Assembly: GCA_913044215.1 (NCBI GenBank)
Contig: CAJWOT010000001.1
Coordinates: forward strand, 1 to 50,752
Reading direction: 5' to 3'
Length of the DNA: 50,752 nucleotides
DNA from: an uncultured Rhodospirillaceae bacterium
Lineage (GTDB): Bacteria > Pseudomonadota > Alphaproteobacteria > UBA8366 > GCA-2717185
Part shown: piece after piece, positions 1-50,752 of the stretch
How the letters are laid out: the number at the start of each line of letters is the position of its first letter
Position numbering within the stretch: the first letter of the stretch is position 1
Position numbers and translations under genes: made by a program
The notes under the pieces: model-generated
Told to the model about the DNA's origin: nothing
The model's input: the letters and a program-made list of their open reading frames with translations, nothing else
The model's database searches: none

Positions 1-148
1 GACGGACAGGGAAAGTGAAATCCGCTGTTCAGAAGGGAGGTGATACCGTCCGACGTCATCGGCGTGCTCGACCCCGAATGCTATCGCTGCCGCGGATGGC
101 AGCGCCGTTTTCATTGTCGAAAAGGGCCTAAAAAAGCGACGAATTGGA

Positions 149-647
149 TCAGTGGGCGAGGTAGACGAGGGTCAAATCGTCTCCTAGGAGAATGGCGGTT
201 TCCACCTCGAACTCAGCGTGCAGTGTCTCTATGGGCTTTGCATAGTCCGATTTGATCGCTGACTCGATCAACGTTGCGACGCCTTCCTGAAAAAGCGGCG
301 GGCCGTCTTTGCCAGGGTTTTCCAGCAGAGCATCGCTTTAAAGGAACAAGAACGAGCCGAGAGGGAAATCCACTTCCCGGTCTTCAAATCGTGTGTAGCT
401 GGATGGTGTTCAAAGCGGAGGCCACGCCATGCCCGGAGAAATCGACGAGGTAGAGCATCAACCGATCCTGATCGATGACCTTCGCACCCCAGAAATCGCC
501 GCCCAACTCGGATGACGGCTGGTAGTGCGAGTCCAATTCGCAGTCGAACGCGGTTCGAATTTCGCGCAACTCTTCTGACTGTATCGCGCCACCATTTCCC
601 GCACCAGCATAGGCGTCACCGGAAGCCGCGTCACCGCGCCCTGCCAT
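149..647 (-). pseudogene. Relic of a PP2C/SpoIIE (RsbU-like) serine phosphatase; 5'-truncated, internally deleted and frameshifted
   Basis: ORF 384..647 carries the phosphatase core 'ELGGDFWG...LYLVDFSGHGVASAL' and then stops. Hand translation further down the minus strand finds, in another frame, 'PLGSFLFL' then 'SDALLENPGKDG...GDDLTLVYLAH' with a stop at 149..151. These match the family's C-terminal blocks. The sensor N-terminus and the middle of the domain are missing. Confidence 0.55.
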
Positions 648-2845
648 TGCAGCGCGTCGTCGATAGCGGAGGCGAGCGCGGCGCCGGCAGCGTTGATGCC
701 GCCTTCACCGGCGCCTTTCAGGCCCAGCGGGTTAAGGGGGCTGGGGGCGTCTTCAGTGATTAGCACATCGATGGGCGGGACTTCAGTGGCGATCGGCAGG
801 TGATAGTCCAGCAGGGTCGCGGCCAGCGGCTCTCCGTTCGGGGTGTAGCGGAACGCTTCATGCAGTGCGCCGCCAATGCCCTGGACAAGGCCGCCGGCGA
901 GTTGGCCCTCAATCAGCATCGGGTTGACGGCCCGGCCGACATCGTAGGCGACGAGATACTTTTCGATCGTGATGCTCCCGGTCTCGGCATCGATGCAAAT
1001 GGCGGCGATATGGACGCCGTAGGGGTAATTCATGTGATTGCAGCGGAACGTGGCTTTCGCGTTGAGCTGCACGTCCAGGTCTGCCAACGTCATGCCCATC
1101 TCGGAGCCGTCGCGCCGGATCGTGCCATCAGCGAAAGCGAGGCGGTCCGGGGTGGTCTGCAGGAGCGGGGCGGCGGCCGAGAGTATTTTCGAGCGTAGTT
1201 CCACTGCCGCCTCTCGTGTGGCTTCGCCGGTCATTACGGTGACTCTCGAGGCGTGCGCGCCGTAGCCTTGCGCGATGCGGTCGGTCTGGCCGTGCACGAC
1301 GCGAAAGCGGTCGTAACCTATCCCCAGCGTATCCGCGGCGATCTGGGCGATGACGGTCTCCATGCCCTGGCCGACCGAGGCGGCGCCGGTGATGATCTCG
1401 ACCGTTCCGTCTCGCATCAGTTCGATCTGGGCCGTATCGACAGGGCCAAGTCCCGTTTTCTCTACGAACAGGGCGAGGCCAACACCGGCCAATTCACCCC
1501 GTTGGCGCCGCATCGCCGCATCATGCCGCAACCTGTCCCAATCGGCGGTCGCGAGCGCCTTGTCGAGCAATCCTTCATAGTCGCCGGAGTCCAGTATCAC
1601 CGGTACCTCCAGTGCGTCGAGCGGCCGTTCGTAGGGCATCTCTTCCGCCATGATCAGATTGCGGCGGCGCACCGTCACGGTATCCAGACCGAGGTGCGCG
1701 CCGATTGCGTCCAGCAGCCGCTCGCGCACGAAACTGGTTTCGAACCGGCCCGGGGCACGGTAGGTGGCGGCCGGGGTCTTGTTGGTCAGCCGGACATGGC
1801 CGGCGGCGCGGAAATGCGGCACACGGTAGGGACCGAGCATCAGACCCGCCGACATGTCGGCGACCCGGACCCCGTGCGTGCGGATATAGGCGCCCTGATC
1901 GTGGAAGAACGTATCGTCGATGGCCTGGATGCGGCCGTCCCCGTCGAAGGCGATCGTGATTTGGTGCTGCTGCTCGCGCGAGTGGTTGGCGGTCAGCATG
2001 TGTTCACGGCGGCTTTCGATCCATTTTACCGGACGGCCCAGCCGTAGCGCGCCGAGGCAGACCAGCAGGTCCTCCGGATAGAGCTCACCGCGGACCCCGA
2101 AACCGCCGCCGACATGGTTCTCGTGTAAATCGATGGTGGACGGGTCACGCCCCAGCATCGCTGCGAGCTGGTCCCGGTTCCAGTGCGGACGTTTGGCGGC
2201 GCCGTACATATGTAGATGGCCGCTGCCGGGATCGGTGCGGGCGAGGGCGCCGCGCGTCTCAAGCGGCACGGCAGTGTGACGGCCGATGGCGAGTTCGAGA
2301 GTGAGGCGATGATCTGCGGCGGCGATTGCCGAGTCGACGTCGCCATATTCCTTACGCACAATCGCCGGCTTGGTGTCGTGGCCCGGCGCGAATTCTTGGG
2401 GCGGTGCGCTGGCCTCAAGCAACGGTGGACGCTCTTCGATGTTCAGGATGACTTGTTCTGCCGCATCCTCCGCCGCCCAGGCTGACGTCGCGAAGACGAC
2501 AGCAACGGGCTCGCCGACATAGCGCACCATGTCGCGGGCCAGGACCGGTTGCCGGTAGGGTTCGAGGCCTAGCACCCGGGTCGCGCGAAAGGGGATCGGC
2601 GGGATCTCTGCGATGTCCGCACTCGTCCAGACGGCCTTGACGCCGGGCATGGTCGCGGCTGCCCTGGTGTCGACAGACCGGAGTGCGCCATGCGCGATAG
2701 GCGCGCGGACGACCATCATGTGACATTGATCGGGGAACGCCAGATCGGCGACGAATGTCGCGCGTCCGGTCAGCAGCGGTTCATCTTCCAGGCGGGGTAC
2801 CGCGCGTCCGATATAGGGTTGGGAGCTGCGATCCTTGTTCGCCAT
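458..2845 (-). CDS. Xanthine dehydrogenase/CoxL-family molybdopterin-binding large subunit; the 3' end runs into foreign sequence
   Basis: 795-aa ORF. The N-terminus 'YIGRAVPRLEDEPLLTGRATFVADL' and C-terminal 'NPLGLKGAGEGGINAAGAALASAIDDAL...LPVTP' are typical of the family. The last ~40 aa are low-complexity read-through overlapping the PP2C relic in another frame. Confidence 0.85.
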   Translation of the reverse strand: MANKDRSSQPYIGRAVPRLEDEPLLTGRATFVADLAFPDQCHMMVVRAPIAHGALRSVDTRAAATMPGVKAVWTSADIAEIPPIPFRATRVLGLEPYRQPVLARDMVRYVGEPVAVVFATSAWAAEDAAEQVILNIEERPPLLEASAPPQEFAPGHDTKPAIVRKEYGDVDSAIAAADHRLTLELAIGRHTAVPLETRGALARTDPGSGHLHMYGAAKRPHWNRDQLAAMLGRDPSTIDLHENHVGGGFGVRGELYPEDLLVCLGALRLGRPVKWIESRREHMLTANHSREQQHQITIAFDGDGRIQAIDDTFFHDQGAYIRTHGVRVADMSAGLMLGPYRVPHFRAAGHVRLTNKTPAATYRAPGRFETSFVRERLLDAIGAHLGLDTVTVRRRNLIMAEEMPYERPLDALEVPVILDSGDYEGLLDKALATADWDRLRHDAAMRRQRGELAGVGLALFVEKTGLGPVDTAQIELMRDGTVEIITGAASVGQGMETVIAQIAADTLGIGYDRFRVVHGQTDRIAQGYGAHASRVTVMTGEATREAAVELRSKILSAAAPLLQTTPDRLAFADGTIRRDGSEMGMTLADLDVQLNAKATFRCNHMNYPYGVHIAAICIDAETGSITIEKYLVAYDVGRAVNPMLIEGQLAGGLVQGIGGALHEAFRYTPNGEPLAATLLDYHLPIATEVPPIDVLITEDAPSPLNPLGLKGAGEGGINAAGAALASAIDDALQWQGAVTRLPVTPMLVREMVARYSQKSCAKFEPRSTANWTRTTSRHPSWAAISGVRRSSIRIG

Positions 2846-2949
2846 CGGCGGATTATGCGGGCCGGCCCTTGACGCAACAAGGCCGGGTGCGCTTCAAACG
2901 GGGCCACGCCGCCGCAAGGGCGCGGCATTCGGGACAGGATTCACAGCGC

Positions 2950-3540
2950 ATGATTATCGGTCTGACCGGCGGGATCGCCTCCGGTAAATCCACCGCGGCG
3001 GCTTATCTGGGCGAGAAAGGTGCGTCGGTGATCGATGCGGATAAGCTGGGGCACCAGGCATATGAACCGGATACGGACGCCTTCGCTCAGGTCGTGGCCG
3101 CATTCGGGCCGGAGGTGGTCGGTGCGGACGGCCAGATCGATCGCAAGGTGCTGGGCGGCAAGGTGTTCGGCGATCCGGCGGCGCTCGACCGGCTGACCGG
3201 CATCATCTGGCCCGAGATTGGGCGGCTCGCCCTGGCGGAATTCGAGGTCGCGCGTGCGGCGCGGCCTGACGCCCCCATCGTGCTGGAGGCGGCTGTCATG
3301 CTCGAAGCGGGCTGGGAACCGATGGTCGATGAGGTGTGGGTCGTCATCGTCGAGCCAGATACGGCAGTGGCGCGGGCGACGGCGCGGGACGGGGTCGAGG
3401 AAGAGGCGGTCCGCAAGCGCATCGCCGCGCAGCTTTCCAACGACGAGCGCCGCGCGAAGGCGGATATCGTCATCGACAATTCCGGCGACGAGGCCGCGCT
3501 GCTGGCGCAGCTCGATGCGCAGTGGAAGCGGACCGCGTGA
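2950..3540 (+). CDS. coaE: Dephospho-CoA kinase
   Basis: Has 'MIIGLTGGIASGKST' P-loop and full-length family similarity. The ATG at 2950 was chosen inside the longer ORF 2755..3540 because the upstream 65 aa have no similarity. Confidence 0.9.
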   Translation: MIIGLTGGIASGKSTAAAYLGEKGASVIDADKLGHQAYEPDTDAFAQVVAAFGPEVVGADGQIDRKVLGGKVFGDPAALDRLTGIIWPEIGRLALAEFEVARAARPDAPIVLEAAVMLEAGWEPMVDEVWVVIVEPDTAVARATARDGVEEEAVRKRIAAQLSNDERRAKADIVIDNSGDEAALLAQLDAQWKRTA

Positions 3541-3546
3541 CCCGCG

Positions 3547-4098
3547 TTAACGGGGTGTGAGCGGCCTGGCGTCGGATGGGGCTGGATGCTGCATTACCCG
3601 CAGCACCGTCGCGTTCATCATGTAGACGCTCATCAATGCGGTGAGCTCCATGAGTCCTTTTTCAGAGTACCGCGTTAACACCGCGTTATAAGTCTCGTCG
3701 CTGACGGCAGTGGCCTCCAGCAATTCGCGGCCGAATTGGATGATCAGCGCTTCATCCTCTGTCAGATCGTCCAAGGGCCCGTACGTGTCGACGGCGTAGA
3801 TCGCCTCCTCGCGGGTGCCTGCGGCCAGCCCCAGCTTGACATGCGCGTTCCAGATATAGGCCGCGTTCGCCGACCGCACGGCGGTGCATATCGCCAGCTC
3901 CGATTCCGCATCCGTCAGAGATGTGTGGTAGCGCAGATGCTCGACCAGGTCGGACAAGCGGGCGCCGGCCGCGCCGGCATAGGTCAGGTAGCTGCTCGGT
4001 GGCGGCATCGTCTTGCGGGTCGCTTTGATATGGCGAATGGCGGAACGGGTCTCCTCGGAAAATCCGTCCGAGTCGGTGGGAATCGGTAGGCGCGGCAT
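3547..4098 (-). CDS. Carboxymuconolactone decarboxylase (AhpD-like) family protein
   Basis: 183-aa ORF with a CMD-fold pattern ('ELAICTAVRSANAAYIWNAHVKLG'). The CxxC of peroxidase-type members is absent. It ends in TAA. Confidence 0.75.
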   Translation of the reverse strand: MPRLPIPTDSDGFSEETRSAIRHIKATRKTMPPPSSYLTYAGAAGARLSDLVEHLRYHTSLTDAESELAICTAVRSANAAYIWNAHVKLGLAAGTREEAIYAVDTYGPLDDLTEDEALIIQFGRELLEATAVSDETYNAVLTRYSEKGLMELTALMSVYMMNATVLRVMQHPAPSDARPLTPR

Positions 4099-4109
4099 GG
4101 CGTCGTCTC

Positions 4110-4973
4110 CTATTCCGGCAGGACGAAGTTCTTCGCCTGCGCTTCGTATTCGTCATAGCCCAGCGTTGCTCGCAGATCGGCCGGTTCGAGTGCACTGTCC
4201 GCAACCGCGTTGCCAGCGTTAAGCGCATCGAGGCCGGCGCGGATGCCGGCGACGGAGGGTGACAGCATGCCTGTCGGATAGGTGCCGATTTTTAGTCCCA
4301 AGGCTTCAGCCTCGGACTGCGACGGACAGGCGCGCGGAGCGCCGGGAGACAGCACGGCGAAAGACGGACGTCCGGCGGCAGCAGCGACCGCGCGTTTGAT
4401 CTCGTCATCGTCGGCCGGTGAATCCAGGAACAGGATGTCCGCACCCTCCTCGACATACATCTCGATGCGTGCGACAGCTTCGTCAATGCCCAAGGTCGGG
4501 CGGCAGTCCGTGCGCGCCATCACCATAATGCCGGAGTCTTTCGCGGCTTCGACCGCGGCGCGGATTTTCATGCGCACCTCTTCGAAGGGCAGGGCTGGTT
4601 TGCCGGCCGCCGTCAGGGCGCGCGGTGTGATCTTATCCTCGATCAGGATCGCCGCCGCACCCGCGCGGCCATAGGCGCGCACGGTGCGCTGCACGTTCAT
4701 CGCGTTGCCGTAACCATGATCGGCGTCTGCCAGGATCAGCAGGTCGGGCGCCGCGCCGTGCGCCTGGTTGAAGGAATCCATCATCTCGGCAAAGGACAGC
4801 AGGTCCAGGTCTGGGCCGCCGAGCCGGCTGGCGGCAACGCACGAGCCGGATAGGAATGCCGTCTTAAAGTCGGCCTTGATCGTCATCTTCGCTGTCAGCC
4901 CGTCCCATACGGCGGGCATGATAACAAGCCCGGGTTCGGCGAGCAGGGCGCGCAGGCGTTCCGGCGGTGTCAT
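4110..4973 (-). CDS. Isocitrate lyase/PEP mutase family protein (methylisocitrate lyase / carboxyvinyl-carboxyphosphonate phosphorylmutase-like)
   Basis: Contains 'LVIMPAVWDGLTAK...LSGS...ADADHGYGNAMNVQRTV...AAILIEDK...ARTD' motifs. Start set to the ATG at 4973 (MTPPERL). It ends in TAG. Confidence 0.85.
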   Translation of the reverse strand: MTPPERLRALLAEPGLVIMPAVWDGLTAKMTIKADFKTAFLSGSCVAASRLGGPDLDLLSFAEMMDSFNQAHGAAPDLLILADADHGYGNAMNVQRTVRAYGRAGAAAILIEDKITPRALTAAGKPALPFEEVRMKIRAAVEAAKDSGIMVMARTDCRPTLGIDEAVARIEMYVEEGADILFLDSPADDDEIKRAVAAAAGRPSFAVLSPGAPRACPSQSEAEALGLKIGTYPTGMLSPSVAGIRAGLDALNAGNAVADSALEPADLRATLGYDEYEAQAKNFVLPE

Positions 4974-5103
4974 GGCGGATATCCTCGTTGCTGTGAGTAT
5001 CCTGGGATCGTAGGCGGCAGCAGAGACCCTGTCCAATTGTCCTGTTGCATGGGACGGCGGTGGGTTGGATGTTGGTGCAGCGAGATATCCAGGAGGGACC
5101 GAC

Positions 5104-6135
5104 ATGGAATTCGACGTTAAAACCAGGGCCGACAGCTGGGATAACATTGCGCAAATGGCGCGTGATATGGAAGGTTTGGGCGCCTCCGGTCTGTTATTCA
5201 CCGAGGCAGGTCAGACTCCCTGGATGATGATGACGGCAGCGGCGATGGCGGCACCCGCGCTCGACTTGTCCACCGGCATCGCGGTGGCGTTCCCGCGCAG
5301 CCCGATGGTGACCGCGCAAATCGCGTGGGAGCTCGCAGGCAACACTAAAGGCAAGTTTCGCCTTGGGCTCGGCAGCCAGGTGAAGCCGCATATCGAGCGG
5401 CGTTATGGTGTTGCATTTGACAAGCCGGCCATGCGCATGCGCGACTACATGCTGGCGGTTCGCGCCTGCTTCACAGCGTTTCGCGGTGAAGCGCGGCTGG
5501 AGCATGACGGGCCGTTTTACAAACTGAACCTGCTGACGCCGCATTGGGCGCCGGCGCGACACGATTTCGAAGACATCAAGCTGGATATGTCTGCCGTTAA
5601 CCCGTTGATGCTCAAGGTCGCGGGGGAGGTGGCCGATGGCGTCCATGTCCACCCGATGCACTCCATCCCCTATATCGAGAAGCGCTTGATCCCGCAGGTC
5701 AGTGAAGGGGCCGCAAAGGCCGGGCGGAGTCTGGAGGATATCGATCTGATCATTCCGGTCCTGGCGGTACCTGGGGACACGCCCGAGGAGAGGGCTGCGC
5801 TGGAGCGCGAGGCGAAGGCGGCGATTGGGTTCTATGGCTCGACCCCGGTTTACGCCTTCCAGTTCGATGATCTGGGATATGAGGGGAAGCGTCAGGAGCT
5901 TGCCGAAAAACTGCGTGCCGGTGATCGGGACGGCATGATCGACCTCGTCAGCGACGAGATGCTCAACCAGTTCGGCCTCTCCGCGCGTTGGGATGACATG
6001 GCGGACCAGCTGATCGCTCGTTACAAGGGCGTCGCCAGTCGCGTCGTGATGTATTTTGCGTTGCAATCCATTGCCGCCAACCCGGCCAATCACGACAAAT
6101 GGGCGGAAATCGCGCGGGCCGTTCGCGCCGCGTAG
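5104..6135 (+). CDS. LLM-class (luciferase-like) oxidoreductase, F420/flavin-dependent type
   Basis: Full-length luciferase-like monooxygenase pattern ('FRLGLGSQVKPHIERRYG...'). Start at 5104 (MEFDV). Confidence 0.85.
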   Translation: MEFDVKTRADSWDNIAQMARDMEGLGASGLLFTEAGQTPWMMMTAAAMAAPALDLSTGIAVAFPRSPMVTAQIAWELAGNTKGKFRLGLGSQVKPHIERRYGVAFDKPAMRMRDYMLAVRACFTAFRGEARLEHDGPFYKLNLLTPHWAPARHDFEDIKLDMSAVNPLMLKVAGEVADGVHVHPMHSIPYIEKRLIPQVSEGAAKAGRSLEDIDLIIPVLAVPGDTPEERAALEREAKAAIGFYGSTPVYAFQFDDLGYEGKRQELAEKLRAGDRDGMIDLVSDEMLNQFGLSARWDDMADQLIARYKGVASRVVMYFALQSIAANPANHDKWAEIARAVRAA

Positions 6136-6211
6136 ATTTAGGCGTTAAGGCTGTCATTGTATTCGCGGCGGTGATGTTCTCGAGCCGCGTGTAAAGAGAT
6201 GGGGGCTGGTG

Positions 6212-7852
6212 ATGGAATATTATGACCTGGGAAGCTACGGGCGACCCGTGACGACCTCATCCGCCGAGGCGCAGACATGGTTCGATCGCGGCTTGGTCTG
6301 GTTGTACGGCTACAATCACGAGGAAGCGATCGTCTGTTTCGAAAAGGCGATCGAATACGATGCCAATTGTGCGATGGCGCATTGGGGTGTCGCCTACGCG
6401 ATCGGTCCGAACTACAACAAACCCTGGGACGACTTCGAACCCGATGAGAAGCCGGAAGCCCTGACTTTGGCACAGAACGCCGTCACGGCAGCCCTGGCGC
6501 AAATCGATGCCGTCACGCCCGTCGAACGCGCGTTGATCGAAGCGCTGCAGAAACGCTATCCGGACAACGCGGATGTCGCCTCATTCGATCATTGGCATGA
6601 CGCTTACGCCGGTGCGATGCGAAGCGTGCACAAGGCACATGGAGACGAGCTGGATGTCGCGGCACTGTTCGCAGAAGCGATCATGAACCGCACGCCGTGG
6701 GCCTTGTGGGATTTGCAGACAGGGCAGCCAGCGGTGGGGGCCGATACGCTGGAAGCCATAGCTGTCCTGGAAGGCGCGTTCGACTCTCTTGACGGTGCGT
6801 GGAGCCATCCGGGTCTGTTGCACATGTACATTCATCTGATGGAAATGTCGCCGCATCCGGAGCGTGCGCTTCGCCATGGCGATAGGCTGAGCAGCCTCGT
6901 GCCGGACGCCGGCCATTTACTCCACATGGCGACCCACATAGACGTCCTGTGCGGCGAGTATGAGAATGTGGTGGCCCGCAATGCGCGGGGTATCGAAGCG
7001 GACCGCAAATTCCTGGAAAGGGCAGGGGCCGATAACTTCTACACGCTGTATCGCTGTCACAATTATCACTTCAAAATTTACGGAGCGATGTTTCTGGGAC
7101 AACCGGGACCGGCACTGTCGACGGCCGACGAACTGATCGAAACGCTTGAGGGTGTTGTCGCAGGGCCGATGGCGGACTGGCTTGAAGGTTTCGTGCCGAT
7201 GAAGCAGCACGTGCTGATCCGCTTCGGAATGTGGGAACAGATCCTGGCGCAGCCTCTGCCCGAAGACGAAGCGCTTTATTGCGTGACAACGGCGATGATG
7301 CGCTATGCCCGCTCGGTCGCCTGCTCCAACACGGACGACATCGAGAGTGCCAAGGCTGAGCGCGATGCCTTCCTTGCCGCGCGGGGTCGCGTCCCCGAGT
7401 CACGCATGCTGTTCAATAACTCGTGCCGTGACATCCTCGCCGTGGCCGAACAGATGTTGTTGGGGGAGTTGGCGTATCGAGAAGGCAATCATGACATAGC
7501 CTTCGATCACCTGCGCCAGTCGGTCGAATTGGACGATAACCTGCCCTATGACGAGCCCTGGGGATGGATGCAGCCGACCCGGCATGCATTGGGGGCGCTG
7601 TTGTTGGAGCAGGGCCGGCTCGATGAAGCCGAAACTGTCTACCGGGCCGACCTCGGTCTCGACGCAACGCTGAGCCGCGCCTGCCAGCATCCCCGAAACC
7701 TATGGAGCCTGCATGGACTTCACGAGTGCCTAACCCGCCGGGGTGAAACCGCAGAGGTGGTGCACGTGAAATTGCTGTTGGATCAGGCTGTCGCGCGCGC
7801 GGATGTTCCGGTGCACGCCTCTTGCTTCTGCCGGCAAAAGGCCGCGGCCTGA
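6212..7852 (+). CDS. Tetratricopeptide-repeat protein of unknown function
   Basis: 546-aa ORF with TPR-like helices ('EEAIVCFEKAIEYDANCAMAHWGVAYA', 'GRLDEAETVYRADL'). The ATG at 6212 follows a G-rich RBS. Confidence 0.7.
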   Translation: MEYYDLGSYGRPVTTSSAEAQTWFDRGLVWLYGYNHEEAIVCFEKAIEYDANCAMAHWGVAYAIGPNYNKPWDDFEPDEKPEALTLAQNAVTAALAQIDAVTPVERALIEALQKRYPDNADVASFDHWHDAYAGAMRSVHKAHGDELDVAALFAEAIMNRTPWALWDLQTGQPAVGADTLEAIAVLEGAFDSLDGAWSHPGLLHMYIHLMEMSPHPERALRHGDRLSSLVPDAGHLLHMATHIDVLCGEYENVVARNARGIEADRKFLERAGADNFYTLYRCHNYHFKIYGAMFLGQPGPALSTADELIETLEGVVAGPMADWLEGFVPMKQHVLIRFGMWEQILAQPLPEDEALYCVTTAMMRYARSVACSNTDDIESAKAERDAFLAARGRVPESRMLFNNSCRDILAVAEQMLLGELAYREGNHDIAFDHLRQSVELDDNLPYDEPWGWMQPTRHALGALLLEQGRLDEAETVYRADLGLDATLSRACQHPRNLWSLHGLHECLTRRGETAEVVHVKLLLDQAVARADVPVHASCFCRQKAAA

Positions 7853-7940
7853 CGCCGCACATATTCCGGTTCCGTGGCGGCGATGGATACTGGATGCTAG
7901 GGTCGCCGCCACTTTCAAACATGCAAAGGACAAGTGCGCC

Positions 7941-8735
7941 ATGAGCGAGCAACCTGTGCTCACCGATATCGACGCGCGCGGTGTCGCGACCGTCACCCTG
8001 AATCGGCCCCACCGAAACAATGCCTACAATGATGCCATGATCCAAGGCTTGCTCGACGCCGTTGGGACTTTGGCGGCGGACGAATCCGTTCGCGTTATCG
8101 TTTTCAGGGGCAATGGCAACTACTTCCAGGCTGGTGCCGATCTGAAATGGATGAACGACCTGTCGAAGAAGGCACTCGACACCAATTTGGCGATGTCTAC
8201 CATCACGACCGATGCGGTCCGCCATCTGAACACCTGTGCAAAGCCAACATTGGCATTGGTGCATGGCGGTTGCTTCGGTGGCGGTATTGGCATGATGGCG
8301 GCATGTGATATCGCGATCGCGTCGGAAGAGGCACAGTTCTCCATCACCGAAGTCCGTTGGGGATTGGTCGCAGGGCCGATCATTCCGCAGCTATGCGACG
8401 CGATGGGTATGCGGGCGCTGCGGCGCTATGCGCTTACGGCAGAACGGTTCGATCCAACGGTGGCGAAGGCGTGCGGATTGATCCACGAAATCTGCCCGAC
8501 CGGCGAGCTCGACACGGCCGCGGCACCGATCATCGACGCTTTGTTGAAATGCAGCCCAAGCGCAATCGCCGAGACCAAGGATATGATTCTGCGCACCGCG
8601 TCGCATGAGGTCGATGATCATACAGCCCCGGGTATCGCCTTGGCGCATGCATTGCGGCGCCGCACGGAAGATGGCGTGGAAGGGCTGGCGAGCTTCAATG
8701 AACGGCGTGAAGCGTCCTGGTATCCAGGTAAATAA
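7941..8735 (+). CDS. Enoyl-CoA hydratase/isomerase (crotonase) family protein
   Basis: Has 'VATVTLNRPHRNNAYN...FRGNGNYFQAGADL...GGCFGGGIGMMAACDIAIAS' oxyanion-hole motifs. Start at 7941 (MSEQP). Confidence 0.85.
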   Translation: MSEQPVLTDIDARGVATVTLNRPHRNNAYNDAMIQGLLDAVGTLAADESVRVIVFRGNGNYFQAGADLKWMNDLSKKALDTNLAMSTITTDAVRHLNTCAKPTLALVHGGCFGGGIGMMAACDIAIASEEAQFSITEVRWGLVAGPIIPQLCDAMGMRALRRYALTAERFDPTVAKACGLIHEICPTGELDTAAAPIIDALLKCSPSAIAETKDMILRTASHEVDDHTAPGIALAHALRRRTEDGVEGLASFNERREASWYPGK

Positions 8736-8754
8736 TTACGCGGAGGAGAAATAA

Positions 8755-9159
8755 ATGACGTTGGAGGTCGGGAAGGAATCGATCGATATCGGAATCGTCG
8801 TGCGCGATATCAAGGCCGCGCTTAGGTTCTATAGGGATACGATCGGGCTCGAATATGAAGCGGAGATGCCGGCGGGCGGTGGGCGCATGCATCGTCTCAT
8901 GTGTGGATCGACGGTCGTAAAATTGGTTATTCACGATCAGGTGCCGGACCGAGCCGACAATGCCGGCGGACCGCTCGGGGCGTCCGGCATAAGGTACTGG
9001 ACGATCACTGTGACGGACCTGCAGGCGATAACCGACAAATGCCGCGAGGCCGGTTACACGGTCGCGGTCGAACCGCGGGATGTCCGGCCCGGTGTGCGTA
9101 TTTCGATGGTCGAGGACCCGGACGGAAACTGGGTCGAGTTCCTTGAAAATTCGGCGTAA
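8755..9159 (+). CDS. VOC (glyoxalase/bleomycin resistance/dioxygenase) family protein
   Basis: 134 aa, with 'IDIGIVVRDIKAALRFYRDTIGL...MVEDPDGNWVEF'. A strong GGAGGAG RBS lies upstream. Confidence 0.85.
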   Translation: MTLEVGKESIDIGIVVRDIKAALRFYRDTIGLEYEAEMPAGGGRMHRLMCGSTVVKLVIHDQVPDRADNAGGPLGASGIRYWTITVTDLQAITDKCREAGYTVAVEPRDVRPGVRISMVEDPDGNWVEFLENSA

Positions 9160-9174
9160 GGGAGACCAAACGCG

Positions 9175-10164
9175 ATGAAACTGGGCGTATTCCTTCAAGC
9201 GCAGTGGGAACCTGGAACCGACATCGAGGAGGGGATCGCCGGTTTGGTGCGTCAGGCGGAATTGGCTGATGAGCTGGGGTACGCCTCGGTGTGGTTGCCG
9301 CAGCATTATGTCTCGGCGCCCTACGCGTCGATTCAACCTGGACCGCTGATGGGGTTGCTGGCGGCGCACACGCGTCGGGTTCGCCTGGGCACCGGGGTCT
9401 TTCTCTTGCCCTTCACGCGACCGGTAGTGTTGGCCGAGGAGATGGCGAGCCTCGATTGGATCACGGGAGGCCGACTTATTTTCGGCGCTGGCATGGGCTA
9501 CCGCGAAGACGAGTTTTCTGCCATCGGTGTCCCCATGAAGGAACGGCTTGGTCGGTTCACCGAAGGGCTCGAGCTGATCAAACGGCTTTGGACGGAGGAT
9601 TCCGTCACACACAAAGGCAAGTACTTCTCGACCGACAATGTCACGATCAGTCTGAAACCGAAGCAGTCCTCCGGGCCTGCGATTTGGATCGGTGGCAGCG
9701 TGCCTGCGGCAATACGACGGGCCGCGCGTATCGGCGACGTATGGGTTTCGAGCATGAATCCGAGTTTCGAAGAACTGCGCGAGCTGTTCGATGCATTCGA
9801 CGAGGCCCGGCAGGGCCAACCCGCGGCACCAGAGCGCCCAACGATGCGCGAATGTTATATCGGCGAAACGGCTGAGCGTGCCGTATCGGAGTCGATAGAC
9901 GCCTTGTACGGCAAGTACAGCGCCTATCAAGCCTGGGGTACCGCATCGAGCCGCACGACATTCAGCAACCGCTCGGAATTTGAAGCGTTGATGGCGTCAA
10001 AATTTCTTGTCGGCGATGCTGCCGGGATTGGCGAACAGCTACGGTGGCTGCGCGACGAAATTGGGATCGACCATTTGATCGTTCGGGTGCGTTGGCCTGG
10101 TGTTTCAGAAAGCCAGGCGCTGGATACGATGCGCCATTTGGCTGAGGTGGCGGCTTCGGTATAA
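9175..10164 (+). CDS. LLM-class flavin-dependent oxidoreductase
   Basis: 329 aa with the luciferase-like pattern ('GYASVWLPQHY...GRLIFGAGMGYREDEF'). Confidence 0.85.
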   Translation: MKLGVFLQAQWEPGTDIEEGIAGLVRQAELADELGYASVWLPQHYVSAPYASIQPGPLMGLLAAHTRRVRLGTGVFLLPFTRPVVLAEEMASLDWITGGRLIFGAGMGYREDEFSAIGVPMKERLGRFTEGLELIKRLWTEDSVTHKGKYFSTDNVTISLKPKQSSGPAIWIGGSVPAAIRRAARIGDVWVSSMNPSFEELRELFDAFDEARQGQPAAPERPTMRECYIGETAERAVSESIDALYGKYSAYQAWGTASSRTTFSNRSEFEALMASKFLVGDAAGIGEQLRWLRDEIGIDHLIVRVRWPGVSESQALDTMRHLAEVAASV

Positions 10165-10233
10165 GAGTCGCTGGCCGCGGCAACGATGCCGCGCCCAATA
10201 CTCGTTTTTCCTTTGCCAAATTTTCTTGCTTGT

Positions 10234-11079
10234 TCAACTGGGATGAATCGCCGTCTGGGAGAACTGCGGTAGATTGCGCATCGCGAGTTTGACGACTTTG
10301 GACCAGGTTTCCGAGTAGACAAATTGTCGGCGGTCGGATTCGCCGGCATTGACAAAGGGCATCATGGCCGGCTGTTGGTCTCGCGCTGCAAAAGCGGGCT
10401 GTCCCTGTGTCGCCGGTGTACTTGGGCCCATCCGGTCGATCCGGGTGTCTTCATCATCTTGCTGTTCCGGGAAGATCAGCTTTCGTGCCGCGCGATGCTC
10501 TGCCCGTGACCAACCGATGGAGTCGGGCGCGATGGGCCGTCCGCTGGCGATGGCACAATAGGTTTTGTAAGGCCCGCCTGGCGAGTAGTGGGTAGCTCGG
10601 TTCCGGCACAGCATGCTTTTTGGTATCGGGATGCCGGACAATAGGCTGTCCACCAGATGGAAGGCATTCCGGGCTGACGTAGTTTCCGGATAGGACAGTT
10701 GCCGCCTCAAGTTTCGAACATGAGGTCTGCTTTCCCGAAGAACGAACTGCCAGGCCAACGCATCCACTTCCCGGGGTGTCGTTCCGGCTTCGTCATGAGT
10801 GACGCCAAGGGCGTTCATGGACACTTCCTGCAATGTCCAAAGGATGTCCCAAAAACTGACCGAAAAATATCGTTGTTCATGGACGTAGGCCCGTAACTTG
10901 GCAACTGACCGGCGCGCGCCGCGGACATTGTTTAGCGCATCGCATTGCCTGACCCATGCCATGTTGAAATTCAATCCCGGGCAGGATCGCGATAGGTCCA
11001 ACGCAAGCGTCTCCATGAAAGGATCGAATCCTATTTCCTCATGGCTCAAGAAGTAATTATTGTAATGTTTTACTTCCAC
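10234..11079 (-). CDS. Orphan hypothetical protein in the lower-GC islet
   Basis: 281-aa ORF with a GTG start and no clear RBS. I recognise no family. Coding is inferred from ORF length in a region where GC drops. It contains one R-N-x-x-x-H string (CRNRATH). Confidence 0.45.
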   Translation of the reverse strand: MEVKHYNNYFLSHEEIGFDPFMETLALDLSRSCPGLNFNMAWVRQCDALNNVRGARRSVAKLRAYVHEQRYFSVSFWDILWTLQEVSMNALGVTHDEAGTTPREVDALAWQFVLRESRPHVRNLRRQLSYPETTSARNAFHLVDSLLSGIPIPKSMLCRNRATHYSPGGPYKTYCAIASGRPIAPDSIGWSRAEHRAARKLIFPEQQDDEDTRIDRMGPSTPATQGQPAFAARDQQPAMMPFVNAGESDRRQFVYSETWSKVVKLAMRNLPQFSQTAIHPS

Positions 11080-11332
11080 TCCATTGGCATCCCTTGAGAT
11101 GCCGGGTGTCCATCGACAGTTTGGGAAAAGGCGTTTCTCACCTTTTGCGCCATCCCTGCGCTGGTCGTGGCTGGTAATCGTTGGTCTGTTTCAACCATTT
11201 TTCTATCTGCCCCTGATTGGTAGAATGTTCGAAGATTTTGATTTGTCTTTTTCCGTTTTATTTCGACGTAGGTGATACTGCTTCATATGCTATTGTTTTA
11301 AATATTTATTTCTTCGTCAGGCTGCACGTTGA

Positions 11333-11350
11333 CGCATGTGCGCACATGCG
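11333..11350. promoter_or_regulatory. Perfect 18-bp palindrome CGCATGTGCGCACATGCG (candidate operator)
   Basis: Read directly from the sequence. It lies in the ~620-bp AT-rich spacer between divergent genes 10234..11079 (-) and 11776..12429 (+). Confidence 0.3.
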
Positions 11351-11775
11351 CGGATTGCGCCGACTTGCGGTTGAAAGTGAAATGATGCGCGTACCGCGGA
11401 ATAGGCTTTTTGCACGGTACGCGACGGATAGTGTTCTTGCAGCCCTGCTTATTGGCCGGTTTTCTCTGCCCGGCTCAGCTCACATTCTTGTGATGTGACG
11501 CACCTTAAAAATAAAAATGGGCAAGAGTGTGGCGAAAATACAAAATGTGAAACAAAGGGATAAGAATATGTATTGATATAATTTCTATTTTTATACTTTG
11601 GTTTTGTGCGGGTATGTTGAATAGGGAAGTAAATTTGGAGCGTTAGACTCTATAAGCTCTGCCTCTTGTCGCTATGCTATCCTCGGTGAGGCGCGCCTAG
11701 AGAATGGTGGAATTCCTAGCTTCGTGCGGTTTGCCGATGTTGGAAGAACGGTCGCTAAACGGAGAAGATGAGACG

Positions 11776-12429
11776 ATGACCGAACAACGTGATGCTGTTC
11801 CTTTCGAGACGGTGACGTGGGACCTGGTGCCCGGACGCACCGTTGTTGTCGTGATCGATCCTCAGAATGATTTTCTGCATGCCGACGGATGGTACGCCCA
11901 GAAAGGTATAGACATCACACATATGCGCCGCACGATTGAGCCGACCAAACAGCTGTTGGCGGATGCGCGGGCAAAGAACATTCCGGTGGTATGGACGCGG
12001 CACGGCAGCCGCGGTGTCGAGGATGGCGGCCCCTTCATGCGTCTACGCCCTTTTCTGAAAGAAGGCGGCTTGCGGCAGGGTACGTGGGGTTATCAGATTC
12101 TAGAGGACTTGGCGCCGCAGGAGGATGATTGGTTTGTCGACAAAAGCCGGCTCAGCGCGTTCTTCAACAGCAACCTCGAAGGCATTTTGCGGGCGCTAAA
12201 CGCCGACACAGTTTTGTTTGCCGGTGTTCTAACGAACCAATGCGTCGCGGCGACCTCGAAAGATGCGATGTTTCGGGATTTTAAACCTATCGTCGTTGAA
12301 GACTGCACCGGCACGACCTTGCCACACCTCCACGATCCAGCGATCGAAATGATGCAAGTTGGGTGGTGCGAAGTTCGGGACCTGGAATCGACGTTGAGCG
12401 AAATCAGGCAACTCGCCGCATCCTGTTGA
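11776..12429 (+). CDS. Isochorismatase-family cysteine hydrolase
   Basis: Has 'VVVIDPQNDF...', 'VDKSRLSAFFNSNLEGILRALNADTVLFAGVLTNQCVAATSKDA' (catalytic Cys context). The ATG at 11776 follows GGAGAAG. Confidence 0.85.
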   Translation: MTEQRDAVPFETVTWDLVPGRTVVVVIDPQNDFLHADGWYAQKGIDITHMRRTIEPTKQLLADARAKNIPVVWTRHGSRGVEDGGPFMRLRPFLKEGGLRQGTWGYQILEDLAPQEDDWFVDKSRLSAFFNSNLEGILRALNADTVLFAGVLTNQCVAATSKDAMFRDFKPIVVEDCTGTTLPHLHDPAIEMMQVGWCEVRDLESTLSEIRQLAASC

Positions 12430-12458
12430 TCTCTATGTTCGTTTAATCGCCCGCTTCC

Positions 12459-13325
12459 ATGAAACCGCTGCATCTCTGCCTCGCCGTTGCCGTGATGCTG
12501 GTTTGGGGCTGCAGTTTTGTTGTCGCCAAGCTAGCTATCACCGAGATGCCGCCAATGCTGTTCATGGGCATCCGGTATGTCATGACCGGCGTGTTGCTGT
12601 TGCCGTTTATGCTGCGCGAGCGTTCACGGTTGTGGCAGGTTTTCGGGATTTCCGTGACGCTTGGGTTCCTGCATTTTGCTTGTGGCTTTACCGGGCTGCT
12701 GGGCGTGGATGCTGCGATATCTGTCATGCTAATGCAGGCGCAAGTGCCGTTCGCGGCGTTGTTGGCGGTGCTTTTCTTTGGTGAGAAGATCGGCTGGCAG
12801 GGCGGATTCGGCATGCTGGTCGCCTTCGTTGGCGTCTTTCTTCTCGCCGGGGAACCACAAACGGCCAGCGCTCCAATTTCGGCTGGGTTGATTGTCGTCG
12901 CGGCGTTCCTGTGGGCGTTCAGCGCGATTCAGGTCAAGCGCCTCGGTGTGATGGATCCGTTGGCCTTGAATGGCTGGGTCGCTGTATTCGCGGCACCGCA
13001 GATGCTCATCGCATCGTTCCTGCTTGAAAGCGGCCATGGTGCGGCGTTGGAGCGGATAGGACCGGCCATCTGGTTCGGCTTCGCTTATTTGATTCTCGCC
13101 GTGACGGTTTTCGGCTATGGGGTATGGTACTGGCTTTTACAGCGATACGAAGTCAATCGAGCGCTGCCGTTGACCCTGCTGACTCCGGTCTTCGGGTTTC
13201 TTGCCGGCGTCTGGTTCTTGAATGAAAGCGCAGAATTCACGCGCTTGTTCGGTGCGATTATCGTGCTGTTGGGCGTCAGCGCGATTGTTTTGCAGCCCGG
13301 CAGGCGGGCCGCAGCGAAGTCTTAA
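12459..13325 (+). CDS. EamA/DMT-family transporter
   Basis: 288 aa with about 10 hydrophobic helices and two EamA-like halves. Confidence 0.85.
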   Translation: MKPLHLCLAVAVMLVWGCSFVVAKLAITEMPPMLFMGIRYVMTGVLLLPFMLRERSRLWQVFGISVTLGFLHFACGFTGLLGVDAAISVMLMQAQVPFAALLAVLFFGEKIGWQGGFGMLVAFVGVFLLAGEPQTASAPISAGLIVVAAFLWAFSAIQVKRLGVMDPLALNGWVAVFAAPQMLIASFLLESGHGAALERIGPAIWFGFAYLILAVTVFGYGVWYWLLQRYEVNRALPLTLLTPVFGFLAGVWFLNESAEFTRLFGAIIVLLGVSAIVLQPGRRAAAKS

Positions 13326-13509
13326 GCGAACGTTAAGAAAACTCTGATTTACTGCAGCAATGCCGCCGCCACCGGATTTTTCGCTGTCTTTTCAATGAGA
13401 TTACAGTCGCGCATAGCCGGTTTGCTTGAAACGCACGGGTAATTCCCTGTCGTGTGGCCTACGATGAATGCCGTTTAGAGCTATTCAAGAACAACAACAA
13501 TGAGACCCA

Positions 13510-13908
13510 ATGACCCTGTTTTTCAAGAGCAAGACCACAGCCATTAAGCAGATTATTTCAGATTTTTTTGAACGTTTTGGCGTCAGTGGCGCTGCATTGA
13601 TCCTCACCGTCGAATTCATTTGGATTGCATCGGTCGTCGTGCCGGTACTGGTTGTTATCAGTTTCCTGTTTAACGCGACAAATGCCTGGATGGCGGTACT
13701 ACCGGGCTTTCTCGGTGCCTTCACATTCCTGATCGTGCTGACCATCGGCGGGCTCGCCGCGACACTGCCCTCCGTCTATCTGGGGAAATGGCGCGAAAGC
13801 ATTTGGCAATGGATGGAACGGCGGCATCCCGTGCTTGAAAGCCGCCAGCCCGCACAGAGGCCGGCACCGCTGTTCCCGCATGGCCTCGATATTCAAGACG
13901 CGGACTGA
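13510..13908 (+). CDS. Small membrane protein of unknown function
   Basis: 132 aa with about three hydrophobic helices followed by a charged tail. No family recognised. Confidence 0.45.
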   Translation: MTLFFKSKTTAIKQIISDFFERFGVSGAALILTVEFIWIASVVVPVLVVISFLFNATNAWMAVLPGFLGAFTFLIVLTIGGLAATLPSVYLGKWRESIWQWMERRHPVLESRQPAQRPAPLFPHGLDIQDAD

Positions 13909-14021
13909 CGGTCCATACGGGTTACTTGCCCTAAAGGGCATTGGGCAAAGCCGGAACCGCGCGCGCCGTGTGGCCCGGGGTGTCACGTAGGAACCCGTTT
14001 GTATCGACGCAACCACCGGCA

Positions 14022-14417
14022 TTACCCGGCGTAATCGTTGCTCCATTCTAGGATGACGTTGAAGCTGATCGATATCCGGATGTCGTCCGTATGGTTCGGA
14101 TGGACATAGTGGATCAGCGGCGAGGGCCACATCAAAAGCGTTCCCGGCGAGGGGTAAATGGTCTGGCGTGCCGAAGCGCTGGCATCCGGTGCGATTGAAT
14201 GCTGGTAGGCGCCATAGCGGGGATCGGAAAAAGTAATTGCCGCGGGATGCATCTCGCCAGGGCGTGTCGCAGCTTTCTCCTCAGGTAGCTGGACATAATA
14301 AGTCCCCGAAAGATAGCTCCAGCCGTGATTGTGCGGTCCGTGATAGTCCCCCAACCGGTTCACATTGGGCCAGGCCTGGATGTCGCGGCGGATAGGATAG
14401 TGGCTGAAACCTAGCAT
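14022..14417 (-). CDS. Short 2OG-Fe(II) oxygenase, PF13759/TIGR02466-like; possibly N-terminally truncated
   Basis: Has 'HGPHNHGWSYLSGTYYV' and 'LMWPSPLIHYVHPNHTDDIRISISFN' motifs. Only ~24 aa precede the first conserved block if the ATG at 14417 is used (GAGG RBS upstream). Confidence 0.6.
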   Translation of the reverse strand: MLGFSHYPIRRDIQAWPNVNRLGDYHGPHNHGWSYLSGTYYVQLPEEKAATRPGEMHPAAITFSDPRYGAYQHSIAPDASASARQTIYPSPGTLLMWPSPLIHYVHPNHTDDIRISISFNVILEWSNDYAG

Positions 14418-14488
14418 GAGTGCCTCGATTTGTGCGGATTCCCGGGGGTGGTTATGATTCCGCCGATCAAGGAGAAGGAGTTGGACGC

Positions 14489-15598
14489 ATGAGTGCGGCG
14501 GCAGAATTCGAAGAAGGATATGTGTCGACGGGGGCGACGGCGGAACGCGCACCGGGGCCGATCGGTGGGCCGGCAGCCTGGCGCGGCGCCGATATGGCGG
14601 GCCGCAAAGGTGAATGGCTCTATACGTTGTCGGATGCGGAAGTCACGGAACTTGATGACGCGATGCGCCGCACGCGTGACCGGGAGATCATCGATGTTGG
14701 CCGGGACGATTACGCGTTGCCGACGCTGGGCGCCATCTTCGACGATATGCGTCGCGAGTTGCTGCACGGGCGCGGCTTCGTGGTGCTGCGCGGCATTCCC
14801 GTGGGCAGTTACGACATCGAAGAGTCGATACTAACCTACTGGGGGATCGGTAAGTATTTCGGCAATGCACGCTCGCAGAATGGTAAGGGCCATGTGCTGG
14901 GCCATGTCTGCGATCTTGGCGCGCGCTACGACGCCTTCAAGAACCCCGGCAAAGCGCGCATATACCAGACCAAGGTGCGGCAACTGTTCCACACCGACGG
15001 TGTCGATATCGTCTCGTTGATGTGCCTGCAAAAGGCCAAGGCGGGTGGCGAAAGCAGCATCAGCAGCTCCGTCTATGTCCATGACGAGATGTACCGGCGC
15101 GACCAGGATCTTTGGGCGGCGATGTATGAACCGTTCTGGCGTGACCGTCGCGGTGAGGTGCCGGCGGGCAAGAAACCCTACTATCCCTCCGCCATGTTCC
15201 ACTATTACGAGGGACGGCTGTCGACGACCTATTCGCGTGACTACGCGGAATCCTGTGACCGTTTCCCGGAACTGCCGCCGATGACCGAGCGGCAGGTCGC
15301 AGCGCTGGATCTGTTTGACGACATCACCGAGCACGCAGACACGCGGCTCGACATGGAGTTCGAGCCCGGTGACGTGCAGATCCTGCACAATCACCAGATT
15401 CTGCACGCCCGCAGCGATTTCGAGGATTGGCCGGAGATCGAACGCAAGCGCCACCTGCTGCGCCTCTGGCTCAGCCCGAACGATGGCCGCCCGCTCCCGG
15501 ACAGTTTTCTGGAACGCTATCTCAGCATCGAGATCGGCCAGCGCGGCGGCATCAGTGTGCCGGGCATGGAACTGAACGTGCCGCTGGAGCCGGTATGA
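14489..15598 (+). CDS. TauD/TfdA-family (clavaminate synthase-like) Fe(II)/2OG dioxygenase
   Basis: HxD in 'LFHTDGVDIV' and a distal His in 'ILHNHQILHARSDF'. The ATG at 14489 follows AAGGAGAAGGAG. Confidence 0.8.
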   Translation: MSAAAEFEEGYVSTGATAERAPGPIGGPAAWRGADMAGRKGEWLYTLSDAEVTELDDAMRRTRDREIIDVGRDDYALPTLGAIFDDMRRELLHGRGFVVLRGIPVGSYDIEESILTYWGIGKYFGNARSQNGKGHVLGHVCDLGARYDAFKNPGKARIYQTKVRQLFHTDGVDIVSLMCLQKAKAGGESSISSSVYVHDEMYRRDQDLWAAMYEPFWRDRRGEVPAGKKPYYPSAMFHYYEGRLSTTYSRDYAESCDRFPELPPMTERQVAALDLFDDITEHADTRLDMEFEPGDVQILHNHQILHARSDFEDWPEIERKRHLLRLWLSPNDGRPLPDSFLERYLSIEIGQRGGISVPGMELNVPLEPV

Positions 15599-15649
15599 CA
15601 GAGCGCCTACTGATTTGCTGATGAACCTCGGACCGCAATCTAACGCAGG

Positions 15650-16318
15650 CTAGGCCGCAATCGTCCCGACATCGTCCGGTACGATCAGGGATGCTGCGGT
15701 CCGCGCGACAATGTCGTCAGGCGTGAAGCCGGGTGCGACTTCTTCCAGAACGAAGCCCTGATCTGTCACCGCAATCACCGCCATCTCGGTGAACACCTTG
15801 GTGACGCAGGCCTTCGTCGTCAGCGGATAGGTCAGGTCTTCGACCAGCTTTGGTGTGCCGTCCTTGTCGGTCTGGCTCATGGTGATGAAGACGCGCTGCG
15901 CGCCGACCGCGATGTCCATCGCGCCGCCGATGCCGCCGACATGGCGGTCGGGCAGGCGCCAGTTGGCAAAATCGCCACTATCCGCAACCTGATAGGCACC
16001 GAGGATCGCCGCATCGAGCCGGCCGCCGCGGGCCACGACGAAGGAGTCCGCGTGGTGCACCAATGCCGCGCCTTCGATAAGGGTGATCGGGCCCTTACCG
16101 GCGCTCATCAGGTCGGTGTCGACATCTTCGTCCGCCGGGCGAGGCCCCATGCCGATGATGCCGTTCTCGCTATGAAACAGGATATCGCGCCCCTCGGGGA
16201 TGTAGTTGACGGCCAGGGTTGGGATGCCGAGGCCGAGATTGACGAGCCAGCCATCCTCCAATTCGGCGGCGACCCGTTTGGCGATCTGCTCGCGGCTCAA
16301 TCCTCTGCGCTCACTCAT
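15650..16318 (-). CDS. 3-oxoacid CoA-transferase, subunit B
   Basis: 'NLGLGIPTL...FHSENGIIGMGP' (catalytic Glu motif). The start at 16318 overlaps the subunit A stop by 8 nt. Confidence 0.9.
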   Translation of the reverse strand: MSERRGLSREQIAKRVAAELEDGWLVNLGLGIPTLAVNYIPEGRDILFHSENGIIGMGPRPADEDVDTDLMSAGKGPITLIEGAALVHHADSFVVARGGRLDAAILGAYQVADSGDFANWRLPDRHVGGIGGAMDIAVGAQRVFITMSQTDKDGTPKLVEDLTYPLTTKACVTKVFTEMAVIAVTDQGFVLEEVAPGFTPDDIVARTAASLIVPDDVGTIAA

Positions 16319-17024
16319 GCCAGGCGCCCTCCCAGGCTTCGGGTTTGTAGCGGCCGGTGACGACATAGCGGTCGACGAAGACGCCCGGCGTGATGATCTC
16401 GGCCGGTGCCAGGTCACCGAGCGCGACCTCCGCGTCGACCTCGACGATGGTGTGTTTCGCGGCCATGGCCATGACGGGGTTCATGTTCTGCGAGGCCAGG
16501 CGGTAGATCAGGTTGCCGCGCGGATCGACCTTGTGCGCCTTGATCAGCGCGACATCGCCGGGCAGGGCGGTCTCGACGATATATTCCTGGTTGCCGACCA
16601 TATGGATGGGTTTGCCTTCAGCGATCTGCGTGCCGACCCCGCTGGGGGACAGGATACCGCCCAGTCCGGCGCCCGCAGCCCGCATCCGCTCCGCTAGGAT
16701 ACCTTGGGGCACGATTTCCAGATCAACCTTGCCGGCTTTATAGAGTTCCTTGAAGACGTCCGATTCCCGGCCCCAAGGGAAGCTCACGATGACCTTGGCG
16801 ACGCAGCCTTTTTCCAGCAGGCGGGCGACCCCGAAGCGGCCTGCGCCGGAACTGTTGTTCACGACCGTTAGGTCGCGCAATCCGCGTTCGCAGACTCCAT
16901 TGATAAGTTTCTCGGGAATGCCCGAAAGGCCGAAACCGCCCACCAGCACCGTATCACCATCCTTGAGGCGGTCGAGTGCCGTGTCGATGGAGTCGAACTT
17001 CTTCTGCTTCATGTCCTGCTGCAT
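16311..17024 (-). CDS. 3-oxoacid CoA-transferase, subunit A
   Basis: 'DGDTVLVGGFGLSGIPEKLI...'. The start is either 17024 (MQQD) or 17012 (MKQKK). Confidence 0.9.
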   Translation of the reverse strand: MQQDMKQKKFDSIDTALDRLKDGDTVLVGGFGLSGIPEKLINGVCERGLRDLTVVNNSSGAGRFGVARLLEKGCVAKVIVSFPWGRESDVFKELYKAGKVDLEIVPQGILAERMRAAGAGLGGILSPSGVGTQIAEGKPIHMVGNQEYIVETALPGDVALIKAHKVDPRGNLIYRLASQNMNPVMAMAAKHTIVEVDAEVALGDLAPAEIITPGVFVDRYVVTGRYKPEAWEGAWHE

Positions 17025-17142
17025 CCCCCGGTGGCCCCCGGAACGGTAGCGCACTGCCTCTGGCGCCTCAAATCCCCACGGTGGACAAGCCGGCTGCAAT
17101 GTCAGAGTTTGTCGGCGCTCTTATCGAAAGGTAACCGATCCG

Positions 17143-17631
17143 ATGAACGCTTGTCCCTGCGGCTCCGGCAAAACGCTCGACGAATGTTGCGGCCAATATT
17201 TCGAAACTCTGGCCGCGCCGACGGCACTTGTCTTGATGCGCTCGCGGTACACGGCGCATGTGCTCGGCAAGGCGCAGTATCTGCACGACACATTGTCGAC
17301 GAAGCAGCGCGTCGGTTTCGACGTCGCGGAGTACGAAGCGCATCATGGCGAAATCACCTGGACTGGGCTGGAGATCCGCGGCACCTCCGGCGGCGGCGAA
17401 GAGGACGAGGCGGGGACGGTAGAGTTCGTCGCCCGCTGCAAGGACAAGGACGGTCCCGGCATGCAGCATGAGCTTTCTTCTTTCATCCGGGAGGAGGGCC
17501 GTTGGGTCTATGAGGACGCGGTCCCGAACCCGAAACCGGCGACCCGCACGGTGCAGAAGGTCGGCCGCAACGAACCGTGCCCCTGCGGCTCCGGAAAGAA
17601 ATACAAAAAATGCTGCGGCAGGGCGGCTTAG
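17143..17631 (+). CDS. ychJ: YchJ-family protein with SEC-C metal-binding motifs at both ends
   Basis: N-terminal '[14 protein letters not shown]' and C-terminal '[14 protein letters not shown]'. Confidence 0.85.
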
Positions 17632-17643
17632 GAGGGGGAAGGT

Positions 17644-18078
17644 ATGGCAACCGAAGCCTGGACAGGAACGTACGAGGAGCTGCCCCTTGGCGCGTCGGAA
17701 ACCAGTTCGCAATTGATCGACGGCGGCGCGATCGACAAATTCGCTGACGCGATTCAGAGCTTCAATCCGATCCATATGGATGGCGAATGGGCGCGCGAGA
17801 ACACGCCGTATCCTGATCGGATCGCGCATGGCGTGATGACCACGGCGCTGATGTCGAAACCGCTGGTGCAGTTCTGCGAGCGTTACAAGATCCGCACCGC
17901 GTTGTTGTCCTCGTCCTCAAAATATATTCGCGCCGTCGTCGCCGGCGACACGGTGACGACGGAAATCCGCTTGGCGGAGAAGACGGATCAGAAAAAGCGC
18001 ATCCGCTTCGAGGTCGAGTCGAAGAACCAGAAGGGCGAGGTCGTGATGGTCGGCGAATTGCTGGAGCAGTGCCTCTAA
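17644..18078 (+). CDS. MaoC-like (R)-hydratase/dehydratase, hotdog fold
   Basis: 'FADAIQSFNPIHMDGEWARENTPYPDRIAHGVMT'. Confidence 0.85.
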   Translation: MATEAWTGTYEELPLGASETSSQLIDGGAIDKFADAIQSFNPIHMDGEWARENTPYPDRIAHGVMTTALMSKPLVQFCERYKIRTALLSSSSKYIRAVVAGDTVTTEIRLAEKTDQKKRIRFEVESKNQKGEVVMVGELLEQCL

Positions 18079-18110
18079 AGCGGTGTGTCGGCTTTGGCCG
18101 AAAGCGGCCC

Positions 18111-19022
18111 CTAATTCGTGCGATGGAACGGTCTATCGCCGGCGACCGTCACCCGGTGCCCGTAGCGTTCGTCCGGCCAGTAGTCCCACATCGCGAGATG
18201 CTGGGTGCAGCGATTGTCCCAAAAGGCGATCGAGTTTTCCCGCCACTGATAGCGGACCTGAAATTCCGGCCGTTTCATATGCTGGAATAGGAAGGTCAGC
18301 AGCGCGTCGCTCTCCTCTCGTTCCATGTCCAGAATGGTCGAGGTAAACGTCTCGTTGACATAGAGTGCCTGACGGCCGGAGACGGGGTGGGTACGAACGA
18401 CCGGGTGTATGGCTGTCGGGAAAGACATGTCGTCGTCGGTTACGCCCTTGTCGGAATAGCGATCGCGAAAGGCGTGTTCCGACTCGTGCAGGGCCTGGCA
18501 ATCGCAAAGAAACGCTTTCATCTTTTCCGACAAGGCGTCGTAGGCGGCGTACATATTGGCGAACAGGGTATCGCCACCCGAGCTGGGGGTGCGATGAATT
18601 TGCAGCATCGTGCCGAGCGGCGGTTCCTCGTCGCAGGATACATCGGTATGCCAATCGGCGCCGTTGTTCACGAAAGACTCGCCGTGCGTGTGAATGACGA
18701 AGAGTTCCGGATGGTCCTCGTTCTTCGCCGCTGCCGGATGCACGTGAAGCGGGCCGAACCGCTTGGCGAAGGAAATTTGCTGTTCCGGCGTCAGTTCCGG
18801 CTGATCCCGGAAGAACAGGACATTGTGGTTGGCGAGTGCCCGGCCGAGATCATCGATCTGCGCCGCGGAGACGGGCTTGGTCAGGTCTACTCCTTCCACT
18901 TCGACGCCGATGACTCGGGTGACCGGCGTCACGCGGATCGTGTCATATACGGTGTCCTGGCGCGCATTCGACAGGGTTTGCGCCCGGTCCAGTTTGCCTT
19001 CATGCAACGGTCGCATTTCCAT
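18111..19022 (-). CDS. Taurine/sulfonate-type TauD/TfdA Fe(II)/2OG dioxygenase
   Basis: 'WHTDVSCDEEPPLGTMLQ...GGDTLFANM...' and 'FWDNRCTQH'. Confidence 0.9.
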   Translation of the reverse strand: MEMRPLHEGKLDRAQTLSNARQDTVYDTIRVTPVTRVIGVEVEGVDLTKPVSAAQIDDLGRALANHNVLFFRDQPELTPEQQISFAKRFGPLHVHPAAAKNEDHPELFVIHTHGESFVNNGADWHTDVSCDEEPPLGTMLQIHRTPSSGGDTLFANMYAAYDALSEKMKAFLCDCQALHESEHAFRDRYSDKGVTDDDMSFPTAIHPVVRTHPVSGRQALYVNETFTSTILDMEREESDALLTFLFQHMKRPEFQVRYQWRENSIAFWDNRCTQHLAMWDYWPDERYGHRVTVAGDRPFHRTN

Positions 19023-19037
19023 GACGTCACCTCTCCC

Positions 19038-19079
19038 AAAAACGACATCGCCCCGCTGTCCAGGGACAACGGGGCGATG
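19038..19079 (-). terminator. Rho-independent terminator or attenuator hairpin
   Basis: Minus-strand RNA reads CAUCGCCCCG-UUGUCCCUGGACAG-CGGGGCGAUG followed by UCGUUUUU. This is a 10-bp GC-rich stem (inner part extendable). It lies ~50 nt after the MCP stop. Confidence 0.65.
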
Positions 19080-19128
19080 CTAGCCAATTTTCGTGGAGTG
19101 GAGAAGCGTCTCCGGCCGCCGGCCCCGG

Positions 19129-20149
19129 CTAGGCGGCGCGGATCGATTCCAGGAAGTTGTCGACTTGCTGCCGCAGGGCCTTCCCTTGTTGGGAGAGCGT
19201 GTCCGCGGCATCCAGAACTTGGCTGGCAGCCTGTCCGGTTTCACCGGCAGCCTCGTTCACCTGTGCGATGTTGCCCGTGATTTCATTCGTTCCCGCCGTT
19301 GCCTGTTGAACGATCGATGCAATCTCCCGCGTTGCCGAGCCTTGTTCGTCGACTGCGTTGGAGATTTCCGTGGATGTCTCGCTGATTCGGCCAATGACGT
19401 CGGATATCCGGCCTATCACCGATATGGCATCATCGGTTTCGCCTTGAATTTGCGAAATTTGGGAACTTATTTCTTCGGTCGCTTTTGCCGTCTGCGTTGC
19501 GAGGGATTTGACCTCCTTGGCGACCACGGCAAACCCACGGCCTGCATCGCCGGCACGGGCGGAATCGATCGTTGCGTTAAGCTCCAGAAGGTTGGTCTGC
19601 GCGGCGATATCGGTGATCAGATCGATGACCTCACCGATTTTGTTGACCGTTTCGGCGAGTTTCTTGATTTTGTTATTGGTCGCGCTGGCTTCCGCAACCG
19701 CGACTTCGGCAATTTTCGACGATTTACCGACATGTTTTCCGACCGTGCCGACGGATGACGAAAGCTGTTCGGTCGCGGACGCAACCGTTTGCATGTTCGT
19801 TGATGTTTCGTCAGTCGTGGCCGCGACGGCGGCGGACCGCTGGTTCGTTTGATTGGCGGCGTCCGACATAGACGTTGCGAGCTCATTCAGGTGTCCGGTC
19901 GAACCGGTCAAAGACTCGACGACCGTCAGGACATTCTTCTCGAACGAGTCGGCCATCGCGAGGACTTCGCGCTTGCGCTACGCGGCTGCCGCCTCGTCCT
20001 GTTTCTGTTTTTCGTCGCGCGCTCTTTTTTGTTCCTGGCGCAGGTCTTCCGCTTGGCTCAGGTTGTCCTTGAAGAAGATGATCGCCTTGGTCATCGCGCC
20101 GATCTCGTCCCGCCGGCGGGTCGGTTTGATTTCGATCTCCATATCGCCG
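19129..20149 (-). pseudogene. Methyl-accepting chemotaxis protein remnant: second HAMP helix plus signalling domain, no sensor or TM region, one in-frame TAG
   Basis: ORF 19978..20346 ends '...GDMEIEIKPTRRRDEIGAMTKAIIFFKDNL...DEAAAA' (HAMP). An in-frame TAG sits at 19978..19980. ORF 19129..19956 continues in the same frame with '[41 protein letters not shown]' (MCP hairpin core). Confidence 0.8.
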
Positions 20150-20836
20150 TCCGGAATGACAGGCAACACAGTTCGCCTTGTTGTTGAACAAGTCGAAGCC
20201 ATGTTTTGCGGTATCCGAAATCGCGTTTTCATCGCTGGCGACCCAGCGCTCAAACGGCGCGACGCCGCTGACAACCGTCCGCTCGAAGGTGGCAATCGCT
20301 TTGGCGATGTTTTCCACCGTAACCCCTTCGCCCGGGAAGCTGACATTGAACAGCGTGCCGTACTCCGGGATCGACTTCAGTTCAGAGACGATGCTTTCCA
20401 TGTTCTGGTTCATTTCGATCGGCGCCGACATCGGGCCGAGCTCTTGCTCTTCTAGCGTTTCGAACCGTCCGTCCCACATGAGCTGTTCCGACCAGGCCAG
20501 ATTCAGAATCGTCGGCGTGCGGCGGCCCAAACGCGTCATCGTGAGGCCGATTCATTTCGGCAAACCGTCACCCCAAGAGAAGCTTGGGTTGTGGCAGGTT
20601 GCACAAGAAATGTAGTTGGCGCCGGAAAGGCGGTGGTCGAAGAAGAGCTTCCGGCCTAGTTCCGCTTTCTCTGCGGAATAGGGGTTCTCTTCGGGGAATG
20701 GAATAGCCGTCGGCCGGATATATTCCTTTTTCCATTCTTCTCGTGACTTCGCCTCCGCTAGCGCCGTCGTCGCGGTCGCCAGAATGGAGACTCCGGTAAT
20801 CGCAACGAAAGCCGTTGCTGCGAATTTTCCGAGCAT
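20150..20836 (-). pseudogene. Di-haem cytochrome c peroxidase/MauG-family remnant: in-frame TGA, 3' third deleted
   Basis: Signal peptide plus first haem site 'CATCHNPSFSWGDGLPK', then TGA at 20552..20554. The same frame continues 'IGLTMTRLGRRTPTILNLAWSEQLMWDGR...FERTVVSG...KANCVACHSG' (second CxxCH). Homology stops there, at the junction with the MCP frame. Confidence 0.8.
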
Positions 20837-20924
20837 TGTGTTTCCCTATCAGCCAAAATCACAGCGCGCAGAGAAACAACGCAGACACTTAAGCGACCGT
20901 TAAAATCGGCCCCGATTGCTCAAA

Positions 20925-20938
20925 TTTGTACGTACAAA
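20925..20938. promoter_or_regulatory. Perfect 14-bp palindrome TTTGTACGTACAAA upstream of the peroxidase remnant
   Basis: Read directly. It extends to a 20-bp dyad with one mismatch and lies ~90 nt upstream of the start at 20836. Confidence 0.3.
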
Positions 20939-21054
20939 ATTACTAACACGGAAGTTTAACGATCCGCGTTCGCATCATAAGGGCCGAATTCCGCGGGATA
21001 TGGCGGTGCCAAAGCGATTTGGCTCACTCGTAACAATTTGGTGAGCGGCGGGGC

Positions 21055-22212
21055 CTATATACTGAGGTCTAACAGATTGTAGTCCTTCATACTGGCCTTT
21101 GCGGCGCTGTCCCAGACCGGCCATTCTCCGGATTCCACGAAGGGCTGATAGGGAAAGGGAACTTCCTCCGGAAACCGCTGGCGCCGTGCGTCGATTGCGT
21201 AACCGATAACGCGAGAACGATCGCGAATTCGGGCATCGTCGTAGACACCGGGCGCATTGTGAATGCCACCACCAGAGACGCCGAGCACCGATCTACGGCG
21301 ATGGCACCCGAAATTAAGGGTCACGCGCCAGTCCGAACTGGTGTTCGCAAAAGACCCGTGCAGGCACTGCCGGTTGGTTATCGCGAGGTCACCTGGGCCG
21401 CATATGAAGGGTACGGCGTCCGGTAGCCGTTCGCTTCCCGCTTCCGCGACCCTTTGTTTGATATCGATCTTGCCGAGTTTGTGCGATCCGGGAACGACCC
21501 ATAGCCCGTTCGCAGGCGTGCAGCCATAAAGCTGCGCCATGAAATTGAACCCGTGGCTGCACTCATCCCAGTCCGGGCTGTCCCAATGGGTAACGCCATC
21601 CTGATGCCAGGCTACCGAAGCCCCGCGGCCGGGTTCCTTGATGAAAATCGCGTCGGAGAAGGGGGTGAAGTCGGGGCCATTGACCGCCGCGGCGATTGCC
21701 AGCAGATTCGGGTGTCCGGAGACGCGCAAGCAGGCTTCGGAGAACTGCAATGCGCCTAAGATCAAATAGACGATGTCCTTCGGCGCATCGGCCGCCGGTG
21801 TCGGCTCAATCATCTTTACCGGATGACGGCCATTTGCGAGATCTGTCCCGCCAAACGGGTCGGCCAACGGCTTTGACCAGAACAGGGTGGGCGCTTCACA
21901 GTCCGCGCCTAATGCGGGCCGGCCTTTCGTATCGACCAGAGATCCCTTTTCGGCAGGGAGACGGTCGAGAATATCGTGCAGGTCAGCTTCGATGTCTTGC
22001 AGCTCGTCAGAGTCAATGACGCCTTCGAATATGTAGAAGCCACACCGCCAATAGGCTTCGAGGATTTCTGGATGAATCTGACCTTCATAGGTGTATCGAA
22101 CGGGGCCGCGGTTGCCGAGGGCGAAAGCCCGTTCCTCACCGTCCCGCAAATAGGCCTGCATGGCAGCCTCTTCGGTGCCGTAATCCGTTCCTGTCGCAGC
22201 AATCGCGCTCAT
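21055..22212 (-). CDS. Phytanoyl-CoA dioxygenase (PhyH) family protein
   Basis: 'GASVAWHQDGVTHW' (HxD) and 'ITNRQCLHGSFANTS'; 385 aa. Confidence 0.8.
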   Translation of the reverse strand: MSAIAATGTDYGTEEAAMQAYLRDGEERAFALGNRGPVRYTYEGQIHPEILEAYWRCGFYIFEGVIDSDELQDIEADLHDILDRLPAEKGSLVDTKGRPALGADCEAPTLFWSKPLADPFGGTDLANGRHPVKMIEPTPAADAPKDIVYLILGALQFSEACLRVSGHPNLLAIAAAVNGPDFTPFSDAIFIKEPGRGASVAWHQDGVTHWDSPDWDECSHGFNFMAQLYGCTPANGLWVVPGSHKLGKIDIKQRVAEAGSERLPDAVPFICGPGDLAITNRQCLHGSFANTSSDWRVTLNFGCHRRRSVLGVSGGGIHNAPGVYDDARIRDRSRVIGYAIDARRQRFPEEVPFPYQPFVESGEWPVWDSAAKASMKDYNLLDLSI

Positions 22213-22258
22213 CGGCTGTCTCCTCGATCACGATGCTAGCGCAGCAGGTTTCGCCTGC

Positions 22259-23197
22259 CTAGCGCGCACGGCTTTTCGGCCAACATTCACGTAAAGCGGT
22301 CAGAAACGCCGAGGCCGCGGGGGCGATGGCCCTATCGCGACGTGTGATGATGCCCAGTCGCTGTACGGCGCCGGAGGCACGAAGGGGGCGCGTTTCGGTA
22401 TCGGCAGGGTAGGGGCCGGCAAAGTAGGTTTCCGGAACGATTGCGACCCCTAACCCTTGCGCGACCAGACGAAACGCCGTTGTGAACTGTCCGACGGTAA
22501 AATGCGAGTCGAGGGTGACGCCGGCCGCCGCGCCGGCGGCATCCAATGCCCGGCGGGCAGCAGCCTCCGTCGGCATGGATATCAGGCGTTCGCCCGCCAA
22601 GTCGTTCAACGTCAGTGTTCTTTGGGATAGATAGGGGTGGCCAGCCGGCAGAACCACGCGGAATCCGTTTTCGCCAAGCGATTCCGCTTCGAGCGGGCCG
22701 CCAATGTCCGTCGTGTCGCCCAGCCCGAAATCTGCGGAGCCGCTGCGCACTTCCTCCAGCACGTTCGTTTGGACGCTCTCGCGCAGGTCGATGGCGATTC
22801 TGGGATAACGCTCCGCGAAACGGGCAAGCGCGGTCGGCAGTACACCATGGGCGATGGTCATGAGGCTCGCGATGACAACGCGTCCCCGCTCGACATCTGC
22901 CAGTTCACGCAAATTACGGAGACCGAGGCCGAGATCGCTCAGCAATCGCTCGGCGAGGGGCATGAATTCGCTTCCCGCCACGGTCAAGGATACCCGCCGC
23001 GTGGTCCGATTAAATATTTCTGTACCAAGAATATCTTCGGCGCGGCGGACAGTCCGGGTCAACGTCGGTTGTGTAACGCCAAGGTCTGCAGCCGCGGCAG
23101 CGAAATTGCGATAGCGGGCGACCGCCAACAGGGCGCGCAGGTGTCTCGTGCTCAAATCGACATCGGGACTGACATTGTCCAATGATACCGGATCCAT
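22259..23197 (-). CDS. LysR-family transcriptional regulator
   Basis: N-terminal wHTH 'LRALLAVARYRNFAAAAADLGVTQPTLTRTVRRAEDILG' plus a LysR substrate-binding domain. It is divergent from the selenoprotein operon. Confidence 0.9.
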   Translation of the reverse strand: MDPVSLDNVSPDVDLSTRHLRALLAVARYRNFAAAAADLGVTQPTLTRTVRRAEDILGTEIFNRTTRRVSLTVAGSEFMPLAERLLSDLGLGLRNLRELADVERGRVVIASLMTIAHGVLPTALARFAERYPRIAIDLRESVQTNVLEEVRSGSADFGLGDTTDIGGPLEAESLGENGFRVVLPAGHPYLSQRTLTLNDLAGERLISMPTEAAARRALDAAGAAAGVTLDSHFTVGQFTTAFRLVAQGLGVAIVPETYFAGPYPADTETRPLRASGAVQRLGIITRRDRAIAPAASAFLTALRECWPKSRAR

Positions 23198-23372
23198 GCT
23201 CGGATTTTCCGGTTATTACATTTATGGTATTAAATAATCGTATTCGAAAATAATTGCATCAATTTAAATTGCGTTGGATATTCCGATGGTCGCACGCGAT
23301 GCGAAGTGGAAATTTCCTTTGCCGGAAGTTCGGCAGTAACATCTGGAACCTGCACTTTTGGAGGCTGGGACG

Positions 23373-24428
23373 ATGACGCTCATTTCGAAACGTTACGAGG
23401 TGGAGGACGTCCTCGCCGCGCAGGAATTCTACCACAGTCGCCAGTGGACGGACGGGCTTCCCGTGGTGCCGCCGACGCCGGAAGCAGTGCAGGCGTGCCT
23501 GGACTGGGTGATGATGCCGGCCGACCATCTGATCGGGATTGAGCCGGTCCGTGAGCGCGCCATTACTGCGGAGAAACTTGCCGTAAACGCCATCATGGCC
23601 GGTTGCTTGCCAATGCATTTTCCGGTTGTTGTGGCGGCGGTTACGGCCATGTTGGAAGAGCCGTTTTTGGTGCATGGGGCGACAGCCAGTACGGGCGGCT
23701 GTGCCGTTATGGTCGTCATAAATGGACCAATCCGACACGAACTTGGCTTGGACGGCACATTCAACGCGCTGGGATCCAGCGATCGCGGTACAACCGTGAT
23801 CGGTCGCGCGATCCGGCTTATCCTAGGCAATCTGCTCGATGTCCGGCCGGGTCAGATTGACCGATCGACTCTCGGTCACCCCGGCAAGCTCAGCTACTGC
23901 ATCGCCGAAGATGAGGAGAACGCCCCCTGGCCATCGCTCGCCGAGGACCGGGGCATTCCAAAGGAGGCGTCCGCTGTCACCGTTATGGCTGCCCTTGCCC
24001 CCCGGCAATTCATGAATGAGTGGACGACCGAGCCGAAGGAAATCCTCGATACCTATTGTGCAGAGATAAAGGCGAACTTGCGCCATTACTCGATCTACCC
24101 CGGAAACTACGCGATCGTCGTGCCACCGCAGTTGCGGACGCATTTCCAGAATGCGGGCTGGTCGCGCCGGGATATCCAGGAATACGTCTTCGAAAATGCG
24201 CGCATTTATCGCCGAGAATGGGCTGACGTCGGTAAAGCAAACGTCGTCGGCAAGCGCGGCGATCAAGAGTATCCGGCGTTACCGGATCCCGAACATTTGC
24301 TGATCATCGCGGCCGGTGGACCGGCGGGCGGTTTCGGCGCGGTTATAGCCCCTTGGCTGGGGCACAAGAGCAGGGCGGTGACGATTGCGATCGGCGCTTG
24401 TCTCGATTGCGAGCCGCCGGCGAATTGA
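23373..24428 (+). CDS. Conserved protein of unknown function; first gene of the selenoprotein operon, C-terminal CxxC
   Basis: 351 aa with a GGAGG RBS 8 nt before the ATG at 23373. GC-rich codon use matches the neighbours. It ends '...AIGACLDCEPPAN'. I cannot assign a family from memory. Confidence 0.75.
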   Translation: MTLISKRYEVEDVLAAQEFYHSRQWTDGLPVVPPTPEAVQACLDWVMMPADHLIGIEPVRERAITAEKLAVNAIMAGCLPMHFPVVVAAVTAMLEEPFLVHGATASTGGCAVMVVINGPIRHELGLDGTFNALGSSDRGTTVIGRAIRLILGNLLDVRPGQIDRSTLGHPGKLSYCIAEDEENAPWPSLAEDRGIPKEASAVTVMAALAPRQFMNEWTTEPKEILDTYCAEIKANLRHYSIYPGNYAIVVPPQLRTHFQNAGWSRRDIQEYVFENARIYRREWADVGKANVVGKRGDQEYPALPDPEHLLIIAAGGPAGGFGAVIAPWLGHKSRAVTIAIGACLDCEPPAN

Positions 24429-24458
24429 GTTTGTAGATAGAAAGGAGAGGTCCCTAGG

Positions 24459-24983
24459 ATGGAAATACTCGATCCTACACATGAGGCGGATGCTGGCGGT
24501 TTTGCCTTGGCGGCACGCCTCTCAGCACTGCAGGGTGCCACGGTCGGCATCATCTCGAATGGGAAGAAGAATACGATTCCGTTCTTCGACGCGTTCGAGA
24601 GCGAGTTGAAAGAAACATACGGGGTTGCCGAGGTTGTCCGCCGGACAAAATCGAACTACAGCGCCCCTGCCGATGCCCATCTGGTGGAAGAAGCGCAAGG
24701 CTGGGACGCCGTCGTCGCCGGTATAGGCGATTGAGGCAGTTGCTCGTCGTGCAGTTTGCATGACGCAGTGATCGGCGAGAAGATCGGCAAACCGGCGGTC
24801 AGTATCATGACCACCAAATTCGTGAGTGCCGCCGAACTCATGGCCCGCGTTTTGGGCGCGGACGGTTATCCGTTCGTGGTCATCGACCATCCCATCAGCA
24901 GTGCCTCTGGAGAGACGCTGGATGATTGGGCTCGGACGGCGGCTGGCCAGAGCGTTGATCTGTTGATTGGCGCAAACCGCTAG
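24459..24983 (+). CDS. UGSC-type selenoprotein (Sec at codon 92, UGA 24732..24734)
   Basis: ORFs 24459..24734 and 24756..24983 are in the same frame and separated only by TGA. Translation across it gives '...WDAVVAGIGD-U-GSCSSCSLHDAVIGEKIGKPAVSIM...'. A strong AAAGGAGAGG RBS precedes 24459. The downstream ORF has only a TTG and no RBS. A SECIS-like hairpin follows. Confidence 0.8.
24745..24765 (+). promoter_or_regulatory. Candidate bacterial SECIS minihelix
   Basis: CGUCGUGCA-GUU-UGCAUGACG forms a 9-bp stem (one G-U pair) with an apical loop containing G and U. It starts 11 nt after the UGA. The apical part UGCA-G.U-UGCA resembles the E. coli fdhF minihelix as I recall it. Confidence 0.6.
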
Positions 24984-24986
24984 CCG

Positions 24987-26156
24987 ATGCCGGAATCCAC
25001 CACTGTCGGTCCGCTTGCCGGCTATAAGATCGTCGAGATCGCTGGCATCGGACCGTCGCCCCTATGCTGTTCCCTGCTGGCCGATATGGGGGCGGATATC
25101 GTTCGTATCGACCGAAAGGGGCTGACCGGTCTCGGCTTCGAATACGCCGGTGTGAAAGCGGATATCCGTCGCCGTGGACGCCCGTCGATTGCGGTTGATT
25201 TGAAGCATCCGAAGGGTGTCGAAACGGTTCTGCGTTTGATCGAGAACGCCGACGCGTTGGTTGATCCGATGCGCCCCGGCGTGATGGAGCGGCTCGGACT
25301 CGGGCCTGACGAATGCTTGGCGCGCAATCCGAGGCTGATCTACGGACGCATGACCGGATGGGGACAGGATGGACCGCTTGCCCCAGTCGCAGGCCATGAC
25401 ATCAACTACATTTCACTATCCGGGGTATTGCACGCCATAGGCACGCGCGAACGGCCGGTGCCGCCGCTCAACGTGATCGGCGATATGGGCGGTGGCGCCA
25501 TGTTCCTGGTCATGGGGCTGCTCGCCGGCATGCTGGAGGCGCGAAATTCCGGCAAGGGGCAGGTCGTCGATGTCGCGATGACGGAAGGATCGGCTTATCT
25601 GGCGATGGCCTGCTTTGGGCTCGCCTCTTCCGGTCATTGGACCGACACCAGGGAAAGTAATCCGCTGGATGGCGGCGCACCGTTCTGGCGTTGCTATGAA
25701 ACCAAAGACGGGAAGCACATATCGATAGGGGCCGTCGAGGAGAAGTTCTACGCCATACTATTGGAGACACTTGAACTTGATCCTACAGACCTGCCCGGGC
25801 AACTCGATCCGGAGGGGTGGCCGGAGATCATCGAGACCCTGGACGCGAAATTCAAAGAAAAGACCCGGGACGAATGGTGCGACATCATGGAAGGCACGGA
25901 TATCTGCTTTGCACCGGTCTTGAGCTTCAGCGAGGCGCCACACCATCCGCATAACCAGGCGCGAGGCAGCTTTGTCGAGGTCGAGGGAATCGTTCAGCCG
26001 GGACCTGCACCGCGTTTCAGCCGGACGCCGTCCAGGGTAAAAGGCGGACCACCGGATTTCGGTGCGCAGACGGAAACAGCCTTGGCGGCTTGGGGATTTT
26101 CCGAATCCGAGATCGATATGTTGAAATCGGAAAAGGCGATCGGGCGCGAACAATAG
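24987..26156 (+). CDS. CaiB/BaiF family III CoA-transferase (alpha-methylacyl-CoA racemase-like)
   Basis: 'LAGYKIVEIAGIGPSPLCCSLLADMGADIVRIDR' and later 'NVIGDMGGG'. The ATG is 3 nt after the selenoprotein stop. Confidence 0.9.
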   Translation: MPESTTVGPLAGYKIVEIAGIGPSPLCCSLLADMGADIVRIDRKGLTGLGFEYAGVKADIRRRGRPSIAVDLKHPKGVETVLRLIENADALVDPMRPGVMERLGLGPDECLARNPRLIYGRMTGWGQDGPLAPVAGHDINYISLSGVLHAIGTRERPVPPLNVIGDMGGGAMFLVMGLLAGMLEARNSGKGQVVDVAMTEGSAYLAMACFGLASSGHWTDTRESNPLDGGAPFWRCYETKDGKHISIGAVEEKFYAILLETLELDPTDLPGQLDPEGWPEIIETLDAKFKEKTRDEWCDIMEGTDICFAPVLSFSEAPHHPHNQARGSFVEVEGIVQPGPAPRFSRTPSRVKGGPPDFGAQTETALAAWGFSESEIDMLKSEKAIGREQ

Positions 26157-26360
26157 CGGTGCCGCGCCACGCACCTTAATTTCGTTCATATCTCCCCCAT
26201 TTGGGGATATTCCGGCCGGCTTTTCGCGGTAAATTATCCTTGGTGCTGCGACGTGCGGCGGGACAGGTCGCTTACGCGATCTTAACCACGCCGTTCGAGA
26301 CTGGTCGGGGGTTAAGACCGGTGTCGCAGTTGAGGCGGCGCGAATTGTCGGGGCGGCGGT

Positions 26361-27785
26361 ATGGCGCATTCATTTTCATTCTTATCCGACCGAGAAGCGC
26401 GCCTTTTGGCGACGTCCGGGGATACAAGCTTTACCGGTGTGGATGAGGAGCTTGTAGACGCGAAGCCGCTGTTCAGCCTCTTTGCCGTCGATGATCGGGC
26501 GACGGTCATGGCGGCGCTGACGTAGGCTAACGCACAAGCGGAAATCGAACTGCCGGAGCTGCGGATCCTCAGCGGGGGCGATCAAGAAGCCGCATTCGAC
26601 ATAACGATCCAACCGGCAGGACCCGACAAATTCTGGATTCTGTTTGTCTTGTCGCCCAACCAGCCGGGTCCGGCGAGGCCGGCGCAAAAGGAAGACTTCC
26701 TCGACGCGGTTGCCGAGCGTCTGGGTGTGGCCGACGCGCCAGCCATGCAGATGAGCATGGTCGATTTCGAAGCGTTGCGCGATACCGAGCTGAGGGAAAA
26801 ACTTGGTGATGATGCGATGCAGGATTTCCGGTCGAGCATCGTAGGTGCTTTGACGGAAGTCGCGGTCGATGGGCAGGTCTGCAGGCTGGATGCCACGAGC
26901 CACGGTGTATTGAGCCCGATCGATCAGGATCAGGACCAAATGATAGCGACGGTTGCAGAGGCGACCGAGGAATTCGGGGTTAGCGAATCCGATCTCGGGA
27001 CTGCAGTTGAAAGCGTGGAACTCGATGTCGATGCCGATGCAGAGCCTGAAGATCTCCGCGGACTCTTATCTCATACAGCACATAAATTTTATCAAACTGT
27101 TCGCAAAGGGACGCCCTTTGGCACGGCCAAGATCAGCGAAGTTTCGGAGGAGATCGCCCAGGCGATACAGCTCATCGAGACCGCGCTGGAGCGTGGCGAT
27201 ATTTCTGTTACGTCGCGGGAAGTCCGGCGCATCACAGATGGGGGTATTTCCCTGTACCTCGCCCATGGCGCTCTGGTCGTCGGTAATGAGATCGTTCCCG
27301 CTGACCAGCTTCTGGCCATGGAGGATCACCCGGAGTTGGCCGGTCGTCATGATCGCTACATGGTCGCGATTGCGTTGGAGACCTTCGGTCAAGCCGATCC
27401 GAGTACCCCCGTAATTGTCGATTTTGCACTCCCGACCCTGGAATCCGGTTAAGCGAGCCGGATTGCCGAAGAAATGGCGGGACTGGGCTATCGGATCGGT
27501 TTCCGGCCGCATGGGCTCGACATGGCGTCCAGCCGCTCGAAAGGCGCGCGGCAGGTTTATCAGCTGTTAAAGGAAGGGGTGCCGGTCTGGCTGATGAATT
27601 TCGCCACTGCGATTTCCAAGACCCGCCGGCTGCGCGGCGCCTATGTCAAAGTATCGGCGACCTTTTTGCGCGATCTGAGCTTCCAGCCTGAGCGCAACAA
27701 GCTGATTTCCCGTTTTCTGAAGATTTGGCACGACGTGGAAGTGAGCCTTATCGTTTCTGCACTCGATCTTCGCCACGAAGCCTGA
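26361..27785 (+). pseudogene. Degenerate PAS-GGDEF-EAL signalling gene with two in-frame stops (TAG 26523..26525, TAA 27450..27452)
   Basis: A single frame runs from the ATG at 26361. It covers a PAS-like block ('LFSLFAVDDRATVMAALT*ANAQAEIELPELRIL...KFWILF') and a GGDEF-like block lacking GGDEF ('MSMVDFEALRD...DGQVCRLDATSHGVL'). EAL-like blocks follow ('ALERGDISV...', '*ASRIAEEMAGLGYRIGF...YVKVSATFLRDL'). The catalytic signatures are degenerate. Confidence 0.6.
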
Positions 27786-27791
27786 ATTGAC

Positions 27792-28595
27792 TTACCGTAT
27801 CGCGAATGTCATGGAGGCCCAAAGACTTTCCCAATCCGCCTTCCTATCGGGTGCGGGATCGAACATGTGGACCGTGTTGAGCAGATAGGCGCCGCGCGAC
27901 GGCAACGATATCGCGGCGCGGCCCTCAGCGTCTGTCACGGTCTGGGTCGGATTCTTCGGGTCCGCTGCGCTGAAGGTCGTGATCGTCATGCCGGCACTCG
28001 GTTTTCCGTTCAATAACAGGCGCACAGGCAAGTTTGCACCGGGTGACAGCATATAGGGATTTTGTTCCGCGACCAGTTCGAAGGGGAGGCCCAGGGCTCG
28101 ATCGGTCCCGGTCGCATCGCCGACGCCAAGCAGCAGCTTGGTATTTCGGGCGTAGCTCTCGACTATTCCCGTTGCCGGTTTTCCCAACGTGCCGTGCTGC
28201 CGCGCCAACGCTTCATAGCCGATTTTTTGGGCATACTTGTCAAAATCGGCGCGTGTTTCGAAGGTATGCGGTTCGTGTGCGCCAAAATAGCCAAAGACCT
28301 TGAGGCCGGGTTTGTCGAACTTGATCCGTACAGCCGGCAGGTCGCCTTCGAACCCACGGACCTTTCGTTCCCGGCCTTGGTCGAGAACGATATAGCGGGG
28401 GTGCCATTCCGTGACAAAGGGTAGTTCGTCGCCTTTGAAATGCTGACCGTAAGTGTGGCGGATTGCGATCCTAGTATCCGTCGACGGCGTGTAGCTGCTG
28501 GGTGCAAGCCAGAACTCATGCGCGTGCGCGTTGCTGGCGCAGATTGCGGCAAAAAGCAGCAAGACCGGGATCGTAGCTTTACGGAGACGGAGCAT
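27792..28595 (-). CDS. DUF4198-family periplasmic protein (nickel/cobalt-uptake associated)
   Basis: Signal peptide 'MLRLRKATIPVLLLFAAICASNAHAHEFW' and the typical 'HEFWL' start of the mature domain. Confidence 0.8.
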   Translation of the reverse strand: MLRLRKATIPVLLLFAAICASNAHAHEFWLAPSSYTPSTDTRIAIRHTYGQHFKGDELPFVTEWHPRYIVLDQGRERKVRGFEGDLPAVRIKFDKPGLKVFGYFGAHEPHTFETRADFDKYAQKIGYEALARQHGTLGKPATGIVESYARNTKLLLGVGDATGTDRALGLPFELVAEQNPYMLSPGANLPVRLLLNGKPSAGMTITTFSAADPKNPTQTVTDAEGRAAISLPSRGAYLLNTVHMFDPAPDRKADWESLWASMTFAIR

Positions 28596-28667
28596 AGGGA
28601 TACACACAACAGTGATGTCGTTCTCGGCGGCACGTTATTCCCGAAGCGTCGAAGGGTAAACAGATTC

Positions 28668-29801
28668 ATGGTCATGAGATTGATCGCGCTTCTGATGTTG
28701 GCCGTCGCGCTTCTCGGCCAGCCGCATGGCGCTTTGGCCCATAAGATCTTTCCGGCCACGGCGACTGTAACCTTCGATGGCGACAACCGATACCGGATCG
28801 ATATCAAGACCAATGTGGAAGCCCTGATCGCCGGTATCGGGTCGGCGCACGAAGACACCGATCAATCGCCGCAAGCTGAACGGTACAAGGCGCTGCGTGC
28901 GTTGAGTGCCGAGGATCTGAGGGCGGAATTTGACGGGTTTTCCGAGCGCTGGCTCGATGGTGTCGCCGTGCGATTCGATGGCAATCGCGTGTCGCCGCGC
29001 ATTGTGGAACTGATCGTGCCGGAGACGGGCGATGTCGGCCGTGCACGTATCTCGACGATACGCATCGGCGGGCAGGTTCCCGACGGGGCGGAAAGTTTCG
29101 GTTGGGCCTACGACAAATCATATGGCTCGAGCGTGTTGCGGCTGGTTCATGCGGCAAAGGACGAGATGACGACGGCCTGGCTTAAGGACGGCGCGGCAAG
29201 CGATCCGATACCGCTCGCCGGTATGGTGCCGCGGACCGTCTTCGAAACGGCGGTGGATTACACGGTTCTCGGCTTCACGCATATCCTGCCCTTTGGTCTC
29301 GATCACATCCTCTTCGTGTTGGGGCTATATCTGCTCAGCACGCGCGTGAAACCGTTGCTGGTTCAGGTAACCGCTTTCACCGTGGCCCATACGGTGACCC
29401 TGGCGCTCGGGCTATACGGGGTTGTGACGATTTCGCCTGACATCGTCGAACCGCTGATCGCGCTGTCGATCGTTTATGTCGCGGTTGAGAATATTTTGAC
29501 GCCCAGATTGACCGTGTGGCGGCCCTTTATCGTGTTCGCTTTCGGTCTGCTGCACGGGCTCGGGTTCGCCGGCGTCCTGCAGGAAATCGGGCTGCCGCGC
29601 GACGATTTCGTGACAGGGTTGATCGCCTTCAATGTCGGTGTGGAGTTCGGCCAGCTCGCGACGATCGCGATCGCCTGGTTCCTGACGGGGCTATGGTTTC
29701 GTGAACGAAGCTGGTATCGCACTGGGATCGTCTATCCCGGTTCCGCGGGGATCGCGCTGATCGGTGCCTACTGGACGGTGGAAAGGGTTTTCTTCGCATA
29801 A
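28668..29801 (+). CDS. HupE/UreJ-family membrane protein with an N-terminal periplasmic domain
   Basis: Signal peptide, then a ~190-aa soluble part, then 'GFTHILPFGLDHILFVLGL...AHTVTLALG...LLHGLGFAG...NVGVEFGQL'. Confidence 0.8.
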   Translation: MVMRLIALLMLAVALLGQPHGALAHKIFPATATVTFDGDNRYRIDIKTNVEALIAGIGSAHEDTDQSPQAERYKALRALSAEDLRAEFDGFSERWLDGVAVRFDGNRVSPRIVELIVPETGDVGRARISTIRIGGQVPDGAESFGWAYDKSYGSSVLRLVHAAKDEMTTAWLKDGAASDPIPLAGMVPRTVFETAVDYTVLGFTHILPFGLDHILFVLGLYLLSTRVKPLLVQVTAFTVAHTVTLALGLYGVVTISPDIVEPLIALSIVYVAVENILTPRLTVWRPFIVFAFGLLHGLGFAGVLQEIGLPRDDFVTGLIAFNVGVEFGQLATIAIAWFLTGLWFRERSWYRTGIVYPGSAGIALIGAYWTVERVFFA

Positions 29802-29811
29802 AACATGTCGC

Positions 29812-30414
29812 TTACTCCGCATGCTTGACGCTGTCGAGATAGGCGATCCAATGGTCTGGTAGGGCGTGGGCTCGGGCGCCGTCGCGCAACAGCGTTATGT
29901 AGCGTAAGGATGGGTTCCCATCTTTCGGATTGCCTTCCGCAACATATGAGATTGCCAGCACGGTTCGGCCGTCGGCATCTTCGACCGGCAGTTCGACAGG
30001 TTGATAACGCGGGCCGGGCACACCCTCGGTGACGTTGAGGCGGACCAATTCGCGCAAGGTAATGCGGTATAGAACGCCCCAGACTTCGCTTTCCGGGTCG
30101 GCTTGAATATTGGCGGGGGCAGCTCGCCCTCGTGGAAAGCCGTCGAGATTGAAGCGCAACCGGTAGCCGGGCAGCCGGCCAACCCGCCGCTCGGTTGGTC
30201 GCATTCGGCGCCGTTCGATAAACGCGCTGTCATGCATGTTGGCGCCATAGGCGAAATACCAGACCACGTCTTCCGGCCGGCCATCGAGGCGCAGGCCCCA
30301 GCTGCGATACCAGAGCTGGGCCAGCGGCCAGGCGCGGGTTGCGATCGAGACCCAGAGGCGCCGTGCTCTTCTGGGCGCACGAATGCGGTTTCGTTGCGAC
30401 GGGTTGTACATCAT
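29812..30414 (-). CDS. Gamma-glutamylcyclotransferase (AIG2/GGCT-like) family protein
   Basis: 'YFAYGANMHDSAFIERR...GYRLRFN...VWGVLYRI'. The ~50-aa basic N-terminal extension means the true start may be downstream. Confidence 0.75.
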   Translation of the reverse strand: MMYNPSQRNRIRAPRRARRLWVSIATRAWPLAQLWYRSWGLRLDGRPEDVVWYFAYGANMHDSAFIERRRMRPTERRVGRLPGYRLRFNLDGFPRGRAAPANIQADPESEVWGVLYRITLRELVRLNVTEGVPGPRYQPVELPVEDADGRTVLAISYVAEGNPKDGNPSLRYITLLRDGARAHALPDHWIAYLDSVKHAE

Positions 30415-30518
30415 CCGTGGATATCCGATTGGAGCGAATGATTAAAGACCGGACATTTTCATTTCCACGAAGAGCCTCTATTTTCGTGGCCGCGTTTAGA
30501 CCGTTTCAGGAGTTTTCG

Positions 30519-31631
30519 ATGAATAACCAAATGTGCGAGATGTTCGGGATCGACGTTCCGATTTTCGCCTTTTCCCATTGCCGCGACGTCGTGGTCGAGG
30601 TGTCAAAGGCAGGCGGTATGGGGGTGCTGGGCATGGCCCGCATGAGCCCGGATCAGGTCGAAGCGGATTTGAAATGGATCGACGATCATATCGAGGGTAA
30701 GCCCTACGGCATCGACGTGCTGATGCCGCAGAAAATCGACGATGTCAGCGAGATGAAGTACGACCCGGACGAGCTGCTGCCCAAGGAACATGTCCAGTTT
30801 GTCCGCGACATGCTCGACAAGGCGGGTATTCCGGAACTGCCGGCGGACGAAGCGGCCGAACTGAAGCGTGAGATCGTCAAGGGTATGAACTTCACGCCGC
30901 GCGAAAGCCTTGAGATGATCAAGGCCTGCATGAAACACCCGATCAAGCTGATCGTGAATGCTCTAGGGTCGCCGCCGAAGAGCCTGGTCGAGGAAGCGCA
31001 CGCCAAGGGCATCAAGGTGGGTGCGCTGGCCGGCAAGCCGCGGCACGCCATCAAGCACCGGGACGTGGGGTGCGATTTCGTCGTCGCCGTCGGAACCGAG
31101 GCCGGTGGTCACACGGGCGATCTATCCTCCATGGTGTTGTGGCCCAGCATCGTCGATGCGGTGGCGCCGATGCCGGTCCTGGGGGCGGGCGGCGTGGGCC
31201 GCGGCCGACAAATGGCCGCCGCGCTGGTCCTGGGATGCGAGGGCATCTGGGCGGGATCCTTGTGGCTTAAGACGGCGCAGAGCGAAGTCACGCCCGAGAT
31301 CAAATCGAAGATGTTCGAGGCCGAGCACAGCGATTCCATACTGACGACGACAGTGACCGGTAAACCGTGCCGCACCTTGAACAACGCCTTCTCGCGCGCC
31401 TATGACGCGCCCGACGCACCGAAAACCCTGCCAGCGCCGGCGCAGAATTACCTGTGGTGGCAGGAGGGCCGCACACGGGTGGAACGGGTGCGCGCCAAGG
31501 ATTTCCTCACCTACCCCGTAGGCCAGGTGGTCGGCGACATGCAAGAGGAGATCTCCGTTAAGGAGACGGTCTACGATCTGCTGAACGAAATGCTCGAGGC
31601 CAAGGAGCGGTTCGACGCGATGATCGGTTAG
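30519..31631 (+). CDS. Nitronate monooxygenase (NMO/2-nitropropane dioxygenase) family protein
   Basis: 'FGIDVPIFAFSHCRDVVVEVSKAGGMGVLG...VAVGTEAGGHTG'. The ATG at 30519 follows CAGGAG. Confidence 0.85.
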   Translation: MNNQMCEMFGIDVPIFAFSHCRDVVVEVSKAGGMGVLGMARMSPDQVEADLKWIDDHIEGKPYGIDVLMPQKIDDVSEMKYDPDELLPKEHVQFVRDMLDKAGIPELPADEAAELKREIVKGMNFTPRESLEMIKACMKHPIKLIVNALGSPPKSLVEEAHAKGIKVGALAGKPRHAIKHRDVGCDFVVAVGTEAGGHTGDLSSMVLWPSIVDAVAPMPVLGAGGVGRGRQMAAALVLGCEGIWAGSLWLKTAQSEVTPEIKSKMFEAEHSDSILTTTVTGKPCRTLNNAFSRAYDAPDAPKTLPAPAQNYLWWQEGRTRVERVRAKDFLTYPVGQVVGDMQEEISVKETVYDLLNEMLEAKERFDAMIG

Positions 31632-32512
31632 CCCTTTTTGGCGGCGCGCCCCTTTTCCGAGCGCGGTCCCATCGGCTCCGGCTGAAAGGGGCCGTCGCGC
31701 ATCTGCAGATAGGCGCGCACGCCGTCGGTGCGTTGCTTCTCGAACAGCTCTTCCCGGTATTCCGTGTGCGAGGAATGGGCTATGGCGCCCAACGTTCCTT
31801 CCAGTATCAGGGCGGCGTTGACGCCGGAAGCCTGGATACCCTGCATCGCGATCGCCTTGTTGAGGCGCACCGCCGGCTCCGGTACCAGCGCGATGCGGGC
31901 CGCCAATTCGCGCGCCTTCTCCATCAACTGGTCGTGCGGCACGATCTCGTTGATCATGCCGATCCGGTAGGCTTCTTCGGCATCGAAATGATCGCCGGTG
32001 AGCGCCCATCGGTTGGCGTTCTTCCAGCCGCATAAAGCGGTGAACAGATAGGTCGTGTTGGAGACGTGTCGGACCTCCGGCTGCGCGAACACTGCCTTGT
32101 CGGAGGCGATGGTGATGTCGGCGGCAAGCTGGTACCAGAAGCCGCCGCCCATCGCCCAGCCATTGACCGCGGCGATGATCGGCTTGCCGAGCTTCCACAT
32201 ATGGCCCCACTTGTCGACATTCTTGGCGTCGCCACGCTGCCAGGCTTCGAGATATTCGGCGATGGTGAGGCCGGTGGGGTCCGTTTTCTTGCGACCGCTG
32301 TCGCCGGCACCCTGATCGTAGCCGGCACTGAAGGCCGCGCCGGCGCCAGTCATGATGATGACCCGGACATCCTTGTCCGCATCGGCATCGTCGAAGGCGC
32401 GGTGCAAATCGGCCTCCATCTTCGGCGTTAGTGCATTCATCGCCTCCGGCCGGTTCAGAGTGATCGTTGCGATGCCCTCGTCGACCTCATAGAGCAGGCC
32501 CTCATAAGTCAT
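31628..32512 (-). CDS. Enoyl-CoA hydratase/crotonase family protein
   Basis: 'IATITLNRPEAMNAL...MTGAGAAFSAGYD...AAVNGWAMGGGFWYQLAADITIAS'. Confidence 0.85.
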   Translation of the reverse strand: MTYEGLLYEVDEGIATITLNRPEAMNALTPKMEADLHRAFDDADADKDVRVIIMTGAGAAFSAGYDQGAGDSGRKKTDPTGLTIAEYLEAWQRGDAKNVDKWGHMWKLGKPIIAAVNGWAMGGGFWYQLAADITIASDKAVFAQPEVRHVSNTTYLFTALCGWKNANRWALTGDHFDAEEAYRIGMINEIVPHDQLMEKARELAARIALVPEPAVRLNKAIAMQGIQASGVNAALILEGTLGAIAHSSHTEYREELFEKQRTDGVRAYLQMRDGPFQPEPMGPRSEKGRAAKKG

Positions 32513-32523
32513 GTCGTGTCCTT

Positions 32524-33309
32524 TCAGATTTTGAGATTGTTGAAGAAGGCACCGCGCGATTTGCCGCCGGCGAGGATGAAGGACATGTCGGCGCCGCCCA
32601 GGAAGAACCGCATACCCCGGGCGACGAAGTCCGGCAGGATCGCCTCGTCATAGACACCGCCGAGACCGGCGATCTTGCCGGCGCCCTTCGCGGCGGCGAT
32701 GACCTTGTCGATGGAGGCGAGGAAATCGGGGTTGGTGGACTGGCCTGGGATGCCCATGGTCGTGGACAGGTCGGAGCCGCCGACCAACAGCACGTCGACA
32801 CCGTCGACCGCGGCAATCTCACCGGCATTCTCTACCGCTTCCGGCGTTTCGATCATCATCACGACGAGGGTTTCCTCGTTACCGCCCTCTGTCGCTTCCT
32901 TCGGCGGAACAGCCTCATATTCAAGTTGTGGACCGCCATAGGTCATCGAGCGCACGCCCAGCGGTGGGAAGCGGCAGGCCGAATTGAAGGCGCGGGCTTC
33001 CTCGGCGTTCTGAACATGCGGGAAGATGATGCCTTGTGCGCCGGCATCGAGAATGCGGGCGGCCCGGTTGGTGTCACCTTCCGGTACCCGTACGATCGGC
33101 GTGATACCGACGGGCAGGGAGGCTGCGCAGATCTGCCCCGCCGTATCGAGATCCATGGTCGAATGTTCGAGATCGATAAAGAGCCAATGGAAGCCGCAGG
33201 CCTTGGCGATCTGTGGCGCCTCGACCGTGCGCAGTCTGCTGAGATTGAAGCTGGCAGCGAGTTTGCCTTCCTGCAGGCGCCGTTTGACGGCATTTGCGAC
33301 GACGGCCAT
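32524..33309 (-). CDS. HpcH/HpaI aldolase / citrate lyase beta-like family protein
   Basis: 'FHWLFIDLEHSTMDL...IVRVPEGD...ILDAGAQGIIFPHV...MMIETPEAVENAGEIAAVDGVDVLLVG'. Start at 33309. Confidence 0.85.
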   Translation of the reverse strand: MAVVANAVKRRLQEGKLAASFNLSRLRTVEAPQIAKACGFHWLFIDLEHSTMDLDTAGQICAASLPVGITPIVRVPEGDTNRAARILDAGAQGIIFPHVQNAEEARAFNSACRFPPLGVRSMTYGGPQLEYEAVPPKEATEGGNEETLVVMMIETPEAVENAGEIAAVDGVDVLLVGGSDLSTTMGIPGQSTNPDFLASIDKVIAAAKGAGKIAGLGGVYDEAILPDFVARGMRFFLGGADMSFILAGGKSRGAFFNNLKI

Positions 33310-33474
33310 GGCTGAATTTCCCCTACGTTGGCTGGATCGTTGTTGCCGGTCATTCTGCGCGTATGTCCCGCACGTTTCAAACCAAGATCGAGAATTTCGT
33401 TGGCCCGGGGTTGCGGGAAGCGGTGCCGGCGGCAATCATTCGCGCAATCCGTCCCGTCATCGAAGGAGCCTCAC

Positions 33475-34395
33475 ATGGCCGACAAGAAGATCGAATTCGG
33501 CACGACCCTGCGGTCGGTTTACAACATCGCGAAGCTTGCCAAGCAGATCGAAGACCTGGGCTACGATTTCCTCGGCTGCGGTGAGCATGTTAGCTTTCAT
33601 GGCGAGACGGCGAACGGGCTGGTTTCCCTGTCGGTGGCGGCAGGGGCCACCGAGCGCATCAGGTTGATGAGCGCGATTACCCTGGTGCCGCTCTATCCGG
33701 CCGCCTTGCTTGCGAAGATGGGCGCGGCGCTGGATGTGGCATCGAATGGGCGCTTTACGCTGGGGGTCGGTGTTGGTGGCGAGTTTCCGAACGAGTTCGA
33801 GGCCTGCGGCGTGCCGGTAAACCAACGCGGCTCGCGAACCGACGACGCGCTGGAGGTCATCACCCGGACATGGACCGAGACAGATGTGACCTATGAGGGA
33901 CGCTATACGACACTCAAGAATTTCAGTCTGAAGCCACTGCCGATCCAGAAGCCGCGGCCGCCGATCTGGGTGTCCGGGCGCACCGATGCGGCGATGAAAC
34001 GAGCGGCGAAATATGGCGATGGCTGGCTGCCCTACATGTACACGCCGGAGCACCTCGCCAACAGCATCGAGAAAATCAAGGCGTTCGGTGAGGAGGTCGG
34101 CACCGATTTGTCGGACTTTACCTTCGCGCTATACATCTTCTCCGCCGTGCATGAGGACAATGATACGGCGGTGAAATACGCAGCCGACCGGCTCAGCAAG
34201 CAATACGCGCAGGATTTCAGCCAGCTCGTGCACAAATACGCGCTCGCCGGCGATCCGGACAAATGCAAAGCGCGGCTCCAGGAATACATCGATGCCGGGG
34301 CCAGCGCGGTCTTCGTCTCATCCGCCTGCCCGGATGATTACATCGACACCAATCTGGAGATGCTCGCCAAGACGGTCATCCCCGCCTTCCGCTGA
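33475..34395 (+). CDS. LLM-class F420/flavin-dependent oxidoreductase
   Basis: 'GYDFLGCGEHVSFHG...RFTLGVGVGGEFPNEFEACGV'. The ATG at 33475 follows GAAGGAG. Confidence 0.85.
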   Translation: MADKKIEFGTTLRSVYNIAKLAKQIEDLGYDFLGCGEHVSFHGETANGLVSLSVAAGATERIRLMSAITLVPLYPAALLAKMGAALDVASNGRFTLGVGVGGEFPNEFEACGVPVNQRGSRTDDALEVITRTWTETDVTYEGRYTTLKNFSLKPLPIQKPRPPIWVSGRTDAAMKRAAKYGDGWLPYMYTPEHLANSIEKIKAFGEEVGTDLSDFTFALYIFSAVHEDNDTAVKYAADRLSKQYAQDFSQLVHKYALAGDPDKCKARLQEYIDAGASAVFVSSACPDDYIDTNLEMLAKTVIPAFR

Positions 34396-34410
34396 TCGGA
34401 GCGAACTCTC

Positions 34411-35439
34411 ATGAAACTCGGCATGACCACGGGGAGCGGCAATCGCCAGGTTGCCCTCGATATGAAGATGATCCTGGAAGCGGAGCGGCTCGGCTACGAC
34501 ATCGTCCGCACATCGGAATCCTATGGCAGCGATGCGGTCAGTACTGCCGCCTTCATCCTGGCGCAGACCGAGAGGATTCATGTCGGCACCGGGATCATGC
34601 AGTTCGGCGCCCGCACGCCTGCGATGACGGCAATGACCGCGATCAGCCTGGATCACCTGTCGGGCGGCCGCTTTCGGCTCGGGCTCGGCCTGTCGGGACC
34701 GCAGGTCATCGAGGGGTGGCATGGGCAGCGCTTCGGCAAACCGCTCGGCATGACGCGGGAATATGTTGCGATTGTGCGCGACATCTTCAAGCGCGAATGC
34801 CCGATGGAGCATCACGGGACCTATTTCGATATCCCGTACGCCGGCGACGATGCGACCGGTCTCGGCAAGCCGCTGAAATCGATTACCCATGCCCGGGCGG
34901 ACATGCCAATCTATCTCGCGGCGATGGGGCCGAGGATGCTCAGCTTGAGCGCAGAAGTTTCCGACGGCGTCGTGCCGGGCATGTTTTCACCGGAGAAATG
35001 GCCATCGCTCGAGAAGCCACTTCTGGATGGGTTTGCGAAGGCTGGCGGCGGCAAAGGGTTCGACAGCTTCGATCTGGCGCCCGCTGTCCCGGTTTCGTTC
35101 GGCAACGATGCGCAGGAATGTCGCGACAAGCTGAAGCCCTATTATGCCCACTATATCGGCGGCATGGGGGCGCGTGAGGTGAACTTCCACAACGCCAATG
35201 TCCGGCGGCTTGGCTTCGATGGCATGGCCGACCGCATTCAGACATTGTTCCTGGACGGCAAGCGTGACGAAGCGGTTGCTGCGGTCGATGATGATTTCAT
35301 CGACGAGGTGGCACTCTGCGGTTCGAAGGACCGCATCAGAGAGCGGCTGACCCGCTACACCGCGCTCCCGATCCGGACCTTCCAGGTCCGTTTCCCGACG
35401 ATGGATACCATCCGGCTGATGGCGGAACTGCTGGGGTAG
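34411..35439 (+). CDS. LLM-class F420/flavin-dependent oxidoreductase
   Basis: 'AERLGYDIVRTSESYGSDA...GRFRLGLGLSGPQVIEGWHGQRF'. Confidence 0.85.
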   Translation: MKLGMTTGSGNRQVALDMKMILEAERLGYDIVRTSESYGSDAVSTAAFILAQTERIHVGTGIMQFGARTPAMTAMTAISLDHLSGGRFRLGLGLSGPQVIEGWHGQRFGKPLGMTREYVAIVRDIFKRECPMEHHGTYFDIPYAGDDATGLGKPLKSITHARADMPIYLAAMGPRMLSLSAEVSDGVVPGMFSPEKWPSLEKPLLDGFAKAGGGKGFDSFDLAPAVPVSFGNDAQECRDKLKPYYAHYIGGMGAREVNFHNANVRRLGFDGMADRIQTLFLDGKRDEAVAAVDDDFIDEVALCGSKDRIRERLTRYTALPIRTFQVRFPTMDTIRLMAELLG

Positions 35440-35474
35440 GGGAGTCGGCGGACGCTTCAACGCCCCTTCTTGCC

Positions 35475-35572
35475 ATTCTCGGGCTTGTCACGAGAATCCA
35501 GGCTGACGCCGCGTGGCCTTTGAAATATGAACGTCTCGCGGTCGGACCCTGGGTACTTGGGACAAGCCCGAG
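35475..35572. repeat. Intergenic palindromic (REP-like) element between convergent genes
   Basis: Local hairpin ATTCTCG-N9-CGAGAAT (35475..35497). A 12-bp long-range inverted repeat pairs CTCGGGCTTGTC (35478..35489) with GACAAGCCCGAG (35561..35572). It resembles the 'gggcttgacccgagg' repeat class common in alphaproteobacterial spacers (from memory). Confidence 0.4.
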
Positions 35573-35599
35573 TAGGACGGTAGATTTGAAAAAAGCGGC

Positions 35600-36085
35600 T
35601 TAATCGCCTTCCGGGCGCTCGAAGATCATACAGCTCGTCGTAGCGTGGGCGAGCAGTTTGCCATTCTCGTCGGTGATCTTGCCTTCCGCATAGCCGGCAC
35701 GGCGGCCGCTGCGCAGCACCGTGCCGACCGCTGTGATGGTCCCGCTGTCGGGAACCACCGGCCGCATGAAGGTGATCTTGAATTCGAGGGTCGTGGAGCC
35801 GAGTCCTTGATCGAGTGTCGTGGCCACGGCGAGACCCATGCAGGCGTCGAGCAAGGTGGCGGAATAGCCGCCATGCACCGTGCCCTGAGGGTTGAGATAC
35901 GCGCCGGTCGGTGCCGCGGTGATCACGACCCGGCCGACCTCTGCCTCGACGACATCGTAATCGAGCACTTCCGCCATCGTATTGAGGGGTTGCGAGCCGT
36001 CTGCGAGCCCTTTCACGAACGCGAGTCCGCTCATCTTGTTCTGTTCAGAACTCGGCACCGTGCCGTAGCGTTTGGCCGCCATCAA
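35600..36085 (-). CDS. PaaI-family thioesterase (hotdog fold)
   Basis: 'NPQGTVHGGYSATLLDACMGLAV'. The start overlaps the stop of the upstream crotonase gene (ATGA). Confidence 0.85.
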   Translation of the reverse strand: MMAAKRYGTVPSSEQNKMSGLAFVKGLADGSQPLNTMAEVLDYDVVEAEVGRVVITAAPTGAYLNPQGTVHGGYSATLLDACMGLAVATTLDQGLGSTTLEFKITFMRPVVPDSGTITAVGTVLRSGRRAGYAEGKITDENGKLLAHATTSCMIFERPEGD

Positions 36086-36927
36086 CTGTTCCCTCCACCC
36101 AGACCGGCGAATTGTGGTGGCCTACCATTCTGATAGGCGTCGACGCCTTCCTTGTAGTCGTCGCTCAACATGTGCTCGCCGATCAAGTCTTTCGATGCTT
36201 CGACCGATTTACCGACATCATGTTGCATCAGCTCCGCATAGAGTTGACGTTTAGAGGTCAGCATTGCCGCAGGAGAGTTCTGTTGCGCCATATGGTTGGC
36301 GGTCTCCGCGACCCGCTTGCGAAATTCCTTAAAGGGGTAAACCGCGTTTAGGAATCCCATTTCCTTGGCTTCCTCGGCCAGGAAGATGCGCCCGGTCAGC
36401 ATGATGTCGGCGGCATGTGTAACGCCGACCAGCCGCGGCAGAACCCAGGAGAGCCCGTATTCCGATGGCAGGCCGAGGCGGGGCCCTGCGGTTGTGAATT
36501 TTGATCCGATCGCGCCGTACCGCAGGTCGCAGAAGGCAGCCAAGGTTAGCGCGATTCCCGCGCAGGCACCGTTCATCGCGGCGATCACGGGTTTGCGCAG
36601 CCCCCAATGCCAGACCATGTCATGGTCGTATTCCCGCCGAACCCCGAATCCGGGCTTTTCCAGATCGTTGTCACGCACTGATTGCGCGTAATCCTCGCCA
36701 GTGTCGGAATAGTGATCGAGCGCTTTCATATCCGCGCCGACGCAGAATTGACGCCCGGTCCCGGTTACCACGATGACCCGGACGTCCGGATTTGCGTCGA
36801 GCTGCGCCATGCGCCAGCGATATTCGACATTCATCTGCATCGTCCATGAGTTGCCACGCCCGGGACGATCCAGATATACCGTGCCAACCCCATTCTCGAT
36901 CGTGCATTGCGTGACCTTGCATTCCAT
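36082..36927 (-). CDS. Enoyl-CoA hydratase-related (crotonase) protein
   Basis: 'VGTVYLDRPGRGNSW...VTGTGRQFCVGADM...AAMNGACAGIALTLAAFCDLRYG'. Confidence 0.85.
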   Translation of the reverse strand: MECKVTQCTIENGVGTVYLDRPGRGNSWTMQMNVEYRWRMAQLDANPDVRVIVVTGTGRQFCVGADMKALDHYSDTGEDYAQSVRDNDLEKPGFGVRREYDHDMVWHWGLRKPVIAAMNGACAGIALTLAAFCDLRYGAIGSKFTTAGPRLGLPSEYGLSWVLPRLVGVTHAADIMLTGRIFLAEEAKEMGFLNAVYPFKEFRKRVAETANHMAQQNSPAAMLTSKRQLYAELMQHDVGKSVEASKDLIGEHMLSDDYKEGVDAYQNGRPPQFAGLGGGNS

Positions 36928-37004
36928 CGTGAAAACCCTCTTTCGCTTGATTGCGAGCCGACCGTAACGAAATCGGCTCGCCGGGCAAACAAAAGGAAAT
37001 ACAT

Positions 37005-37637
37005 ATGTTCTATGAGCCGAAAGACGGCCACGGCCTGTCGAAGAATCCGTTCAACAGCCTTGTCGTGCCGCGGCCAATCGGCTGGATCAGTAGCACCGAC
37101 AAGAATGGGGTGGTCAATCTGGCGCCCTACAGCTTTTTCAACGCGACCAGCTATAACCCGCCGACGGTGATGTTTTCCGCGGGCAAGGGCCAGGTCGAAG
37201 ATGACGGGCGCAAGGATTCGCTGCGCAATATCCTCGAGACCGGCGAGTTCGTGCACAATTTCACGAATTGGGACACGCGCGAGGCGATGAATCAGAGCTC
37301 CGCGACCACATCGATGGATGTCGACGAGATGGCGATGGTTGGCCTCACGCCGATTCCGTCCAAGCTGGTCAAAGCGCCACGTGTGAAGGAGACGCCGATC
37401 CATTTCGAGTGCAAGCTCATTCAGACCGTCGATCTGCCGAACGAAAATCCGAACAACAAATACACCGTGGTCTTCGGCGAGGTGATCGGTATCCATATCG
37501 ACGACGATTTCATCCTGCCGAACGGCGAAATCGACATCGCCAAGCTGCACCCGATTTCGCGCATGGGCTATCAGGATTACAGCGAAGTGACGAGCGAGAC
37601 TGTCTTCACGATGGAGAGGCCGGGCTTCCGGGAGTAG
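37005..37637 (+). CDS. Flavin reductase family protein
   Basis: 'PRPIGWISSTDKNGVVNLAPYSFFNA...PPTVMFS'. The ATG at 37005 follows AAGGAAA. Confidence 0.85.
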   Translation: MFYEPKDGHGLSKNPFNSLVVPRPIGWISSTDKNGVVNLAPYSFFNATSYNPPTVMFSAGKGQVEDDGRKDSLRNILETGEFVHNFTNWDTREAMNQSSATTSMDVDEMAMVGLTPIPSKLVKAPRVKETPIHFECKLIQTVDLPNENPNNKYTVVFGEVIGIHIDDDFILPNGEIDIAKLHPISRMGYQDYSEVTSETVFTMERPGFRE

Positions 37638-37674
37638 GGGAGGTTGCGGCGTTTGACGGTTTGATCAAGTTTTA

Positions 37675-37775
37675 CCCTCACCCTGGCCCTTTCCCTAGGA
37701 AGAGGGTCCCTTTTGGAGCGCCTGCTTAGCTTTCTCTCTCCTTGGGCAGAGGGCTGGGGTGAGGGGAGGAACGTT
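37675..37775. repeat. GC-rich REP-like palindromic intergenic element
   Basis: Arms CCCTCACCCTGGCCCT (37675..37690) and AGGGCTGGGGTGAGGG (37760..37775) are complementary at 14 of 16 positions. Smaller internal dyads are present. Spurious translation gives 'PHPGPFPRKRVP', the signature of a widespread proteobacterial spacer repeat (from memory). Confidence 0.5.
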
Positions 37776-37807
37776 ATGAGCGCAGCATCGATGGAAGGTT
37801 TCCCGCG

Positions 37808-38677
37808 ATGACGACCCCGTCCGCCGCGCGCGGCGCGCTGCTCATTCTGCTTTCCGGCTTGGGCCTCAGCTTCGGTGGGCTGATCGTCCGGCATATCAAT
37901 GTCGCGGACGACTGGCAGATCGTTTTCTACCGCTCGACCGTGGTCACCCTGATGCTGCTGTTGTTTATTGCGCTGCGCGACCGGTGCGCCGTCCTCAGGA
38001 CCTTTCGCCGTTGCGGATGGCCCGGGGTTTGCGCCGGACTGTCGATCTCGGTGGCGATGGTAACGTTCATCCTGTCGGTCAACGCGACGAGCGTTGCCAA
38101 CACCCTGTTCGTGCTGGCGGTCGCGCCGTTTCTGGCCGCAGTGCTGGGCTGGCTACTGCTGCGTGAACGGGTCAGGCGGGCGACCTGGGTGGCGATGGCC
38201 GTGGCGCTCGCTGGGGTCGCAATCATGGTCTGGCACGGTGTGAGCGGAGGCAGCCTGTACGGCAATCTGATGGCGTTGATCACCGCCTTAGGGTTCGCCG
38301 GCTTCACCGTAGCGCTGCGTTTCGGGCGCCAGACCGACATGATGCCAGCCGTCTGCCTGGCCGGCGTGTTCAGCGCTACCGCTGGTGCATTTGTCGTAAC
38401 GCTCTCCGGTGCGGGCTTCGCCATTCCGTTGGCCGATATCGGCTACAGCGCGCTCTACGGTGCGTTGATCGCGACCGGCCTTGCCGCCTTCACCGTTGGC
38501 GGCCGCGCAGTCCCCGCCGCCGTACTGGCCTTGCTGTCGTTGACCGAAACACTTTTCGGTCCGGTCTGGGTGTTGCTGTTCCTGAACGAGGTGCCGCACG
38601 CGACGACCTTGATCGGTGGTGCTGTCCTGATGTCGGCAATTGTCTGGCAAGCGATCTCGAGCATGCGCCGCGCGTGA
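37808..38677 (+). CDS. EamA/DMT-family transporter
   Basis: 289 aa with ten hydrophobic helices and duplicated EamA halves. Confidence 0.85.
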   Translation: MTTPSAARGALLILLSGLGLSFGGLIVRHINVADDWQIVFYRSTVVTLMLLLFIALRDRCAVLRTFRRCGWPGVCAGLSISVAMVTFILSVNATSVANTLFVLAVAPFLAAVLGWLLLRERVRRATWVAMAVALAGVAIMVWHGVSGGSLYGNLMALITALGFAGFTVALRFGRQTDMMPAVCLAGVFSATAGAFVVTLSGAGFAIPLADIGYSALYGALIATGLAAFTVGGRAVPAAVLALLSLTETLFGPVWVLLFLNEVPHATTLIGGAVLMSAIVWQAISSMRRA

Positions 38678-38747
38678 CCGTTCCCTCTGTACCTTTGCGT
38701 GTACAGCGCTCTAATCTGTTCGCGTATCATAAACATAAGAGGCCGCC

Positions 38748-40016
38748 ATGCTGAAACCCGAAGACAACGAACTCCTGTGCCGCGTCGGACCGGGGACGCC
38801 GATGGGAGAGCTGTTTCGGCGCTTCTGGGTGCCGGCGCTGATCCCGTCGGAGATCGCGGAGCCGGACTGCGACCCGGTCAAGCTGCGGCTGTTGGGCGAG
38901 GACCTTGTTGCGTTTCGCGACACGAACGGACGCATCGGGGTTTTGGAGGAGCGCTGCCCCCATCGCCGCGCTTCGCTCTTTTTCGGGCGAAACGAGCAAT
39001 GCGGGATCCGCTGCGTCTATCACGGCTGGAAATTTGATGTGGACGGCAATTGCACCGAAATGCCAAATGAACGGCCGGAAACCGACTTCAAACACAAGGT
39101 GCGGATCAAGAGCTACGCGGCGGCGGAGTGGGGCGGCTATATCTGGGTGTATATGGGACCGGCCGAGCTCAAGCCGCCTCTGCCGGAATTCGAATGGGCG
39201 ACGTTGCCGCCCGCGCATCGCTGGCAGCGTAAATGGCACTATTCTGCAAACTGGATGCAGGGTTTGGAGGGTGAGCTCGATACCTGTCATACGACCTTCC
39301 TGCATGGCGGAATCGATCCGGCGACGCTGTCGCCCGGACTCACTGAGTCGACTTCGAATTGGGCCAAGGACGGCATGCCGGAGCTCAATGTCCGCGATAC
39401 CGAATATGGCTACTATTACGGGTCGAAGCGGGATTTTGGTGATGGGACCTACAATTGGCGGCTGACACAGTGGATCCTGCCTTGCAATTCGATCATCCCG
39501 CACGCCAAGTTTCCGATATCCTCTCGTGCCTATGTCCCGATTGACGATGACAATACGTTCGTCTTTGGCAGCTCCTTCAACCCTGAAGCGCCGATGACGC
39601 AGGAAGACCGCGACTATCTGGAGACCGGCATGGGTGCGGCGCCGAAGTTGATCCCGGGGACCTTCACGCCAGAGGTGAACAAGACGAATGACTATCAGCG
39701 CGACCGCGCGCTGCAGCGGTCAGGCCACGCGACGGGCATCCCCGGGGTGAACAACCAGGATCGGGCGATCGTCGAGGCGATGGGGCCGATCGTCGATCGG
39801 GAGAATGAGCATCTGGGCACCTCGGATGTCGCGGTCATCGCCGCGCGCCGGAAGCTCATTCGAATGGCGAAGGACCTTGCGGACGGCAAGGAGCCGGAAT
39901 TGCCGCATAATCCCGCGGCGTTCAACGTGCGGCCGATCGATGTGACGGTCTCGCAGGATAGTCTCGACGCCGTTGTATCGTCCTGCGGCGATAAGCTGCG
40001 TTTCGCTGCTGAGTAG
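38748..40016 (+). CDS. Rieske [2Fe-2S] aromatic-ring-hydroxylating oxygenase, alpha subunit (phthalate/VanA-type, single component)
   Basis: Rieske motif 'CPHRRASLFFGRNEQCGIRCVYHGWKF' and a mononuclear-iron region 'NWMQGLEGELDTCHTTFLH'. Confidence 0.9.
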   Translation: MLKPEDNELLCRVGPGTPMGELFRRFWVPALIPSEIAEPDCDPVKLRLLGEDLVAFRDTNGRIGVLEERCPHRRASLFFGRNEQCGIRCVYHGWKFDVDGNCTEMPNERPETDFKHKVRIKSYAAAEWGGYIWVYMGPAELKPPLPEFEWATLPPAHRWQRKWHYSANWMQGLEGELDTCHTTFLHGGIDPATLSPGLTESTSNWAKDGMPELNVRDTEYGYYYGSKRDFGDGTYNWRLTQWILPCNSIIPHAKFPISSRAYVPIDDDNTFVFGSSFNPEAPMTQEDRDYLETGMGAAPKLIPGTFTPEVNKTNDYQRDRALQRSGHATGIPGVNNQDRAIVEAMGPIVDRENEHLGTSDVAVIAARRKLIRMAKDLADGKEPELPHNPAAFNVRPIDVTVSQDSLDAVVSSCGDKLRFAAE

Positions 40017-40030
40017 CTTCGCAGGAGCCC

Positions 40031-40951
40031 CTAGGTTTCCGCCGCCTGCTTTCTCTCCTGCTCGACGACATCGTCGAAGAAGCGGTTTTCCAGGATGCTC
40101 TGATTCGAATAGATCGAACCGACCACTGCTGAGGGTCGCAGGGGCAGGGGGATGCGGATCGGCGCCGGAACCACGCGGGGCGTCAGGGTCGGCTCTCCGT
40201 GGACGATCTTTTCATTGAAGCCGTCCAACCCGCCCTTCAAATCGGCGAGCGGCCAGGCGTCCGCCGCGGCGTAGGCCTGCAGCAGAAAACGTCGTGAGCG
40301 GCCTGACCGGTTGAAGGCGGAGCCGTGCAAAAGGCGGGCATGATGAATCGTCAACGTCCCTGCAGGCCCCATCAACGGGACCGCCTTGGCGATCTCGTCC
40401 TTGATGGCGTCCGGGTCAATGGCCCCGCAGAAATAGCCATGTTCATGATGATCATAGGTCGGGCCCTTATGGCTGCCCGGCACCACAAACATCGGTCCGT
40501 TCTCTTCCGTACAGTCATCCAGATAGATACCGACAGCCAGAACGTCGTCATTGGTGTGCGGGTAGAACGCCCAATCCTGATGCCATTCGACGGATTCGCC
40601 GACTTCGGCGGACTTCATGTTGATCTTGGTGTTGTGAACGCGAATGCCGGACGGCATCAGCGGCGCCAAAATTTCCATGATCAAGGGTTCGGCGACGAAA
40701 TCTGCGAAGAAATCCGAATGTTCGTGATGAGACTTGATCCGACGGATGCGCGGTTTGTCCGGCGTGTGCGAGGGATCGAGATCGAGCATGTCGGTGCCGG
40801 CGGTGACTTGGTAGGCTTCCGCGCACATCCGCTCGGTTTCTTGGATAACGGCCTGCAGGCGGTCCTGCGGCACCGCGTCTGTGATCACAAGATAGCCGTC
40901 GCGGTCGTAGCGATCCAATTCTTCCTGGGTCAGCGTGCGAGTCATCGCCAT
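40031..40951 (-). CDS. Phytanoyl-CoA dioxygenase (PhyH) family protein
   Basis: 'LTQEELDRYDRDGYLVI', 'VEWHQDWAFYP', 'FVVPGSHKG', 'IHHARLLHGS'. Confidence 0.85.
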   Translation of the reverse strand: MAMTRTLTQEELDRYDRDGYLVITDAVPQDRLQAVIQETERMCAEAYQVTAGTDMLDLDPSHTPDKPRIRRIKSHHEHSDFFADFVAEPLIMEILAPLMPSGIRVHNTKINMKSAEVGESVEWHQDWAFYPHTNDDVLAVGIYLDDCTEENGPMFVVPGSHKGPTYDHHEHGYFCGAIDPDAIKDEIAKAVPLMGPAGTLTIHHARLLHGSAFNRSGRSRRFLLQAYAAADAWPLADLKGGLDGFNEKIVHGEPTLTPRVVPAPIRIPLPLRPSAVVGSIYSNQSILENRFFDDVVEQERKQAAET

Positions 40952-41029
40952 TTCTCCTAGTATGCGTCGGTCGGAGAATAATATTGTCGTCTGCGTTAGG
41001 CAAATTGGCCAATTTGAGGTGTTTCAGCC

Positions 41030-42307
41030 ATGTCTGCCGATGAACAGAGCACAGCCGTTTCGAACCTGAATGACTGGCATTTACTGCATTACGGCCGGGA
41101 TTTTATCGAGGCGCTGATCGTTCGATCCGAAGGGGCGTACATTTACACGGAAGAGGGCCGGGCGGTATTGGATTTCTCTTCAGGGCAGATGTGCGCGACA
41201 ATCGGGCACAACCATCCCCGAATAGTAGAAGCGATGGCGTAGGCCGGCCGCACCGTGCTGCATCTCGACAGCACGATGCTGTCGCCCGATGTCGTTGAAT
41301 TGGCCGATCGGCTTTGCGGTTTGTTGCCGCCATCGCTGAGCAAGGCGCAGTTTCTTAATACCGGTGGCGAAGCGAACGAATCGGCAATCCGGTTTGCCAA
41401 GATTGCATCCGGGCGGTTCGAGGTGATCGGCATGGCCGGCTCCTGGCACGGCACCACCACCGGCGCCTCGTCGGCGACCTATGCGCATGGGCGCAAGAAT
41501 TACGGTCCAGCGATGCCCGGCCTCTTGGCGAGCCCGGCGCCGAACGCCTACCGATGTCCGATCCGCCGTTGCCGGGAGCATTGCGACATGACGTGCCTCG
41601 ACATCGGGTTCGATATGATCGGCGCGACGTCGGTCGGGTCCGAGGTGGCGCTGATTGTCGAGCCGGTCCAAAGCGCGGGCGGCATCGTGGTGCCGCCGGA
41701 AGGGTATTTCCAGCGCCTGCGCGATCATTGCGAAAGCCGCGGCATCCTGTTGATTTTCGATGAGGCGCAGACCGGATTAGGCCGTGTCGAGGCGATGTTC
41801 GCTTTCGAAGAGGTCGGCGTTGTGCCCGATATTCTGACCCTGTCGAAGACCTTGGGCGGCGGCTTGCCGCTCTCCGCTGTCGTCGCGTCGGAAGAAGTCG
41901 CGGCCCAGGGCAAGTAAGGCAGCTTCGGCCACTACACCTCGCATGCGTCCGATCCCCTCTTGGCGACCGTGGGGCTGGCGGTTGTCGATGTCATCGTCGG
42001 GGACGCGCTTGCCGACCGTGCAAAGCATCTCGGCGACCGGCTGCGGGACGGGTTGCGCGCGCTGCAGGGCCGGCACCAGGCGATCGGTGACATCCGGGGC
42101 CGCGGCTTGCTGCTGGGCGTCGAGATCGTGACCGACCGCGAGACGCGCGCGCCGGGGCATGAACTGATCGTGCAACTGACCGATCGATGCTTCGAACTGG
42201 GTTTGAATGTCAATCGGGTCGGTGGTCCGCACAGCGTATGGCGCTTGGCCCCGCCGCTCACCATCACAGAGGAGGAGATCGACGAGGCCGTGGCGATCAT
42301 GGATTAG
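41030..42307 (+). pseudogene. Class III (DgdA/omega-type) PLP aminotransferase with two in-frame stops (TAG 41240..41242, TAA 41915..41917)
   Basis: ORFs 41030..41242, 41255..41917 and 41960..42307 share one frame and join into a 423-aa protein plus two stops. It is collinear with 2,2-dialkylglycine decarboxylase as I recall it. Matching blocks are 'LDFSSGQMCATIGHNHP', 'NTGGEANESAIRFAK', 'LIFDEAQTGLGR', 'DILTLSKTLGGGLPL', 'GDIRGRGLLLGVEIV'. Confidence 0.85.
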
Positions 42308-42399
42308 GCACTGACCGAAATCGCCGGCTGACCGTTCGCCTTTCGGGGGCCGTCGTCTATCCTGTCCGAACTGATCGATTAATTTGCGAAAGGTGCGCC

Positions 42400-43290
42400 A
42401 TGAACGACCTGCCCGACATCCTCGAGTCTCCCGAAATCACCCATCAGGCGACCGGGTTTGTCTTCACCGAAGGGCCGCTCTGGCATCCGGACGATTTCTG
42501 GTACTTCAACGATATCCGGCCGGGCACCTTGTACAAGATGCGGTTGGGCGAAGAACCGGAAATGATACGCAAGACCGTCGGCGGCAACGGGATGACCTTC
42601 GATCTGAAGGGCCGGATCATCCATTGCGAGGGCGAGGCGCGTAATGTCACGCGGACCGATCTGGACGGCACGGTGACCAGTTTGGTCGATCGCTTCGAAG
42701 GCGGGCGCTTCAACCGGCCGAACGACGTCATCTGTCATTCCGACGGCAGCCTCTATTTCACCGACCCGTCCATGCGGCGGCCTTTCGCCGAAAGGGAAGT
42801 GCCGGGTCCGGACGGGGAGGACGCTGTCTGGGCGGGCGCTCGGGTCTATCGGGTCGCACCGGACGACAGTATCTCCGCGGTCGTGACCGTCGAGTACCCT
42901 AACGGGCTGGCCCTGTCGCCCGACGAGAAGACGCTCTACATCGCCAACACCCGGTCCAACCAGTATGTCCACGCGATCGAGATAGAAGCGGACGGTACCT
43001 ATGTCCGGCGGCGAATTTTTTGCGATTTCAGCGGGGACGAGGTCGGTTTCCCAGACGGCATGAAGGTCGACAGCGCCGGGCGCGTGTTCTGCACCGGCCC
43101 GGGCGGTATCTGGGTCGTCGAGCCGGACGGCACGCATATCGGCACGATCCGCTTCCCGGAACAGGCGATCAATATGGCTTTCGGCGGCGAGGATCTATGC
43201 ACGCTCTTCGTAACGGCGCATACGTCGGTCTACACGGTGCGTGTGAAAACGCCGGGCCAAGCGCATCCGTTTTATCTCGTGGGGAAATAG
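42400..43290 (+). CDS. SMP-30/gluconolactonase/LRE-family protein
   Basis: 'FTEGPLWHPDD...RFNRPNDVICHSDGSLYFTDP...YPNGLALSPDEKTLYIA...FPDGMKVDSAGRVF'. Start at 42400. Confidence 0.85.
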   Translation: MNDLPDILESPEITHQATGFVFTEGPLWHPDDFWYFNDIRPGTLYKMRLGEEPEMIRKTVGGNGMTFDLKGRIIHCEGEARNVTRTDLDGTVTSLVDRFEGGRFNRPNDVICHSDGSLYFTDPSMRRPFAEREVPGPDGEDAVWAGARVYRVAPDDSISAVVTVEYPNGLALSPDEKTLYIANTRSNQYVHAIEIEADGTYVRRRIFCDFSGDEVGFPDGMKVDSAGRVFCTGPGGIWVVEPDGTHIGTIRFPEQAINMAFGGEDLCTLFVTAHTSVYTVRVKTPGQAHPFYLVGK

Positions 43291-43443
43291 GCGTTTCCGT
43301 TCGTAGCTCTCGTCTTTGTCCAGTTTAAATAAGTCGATGCTGCCGTTGACCGTAGCTCTTAAAACCGCTGTCGCTTTCCTTAAGGTACAAATCTATGGTG
43401 CGCACTCCGTAACAAATTGGCAATGCGACGGCAGGAGTAACTC

Positions 43444-44511
43444 ATGAAATTCGGCGGCGTCGTTGCGACCAAAATCGACGACTGGCAGATCTTCCCGTTC
43501 CTGGAAGAGCTTGGTTACGACAGCGCCTGGGCGCCGGATTCGCAGATGATCTGGTCGGATTGCTATGCGACCCTGGCGCTGGCAGCACATCACACGAGCC
43601 GTATCCGATTGGGCACGGGCGTGTCCATCGCGGGCACGCGGGCCGCGCCCGTGACCGCGCATTCCATAGCAACGATCAACAAGCTGGCGCCGGGTCGCAC
43701 GTTTCTCGGGATCGGCACGGGCCACACGGCGATGCGCATCATGGGGCAGAACCCGGTGCCGCCGAGTAAGTTCCGCGACTATCTGCGGGTCCTACATGGC
43801 CTGATGCGCGGCGAAGAGGTCGAGTATGAAGGTCAGCTGATCCGGTTCCTGGACCGCGAGCTCGAGTGCATCAATACGGACGACCACATCGACATCTATG
43901 TCGCCGCGAATGGGCCGAAGGCGATGGCGGCCGCTGGCGCCTATGGCGACGCGCGGGTCGGGGCCGGCAACGAACCGGTCAGCCTGTTTCAGCGCAACAT
44001 GGAGCGTATGCGCAAAGGCGCGGAAGACGTTGGACGGGACCTGCAGGATGACTTTCCTTCCGCCGTTCTGACATATGCCTGCATCCTGCAACCGGGGGAA
44101 AGACTCACAGACGACCGGGTGATAGACGAAGTTGGTTCTGCGGCGCTATCGAGCCTGCATTTCTGGTACGAGATCTATCTGCAGCGCGGTACAGATGCCT
44201 TCATCATGCCGGCGGTGCATGATACCTGGGACGCCTACAAAGCCTATGTCGAAAGCGAGTTCCCGCTGGAGCGGCGGCACCAGTATCTCCACCGCGGCCA
44301 TTGCGCCTTTACCCCGGAGGGCGAGCGGCAGTTCATTACGCCCGAACTGATCCGTGCTTCCGGCGGGCTGGTCGGCGAACCGGACGAAATCGTTGAACAG
44401 ATCCGGACCTTCGAGGCGGGCGGTCTCACCGAAACACTCTTGCTACCGCCTGTTGCCGTGGCGCGCGACAACTTCAAAAGTTTTGCCGAGCAGGTGATCG
44501 CGCGCTATTAG
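43444..44511 (+). CDS. LLM-class F420/flavin-dependent oxidoreductase
   Basis: 'LEELGYDSAWAPDSQMIWSD...RIRLGTGVSIAGTR...FLGIGTGHTAMR'. Confidence 0.85.
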   Translation: MKFGGVVATKIDDWQIFPFLEELGYDSAWAPDSQMIWSDCYATLALAAHHTSRIRLGTGVSIAGTRAAPVTAHSIATINKLAPGRTFLGIGTGHTAMRIMGQNPVPPSKFRDYLRVLHGLMRGEEVEYEGQLIRFLDRELECINTDDHIDIYVAANGPKAMAAAGAYGDARVGAGNEPVSLFQRNMERMRKGAEDVGRDLQDDFPSAVLTYACILQPGERLTDDRVIDEVGSAALSSLHFWYEIYLQRGTDAFIMPAVHDTWDAYKAYVESEFPLERRHQYLHRGHCAFTPEGERQFITPELIRASGGLVGEPDEIVEQIRTFEAGGLTETLLLPPVAVARDNFKSFAEQVIARY

Positions 44512-45272
44512 CCCGCCGTCATGCCGCCATCGATGGTGAGTTCGGCGCCGGTCATCCAACCCGACTCGTCCGAAGCCAGGAACAGGCAGCCATTGGCGAT
44601 GTCCTCCGGCACTCCGAAGCGGCCCATTGGCGTCTTGTCGAGGCGTGGTTTGGCGAGTTCCGGATCGTTATGCGTGATTTCCGTCATGGGCGAGGTCACA
44701 AATCCCGGATGAACGGAATTCACGCGGATATTTTCGGTCGCGTACTGTAGCGCTGCCGATTTCGTCGCCAGGCGCACGGACCCCTTCGAAGCGTGGTAGG
44801 CGACATTGTGCGCAGATCCGACAAGGCCGTAGATCGATGAGATGTTGATGATCGAGCCGCCACCCACCGCTTTCATCGCCGGGATGACGTGTTTCATGCC
44901 GAGGAAAATCCCTGTCGAATTGACGTCCATCACCATGTTCCAGTTCTCGAGTTCTTGGTCCTCGATCCTTGGTGCCGATTTTGTGCCGGGAATGCGGCCG
45001 GAGACGCCGGCGGCGTTGACCAGGATGTCGAGCCGCCCGAACCGGTCTTGCGTCTGCTGAACCGCTGCCGCCCACTCCTTCTCATCCGTGGTGTCGAGAT
45101 GGACGTACAGCCCTTCGCCGCTGTCCTTGGAGACCTCATGGCCCAGATTGTCGTTGATGTCGGCGACGGCGACTCTGGCGCCTTCTTGCGCGTAGAGCCG
45201 GCAGGTCGCAGCCCCGATCCCCGATGCGCCACCCGTCACCAACGCCACTTTGCCGTCGAGCCGTCCCGCCAT
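44508..45272 (-). CDS. SDR-family oxidoreductase
   Basis: 'GKVALVTGGASGIGAA', 'NAAG', 'YHASKGSV'. The ATG at 45272 follows GGGAGGA. Confidence 0.9.
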   Translation of the reverse strand: MAGRLDGKVALVTGGASGIGAATCRLYAQEGARVAVADINDNLGHEVSKDSGEGLYVHLDTTDEKEWAAAVQQTQDRFGRLDILVNAAGVSGRIPGTKSAPRIEDQELENWNMVMDVNSTGIFLGMKHVIPAMKAVGGGSIINISSIYGLVGSAHNVAYHASKGSVRLATKSAALQYATENIRVNSVHPGFVTSPMTEITHNDPELAKPRLDKTPMGRFGVPEDIANGCLFLASDESGWMTGAELTIDGGMTAG

Positions 45273-45331
45273 GTTCTGTCCTCCCGATTGATTGTCTTGG
45301 CGATTGTCCGTCATGCCGGCAGGTTGTGCAA

Positions 45332-46432
45332 TCAGGCGCGGACAGCGTCAGGCGCCAATGCGTCCATGCGGCCGGGATCGAAGGGGCGCAAATCGACGGT
45401 GGTTTCGCCGTTCCCCGCAATCAATTCCGCCATAGCCTCACCGGTAGCCGGGGCATTGAGCATTCCCCAGACATTGTGTCCCGTTGCGATGTAGGCGCCG
45501 GCTATTCCAGGGACGGGACCGAGCAGAGGCAGCCCGTCTTGTGTCGCAGGCCGGTAGCAGGCCTGCTCGGCCAGGATCTCCGACGCACCCAGTTCAGGGG
45601 AAATGCGGGCCGTCATTTCACGCAATGTGTCGCTGGCACCGGGCTCCGGCAGCACCTTGGCGGGGTCGACCGGGAGCGGGTCGTCGCCTGACAGCCCGCA
45701 CACATAGGTCGTGCCGTCCGGCCTCGGATTGATTTCCGGCTGGGTCATCATGCCGGTTTTCCATTCCAGTTCGACGAACAGGGATTCCGGTGACGGTTCG
45801 TATTTGAAAACCAAGCTGTGACCCTTCAGCCCGTGCGTCGCGGGCAGCGGAAGCCATTGACAGGCAAGGATCGACCACGGTCCCATGGCGATGACAACGG
45901 CGTCCGCGGTGAGTTCGGTTCCATCGACGATGGCGCCGGTGGCACTTTGGCCGTCCGGACTGAATGTCAGCCCGTCGATACAGCCCTCAATCAAGGTCGC
46001 GCCGTGGTCCGTCGCCGCCGCCATCATCGCTTTCGTGAAATCGGCCGGATGGAGCTGCGCGGTGCTGTCCGGTGTACCGAGCTGGCGATAGACGACGCTG
46101 TCCGCGCCGAGCCAGCCCGGCGAGTCCAGTCTTCGGTAGCGGCTCATATCCTGGTGGATGCTGCTGACGACGCTCAATGTCTCGACGCGCCGATAGCCCC
46201 AGTCGCTGTCCAGTTTCGCGGCGAGTTCTGCGTGAAGGTCGAAACTGCGGCGGGCGAGCGGGGCAAGGGGCGAGCCGTCGCACCAATCGAGCGCGAGAAA
46301 ACCACCGGACTTTCCGGAAGCCGCGTTGGCGAGGCCTGTTCGCTCGACGACGGATACCTCGACGCCGCGTTGGCTCAGAAAATAGGCAATTGAAGTGCCG
46401 ATGACGCCGCCGCCGCAGATAAGAACCTTCAT
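45332..46432 (-). CDS. FAD-dependent oxidoreductase (DAO family)
   Basis: 'MKVLICGGGVIGTSIAYFLSQRG' dinucleotide fold. The start overlaps the hyuA-like stop (ATGA). Confidence 0.85.
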   Translation of the reverse strand: MKVLICGGGVIGTSIAYFLSQRGVEVSVVERTGLANAASGKSGGFLALDWCDGSPLAPLARRSFDLHAELAAKLDSDWGYRRVETLSVVSSIHQDMSRYRRLDSPGWLGADSVVYRQLGTPDSTAQLHPADFTKAMMAAATDHGATLIEGCIDGLTFSPDGQSATGAIVDGTELTADAVVIAMGPWSILACQWLPLPATHGLKGHSLVFKYEPSPESLFVELEWKTGMMTQPEINPRPDGTTYVCGLSGDDPLPVDPAKVLPEPGASDTLREMTARISPELGASEILAEQACYRPATQDGLPLLGPVPGIAGAYIATGHNVWGMLNAPATGEAMAELIAGNGETTVDLRPFDPGRMDALAPDAVRA

Positions 46433-48471
46433 GAATAGTATTCCGTGTGGCGACAAAGCAGTTCGCCGCTGTTATCGACGGTGACAGTCCAGCCCGGTGG
46501 GACGATCGAGGTGCCGCCGGCTTCCTCGACGATGGCCGGTCCCTCGAACGAGAATCCGAGTGGCAGGTTTGCTCGGGTGAAAATGTTGGTTTCCTTCCAA
46601 CCGCCGAACCATACATCGCGTTGTCTCATCAGGTGATCACTGCTGCTACCTGGTTTGAACTCAAGGACGGGTTTGTCGACATCACCGATGGAGACTAGCC
46701 GAATGTTGACAATTTCGGCATCATTCGACCGATCCGCATAACCGAAGGTTTCCTGATGCCTCGCGTCGAAAGCTTGGCGTAATGGCGCGAAATCGGTGTC
46801 GTCCGGGGACCAGGTGATCGCGAGGGTAAAGGATTGCCCCGAGTAACGCATGTCCATGGTGAACTCGTGACGTTGTCTGTCCAGGGAGATGCCGTCGGCC
46901 GTCAACAAGGCCGAACCCTCTTCGCGCAACGCATCGGCTTCCCGCTTGAGGTCCGCGAGTTTGAGTTGCGACAAACGTCCGCCCCACGCTTTGACCAGGT
47001 CGCGCCGCAGATCCGCCATCATTTGGCCGAGGGCCGAGAGGTGACCTGGAAAACGTGGGATTAGGACCTTGCTCATGCCGAGTTCTTCTGCGACGAGGAA
47101 ACTATGCATCGGACCAGCGCCGCCGAAGCCAATAAGGACGAAGTCCCGCGGGTCGAAGCCGCGATGCACGCTGACTTCGCGAACCGCGCCCGCCATTTTG
47201 GCGACGGCGACGGCGAGCGCGCCATCTGCAAGCCTGACAAGGTCGTCGGTGTCAAGTTCGTCCGCGATAGATTTGAAAGCGGCTTCGGCTGCCGGTTTGT
47301 CCAGGCGGAGACCGCCGGCGAGCGGCCTTTCACTGTCGAGGCGGCCGAGTAGTAAATTGGCATCAGAAATCGTTGGCTCCGTGCCGCCGCGTCCATAGCA
47401 GGCGGGGCCTGGGAGAGCGCCTGCGCTTTGCGGGCCGATCTGCAAGGTGCGGTCGGGACCAAGCCAGATAATCGACCCGCCCCCTGCACCGATCGTGTGA
47501 ATGTCAAGCTGCGGCATGCGAAGGGGATAGGCGTCGATCTGGTTGTCGTGCGACATACGCGGTGTGAGATCGTGTACCAAGGCGACATCCGTGCTGGTGC
47601 CACCCATATCGAAGGTGATGATATCGGGACACTGCGCTAAACCCGCGACACGGACGGCGCCGCTGACGCCGCCGACGGGGCCGGACAGGAAGGTTCCGGC
47701 GCAGCGCTGCGCGGCGATCTCAAGGGTCATGGCGCCCCCGTTTGAGCCCATGATATTGACGGGCGCTGTTATTCCCTGACCGGATAGTTCTTTCGCAAGC
47801 ATGGCGAGGTAGTTGCTCATTACTGGGGTGAGATAGGCGTTCAGTACCGCGGTAGAGGCCCTCTCGAATTCGCCGCGCTCCGGTATTAGAGCAGCCGACT
47901 CGGTGATCGGTATACCGTCGAGATGTTGGCGCAACGTCGCTGCCGCGTCTTTCTCGTTTGCTGGGTTGACGTAACTGTTCACGAAGGCCACTGCAACTGC
48001 TTCGATCTGTTGTTTTCGAAGTGTCGTCAAGACCTCATCAAGTTCGGTATCATCGAGTGCTACGAGAACGCCGCCAGTATGCTCTATCCGTTCAGACACT
48101 TCATGTCGTAGATCGCGAGGCACCAGCGGTTCCGGCCGCTGCCAGGCCGCATCGAATAAGCCGCCCGTCAGCCGCCGCCCCTTACCGATCTCCAGGACAT
48201 CCCGAAACCCTTTTGTGGTTACCAGTGCGGTTTTAGCCCCTCGGCGCTGTAACAAAGCGTTTGTTGCGATGGTTGTGCCATGTACGAAGGCACGGATCGT
48301 GTCGAACGGGATCTCGAGCTCTTTCAGGGCCTCGAGGACGCCGCGCCACTGCTCGCCAGGCAGGGACGGGACCTTGGCGGAGAGCAGGCGGCGTTCGCTC
48401 TCGTCATAGGCGAGCAGGTCGGTAAATGTCCCGCCGACATCGACACCAATGAGATAGCGTGTCTGGCTCAT
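46429..48471 (-). CDS. Hydantoinase/oxoprolinase family, A (HyuA-like) subunit
   Basis: 'YLIGVDVGGTFTDLLAY', 'ITFDMGGTSTDVAL'; 680 aa. Confidence 0.9.
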   Translation of the reverse strand: MSQTRYLIGVDVGGTFTDLLAYDESERRLLSAKVPSLPGEQWRGVLEALKELEIPFDTIRAFVHGTTIATNALLQRRGAKTALVTTKGFRDVLEIGKGRRLTGGLFDAAWQRPEPLVPRDLRHEVSERIEHTGGVLVALDDTELDEVLTTLRKQQIEAVAVAFVNSYVNPANEKDAAATLRQHLDGIPITESAALIPERGEFERASTAVLNAYLTPVMSNYLAMLAKELSGQGITAPVNIMGSNGGAMTLEIAAQRCAGTFLSGPVGGVSGAVRVAGLAQCPDIITFDMGGTSTDVALVHDLTPRMSHDNQIDAYPLRMPQLDIHTIGAGGGSIIWLGPDRTLQIGPQSAGALPGPACYGRGGTEPTISDANLLLGRLDSERPLAGGLRLDKPAAEAAFKSIADELDTDDLVRLADGALAVAVAKMAGAVREVSVHRGFDPRDFVLIGFGGAGPMHSFLVAEELGMSKVLIPRFPGHLSALGQMMADLRRDLVKAWGGRLSQLKLADLKREADALREEGSALLTADGISLDRQRHEFTMDMRYSGQSFTLAITWSPDDTDFAPLRQAFDARHQETFGYADRSNDAEIVNIRLVSIGDVDKPVLEFKPGSSSDHLMRQRDVWFGGWKETNIFTRANLPLGFSFEGPAIVEEAGGTSIVPPGWTVTVDNSGELLCRHTEYYS

Positions 48472-50495
48472 GAAGCCCTCGCGTTCAGTGCGCGCAACTC
48501 CACCGTGTCGCCTGGCGCAGCGGCGAGCGCCGAAATGCCGAGCGGACCAAGATGCAGCGCATCGCCCCCTGTGTCTTCAATGTGCACCCAGCCACGCAAG
48601 GCTGCCGCGCCACTTAGGTGACACAGCTCGATCAAATCGCCGTTCGAAACACCAAGGATTTGAGCGGTCGCCTGCGATAATGTGATGCGCCGGCGCGTTC
48701 CGTCTATTTCGTCCTCTTTCGCCAGGGAGATAGGGAGGGTCAGACGGTTGGCATGGTTGCGCTCTCGTTTAGCCTGCGTCGCCGTCTTATCAACCGCGCC
48801 ATGATCATCAAAAACTACACCATACCTTTCTTTCGCTCGCTCTTTCCCGAGATAGCCAAGATGAACGTCGCGTTCAACCCGCAGCGGATCGCGGGCTAGT
48901 GGGTCGCCGTACCCACCGCCGCCGGAGGATTCAAGCCTTACGATATCACCCTTGCGCAGCGGAAATCCACCGACCTTACCGGGCACGGGTGAAGGCTGGA
49001 TGACCTCGCCATCTCGGATGACCGTGAAGCGGTTTTTGGCGCCACTATGTGCGCCAGCAACGCCAAAGGGCGGGATGATCGCATGGTCGCCCAGGACCGA
49101 GAGACTAGCGCCGTCGCCGAGAATGCGAATATCGCGCCGCATGCCGCAGCCGCCTCGAAACTCGCCATCCCCGGCGGAGTCTTTGCGCAGGCCGTAATGT
49201 TCGATCCGGACCGGGCACTGCATTTCTGCGATCTCTGCCGCCTGGACGACGTTGAAGTCGCCCTCCGGAAAGGCGCGGACCACATGGTTGCCATCGGCGG
49301 CCGCAGTTGCACCGGTTCCGCCCGCGGGATACTCGTAGAGAAGAAAGATGCCGGCGTTATCGCCCACGATACCAGTCTGTGGACCGGACATATAGACGTG
49401 GTTGGCGCCGCCCTTCAAATCCCCGACTAGTTTCTCGGGCAAGGCTTGACCCAGAGCGGAAACCATGAGGGCGGCCATGATGGCACGGCATTCCGCCATG
49501 CCGCCGCATGGGGCAGGCAAGGTAGCGTTCAGAAAACTGCCCGGCGGGTTGATAATCTCGATCGGGTTGAAGGAGCCGTGGTTCACCGGCGTTTCGGGAT
49601 CGAGATAAGACTTCACCACAGTGGCAACTGCATTCAGCGCCATCGCAGGTCCCACGTTTGTCGGCCCACTTGTCTGTGGGCTGCTGCCCGAAAAGTCTGC
49701 GATTAATTTGTCGCCGTCGACAGTGAGCTTCAGGCGGCCGAGCAGGGGTTCGGGATTGTGCCCATCGCTGTCGAGATACCCTTCCGCCTGATAGCTGCCG
49801 TCCGGGATCATAGCGATGCGCTGCCGCGCCACAGCTTCCGAGCGCGCGATCAGTTCTTCCACCGCGTCTAGGAAGGCTGTGCCGCCGAAGCGCTTGAACA
49901 GCCTTTCGATCTGCTCCGCCGCCTTGCGTGAGGTGCCGAGCATGGTGTTAAAGTCGCCGCGGCGCTCGTGGCTGATCCGCATATTGTTGATAAGAAGATT
50001 GAGGAAGGCATCGTTCATCCGACCTCGTTCGCAAATGCGTGTGGGTTCGATGCGCATGCCTTCCTGATAGATTTCTTTCACCCGGCCAGACAGAGAGCCT
50101 GGCGTCATGCCTCCAACATCGCCCCAGTGGCACCGCGTTGCCGTGAACATCGCTAGCTTGTTGTCGTGGAATACGGGAAACAGCATCAGGATATCGTTGA
50201 GATGCGTGCCTCCTGTATATGGATCGTTGTGCAGGAAGATGTCGCCTTTGTGTATATCGTCGGCGAAAGTTTTAACGATTTCAGCCGTGGAATAGGGGAC
50301 GGCGAAGATATGGATCGGGTTGTCCGCCTCGCCCTGCGCGATCAAGCGGCCGTCGGCGGTGACCAGACCGCAGGAGAAATCATGCCCCTCATAGATGATT
50401 GAGGAATAGGAACTGCGGATCACATTGGCCCGCATCTCGTTCACCACGGCGACGAGAGACTCGCGGATGAGTTCCAGGCGGCCAAGTTCGTTCAT
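48468..50495 (-). CDS. Hydantoinase B/oxoprolinase family (HyuB-like) subunit with a ~100-aa C-terminal extension
   Basis: 'SSIIYEGHDFSCGLVTADGRLIAQ', 'SGGGGYGDPLARDP'. A further ~100 aa follow ('ITLSQATAQILGVSNGDLIEL...GDTVELRAL'). Confidence 0.9.
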   Translation of the reverse strand: MNELGRLELIRESLVAVVNEMRANVIRSSYSSIIYEGHDFSCGLVTADGRLIAQGEADNPIHIFAVPYSTAEIVKTFADDIHKGDIFLHNDPYTGGTHLNDILMLFPVFHDNKLAMFTATRCHWGDVGGMTPGSLSGRVKEIYQEGMRIEPTRICERGRMNDAFLNLLINNMRISHERRGDFNTMLGTSRKAAEQIERLFKRFGGTAFLDAVEELIARSEAVARQRIAMIPDGSYQAEGYLDSDGHNPEPLLGRLKLTVDGDKLIADFSGSSPQTSGPTNVGPAMALNAVATVVKSYLDPETPVNHGSFNPIEIINPPGSFLNATLPAPCGGMAECRAIMAALMVSALGQALPEKLVGDLKGGANHVYMSGPQTGIVGDNAGIFLLYEYPAGGTGATAAADGNHVVRAFPEGDFNVVQAAEIAEMQCPVRIEHYGLRKDSAGDGEFRGGCGMRRDIRILGDGASLSVLGDHAIIPPFGVAGAHSGAKNRFTVIRDGEVIQPSPVPGKVGGFPLRKGDIVRLESSGGGGYGDPLARDPLRVERDVHLGYLGKERAKERYGVVFDDHGAVDKTATQAKRERNHANRLTLPISLAKEDEIDGTRRRITLSQATAQILGVSNGDLIELCHLSGAAALRGWVHIEDTGGDALHLGPLGISALAAAPGDTVELRALNARAS

Positions 50496-50643
50496 AGCGT
50501 CTTATCCCCGCAATAGTTTCATCCATGTTAACTATAAGCGGCCGGATCGGCGAAGCGAATGCCGTCCCACGTTCGTCGGCATTGCGTTCTGCCGCAGTAT
50601 GACGAGAATTGTGACCTTCTGAATTACCGGGGAGGATGACGAG

Positions 50644-50752
50644 ATGGCTGACAGCGAACTTTGGGCCTATTTGAACGGCAAGTTGGTGCGCGGTGATGAT
50701 GCGGTTGTGCCGCTGACGGACCGAGGGGTGCAATGGGGCGACGCGGTTTACG
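50644..50752 (+). CDS. Class IV (branched-chain/D-amino-acid) aminotransferase, 5' partial at the window edge
   Basis: Hand translation gives 'MADSELWAYLNGKLVRGDDAVVPLTDRGVQWGDAVY', preceded by a GGGGAGGA RBS. It runs off the window, so it is absent from the ORF track. Confidence 0.55.
   Translation, partial: MADSELWAYLNGKLVRGDDAVVPLTDRGVQWGDAVY

Follow-up and report, generated by a model that had tools for sequence, protein, structure and literature searches.

We are confident that four genes broken by in-frame stop codons in an uncultured marine alphaproteobacterium are ordinary unitary pseudogenes, which on the sequence comparisons described here appear to be decaying neutrally in a planktonic population. 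The window, as we call the whole stretch of DNA analyzed, comprises 50,752 nt of contig CAJWOT010000001.1 (assembly GCA_913044215.1; its genome is labelled G000). The features under discussion are as follows.

Positions 149 to 647, minus strand: SpoIIE/PP2C phosphatase relic, with SpoIIE matches in two different frames.
Positions 19129 to 20151, minus strand: remnant of a chemoreceptor (MCP) gene, whose translation matches MCPsignal (4e-31).
Positions 20151 to 20152, no strand: deletion junction; contig C468 of the sister genome aligns to either flank and has 2116 additional bases in the middle.
Positions 20152 to 20836, minus strand: remnant of a di-haem cytochrome c peroxidase gene (CCP_MauG, 3.8e-51).
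Positions 26358 to 27785, plus strand: conserved gene of ~505 aa with a weak EAL-like C-terminus, aligned without gaps to the intact orthologues of G002 and G004.
Positions 41030 to 42307, plus strand: class III aminotransferase pseudogene with three derived stops (Aminotran_3, 2e-85).

An earlier note, made from the sequence of the window, had claimed six in-frame stops in these four genes, and all six lie at the sites and in the frames that it gave: TAG 19978 and TGA 20552 on the minus strand, and TAG 26523, TAA 27450, TAG 41240 and TAA 41915 on the plus strand. Its observation that each stop has homologous sequence in the same frame before and after it also stands, since the Pfam matches to MCPsignal, CCP_MauG and Aminotran_3 listed above were obtained with read-through translations and 482 residues of the third gene align to intact orthologues without gaps. 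The relatives compared included a sister MAG, G001 (labelled Rhodospirillaceae), and two genomes that served as sources of third-gene orthologues, G002 and G004. Sense codons occupy 6/6 sites in relatives; the ancestral residues, in the order given above, are Glu, Gly, Glu, Glu, Gln and Glu.

The peroxidase and chemoreceptor remnants are joined by a deletion of ~2.1 kb. At the junction site the sister genome retains what the window lacks of the two genes, the 3' third of the one (peroxidase) and the 5' half of the other (MCP), together with a 192-aa ORF that resembles a cupredoxin by eye. The surviving part of the peroxidase begins with the signal peptide and reaches as far as the second CxxCH, and its TGA (20552-20554) replaces the Gly codon GGA of the sister genome, in which the frame of 389 codons is intact. 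In the chemoreceptor remnant the N-terminal sensor/membrane half has been deleted, and the signalling domain survives with the end of the HAMP region; the TAG of this remnant (19978-19980) corresponds to the Glu codon GAA in the sister. In the third gene, TAG 26523-26525 and TAA 27450-27452 both stand in place of Glu, encoded in relatives by GAG/GAA and GAA, respectively. This gene lacks its final ~30 codons, with a deletion breakpoint near 27746, and the downstream ybaK-like gene is gone too. The label 'PAS-GGDEF-EAL' that the gene had been given does not hold: the window copy has no Pfam match, and its intact G004 orthologue has only a sub-threshold match to EAL, at the C-terminal profile positions 137-230 (22.6 bits against a cut-off of 31.3). 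The aminotransferase gene is intact in the sister genome. In the window its TAG 41240 derives from the Gln codon CAG of outgroups (CGG in the sister) and its TAA 41915 from the Glu codon GAA/GAG, and the terminal TAG 42305 proved to be a third derived stop, likewise premature: it is CAG (Gln) in four relatives, and the sister frame extends 8 codons beyond it. The SpoIIE relic is an older pseudogene, with a frameshift between matches of 24.1 bits (profile positions 104-189) and 17.3 bits (profile positions 2-31); positions 143-438 of the window are absent from the sister genome.

All six stops, as well as the 20151|20152 junction, recur in separately assembled metagenomes, and they are therefore not assembly errors. 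The contigs concerned (L094, L095, L117, L120, L179, L180, L181 and L183, which also served for comparisons between strains) come mostly from Tara Oceans metagenome assemblies. The chemoreceptor stop is present in L181 and L183 and the peroxidase stop in L179, L180, L181 and L183, and the junction is gap-free in L181 (20x coverage) and L183. Contig L094, which is 96.65% identical to the window, has both stops of the third gene and L095 has TAG 26523; in the aminotransferase gene, TAG 41240 is found in L117 and TAA 41915 and TAG 42305 in L120. The replicating assemblies derive from other runs or samples and are 96.6-99.7% identical to the window (ERZ841987, TARA_SAMEA2622796, CENY01031455, CEUN01009889, ERR594338, ERR599111, ERR599061 and ERZ11848501, the last at 20x coverage). 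The gene remnants occur in every overlapping contig recovered from the population. The contigs were reached via look-ups of neighboring genes and a metagenome scan; look-ups of the exact products of the 267-, 220-, 275-, 306- and 367-aa ORFs gave no match. A stop outside the window, on contig C24, was likewise reproduced in an assembly from another run. For a stop on C306, the matching contig ends short of the site.

Variation between strains indicates what has happened to these genes since. In the four genes, variants fall on the three codon positions in the ratio 41:41:40 (p = 0.99 for uniformity) at 1.6% per site, accompanied by 5-6 indel events and 3 additional stops in other strains. In the flanking intact genes the ratio is 3:4:36 (p = 2e-11), variants amount to 0.27% per site and indels are absent; the variant rate in the four genes is thus six times that of their neighbors. 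The indels include single-nucleotide deletions at 19951 in the chemoreceptor remnant of L183 and at 26381 in the third gene of both L094 and L095. Across the 411 kb aligned between G000 and its sister, nonsense-bearing genes match other genes in pS (0.104 vs 0.098) but have three times their pN (0.026 vs 0.0086, p = 2e-5); for the aminotransferase gene pN is 0.032 against the genome median of 0.0086. Judged from this variation, the four genes are dead and are evolving without constraint, and a recent relaxation of selection, which was among the causes that the earlier note had suggested, is well supported by the evenly hit codon positions and by the rise in pN with pS unchanged. The stops are moreover clustered: by chance 0.4 genes would be expected to carry two or more, and four do (P = 7e-4). 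Across the G000 genome, 63 ABC-transporter ATPase domains are all free of stops, which argues that the stops are not randomly scattered.

On our preferred explanation the chemoreceptor, the periplasmic cytochrome c peroxidase, the EAL-like protein and the class III aminotransferase were dispensable, lost their function at about the time when the sister lineage split off or later, and have since then drifted neutrally under AT-biased mutation pressure. In a genome of 60% GC a single change leads to a stop most often by G>T in the abundant Glu codons GAA and GAG and by C>T in CAG, which explains why the stops arose from Glu, Gly and Gln codons. The neutral ratio of indels to substitutions in the clade is ~0.05, or about one small indel per 20 neutral substitutions, so that several stops and zero small indels are easily expected in the few kb of dead ORF of a single strain; large deletions have already taken parts of three of the four genes. 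We infer the order of these lesions, and likewise that the loss of sensing and accessory catabolic functions represents streamlining. The lean towards sensing genes that had been proposed is upheld by the broken set, which besides the chemoreceptor, the EAL-like protein and the SpoIIE relic includes a response regulator and a class III cyclase.

Plain neutral decay does not, however, fully explain the excess of nonsense lesions in G000. Over the 411 kb compared with the sister, G000 carries 14 nonsense lesions, spread over 11 genes, and 1 small frameshift, in one gene, whereas the background (changes in the sister lineage and between strains) amounts to 5 nonsense lesions and 8 frameshifts; the contrast by genes, 11:1 against 5:8, is significant (Fisher p = 0.011), as is that between the nonsense lesions of G000 and its sister (14 vs 2, p = 0.004), although the gene counts are small. 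The overall pseudogene load of G000 is modest, at ~3.4% of tested ORFs. These counts refine the statement that the window had nonsense codons and no frameshifts, a pattern which the note had called odd. In G000 the four genes are indeed without small frameshifts, but three of them have suffered large deletions, and other strains of the same population have 1-nt deletions in the same genes. Several lesion calls were rejected as false: an intergenic stop on C123, masked by Ns in the sister genome; shadow frames or 5' ORF extensions on C132, C281 and C77; an in-frame slip of a 6-nt repeat at window position 28514; intergenic calls on C26, C147 and C500; and, as far as G000 is concerned, a 29-nt deletion on C155 that belongs to the sister. 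Whole-genome scans for in-frame stops, based on codon usage and a 5th-order Markov model, yielded 557 candidates that included same-frame adjacent genes and antisense shadow frames; they were too unspecific for that reason and were dropped for the comparison with the sister genome.

One possible source of the skew, which we consider rather doubtful, is an episode or regime of mutation biased toward AT-ward, G:C>T:A-rich substitutions, caused for example by a transient mutator or, in surface water, by oxidative or UV damage, that makes gene loss nonsense-driven instead of indel-driven; it would add to neutral decay and not replace it. Between G000 and its sister (223 kb), G:C>T:A differences number 695 against 442 in reverse (1.57-fold, p = 6e-14) and G:C>A:T differences 2637 against 2326 (p = 1e-5), both counted without outgroup polarization, so that part of the asymmetry could reflect GC-ward change in the sister lineage. 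G:C>T:A also accounts for 5/6 of the window stops, 3/3 of the extra stops in other strains and 12/20 of the nonsense events at G:C pairs (21 events in total). However, given the ratio of G:C<>T:A to G:C<>A:T changes in the dead genes (0.44) and the codon target sizes, a share of 40% would be expected among stops, and the excess of the observed 60% is marginal (p = 0.058); the nonsense and frameshift comparison, in turn, involves small numbers of genes. Loss of GO-system or mismatch-repair genes, as in a mutator lineage, can be rejected, since mutY, fpg, nth, mutS and mutL are all present without internal stops (mutY 308, fpg 293, mutS 873 and mutL 478+113 bits, all above their cut-offs; nth intact). 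A family-1 ung gave no match in G000, but neither did the Caulobacter control, so that its absence carries no information. The mutational excess from GC to AT that the note had listed as a cause thus finds support in the asymmetry against the sister but not in any repair-gene defect that we found. It is somewhat less likely still that gene loss in this ocean population is mainly substitution-driven rather than indel-driven in spite of its intact mutY, fpg, nth, mutS and mutL; were this true, oxidative or UV damage would be a motor of streamlining in surface plankton.

The other alternatives concern whether the genes are broken at all, and here neutral decay is strongly preferred. In bacteria, in-frame stops have been reported to occur widely under purifying selection (Belinky et al. 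2021, PMC7918605) and the reading frames in the window look well preserved, which would fit tolerated or programmed read-through, or a split-gene function, with useful protein still being made. This is very improbable. The uniform codon-position pattern, the variant rate and the indels, set against constrained flanks, rule out functional read-through, as purifying selection on the four frames is lacking; other strains have frameshifts and additional stops in the same genes, and three of the four have lost essential parts by deletion. Read-through would furthermore have to involve all three stop codons, with no suppressor among the 25 assembled tRNAs.

Even more improbable is an artefact of sequencing, consensus or assembly, in which miscalled bases in a low-coverage MAG create spurious stops. 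Low coverage and low read quality are known to produce false internal stops more often than false frameshifts (Cooley & Wright 2024, PMC11017572), an error mode that matches the excess of stops seen here; the sister contig has only ~6x coverage, and a pair of stops outside the window (C152, positions 10180 and 10252) lies close to a contig end, at 250-320 nt, where local divergence is 10-12%. This explanation, which the earlier note had entertained, is nonetheless refuted for the six window stops by their recurrence, along with that of the deletion junction and the C24 stop, in assemblies that are 0.3-3.4% different, one of them at 20x coverage. Also against it are the concentration of stops in genes with raised pN, their absence from the 63 ATPase domains, and the large deletions that accompany them in three of the four genes. 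Least credible of all is an altered genetic code or Sec/Pyl recoding, for which the presence of in-frame stops is the sole argument: TAG, TAA and TGA all occur in frame and all terminate intact neighboring genes, and the ancestral Glu, Gly and Gln offer no single consistent residue. The note's own judgment that a code change was unlikely thus agrees with our findings, and its suggested search for suppressors came out negative: of the 25 tRNAs that ARAGORN found, none reads CUA, UUA or UCA in its anticodon, and neither tRNA-Sec nor tRNA-Pyl is among them, although the incompleteness of the assembly makes this absence weak evidence.

What looked like a possible artefact, read-through or recoding thus resolves to ordinary pseudogene decay, a clean negative whose demonstration rests on replication across public metagenome assemblies and a codon-position test. 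The findings document that genes for sensing and for accessory redox or catabolic functions are still being lost in this marine alphaproteobacterium, and they leave a modest residual oddity in the nonsense-heavy lesion spectrum of a GC-rich genome.

These loci resemble several systems described previously. Like the spurious pseudogenes of Cooley & Wright (PMC11017572), they come from a fragmented MAG in which internal stops outnumber frameshifts; unlike them, their stops are replicated across samples, assemblies and strains and are accompanied by relaxed selection and deletions. With pseudo-pseudogenes and retained stops (PMC7918605; Feng et al. 2022, PMC9122581) they share collinear ORFs and stops common to strains, but their frames vary neutrally (41:41:40), with no signal of retained coding. 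The closest counterparts that we compared are the unitary pseudogenes of the Mycobacterium tuberculosis complex, Salmonella Typhi and the Burkholderia leaf-nodule symbionts, which are likewise broken relative to intact orthologues in relatives. There too, later lesions pile up once constraint is gone, deletions take flanking DNA, and sensing and accessory metabolic genes are hit. In the M. tuberculosis complex, which also has high GC, frameshifts dominate (66.5%, as against 16.1% for internal stops; PMC9676053), whereas here nonsense prevails by 11 genes to 1 in comparison with the sister; and the population described here is not host-restricted but free-living ocean plankton, with a modest load.

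The genes interrupted by stops, which encode a chemoreceptor (MCP), a peroxidase, a protein of a conserved family (26358-27785) and a class III aminotransferase, are ordinary, real pseudogenes of a marine planktonic alphaproteobacterium. Translation and codon inspection place six in-frame stops where the earlier note had reported them, each breaking a single continuous frame; its claim that the genes lack indels was overstated. Pfam searches of the read-through translations return MCPsignal (4e-31), CCP_MauG (3.8e-51) and Aminotran_3 (2e-85). The window makes up all of contig C1 in assembly G000, which is MAG-like (4.75 Mb in 525 contigs, 93% complete, 5% contaminated, ~60% GC), and its closest genome, G001, has a DNA identity of 95-98%. 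The stops and the codons of relatives are:

19978, minus strand: in-frame TAG in the MCP gene; GAA in relatives
20552, minus strand: in-frame TGA in the peroxidase gene; GGA in relatives
26523, plus strand: in-frame TAG in the 26358-27785 gene; GAG or GAA in relatives
27450, plus strand: in-frame TAA in the 26358-27785 gene; GAA in relatives
41240, plus strand: TAG in the aminotransferase gene; three outgroups have CAG and G001 has CGG
41915, plus strand: in-frame TAA in the aminotransferase gene; GAA or GAG in relatives

The earlier note took CAG, CAA, TGG or CGA in orthologues as signs of a transition to a stop. CAG, in the outgroups at TAG 41240, is such a codon. The other five sites have Glu or Gly codons in relatives, and there the stop arose by G>T at the first codon position.

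Among the causes listed earlier, relaxed selection holds. When replicate contigs were compared with the window and variants sorted by codon position, the four broken genes varied at 1.6% of sites in a 41:41:40 distribution (p = 0.99 for uniformity) with 5-6 indel events, whereas six flanking intact genes varied at 0.27% of sites, distributed 3:4:36 (p = 2e-11), with no indels. The four broken genes evolve neutrally. Their indels are single-base deletions at 26381 (two strains), at 27557, and at 20494, 20186 and 19951 (one strain), and other strains carry three further stops (GAA>TAA at 20383, GAG>TAG at 20139 and TCG>TAG at 19947).

We fetched 591 kb of G001, of which 411 kb aligned to G000 (median identity 96.7%), and curated lesion calls by hand. 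Of 354 ORFs tested in G000, 11 contain nonsense lesions (14 in total), and there is one small frameshift (an 8-nt deletion, contig C50); over the same 411 kb G001 carries two nonsense lesions and three frameshifts:

+10 insertion, seemingly in an FMN-dependent alpha-hydroxy-acid dehydrogenase by eye (C314; locus L077, G001 contig C284)
-29 deletion in the UvrD C-terminal tail (C13, locus L036)
-1 deletion in G001's own MCP copy (C468)

Among the genes broken in G000 are a response regulator, class III cyclase, flavin reductase and amidohydrolase, together with a gene that resembles a glycerophosphodiesterase by eye. Genes with nonsense lesions match other genes in pS between G000 and G001 but have a threefold pN (p = 2e-5). 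No stop occurs in any of 63 ABC-transporter ATPase domains, and at least two stops fall in each of four genes, where 0.4 such genes are expected (P = 7e-4). These three observations fit dispensable genes that drift once inactivated. Broken genes are about three times as frequent in the window (4 of ~45) as in the remainder of the sample (9 of ~320; p = 0.06).

The "no indels" claim stands for the aminotransferase alone, the one truly nonsense-only gene, and fails for large deletions at 20151|20152 and at the end of the 26358-27785 gene. G001 contig C468 matches the window either side of 20151|20152, with 2116 additional bases in between. This extra DNA contains the final (3') third of the peroxidase gene, whose 389-codon frame is intact in G001, a 192-aa ORF with a cupredoxin-like look (by eye only), and the chemoreceptor gene's 5' half. 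What G000 retains of the peroxidase and MCP genes is therefore two remnants joined by deletion. The 1-nt deletions at 19951, 20186 and 20494 in these remnants belong to an ERR599061 contig 98.6% identical to the window, so small indels do build up in these pseudogenes within the population. The 1-nt deletion in the G001 MCP copy lies just upstream of the G000 TAG site.

The gene at 26358-27785 belongs to a conserved family of ~505 aa, intact in six relatives with gap-free alignment; its final ~30 codons are gone in G000. The label PAS-GGDEF-EAL, applied earlier, is not established, since the window copy has no Pfam match and an intact orthologue matches the EAL C-terminus at 22.6 bits, below the cut-off of 31.3. 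Only 7 bases separate it from the next gene in G000, where G001 has a ybaK-like gene (Cys-tRNA(Pro) deacylase family by eye) and G004, a further relative, has both this and an AMP-binding acyl-CoA synthetase gene. The alignment (window 27746-27792 against G001:C331:1-709 and G004:C47) suggests that the two genes were lost from G000 stepwise, through deletion. In two other contigs, L094 and L095, codon 8 has lost one base (26381), a deletion that G000 and G001 lack; both carry TAG 26523, and L094 also has TAA 27450, a site beyond the end of L095. Nearby (28514-28519), a CGCACG repeat directly after the signal peptide of a 271-aa gene has slipped in frame by 6 nt, shortening an Ala-His repeat from AHAHAH to AHAH relative to G001. 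The CaiB/BaiF-type CoA-transferase at 24987-26156 is 100% identical in protein sequence in three other ocean assemblies and the adjoining pseudogene differs at 2-3% of sites, a sharp contrast between constrained and unconstrained DNA.

The aminotransferase is intact in G001, where its frame is 8 codons longer; its terminal TAG (42305) in G000 is also derived: G001, G004 and two relatives from metagenomes have CAG there. Further downstream, the intergenic stretch 43275-43443 measures 169 nt in G000 and 25 nt in G001, and beyond 43444 identity to G001 falls to 88%. The relic at 149-647 has SpoIIE matches in two different frames and is thus frameshifted. This SpoIIE/PP2C relic is older than the G000/G001 split and is eroding differently in each lineage; 296 bases inside it (143-438) are missing in G001.

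A GC-to-AT mutational bias is weakly supported. The clade's neutral indel:substitution ratio is ~0.05 (58 indel events per 1054 substitutions in intergenic G000/G001 alignments; 5-6 per 122 in dead genes between strains), and ~2.5% of neutral substitutions in dead frames create stops (3/122), so new stops and small indels should be roughly equal in number. Several stops and zero small indels in ~4.7 kb of one strain are unremarkable, the more so given the large deletions. In the comparison with G001, primary lesions of G000 stand at 11 nonsense genes to 1 frameshift, compared with 5:8 in the pooled background (Fisher p = 0.011). Between G000 and G001, G:C>T:A differences outnumber the reverse 695 to 442 (p = 6e-14) and G:C>A:T differences 2637 to 2326, asymmetries that are unpolarised by an outgroup. 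Of 21 nonsense events, 20 arose at G:C pairs, and 12 of these are G:C>T:A; the dead-gene rate ratio of 0.44 and codon targets (57 Glu codons per 1000) predict 40%, which leaves a marginal excess (p = 0.058). With mutY, fpg, nth, mutS and mutL intact, a substitution-biased regime in the G000 lineage is possible but unproven.

Tolerated read-through, or function as split genes, would leave selection on the interrupted frames, as in the comparison case of Belinky et al. (PMC7918605); the even codon-position spread and the strain indels and stops give no sign of it, and we reject read-through. We likewise reject a sequencing or consensus artefact. Through exact-protein look-ups and a single metagenome scan, we obtained contigs of different runs and samples, the majority from Tara Oceans, and every window stop recurs in them:

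TAG 26523 and TAA 27450: ERZ841987 contig, just 96.65% identical to the window
TAG 26523: TARA_SAMEA2622796 scaffold, 99.2% identical
TAG 41240: CENY01031455
TAA 41915 and TAG 42305: CEUN01009889
TGA 20552: four assemblies
TAG 19978 and junction 20151|20152: ERZ11848501 (20x coverage) and an ERR599061 contig
Flavin reductase stop outside the window (C24): two Tara assemblies

With 0.3-3.4% of sites differing from the window, these contigs represent different strains, not the same molecules re-assembled, which excludes the assembly route to spurious internal stops described by Cooley & Wright (PMC11017572) for replicated sites. Only one stop pair, elsewhere in G000, might yet reflect an artefact near a contig end or a recombined tract: C152:10180 (TAC>TAA) and 10252 (TGG>TGA) are separated by 72 nt, the contig ends 250-320 nt away, and local divergence from G001 there is 10-12%. 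A code change, already thought unlikely, is excluded by the three stop types, the differing ancestral residues, the same codons ending intact genes and the lack of any suppressor, Sec or Pyl tRNA among the 25 tRNAs assembled in G000. The genome also encodes a two-piece (permuted) tmRNA, typical of Alphaproteobacteria, with the tag ANDNFAGEARLAA.

The spectrum of lesions differs from that of another GC-rich lineage, the M. tuberculosis complex, in which pseudogenes are dominated by frameshifts (66.5%, versus 16.1% internal stops; PMC9676053), whereas those of G000 are dominated by nonsense lesions.

What the first reader, a model, noticed from the sequence alone, without database searches (positions are those of the whole stretch)
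23198..26156. LysR-flanked operon: unknown CxxC protein + UGSC selenoprotein + family III CoA-transferase, in an aerobic catabolic context
A compact operon runs divergent from the LysR gene (22259..23197).
- 23373..24428 encodes 351 aa that I cannot assign to a family; it ends in C-L-D-C.
- After a 30-nt gap with a strong RBS comes 24459..24983, a 174-aa protein with Sec92.
- After a 3-nt gap comes 24987..26156, a CaiB/BaiF CoA-transferase.

As far as I recall, 'UGSC-containing' selenoproteins are known only as a sequence family from marine metagenome surveys, with no assigned function. NCBI uses the name 'UGSC family (seleno)protein'. The tight coupling suggests a substrate-inducible selenol/thiol redox module acting on an acyl-CoA or amino-acid-derived compound. 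This is the best candidate in the window for an undescribed system.
Basis: partly seen in the sequence, partly recalled or inferred. Interest (0 to 1): 0.8.

Follow-up and report, generated by a model that had tools for sequence, protein, structure and literature searches.

The report
Orphan selenoprotein with its obligate partner
The locus really encodes a selenocysteine protein of the abundant but functionally unknown UGSC family, and comparison with other genomes shows it almost always sits beside one uncharacterised 350-residue cysteine protein, so the two most likely form a two-part selenium-dependent redox enzyme, which gives a testable lead on this family's function.

Summary
A LysR gene faces a tight three-gene operon: a 351-aa unassigned protein (ORF-A), a 174-aa UGSC selenoprotein and a family III CoA-transferase-fold gene.

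- **Sec92:** the in-frame TGA is followed by a hairpin that is 90.5% paired, with compensatory changes, across 76 homologues.
- **The pair:** 70 of 74 informative genome loci with an ORF-A relative carry a UGSC gene. All 70 have TGA, and 60 lie directly downstream. Five of five look-ups started from UGSC found ORF-A adjacent.
- **ORF-A:** a very large family (4607 clusters at 50% identity) with no Pfam, NCBIfam or PDB sequence match. Long members are fused to UGSC (25 of 49), AhpC/Redoxin (5) or a ferredoxin-thioredoxin-reductase catalytic domain (2).
- **UGSC fold:** the model is flavodoxin-like, not thioredoxin-like as proposed in 2008.
- **Third gene:** an alpha-methylacyl-CoA racemase orthologue (381 bits against 125 for the best true transferase). 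It is shared only with the closest relative.

Best reading: a two-component selenol/thiol-dependent oxidoreductase of unknown substrate. The UGSC family is already known, but its function is not. The acyl-CoA link is weak.

The parts
22259..23197 (-). LysR-type transcriptional regulator (312 aa), divergent from the operon
   Evidence: It carries PF00126 HTH_1 and PF03466 LysR_substrate. No NCBIfam equivalog cutoff is reached. Related LysR genes (214-532 bits) lie next to the pair in L001, L008, L012-L014, L018, L022 and L038.
23198..23372 (.). 175-bp AT-rich divergent intergenic region; presumed promoter/operator
   Evidence: Read directly from the sequence. It holds an imperfect palindrome at 23236-23255. 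The simple scan found no sigma-70 consensus inside it. The regulatory role is inferred, not shown.
23373..24428 (+). ORF-A: 351-aa protein of a large uncharacterised family; proposed substrate-binding catalytic subunit. Cys78 lies in the NAxMAGC motif, Cys176 in YCIAE, and a CxxC near the C-terminus at 343-346.
   Evidence: - It has no Pfam, NCBIfam or PDB sequence match.
- Homologues: 7357 in the 5.8-billion-protein set and 4607 clusters at 50% identity.
- It is adjacent to UGSC in 70 of 74 informative genome loci.
- Family members are fused to UGSC, Redoxin or FTR-B domains.
- Conservation of the cysteines is given.
24459..24983 (+). UGSC-family selenoprotein, 174 aa, with Sec92 encoded by TGA at 24732-24734 in the motif G-D-U-G-S-C-S-S-C
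   Evidence: - It matches PF24696 at 3.3e-48 over its full length, and NF041046 at 120.8 bits against a cutoff of 125.
- TGA sits at the equivalent position in all 70 genome-locus partners.
- Cys forms occur in actinomycetes.
- The model of a 54%-identical Cys homologue has pLDDT 93.8 and a flavodoxin-like alpha/beta fold, with the Sec position in the beta3-alpha3 loop.
24739..24772 (+). SECIS-type hairpin starting 5 nt after the UGA. The apical loop GUU is at 24754-24756. The conserved 9-bp core is 24745-24753 / 24757-24765.
   Evidence: - The window hairpin folds at -22.9 kcal/mol.
- The formal count gives 90.5% paired and a covariation score exceeding 500 of 500 shuffles, with CG<->GC and UA<->GU/AU switches.
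- There is no Rfam match, as expected for a gene-specific bacterial SECIS.
24987..26156 (+). Alpha-methylacyl-CoA racemase orthologue (family III CoA-transferase fold), 389 aa; a lineage-specific third gene of the operon
   Evidence: - It matches PF02515 at 1.9e-78.
- Against M. tuberculosis MCR (1x74, 8rmw) it scores E 6e-113 and 381 bits over its full length. The best true CoA-transferase scores 125 bits. The GHDINY and GDxGGG motifs are conserved in the printed alignment.
- All NCBIfam CoA-transferase equivalogs fall far below their cutoffs.
- An orthologue occurs only in L008.
26158..26175 (+). Terminator-like GC-rich hairpin followed by a T-rich tract; probable end of the operon
   Evidence: It comes from a consensus scan only. 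The number of such sites in the region does not exceed the shuffled expectation, so this is weak evidence.

Best explanation
The conserved unit here is a two-gene module: ORF-A (351 aa) plus the UGSC selenoprotein (174 aa, Sec92). I propose that the two form a two-component selenol/thiol-dependent oxidoreductase.

- ORF-A is the larger, substrate-binding catalytic subunit. It uses the almost universally conserved Cys78 (NAxMAGC). In this subfamily Cys176 and a CxxC near the C-terminus assist.
- UGSC is a small flavodoxin-like redox protein. Its U92-x-x-C95 pair attacks the oxidised or substrate-bound cysteine of ORF-A and ends as an internal selenenylsulfide.
- That bond is re-reduced by general disulfide reductants (thioredoxin-like or ferredoxin-thioredoxin-reductase-like modules). 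In some lineages these are fused to ORF-A.
- In this window the module is placed under a divergent LysR regulator and co-transcribed with an alpha-methylacyl-CoA racemase orthologue. This is a lineage-specific recruitment into a catabolic pathway.

Shown: the gene structure, Sec decoding signals, the near-obligate pairing, the fusions and the UGSC fold class. Inferred: physical interaction, direction of electron flow, the role of Cys78, and that the reaction is a reduction. The substrate is unknown.
For: - **Sec decoding.** The locus shows an in-frame TGA, a full-length UGSC profile match, a covarying SECIS hairpin, and Cys homologues elsewhere. SelA and SelB, identified by Pfam, lie directly beside the pair in L002/L003. 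BLAST-cluster homologues of them lie near the pair in L016, L023, L037 and L038.
- **Pairing.** Eighty genome loci were chosen only for an ORF-A relative (35-93% identity) and span many phyla. Seventy carry UGSC and 6 of the other 10 are truncated contigs. Sixty partners are immediately downstream on the same strand, and all 70 have TGA.
- **Reverse test.** Five of five look-ups started from UGSC found an ORF-A homologue adjacent.
- **Fusions.** Of 49 long ORF-A family members, 25 carry UGSC, 5 carry AhpC/Redoxin (a CxxC was seen in P0255) and 2 carry an FTR catalytic domain. These were the only Pfam families found on them.
- **Three-module chain.** The FTR-ORF-A fusion has a TGA-containing UGSC gene immediately upstream.
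- **Cysteines.** Cys78 is conserved in all but 1 of 85 loci. The CxxC near the ORF-A C-terminus co-occurs with the third Cys of U-G-S-C-x-x-C in 39 of 41 cases.
- **Selenium preference.** Sec strongly predominates over Cys (255 against 21 in GOS, PMC2398784). This argues that the selenol is chemically important.
- **Operon structure.** The gaps are 30 and 3 nt, and no terminator-like site was found inside the operon.
Against: - No experiment exists for any member.
- The ORF-A model is poor (mean pLDDT 68.9, N-terminal half below 50), so the active-site geometry and the distance from Cys78 to the partner are unknown.
- Cys176 is replaced by Val in a Methylomirabilota/Rokubacteria clade. Cys78 is Gly in L019 and P0233. 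A fixed two-cysteine mechanism in ORF-A is therefore excluded.
- No dedicated reductant is conserved in the neighbourhood. Thioredoxin lies near the pair in only 2 of 87 loci.
- Four complete loci have ORF-A without UGSC within 8 kb.
- The CxxC / third-Cys co-occurrence is confounded by phylogeny.
- Near-obligate Sec could equally indicate covalent catalysis at carbon rather than simple redox shuttling.
Confidence: 0.5

Rival explanations
1. Glycine-reductase-like chemistry. UGSC plays the part of selenoprotein A or PrdB. Its selenol attacks a carbon (or S/N) centre of a substrate held by ORF-A, forming a selenoether or selenenyl intermediate. This is resolved by Cys95, giving a reductive C-X bond cleavage. 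Thioredoxin-like or FTR-like modules then re-reduce the Se-S bond.
For: - UGSC is a small alpha/beta selenoprotein with UxxC, and Sec is almost obligatory.
- The larger partner has its own conserved residues: D27, N72, C78, R138, N140, R145 and E179. The role of the two arginines in binding an anionic substrate is my inference.
- Thioredoxin-type modules are fused to ORF-A or adjacent to it, as the thioredoxin system is coupled to glycine reductase (established knowledge).
Against: - There is no sequence relation to GRDA, GRDB or Gly_reductase families, even at E <= 10.
- No protein-C-like or pyruvoyl-proprotein hallmark could be tested.
- The hosts are mostly aerobic heterotrophs. Known Grd/Prd systems are anaerobic Stickland enzymes.
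Confidence: 0.2
2. Pathway-specific reading. The three genes form one unit that acts on a 2-methyl-branched or other acyl-CoA. ORF-A/UGSC carries out a reductive step on the thioester substrate, and the racemase supplies the correct stereoisomer.
For: - The three genes are tightly spaced (gaps of 30 and 3 nt), and the arrangement is conserved in L008.
- CoA-thioester enzymes lie near the pair in many loci: family III paralogues in 11 of 80, MaoC, ECH, CoA_binding, a PaaK-like ligase, thiolase and HpcH.
- A PhyH-family dioxygenase lies beside the LysR gene.
Against: - The racemase orthologue is found only in the closest relative.
- The other family III genes are distant paralogues at varying positions and strands.
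- No third gene is conserved across the 80 loci.
- Other loci show thiol-related or unrelated neighbours instead: AhpD-like CMD, MDMPI_N, RidA, SDR and DsbA-like.
- CoA enzymes are common in these genomes, so the enrichment is unproven.
Confidence: 0.15
3. Non-redox function. The Sec/Cys pair acts as a nucleophile or carrier without net electron transfer. Examples are a cis-trans or other isomerase, a lyase on a thiol conjugate, or sulfur/selenium trafficking.
For: - Neighbours in some loci are thiol-dependent non-redox enzymes (MDMPI_N/DinB-like, RidA).
- No dedicated reductant is conserved nearby.
- The ORF-A fold search gave only weak hints, to hydro-lyase-like and YjgF/Toblerone-like folds.
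Against: The only Pfam families found on long ORF-A members, besides UGSC, are classical disulfide reductant modules (Trx-like Redoxin with CxxC, FTR catalytic domain). These would be pointless without electron transfer.
Confidence: 0.1
4. The UGA is a genuine stop. The locus would then encode a 91-aa fragment and a separate downstream ORF, or a pseudogene.
For: Automatic gene callers split the gene at the TGA in almost all public contigs. No Sec machinery gene lies within this window (and the Pfam scans).
Against: - The profile match runs across the TGA over the full length.
- TGA sits at the same codon in 70 of 70 genome partners, while Cys occupies it in actinomycetes.
- The SECIS hairpin covaries.
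- selA and selB lie adjacent in relatives.
Confidence: 0.02

Closest known systems
UGSC family (seleno)protein (Pfam PF24696, NCBIfam NF041046); the 'UGSC-containing protein' of the Sargasso Sea/GOS selenoproteome surveys
   Same: The window protein gives a full-length profile match. It has the U-G-S-C motif, a SECIS hairpin and a marine alphaproteobacterial host. The 2008 GOS paper also noted fusion to an unnamed domain it called 'Unknown_1'. ORF-A is very probably that domain, because UGSC-ORF-A fusions are common.
   Different: Nothing distinguishes this copy from the family. What the surveys did not report is the near-obligate pairing with ORF-A. The 'likely Trx-like fold' they proposed is not supported by the model, which is flavodoxin-like. 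I could not confirm that 'Unknown_1' is ORF-A, because the published figure panel is held only as an image.
Thioredoxin-dependent reductases with a dedicated or fused redox partner (e.g. methionine sulfoxide reductases fused to Trx domains; the FTR-thioredoxin relay)
   Same: A catalytic protein with an essential cysteine is paired with or fused to a small CxxC/UxxC redox protein. Alternative fusions to Trx-like and FTR-like modules also occur.
   Different: ORF-A has no sequence relation to Msr, Prx, ArsC or any Pfam family. The partner has a flavodoxin-like rather than thioredoxin fold and is almost always a selenoprotein. The substrate is unknown.
Glycine / D-proline reductase (selenoprotein A GrdA, GrdB/PrdB with UxxC)
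   Same: A small redox-active selenoprotein is paired with a larger substrate-specific protein. A UxxC motif is present, a thioredoxin-type system acts as the presumed reductant, and Sec is strongly preferred over Cys.
   Different: There is no detectable homology to GRDA, GRDB or Gly_reductase. No protein C is present. The hosts are aerobic or facultative heterotrophs from many phyla rather than Stickland fermenters.
Alpha-methylacyl-CoA racemase (MCR of M. tuberculosis, PDB 1x74; human AMACR)
   Same: Gene 3 aligns over its full length at 381 bits and keeps the GHDINY and GDxGGG catalytic motifs. It belongs to the family III CoA-transferase fold.
   Different: Activity and substrate are untested. 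Its association with a selenoprotein module has no counterpart in known MCR loci, as far as I know.

Membership tests
UGSC family (PF24696 / NF041046) | Match to the family profile above its curated threshold | tested here: met
   Pfam gives 164.5 bits against a gathering score of 25, over profile positions 1-170 of 172. The NCBIfam equivalog gives 120.8 bits against a cutoff of 125, so it is narrowly missed, with U written as C.
UGSC family (PF24696 / NF041046) | U/C-G-S-C motif at the conserved position | tested here: met
   The window protein has G-D-U92-G-S-C95-S-S-C98. The same motif with TGA occurs in all 70 genome-locus partners.
Bacterial selenoprotein gene (Sec decoding of UGA) | In-frame UGA with coding conservation on both sides and Cys-containing homologues | tested here: met
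   Searches show this. The actinomycete forms have TGC at the position.
Bacterial selenoprotein gene (Sec decoding of UGA) | SECIS stem-loop shortly downstream of the UGA with a conserved apical G | tested here: met
   The hairpin starts 5 nt after the UGA, and the loop is G-U-N in 76 sequences. It is 90.5% paired, and its covariation exceeds 500 of 500 shuffles and all slid controls.
Bacterial selenoprotein gene (Sec decoding of UGA) | Host has selA, selB, selC and selD | not testable with these tools
   None of these genes lies in the 50.7-kb window, and no tRNA was found. SelA and SelB lie next to the pair in relatives L002/L003.
Thioredoxin-fold oxidoreductase (proposed for UGSC in PMC2398784) | Thioredoxin fold | tested here: not met
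   The model (pLDDT 93.8) is a five-stranded alpha/beta/alpha fold. The best PDB matches are flavodoxin-like proteins (SpaF, lumazine synthase, PurE, RpiB, FMN reductases) at TM 0.48 or less. No thioredoxin-fold protein appears among the top 50.
Family III CoA-transferase (CaiB/BaiF, PF02515) | Match to PF02515 | tested here: met
   The match is 1.9e-78, at 264.6 bits.
Family III CoA-transferase (CaiB/BaiF, PF02515) | Closest to a characterised CoA-transferase, or reaches an NCBIfam transferase equivalog cutoff | tested here: not met
   The best transferase equivalog scores 110 bits against a cutoff of 522. The best solved transferase scores 125 bits, against 381 for MCR racemase.
Alpha-methylacyl-CoA racemase | Full-length similarity to MCR/AMACR with the catalytic His/Asp motifs | tested here: met
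   The match to 1x74 and 8rmw is E 6e-113 over query residues 7-370. GHDINY and GDxGGG are aligned and conserved. That these motifs hold the catalytic His126 and Asp156 is from my knowledge of the MCR structure.
Alpha-methylacyl-CoA racemase | Racemase activity on 2-methylacyl-CoA | not testable with these tools
   This needs an enzyme assay.
Glycine/D-proline reductase selenoproteins (GrdA, GrdB/PrdB) | Sequence membership in PF04723, PF07355 or PF09338 | tested here: not met
   None of these families appears even at E <= 10, for 8 UGSC members and 60 ORF-A members.
Class I fumarate hydratase / Fe-S hydro-lyase alpha subunit (fold lead for ORF-A) | Structural and sequence similarity; three cluster-binding cysteines | tested here: inconclusive
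   Foldseek gives 7xky_A at E 8.7e-4, but TM is only 0.29-0.33 and the model is low-confidence. hhalign of the ORF-A profile against E. coli TtdA gives probability 0.1. Only one or two cysteines are conserved family-wide.
LysR-type transcriptional regulator | N-terminal HTH_1 plus LysR substrate-binding domain, divergent from the target operon | tested here: met
   Searches show this. The selenium-metabolism LysR equivalog NF040786 is not reached (105 bits against 250).

The most novel reading that the evidence does not exclude
ORF-A plus UGSC is a previously undescribed class of two-component selenoenzyme. Its catalytic subunit has no recognised family and perhaps a new fold, and it uses a flavodoxin-like selenoprotein in the role that thioredoxin or selenoprotein A plays elsewhere. 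It is spread across at least ten bacterial phyla or major lineages. It would account for one of the four most abundant selenoprotein gene families in the ocean. Identifying its substrate would define a new selenium-dependent reaction in aerobic heterotrophs.
Probability: 0.45. Interest if true: 0.8.

Novelty: new member of a known kind. Interest (0 to 1): 0.62.

Why it matters
UGSC-containing proteins make up about 8% of marine selenoprotein genes (PMC9402790). A 2026 review still groups them with selenoproteins whose functions 'remain largely uncharacterized' (PMC13188914).

- The family comes with a fixed partner of an equally uncharacterised but very large family.
- That partner is alternatively fused to thioredoxin-like and FTR-like modules.

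Together these turn an orphan sequence family into a defined two-protein system with a testable mechanism.

Cys-form cassettes in cultured Amycolatopsis, Prauserella and Saccharomonospora, and a Sec form in Sheuella amnicola, offer cultured organisms in which to test it. The result also bears on why aerobic marine bacteria keep the costly Sec machinery. In several genomes selA and selB sit right beside this pair.

Tried and rejected
- **Family searches for ORF-A.** I tried Pfam and NCBIfam on the window protein, and Pfam at E <= 10 on 60 diverse members. I also tried PDB by sequence and by profile. All were negative.
- **ORF-A structure.** AlphaFold2 had only 62 fairly similar sequences, because the tool restricted what could be submitted. 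The model reached pLDDT 68.9. Its best fold hit, class I fumarate hydratase alpha, was followed up by hhalign against E. coli TtdA and found unsupported.
- **UGSC structure.** I modelled the 54%-identical Cys homologue P0122 instead.
- **Remote homology of UGSC.** No link to GrdA, GrdB or other families appeared.
- **Rfam search for the SECIS.** Nothing was found.
- **Identity of 'Unknown_1'.** I tried to confirm that the GOS 'Unknown_1' domain is ORF-A. The figure panel is an image, and the stored sequence supplement holds no matching motif.
- **Conserved third gene or reductant.** Clustering of 1098 neighbouring ORFs found none. Searches with TrxA, Redoxin and FTR queries found thioredoxin near the pair in only 2 loci.
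- **Functional names.** No public source gives a functional name for ORF-A. All say 'hypothetical', apart from one UniRef label 'Thioredoxin', which I judge unreliable.
- **Rejected ideas.** The CoA-transferase is not part of the conserved system. UGSC is not thioredoxin-fold. The UGA is not a stop.

Full report
**1. Observation**

The ORF list and the raw sequence reproduce every coordinate in the finding.

- LysR gene: 22259..23197 (-).
- ORF-A: 23373..24428 (+), 351 aa, with GGAGG 8 nt upstream of the ATG. It ends ...GACLDCEPPAN.
- A 30-nt spacer with AAAGGAGAGG follows.
- UGSC gene: 24459..24983. The in-frame TGA is at 24732-24734, so Sec is residue 92 in G-D-U-G-S-C-S-S-C.
- A 3-nt spacer follows, then 24987..26156 (389 aa).

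Profile searches gave these assignments:

- LysR: HTH_1 plus LysR_substrate.
- The small protein: Pfam UGSC (PF24696) at 3.3e-48 over the whole profile. NCBIfam 'UGSC family (seleno)protein' scores 120.8 bits, just below its 125-bit cutoff.
- The third protein: CoA_transf_3.
- ORF-A: nothing.

The window as a whole is an aerobic catabolic region. It holds TauD, PhyH, luciferase-like, Rieske and nitronate oxygenases, enoyl-CoA hydratases, a class I CoA-transferase, hydantoinase A/B and a molybdenum hydroxylase subunit. It has no tRNA and no Rfam hit. The nearest genome match is an uncultured marine Rhodospirillaceae MAG, with 93% ORF-A identity (L008).

**2. Is the UGA decoded as Sec?**

- The UGSC profile aligns across the TGA.
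- In the 5.8-billion-protein collection most homologues are roughly 95-aa N-terminal fragments, because gene callers stopped at the TGA. A few full-length Cys forms exist.
- A hairpin starts 5 nt after the UGA (-22.9 kcal/mol, loop GUU).
- I aligned the equivalent 60 nt from 76 distinct homologous loci. The 9-bp helix is 90.5% paired, against 49% or less in slid controls.
- Its covariation score (0.158) exceeds all 500 shuffles. Twenty-one cells carry changes on both sides, including CG to GC linked to a synonymous Leu codon change, and UA to GU or AU.
- selA and selB lie directly beside the pair in a Burkholderiaceae MAG. BLAST-cluster homologues of them lie near it in several other loci.

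I consider Sec92 established as far as sequence analysis can go.

**3. What is conserved around it?**

ORF-A has 7357 homologues at E <= 1e-3 in the large collection. It has 4607 clusters among 50%-identity representatives, 903 of them at 1e-30 or better.

*Search from the ORF-A side.* A genome scan using only ORF-A motifs returned 80 loci at 35-93% identity. They come from Alpha- and Gammaproteobacteria, Burkholderiales, Acidimicrobiia, Dehalococcoidia, Ktedonobacteria, Methylomirabilota/Rokubacteria, Binatia, Acidobacteriota, Myxococcota and SAR324.

I searched six-frame translations that read through TGA with a UGSC HMM.

- UGSC is present in 70 of the 80 loci.
- Six of the remaining ten are contigs that end at or just after ORF-A.
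- Four complete loci lack UGSC.
- In 60 of the 70 the UGSC gene is immediately downstream on the same strand.
- In 3 it is immediately upstream, in 5 it is separated by about one gene, and in 2 it is on the opposite strand.
- All 70 have TGA at the Sec codon.

*Search from the UGSC side.* Five of five look-ups showed an ORF-A homologue adjacent, confirmed by HMM at E 1e-92 or better.

The pair is a near-obligate module.

*No third partner.* I clustered 1098 neighbouring ORFs.

- Family III CoA-transferase-fold genes occur in 11 of the 80 genome loci, at varying positions and strands. They score only 72-154 bits against the window gene.
- The window gene's orthologue is present only in L008, at 803 bits.
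- LysR relatives flank the pair in about nine loci.
- The other neighbours are heterogeneous:
  - SDRs
  - TPP enzymes
  - amidohydrolases
  - HpcH aldolases
  - luciferase-like monooxygenases
  - TctC and ABC transport components
  - RidA
  - AhpD-like CMD
  - MDMPI_N
  - DsbA-like proteins
- Cultured Pseudonocardiaceae carry a Cys-form cassette: (PaaK-like ligase or Zn-ADH) - UGSC - ORF-A - 76-aa ORF - SDR.

**4. The third gene**

Against solved structures it matches M. tuberculosis alpha-methylacyl-CoA racemase at E 6e-113 (381 bits, full length). The GHDINY and GDxGGG motifs are conserved. The best genuine CoA-transferase scores 125 bits. All NCBIfam transferase equivalogs are far below their cutoffs.

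It is therefore best called an MCR/AMACR orthologue within the family III fold. It is a lineage-specific addition to the module. A weak terminator-like hairpin follows it at 26158-26175.

**5. Clues to mechanism**

*Fusions.* Among 49 long members of the ORF-A family, the Pfam families found were:

- UGSC, in 25 members;
- AhpC-TSA/Redoxin, in 5, with a CPTC motif seen in P0255;
- the ferredoxin-thioredoxin reductase catalytic chain, in 2, with CPC...CPC...CHC in P0244.

The FTR-ORF-A fusion also has a TGA-containing UGSC gene directly upstream. This gives a three-module arrangement reminiscent of ferredoxin -> FTR -> thioredoxin -> target.

*Conserved residues in ORF-A.* Family-wide conserved residues include D27-G-L-P30, T35, N72, G77-C78, R138, N140, G144-R145, N153, E179 and W186.

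- Cys78 is present in all but one of 85 loci.
- Cys176 is replaced by Val in one clade.
- Cys110 and the CxxC near the C-terminus define a subfamily that includes the window.
- That CxxC co-occurs with the third cysteine of U-G-S-C-x-x-C in 39 of 41 cases. This is confounded by phylogeny.

*UGSC fold.* A model of the 54%-identical Cys homologue is confident (pLDDT 93.8).

- It is a five-stranded alpha/beta/alpha sandwich.
- The Sec position lies in the beta3-alpha3 loop, at the helix N-terminus.
- PDB neighbours are generic flavodoxin-like proteins at TM 0.48 or less.
- None has a thioredoxin fold.

The 'likely Trx-like fold' of the 2008 survey is therefore not supported.

*ORF-A fold.* The model is poor (pLDDT 68.9). 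Its only sub-threshold match, class I fumarate hydratase alpha at TM about 0.3, was not supported by a profile comparison with TtdA.

**6. Interpretation**

The best-supported reading is a two-component selenol/thiol-dependent oxidoreductase.

- ORF-A binds the substrate and uses Cys78.
- UGSC provides the U92/C95 redox pair and ends as a selenenylsulfide.
- General or fused disulfide reductants recycle it.

The main rival keeps the same architecture but gives the selenol a covalent catalytic role, as in glycine or proline reductase. The near-exclusive use of Sec (255 Sec against 21 Cys in GOS; 70 of 70 here) makes this a serious alternative. No homology to Grd or Prd proteins was found.

A non-redox role is disfavoured by the nature of the fusion partners. 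A dedicated acyl-CoA role is possible for this particular operon but is not a property of the family. The substrate remains unknown.

**7. Relation to what is known, and novelty**

- The UGSC family has been catalogued since the Sargasso Sea and GOS surveys.
- It is in Pfam and NCBIfam.
- It makes up 8.2% of marine selenoprotein genes (PMC9402790).
- A 2026 review still groups it with selenoproteins whose functions 'remain largely uncharacterized' (PMC13188914).
- Only eight papers in the searchable library mention it, all of them surveys.
- The 2008 paper noted a fusion to an unnamed 'Unknown_1' domain. ORF-A is probably that domain. I could not verify this, because the figure is an image.

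The window's gene is thus a new member of a known family. What goes beyond the literature I could search is threefold:

- the near-obligate ORF-A/UGSC module,
- the spectrum of redox fusion partners,
- the flavodoxin-like fold.

**8. Verdict**

The selenol/thiol redox module holds, with ORF-A as partner. A conserved CoA-transferase partner does not, and the gene is a racemase orthologue.
- Interest is moderate to high. The locus is one ordinary instance of a widespread system, but that system is an unsolved and now experimentally approachable problem.

Noticed in passing
window 24987-26156: The 'CoA-transferase' is an alpha-methylacyl-CoA racemase orthologue, at 381 bits to M. tuberculosis MCR. 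A PhyH-family (phytanoyl-CoA dioxygenase-like) gene lies at 21055-22212, just beyond the LysR gene on the same strand as it. Both enzyme families act in branched-chain (phytanic/pristanic acid) catabolism in eukaryotes. The juxtaposition may be coincidental.
   Followed up: partly
L002/L003 2414-5847; also L016, L023, L037, L038: Selenocysteine synthase SelA and elongation factor SelB genes lie directly adjacent to the ORF-A/UGSC pair, and divergent from it, in a Burkholderiaceae MAG. BLAST-cluster homologues of them lie near the pair in four other loci. In those genomes UGSC may be a principal reason for keeping the Sec machinery.
   Followed up: partly
L089/L090 970-2935 (protein P0244): The arrangement is UGSC (TGA-split) followed by a fusion of a ferredoxin-thioredoxin-reductase catalytic domain to ORF-A. 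This implies a ferredoxin-linked variant of the system.
   Followed up: partly
proteins P0207, P0208, P0225, P0231, P0261, P0264: Proteins of about 710 aa consist of two tandem ORF-A domains. This suggests that ORF-A normally works as a dimer. I did not examine their neighbourhoods.
   Followed up: no
L006 8577-8807, L092 9035-9271, L093 9053-9283: A conserved 76-78-aa ORF with no Pfam match, followed by one or two SDR genes, comes directly after ORF-A in Pseudonocardiaceae. These genomes have the Cys form of UGSC. It may be an additional subunit.
   Followed up: no
window 19129-20539: Two overlapping minus-strand ORFs look like gene fragments or pseudogenes. One has only an MCP signalling domain (275 aa, no sensor or transmembrane part detected by Pfam). 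The other is a partial di-haem cytochrome c peroxidase (218 aa, matching profile positions 49-148 only).
   Followed up: no
window 14420-19022: This stretch holds two TauD/TfdA-family dioxygenases flanking class I CoA-transferase A and B subunits (15650-17099) and a 253-aa ORF with no Pfam match (17068-17829). It may be a separate catabolic cluster for a quaternary amine or a sulfonate.
   Followed up: no
window 26649-27452: A 267-aa acidic ORF with no Pfam match lies immediately downstream of the operon. DUF4198 and HupE/UreJ genes at 27792-29801 (a putative metal-uptake pair) follow it. The listed HupE ORF (453 aa) is probably over-extended at its 5' end, because the domain starts at residue 274.
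   Followed up: no
L094 5638-6456; L095 5604-6158; L072/L074/L080 upstream genes: Thiol-chemistry genes lie directly next to the pair in several distant loci. They are an AhpD-like CMD protein, an MDMPI_N/DinB-like protein, and DsbA-like proteins by my reading of the sequence. Glutaredoxin and DsbD_TM genes lie nearby in L094.
   Followed up: no
protein P0165: This public protein joins the C-terminal part of an ORF-A homologue to the N-terminal half of UGSC. It is most likely a frameshift or gene-call artefact across the short intergenic gap. It shows how automated annotation mishandles this locus.
   Followed up: no

Follow-up and report, generated by a model that had tools for sequence, protein, structure and literature searches.

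When a reading frame halts at a TGA and resumes in the same frame directly beyond it, has one gene ended and another begun, or is the TGA a codon to be read? The question is raised here by position 24732 of the window, by which we mean the whole stretch of 50,752 nucleotides that was analysed, where a first-pass annotation had proposed an in-frame UGA served by a SECIS hairpin. We argue that the stretch 24459..24983 is one gene, which encodes a UGSC-family selenoprotein of 174 residues (probability about 0.92), and that the TGA is almost certainly a selenocysteine (Sec) codon within it, with a SECIS hairpin downstream. As a family, this is nothing new, for UGSC selenoproteins have already been described and catalogued, and the current understanding of Sec decoding is left unchanged by these results. 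The features of the locus are collected in Table 1.

Table 1. Features of the locus in window coordinates.
Feature	Position	Strand	Remarks
Putative LysR-type regulator gene	22259..23197	-	divergent; LysR-like N-terminal helix-turn-helix pattern in the translation, read by eye
Conserved partner gene, 351 aa	23373..24428	+	TTG 23358 start would give 356 aa; TGA stop 24426-24428
Shine-Dalgarno-like AGGAG	24443..24447	+	11 nt 5' of the UGSC ATG 24459; read from the sequence
UGSC-family selenoprotein gene	24459..24983	+	ATG 24459, Sec-UGA 24732, stop TAG 24981-24983, 174 residues
In-frame UGA, almost certainly Sec, residue 92	24732..24734	+	opens the U-G-S-C (UxxC) redox motif
Extended SECIS helix (predicted)	24739..24772	+	weak lower stem GUUGCU/AGUGAU with three G-U pairs; bulged C24766; MFE structure
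SECIS minihelix	24745..24765	+	9-bp upper stem CGUCGUGCA/UGCAUGACG, apical loop GUU; G23/U24 counted from the U of UGA
CoA-transferase family III gene	24987..26156	+	PF02515, 264.6 bits; starts 4 nt after the UGSC stop
Terminator-like GC-rich hairpin	26158..26175	+	pattern scan; directly after the CoA-transferase gene

The ORF list gives two frames, 24459..24734 (91 aa, from an ATG) and 24756..24983 (75 aa, from a TTG), and these are, as the first-pass annotation had said, in register and split only by the TGA. The division is the work of automatic ORF and gene callers; in public assemblies the gene appears as ORFs of 91 and 71 aa, each of which matches PF24696. Read through, it carries the motif GD-U-GSCSSCS and runs on beyond the UGA for 82 sense codons and a TAG (the annotation had counted 83 codons), and the GC content of the three codon positions is coding-like on both sides of the TGA (0.65/0.45/0.63 and 0.57/0.51/0.71). 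A single gene crosses the TGA. Such miscalling of UGSC genes is routine, and the right remedy is to join the halves and mark the Sec. A scan of the window for other genes split by a TGA yielded none that was convincing, the candidates being same-frame neighbour genes or antisense frames.

The protein belongs to the UGSC family. Its residues 2-169 align with positions 1-170 of the 172-position profile PF24696 (“UGSC family”) at 164.5 bits (E 3e-48; gathering score 25). The score for NCBIfam NF041046 (“UGSC family (seleno)protein”), scanned with U entered as C, is 120.8 bits (E 4.5e-35; positions 2-146 of 147, 145 positions), 4 bits below an equivalog cut-off of 125 that is a naming threshold and not a biological criterion. 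Apart from those few bits, nothing essential sets it off from the family, with which it shares a length of about 175 aa, the GD-U-GSC motif with Sec first in UxxC, and a marine or aquatic metagenomic origin. The family has been known since 2005-2008; Zhang & Gladyshev (2008, PLoS Genet, PMC2398784) count the “UGSC-containing protein” among the major UxxC selenoprotein families. Its Cys forms are a small minority (21, to 255 Sec forms, in the GOS data), much as we find 43 Sec forms against 4. It is among the most abundant selenoprotein families of aquatic metagenomes and has no known function in the literature.

Do the homologues end where the TGA stands? They do not: tblastn matches cover residues 1-174, and the PF24696 domain spans both halves. 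The annotation had asked whether Cys or Sec occupies this column, and the answer is both, for across 47 related genomic loci, the aligned codon is TGA in 43 and TGC (Cys) in 4, all four of them actinobacterial. The TGA-bearing loci span the Alphaproteobacteria, Gammaproteobacteria, Burkholderiaceae, Acidimicrobiia/Actinomycetota, Rokubacteria/Methylomirabilota, and Acidobacteriota, and the TGA/Cys column is conserved. Two of the Sec-form loci, L016 and L026, sit on the complete chromosomes OZ245780.1 and OZ244139.1. Further Cys forms carry the identical peptide GDCGSCSSCS (CGSC forms are P0002, P0005, and P0446); family proteins in the databases mostly finish at GD, that is, truncated at the TGA. 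One JGI protein has a W at the Sec site, and its underlying DNA is TGA. The stretch from the TGA to the TTG, residues 93-99, ranks with the best-conserved parts of the protein. Separately, we observed that one related locus (L047) looks decayed and that another (L051) has CGA where the others have TGA.

The hairpin is where it had been placed, with a 5' arm CGTCGTGCA at 24745-24753, a GTT loop at 24754-24756, and a 3' arm TGCATGACG at 24757-24765; 10 nt (24735-24744) lie between the UGA and the stem, and 19 nt (24735-24753) separate the UGA from the loop. Folding of 24732..24790 recovered the minihelix, but the MFE helix is longer than the annotation had it (Table 1); the added lower stem is probably dispensable, since its sequence is not conserved among the homologues. 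The bacterial SECIS consensus of bSECISearch, as set out in the legend to Fig 2A of PMC13188914, has an apical loop of 3-9 nt, an upper stem of 4-16 bp, a G as first or second base of the loop, after which G or U is usual, a spacing of 16-37 nt, and an MFE of -7.5 kcal/mol or below. The UGSC hairpin, whose 9-bp stem carries a 3-nt loop that begins G-U and lies 19 nt beyond the UGA, and whose 21 nt fold at -11.5 kcal/mol, agrees with every item listed in that legend, the consensus being a permissive one with which agreement is necessary and not sufficient.

The geometry is also, as the annotation had proposed, that predicted for recognition by SelB, with G23 and U24 at the distance from the UGA found in Escherichia coli fdhF. 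In the fdhF numbering, which we follow, G23, U24, and a bulged U17 have roles in SelB–SECIS recognition. We used an fdhF SECIS sequence verified by its 100% identity in 5,419 genomes, and with it our hairpin shares a start about 11 nt after the UGA, a place within the coding sequence, the apical G23/U24, and, in the 3' arm, a UGCA that occupies positions 26-29 when numbered from the U of UGA. It differs in its perfect 9-bp stem with no bulged U, in its 3-nt GUU loop (vs. the 4-nt GGUC), and in having no similarity outside UGCAG.U.UGCA. In other words, “fdhF-like” is a fair description of the spacing and the loop bases and a mistaken one of the exact element: judged by sequence, the UGSC hairpin would work as fdhF does in geometry, yet it is not the same element.

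How surprising is such a hairpin? Its fold energy alone is unremarkable against shuffles, for the 59 nt of 24732..24790 fold at -21.4 kcal/mol (z = -1.72), and 14 of 200 shuffled sequences fold equally well. Hairpins of 9 bp with 3- to 7-nt loops occur at 76 of 101,504 positions on the two strands of the window, a rate at which about 0.6% of TGAs should have one starting 7-14 nt downstream; a TGA with such a hairpin is found at only three sites in the window, and neither of the remaining two is in register with the ORFs around it. The significance of the hairpin therefore comes from the conservation of the same TGA and hairpin in 43 independent loci and not from its fold energy. Rfam returned no bacterial SECIS family, either over the whole window at gathering thresholds or over 24650-24850 at E<=10; one viral match in the latter, at E 4.1, we took as chance.

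Of the explanations that compete with ours, the one that survives best accepts the Sec and disputes the hairpin: the structure at 24745..24765 would be a by-product of the peptide CSSCSLHD, and the real SECIS would be another or differently bounded. Most stem bases do fall at the first or second position of codons for invariant residues, and because the stem also encodes a strongly conserved peptide, part of its nucleotide conservation is owed to the protein. The modest fold z-score sits well with this, as does a statistically weak covariation: over the 43 aligned SECIS regions, double changes are seen at a single pair, and the score is equalled or bettered in 56 of 500 shuffles, a weakness that follows from a nearly invariant sequence. 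With so little variation, we used a profile of synonymous-site entropy in place of the covariation test, and this profile weighs against the by-product explanation. Normalised codon entropy, which is mostly 0.5-1.0 across the gene, is 0.37, 0.42, 0.07, 0, 0, and 0.29 at residues 95-100; the freezing of synonymous sites coincides exactly with the 5' arm and loop. Every Sec form (42 of 42) writes Ser99 as AGT, giving A22, G23, and U24; Cys forms write it as AGC or TCG. Third positions, and with them which of the six Ser codons is used, are fixed where they pair or form the loop; elsewhere, and in the Cys forms, they are free. One Cys form (L049/L050) has the same CSSCSL peptide and has lost the upper stem. 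The changes permitted in the 3' arm all preserve pairing, being only C/U changes opposite G, and at pair 21/39, a G-C to A-U double change is seen in three cells.

The annotation had asked that the hairpin be conserved in Sec-containing orthologues, and it is: all 43 retain a 6-bp core and a GU(N) loop, whose G and U are invariant and whose third base may be U, C, A, or G. Hairpins at or below -7.5 kcal/mol form in 39 of the 43, 95.9% of cells are paired over the 41 distinct sequences, and the 48 nt 3' of the UGA show no other conserved structure. A hairpin conserved together with its synonymous sites is a structure kept beyond what the protein requires, and we regard the by-product explanation as very unlikely.

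How, then, would the UGA be read? We suppose that UGA 24732 is decoded as Sec during translation and that the mRNA downstream folds into the minihelix 24745..24765, whose apical loop would offer G23 and U24 to SelB carrying Sec-tRNA(Sec); the ternary complex would thereby be kept at the ribosome when the UGA enters the A site. The SECIS, lying inside the coding sequence, would itself then be translated, as C-S-S-C-S-L-H-D. SelB binding and SelB-dependent decoding are predictions from the sequence, and a Sec-UGA in this gene would mean that the source, a marine Rhodospirillaceae-like alphaproteobacterium, uses selenium. ARAGORN found no tRNA, tRNA-Sec included, in the 50.7-kb window, and Pfam found no SelA, SelB, or SelD domain in its 30 largest ORFs; nor did the 3-kb flanks of the related loci contain Sec machinery or the 47 loci a tRNA-Sec.

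Might the UGA instead be read through as Trp or Cys by a near-cognate tRNA, or TGA be reassigned, in a host without Sec machinery? The want of that machinery in the window would fit, and so would the W by which the JGI pipeline rendered a homologue's TGA. Reassignment is contradicted next door, where the 351-aa gene immediately upstream terminates at a TGA, which is therefore still an ordinary stop in this organism. As for leaky read-through, it has no need of a consensus-fitting SECIS hairpin with frozen synonymous sites, and homologues place a Cys, the residue that usually stands in for Sec, at this site of a UxxC/CxxC redox motif. We think this explanation a shade less probable even than the last. 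A pseudogene with a nonsense mutation, or a TGA that is an assembly or sequencing error, might take encouragement from the decayed look of L047 and the CGA of L051, but the same TGA recurs in 43 independently assembled loci from several phyla, the downstream frame and protein are conserved, and codon-position GC stays coding-like on either side; conservation already contradicts this account, and we give it scarcely any credence. Least credible of all, and likewise already contradicted, is a true stop between two small independent genes of 91 aa and 75 aa, which matches the mechanical ORF listing and the public gene calls; the downstream ORF has (as the annotation had noticed) no ATG and no AGGAG-like site before its TTG at 24756, a codon that is Leu100 of the read-through protein and begins on the third and last base of the hairpin loop, while one Pfam domain covers both halves, the Cys homologues are continuous, and the well-conserved residues 93-99 lie 5' of that TTG.

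Given a Sec at residue 92, what might it do? An AlphaFold2 (AF2) model of the Cys homologue P0002, which is 54% identical to the window protein and stands in for it here, reaches a pLDDT of 93.6 and folds as (beta-alpha)5, its five beta-alpha units following one another in order; Cys94, which aligns with Sec92, lies between strand 86-92 and helix 95-110. By this model, the UGSC protein would be a small flavodoxin-like alpha/beta domain with Sec92 lying after a strand at the N-terminal end of a helix and Cys95 in the first turn of that helix, an arrangement that would form a UxxC redox center. Foldseek against the PDB gave generic flavodoxin-like matches (SIS, PurE, lumazine synthase, FMN reductase, and similar; TM 0.31-0.48), and a sequence search of the PDB with the UGSC protein gave no match. 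The thioredoxin-like fold suggested for UGSC in PMC2398784 is not borne out by the model, which predicts a flavodoxin-like sandwich and has no thioredoxin among its top 50 Foldseek PDB matches.

A redox role would accord with what is seen in PrdB of proline reductase and in thioredoxin- and peroxiredoxin-like UxxC selenoproteins: by analogy with these, the Sec would attack and the Cys three residues on would resolve. As with PrdB and other UxxC redox subunits, the gene adjoins that of a larger partner protein; unlike them, UGSC has a partner without a known family, and no relation in sequence or fold to those subunits was detected. The likeness is one of analogy and not of membership.

The partner is the 351-aa protein whose gene immediately precedes UGSC; at least 45 of the 47 loci, Cys-form loci among them, have it in that place, with identities of 35-92%. 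It has more than 7,000 homologues (4,607 clusters at 50% identity), all of them unnamed or “hypothetical” and without Pfam among the 240 matches listed, and it found no family in Pfam (to E<=10) or NCBIfam and no sequence match in the PDB. Foldseek found no specific PDB structural relative for the model of either protein; class I fumarate hydratase and cyanuric acid hydrolase, with TM of only 0.22-0.28, were not accepted as homologues of the partner. Of 64 partner sequences, 63 keep Cys78 and 63 keep Cys176, and a C-terminal CxxC, at 343-346, is often present. Longer homologues of the partner are fused N-terminally to UGSC in five cases and to Redoxin/AhpC-TSA in three, and the “UGSC/Unknown_1” fusion depicted in Figure S1A of the 2008 report (PMC2398784) may be the same pairing.

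Synteny and fusions together suggest that UGSC is a redox subunit of the 351-aa protein and that the two may be physical partners. Beyond this we offer, tentatively and at somewhat less than even odds, a broader proposal: UGSC would not be a thioredoxin-like protein acting on its own but would serve a widespread, uncharacterised enzyme family of about 350 aa as its redox subunit, one with a flavodoxin fold that carries the selenium; UGSC and Redoxin/AhpC-type domains would be lineage-specific functional analogues for the same redox step; and here that step would be tied to CoA-ester catabolism. The strict pairing with the 351-aa protein, the UGSC-or-Redoxin fusions, and a recurrent family III CoA-transferase neighbor are the starting points for experiment.

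That neighbor is probably part of the UGSC operon, and UGSC and its partner would then be expressed together with it. It lies directly downstream of UGSC in 13 close relatives (L001-L012 and L044), and more distant family III CoA-transferases occur within 3 kb in 8 further loci. The terminator-like hairpin that follows it possibly ends the operon, a possibility weakened by a count of such hairpins that is not above shuffled expectation. Clustering of the flanking ORFs in the related loci brought out the partner, the CoA-transferase, and the LysR-type gene and nothing else, apart from spurious long antisense ORFs of the kind that GC-rich DNA produces. The putative LysR-type gene, a candidate regulator of the operon, has the same position in L002, L003, L005, L006, and L009-L011 and, more distantly, in L033 and L034.

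How is one to read two short ORFs that lie in a single frame, one at 24459..24734 (91 aa, opening with ATG) and the other at 24756..24983 (75 aa, opening with TTG)? The first-pass annotation had taken them for one gene that the ORF track splits, and what we have found supports one gene with a Sec-UGA and an in-frame SECIS. The TGA lies at 24732-24734, followed by 10 nt before the 5' arm of the hairpin, and this codon, the arms, the loop and both ORFs are all in the sequence where they had been placed. Translation of 24459..24983 meets only one internal stop, codon 92, and coding sequence does continue beyond it, for 82 sense codons and a TAG rather than for the 83 codons that had been claimed. 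The downstream ORF was also said to lack a ribosome-binding site, and reading the sequence we see no AGGAG-like site before the TTG at 24756; an AGGAG stands at 24443-24447, upstream of the true ATG, and the TTG "start" is simply Leu100, its first base being the third base of the hairpin loop. The source organism has not reassigned TGA, because this codon (24426-24428) is the stop of the gene just before this one. On comparative evidence, we put the probability that the UGA is decoded as Sec at roughly 0.9.

Features of the probable selenoprotein operon and its surroundings
Feature	Position	Strand	Remarks
Partner gene	23373..24428	+	351 aa, directly upstream of UGSC
SECIS minihelix, 5' arm	24745-24753	+	CGTCGTGCA; from sequence
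SECIS minihelix, loop	24754-24756	+	GTT; from sequence
SECIS minihelix, 3' arm	24757-24765	+	TGCATGACG; from sequence
CoA-transferase family III gene	3 nt after UGSC		PF02515
Terminator-like hairpin	26158-26175		after CoA-transferase; weak evidence
LysR-type gene	upstream		divergent
Luciferase-like (F420/FMN-type) monooxygenases, five paralogues	5065..6135, 9175..10164, 33328..34395, 34411..35439, 43444..44511		

When U is entered as C, Pfam PF24696 ("UGSC family") covers residues 2-169 of the read-through protein (164.5 bits, E 3e-48), and NCBIfam NF041046 ("UGSC family (seleno)protein") aligns to it over 145 of 147 profile positions (120.8 bits, E 4.5e-35); the stop sits in GD-U-GSCSSCS, which is a redox motif of the UxxC type. 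The naming cut-off of NF041046 is 125 bits, 4 bits above the window protein; at 120.8 bits, the alphaproteobacterial branch would not be named automatically by NCBI's rule, though it is a clear family member. Zhang and Gladyshev (2008, PMC2398784) counted the "UGSC-containing protein" as one of the most abundant selenoprotein families in the Global Ocean Sampling (GOS) data, with 255 Sec forms, 21 Cys forms, the motif UxxC and no known domain; reviews of 2022 (PMC9312934) and 2026 (PMC13188914), the latter of which enters the family under NF041046, give its function as still unknown. The family, in other words, was described some two decades ago and stands in both Pfam and NCBIfam, and our finding, already known, will hardly surprise a specialist. 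The practical gain is a corrected annotation: public assemblies with an identical CoA-transferase neighbour, Tara Oceans included, do split the gene, calling it as 91-aa and 71-aa ORFs that each match PF24696.

Could the gene just end at the TGA? Most family members in the protein database do break off after ...GD, where the TGA stands, and the few that are full length have Cys at that position. At the DNA level, homologues do not end there: tblastn alignments start at residue 1, cross the stop and continue to about residue 170-174. Our set of 47 loci was obtained by scanning a single genome for each species; the closest is a Rhodospirillaceae MAG at 98% identity, and the remainder belong to Alphaproteobacteria, Gammaproteobacteria, Burkholderiaceae, Acidimicrobiia and other Actinomycetota, Rokubacteria/Methylomirabilota and Acidobacteriota. 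Of these loci, 43 have TGA as the aligned codon and four (L039, L043, L045 and L046), all actinobacterial, have TGC in the context GDCAGCCSCS. One locus counted in the 43 (L047:3001-3328, a Hyphomicrobiaceae MAG) keeps the TGA, has Phe for Cys98, a broken stem and a lost downstream frame, and looks like a decaying UGSC gene. A JGI protein record, P0003 (L052:285-842), has Trp at the Sec position where the DNA reads TGA, which the pipeline rendered as W; such records conceal selenoproteins as seemingly full-length proteins. In protein P0001 (L051:1501-2025), the position is Arg, with CGA where others have TGA and the SECIS hairpin fully intact (-10.5 kcal/mol); the cause is either an error in base calling or a Sec-to-Arg change of very recent date that probably inactivates the protein.

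The hairpin was claimed to have the geometry of a SECIS, and it agrees with the published bacterial consensus (PMC13188914) on four points of four. That consensus has an apical loop of 3-9 nt on a stem of 4-16 bp (Fig 2A legend), a G at loop position 1 or 2, most often with G or U after it, a distance of 16-37 nt from UGA to loop and a minimum free energy of -7.5 kcal/mol or lower; in the window, the loop is GUU, the stem 9 bp, the spacing 19 nt and the energy of the 21-nt minihelix -11.5 kcal/mol. Calling it "fdhF-like" was right in part. Compared with a 42-nt E. coli fdhF reference, itself matched at 100% identity in fdhF of 5,419 genomes, it shares G23 and U24 in the loop and UGCA at 26-29 of the 3' arm (counted from the U of UGA), but it has no bulged U and a loop of three bases rather than four; it resembles fdhF in geometry and is a different element. 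An Rfam search returned no matching RNA family.

Might such a hairpin arise by chance? RNAfold of 24732..24790 recovers the proposed stem, with a weak lower stem lengthening the helix to 24739..24772 (-21.4 kcal/mol), and 14 of 200 shuffles fold equally well (z = -1.72). Hairpins of 9 bp with a 3-7-nt loop occur at 76 of 101,504 positions on both strands of the window, and at that rate about 0.6% of TGAs would be followed by one that begins at a distance of 7-14 nt; in the window just three TGAs are, and the two besides 24732 lie out of frame with the surrounding ORFs. By itself, then, the hairpin is suggestive and not proof.

Conservation says more. Across 43 Sec-form sequences (41 distinct), the nine pairs are standard in 95.9% of cells, and the same apical hairpin forms in every one of the 43. 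Classical covariation is weak: five pairs are invariant, one has changed on both sides from G-C to A-U in three sequences, and 56 of 500 shuffles reach the score. So much is to be expected of a stem that doubles as the coding sequence for the invariant peptide C-S-S-C-S-L-H-D. Normalised codon entropy, mostly 0.5-1.0 at conserved residues elsewhere in the gene, is 0.37, 0.42, 0.07, 0, 0 and 0.29 at residues 95-100: Ser97 is TCG in 38 of 39 sequences, Cys98 is TGC in 42 of 42, and Ser99, with six codons possible, is AGT in 42 of 42, which provides A22, G23 and U24. The third loop base may be U, C, A or G. In the 3' arm, His101 (CAT/CAC) and Asp102 (GAC/GAT) vary freely, and pairing is kept because each change is C or U opposite G. 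The four Cys-form loci of the 47 have AGC or TCG for Ser99 and TGT for Cys98; among Cys forms with an identical peptide, one, L048 (TGT), retains 7 bp, and another, L049/L050 (TGC), carries CTC-TAC for TTG-CAT and no longer has the upper stem. Such a synonymous pattern is what one would expect of an RNA element overlaid on coding sequence, and it ties the hairpin to the UGA. As for the decoding machinery, ARAGORN finds no tRNA in the window, Pfam scans of its 30 largest ORFs give no SelA, SelB or SelD, and the flanks of related loci hold no tRNA-Sec.

For the fold, we used a confident AF2 model of a 54%-identical Cys homologue, P0002 (pLDDT 93.6, pTM 0.87), which has five beta-alpha units in order and puts Cys94, aligned to Sec, between strand 86-92 and helix 95-110. 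In thiol oxidoreductases, the reactive Cys or Sec usually sits where a helix begins, at its N terminus. The "likely Trx-like fold" proposed in 2008 (PMC2398784) is unsupported, because the PDB proteins that Foldseek returns are all generic flavodoxin-like ones (SIS domains, PurE, lumazine synthase, FMN reductases; TM 0.31-0.48), with no thioredoxin among the best 50 matches.

What might UGSC work with? The 351-aa partner, for which we found no Pfam, NCBIfam or PDB relatives, is encoded immediately upstream in at least 45 of the 47 loci (35-92% identity), and this holds for Cys-form loci too. Its family has more than 7,000 matches (4,607 clusters at 50% identity), and 240 homologues among the matches listed are all unnamed or "hypothetical", without a Pfam domain. 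Five longer homologues carry an N-terminal UGSC domain (P0404, P0422, P0446, P0459, P0462) and three a Redoxin/AhpC-TSA domain with CxxC or CxxS (P0374, P0407, P0433); this is a swap of domains between lineages, and it suggests that the two share a function. Three things, the adjacency, the fusions and the exchange for a thiol-redox domain, argue that UGSC would serve the partner, an uncharacterised enzyme, as its redox subunit, and this module with its Redoxin-swapped fusions is the lead worth following. An alignment of 64 partner sequences has Cys78 conserved in 63 and Cys176 likewise in 63, with a C-terminal C-x-x-C in 36 (Cys343 in 43, Cys346 in 40); for the partner's confident AF2 model (pLDDT 88.6, pTM 0.90), no structural match is convincing (best TM 0.28). 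In P0327 and P0328 (~720-740 aa, no Pfam domain), at least two separate stretches match the partner domain.

The gene after UGSC is a closely related CoA-transferase in 13 close relatives (L001-L012, L044), and more distant family III members lie within 3 kb in eight further loci, two of them Cys-form. Judged by Pfam scans, the rest of the window is catabolic, with luciferase-like monooxygenases, TauD and PhyH dioxygenases, enoyl-CoA hydratases, hydantoinase A/B and a molybdopterin-binding dehydrogenase, and the probable selenoprotein operon lies in a dense catabolic island. The 50 kb hold two TauD, two PhyH and three enoyl-CoA hydratase genes and a hydantoinase A/B pair. A 411-aa ORF without a Pfam match, 8695..9930 (-), overlaps a luciferase-like gene on the opposite strand and may be spurious; a 267-aa ORF at 26649..27452 (+), also without a Pfam match, is conserved downstream in the related locus L003.
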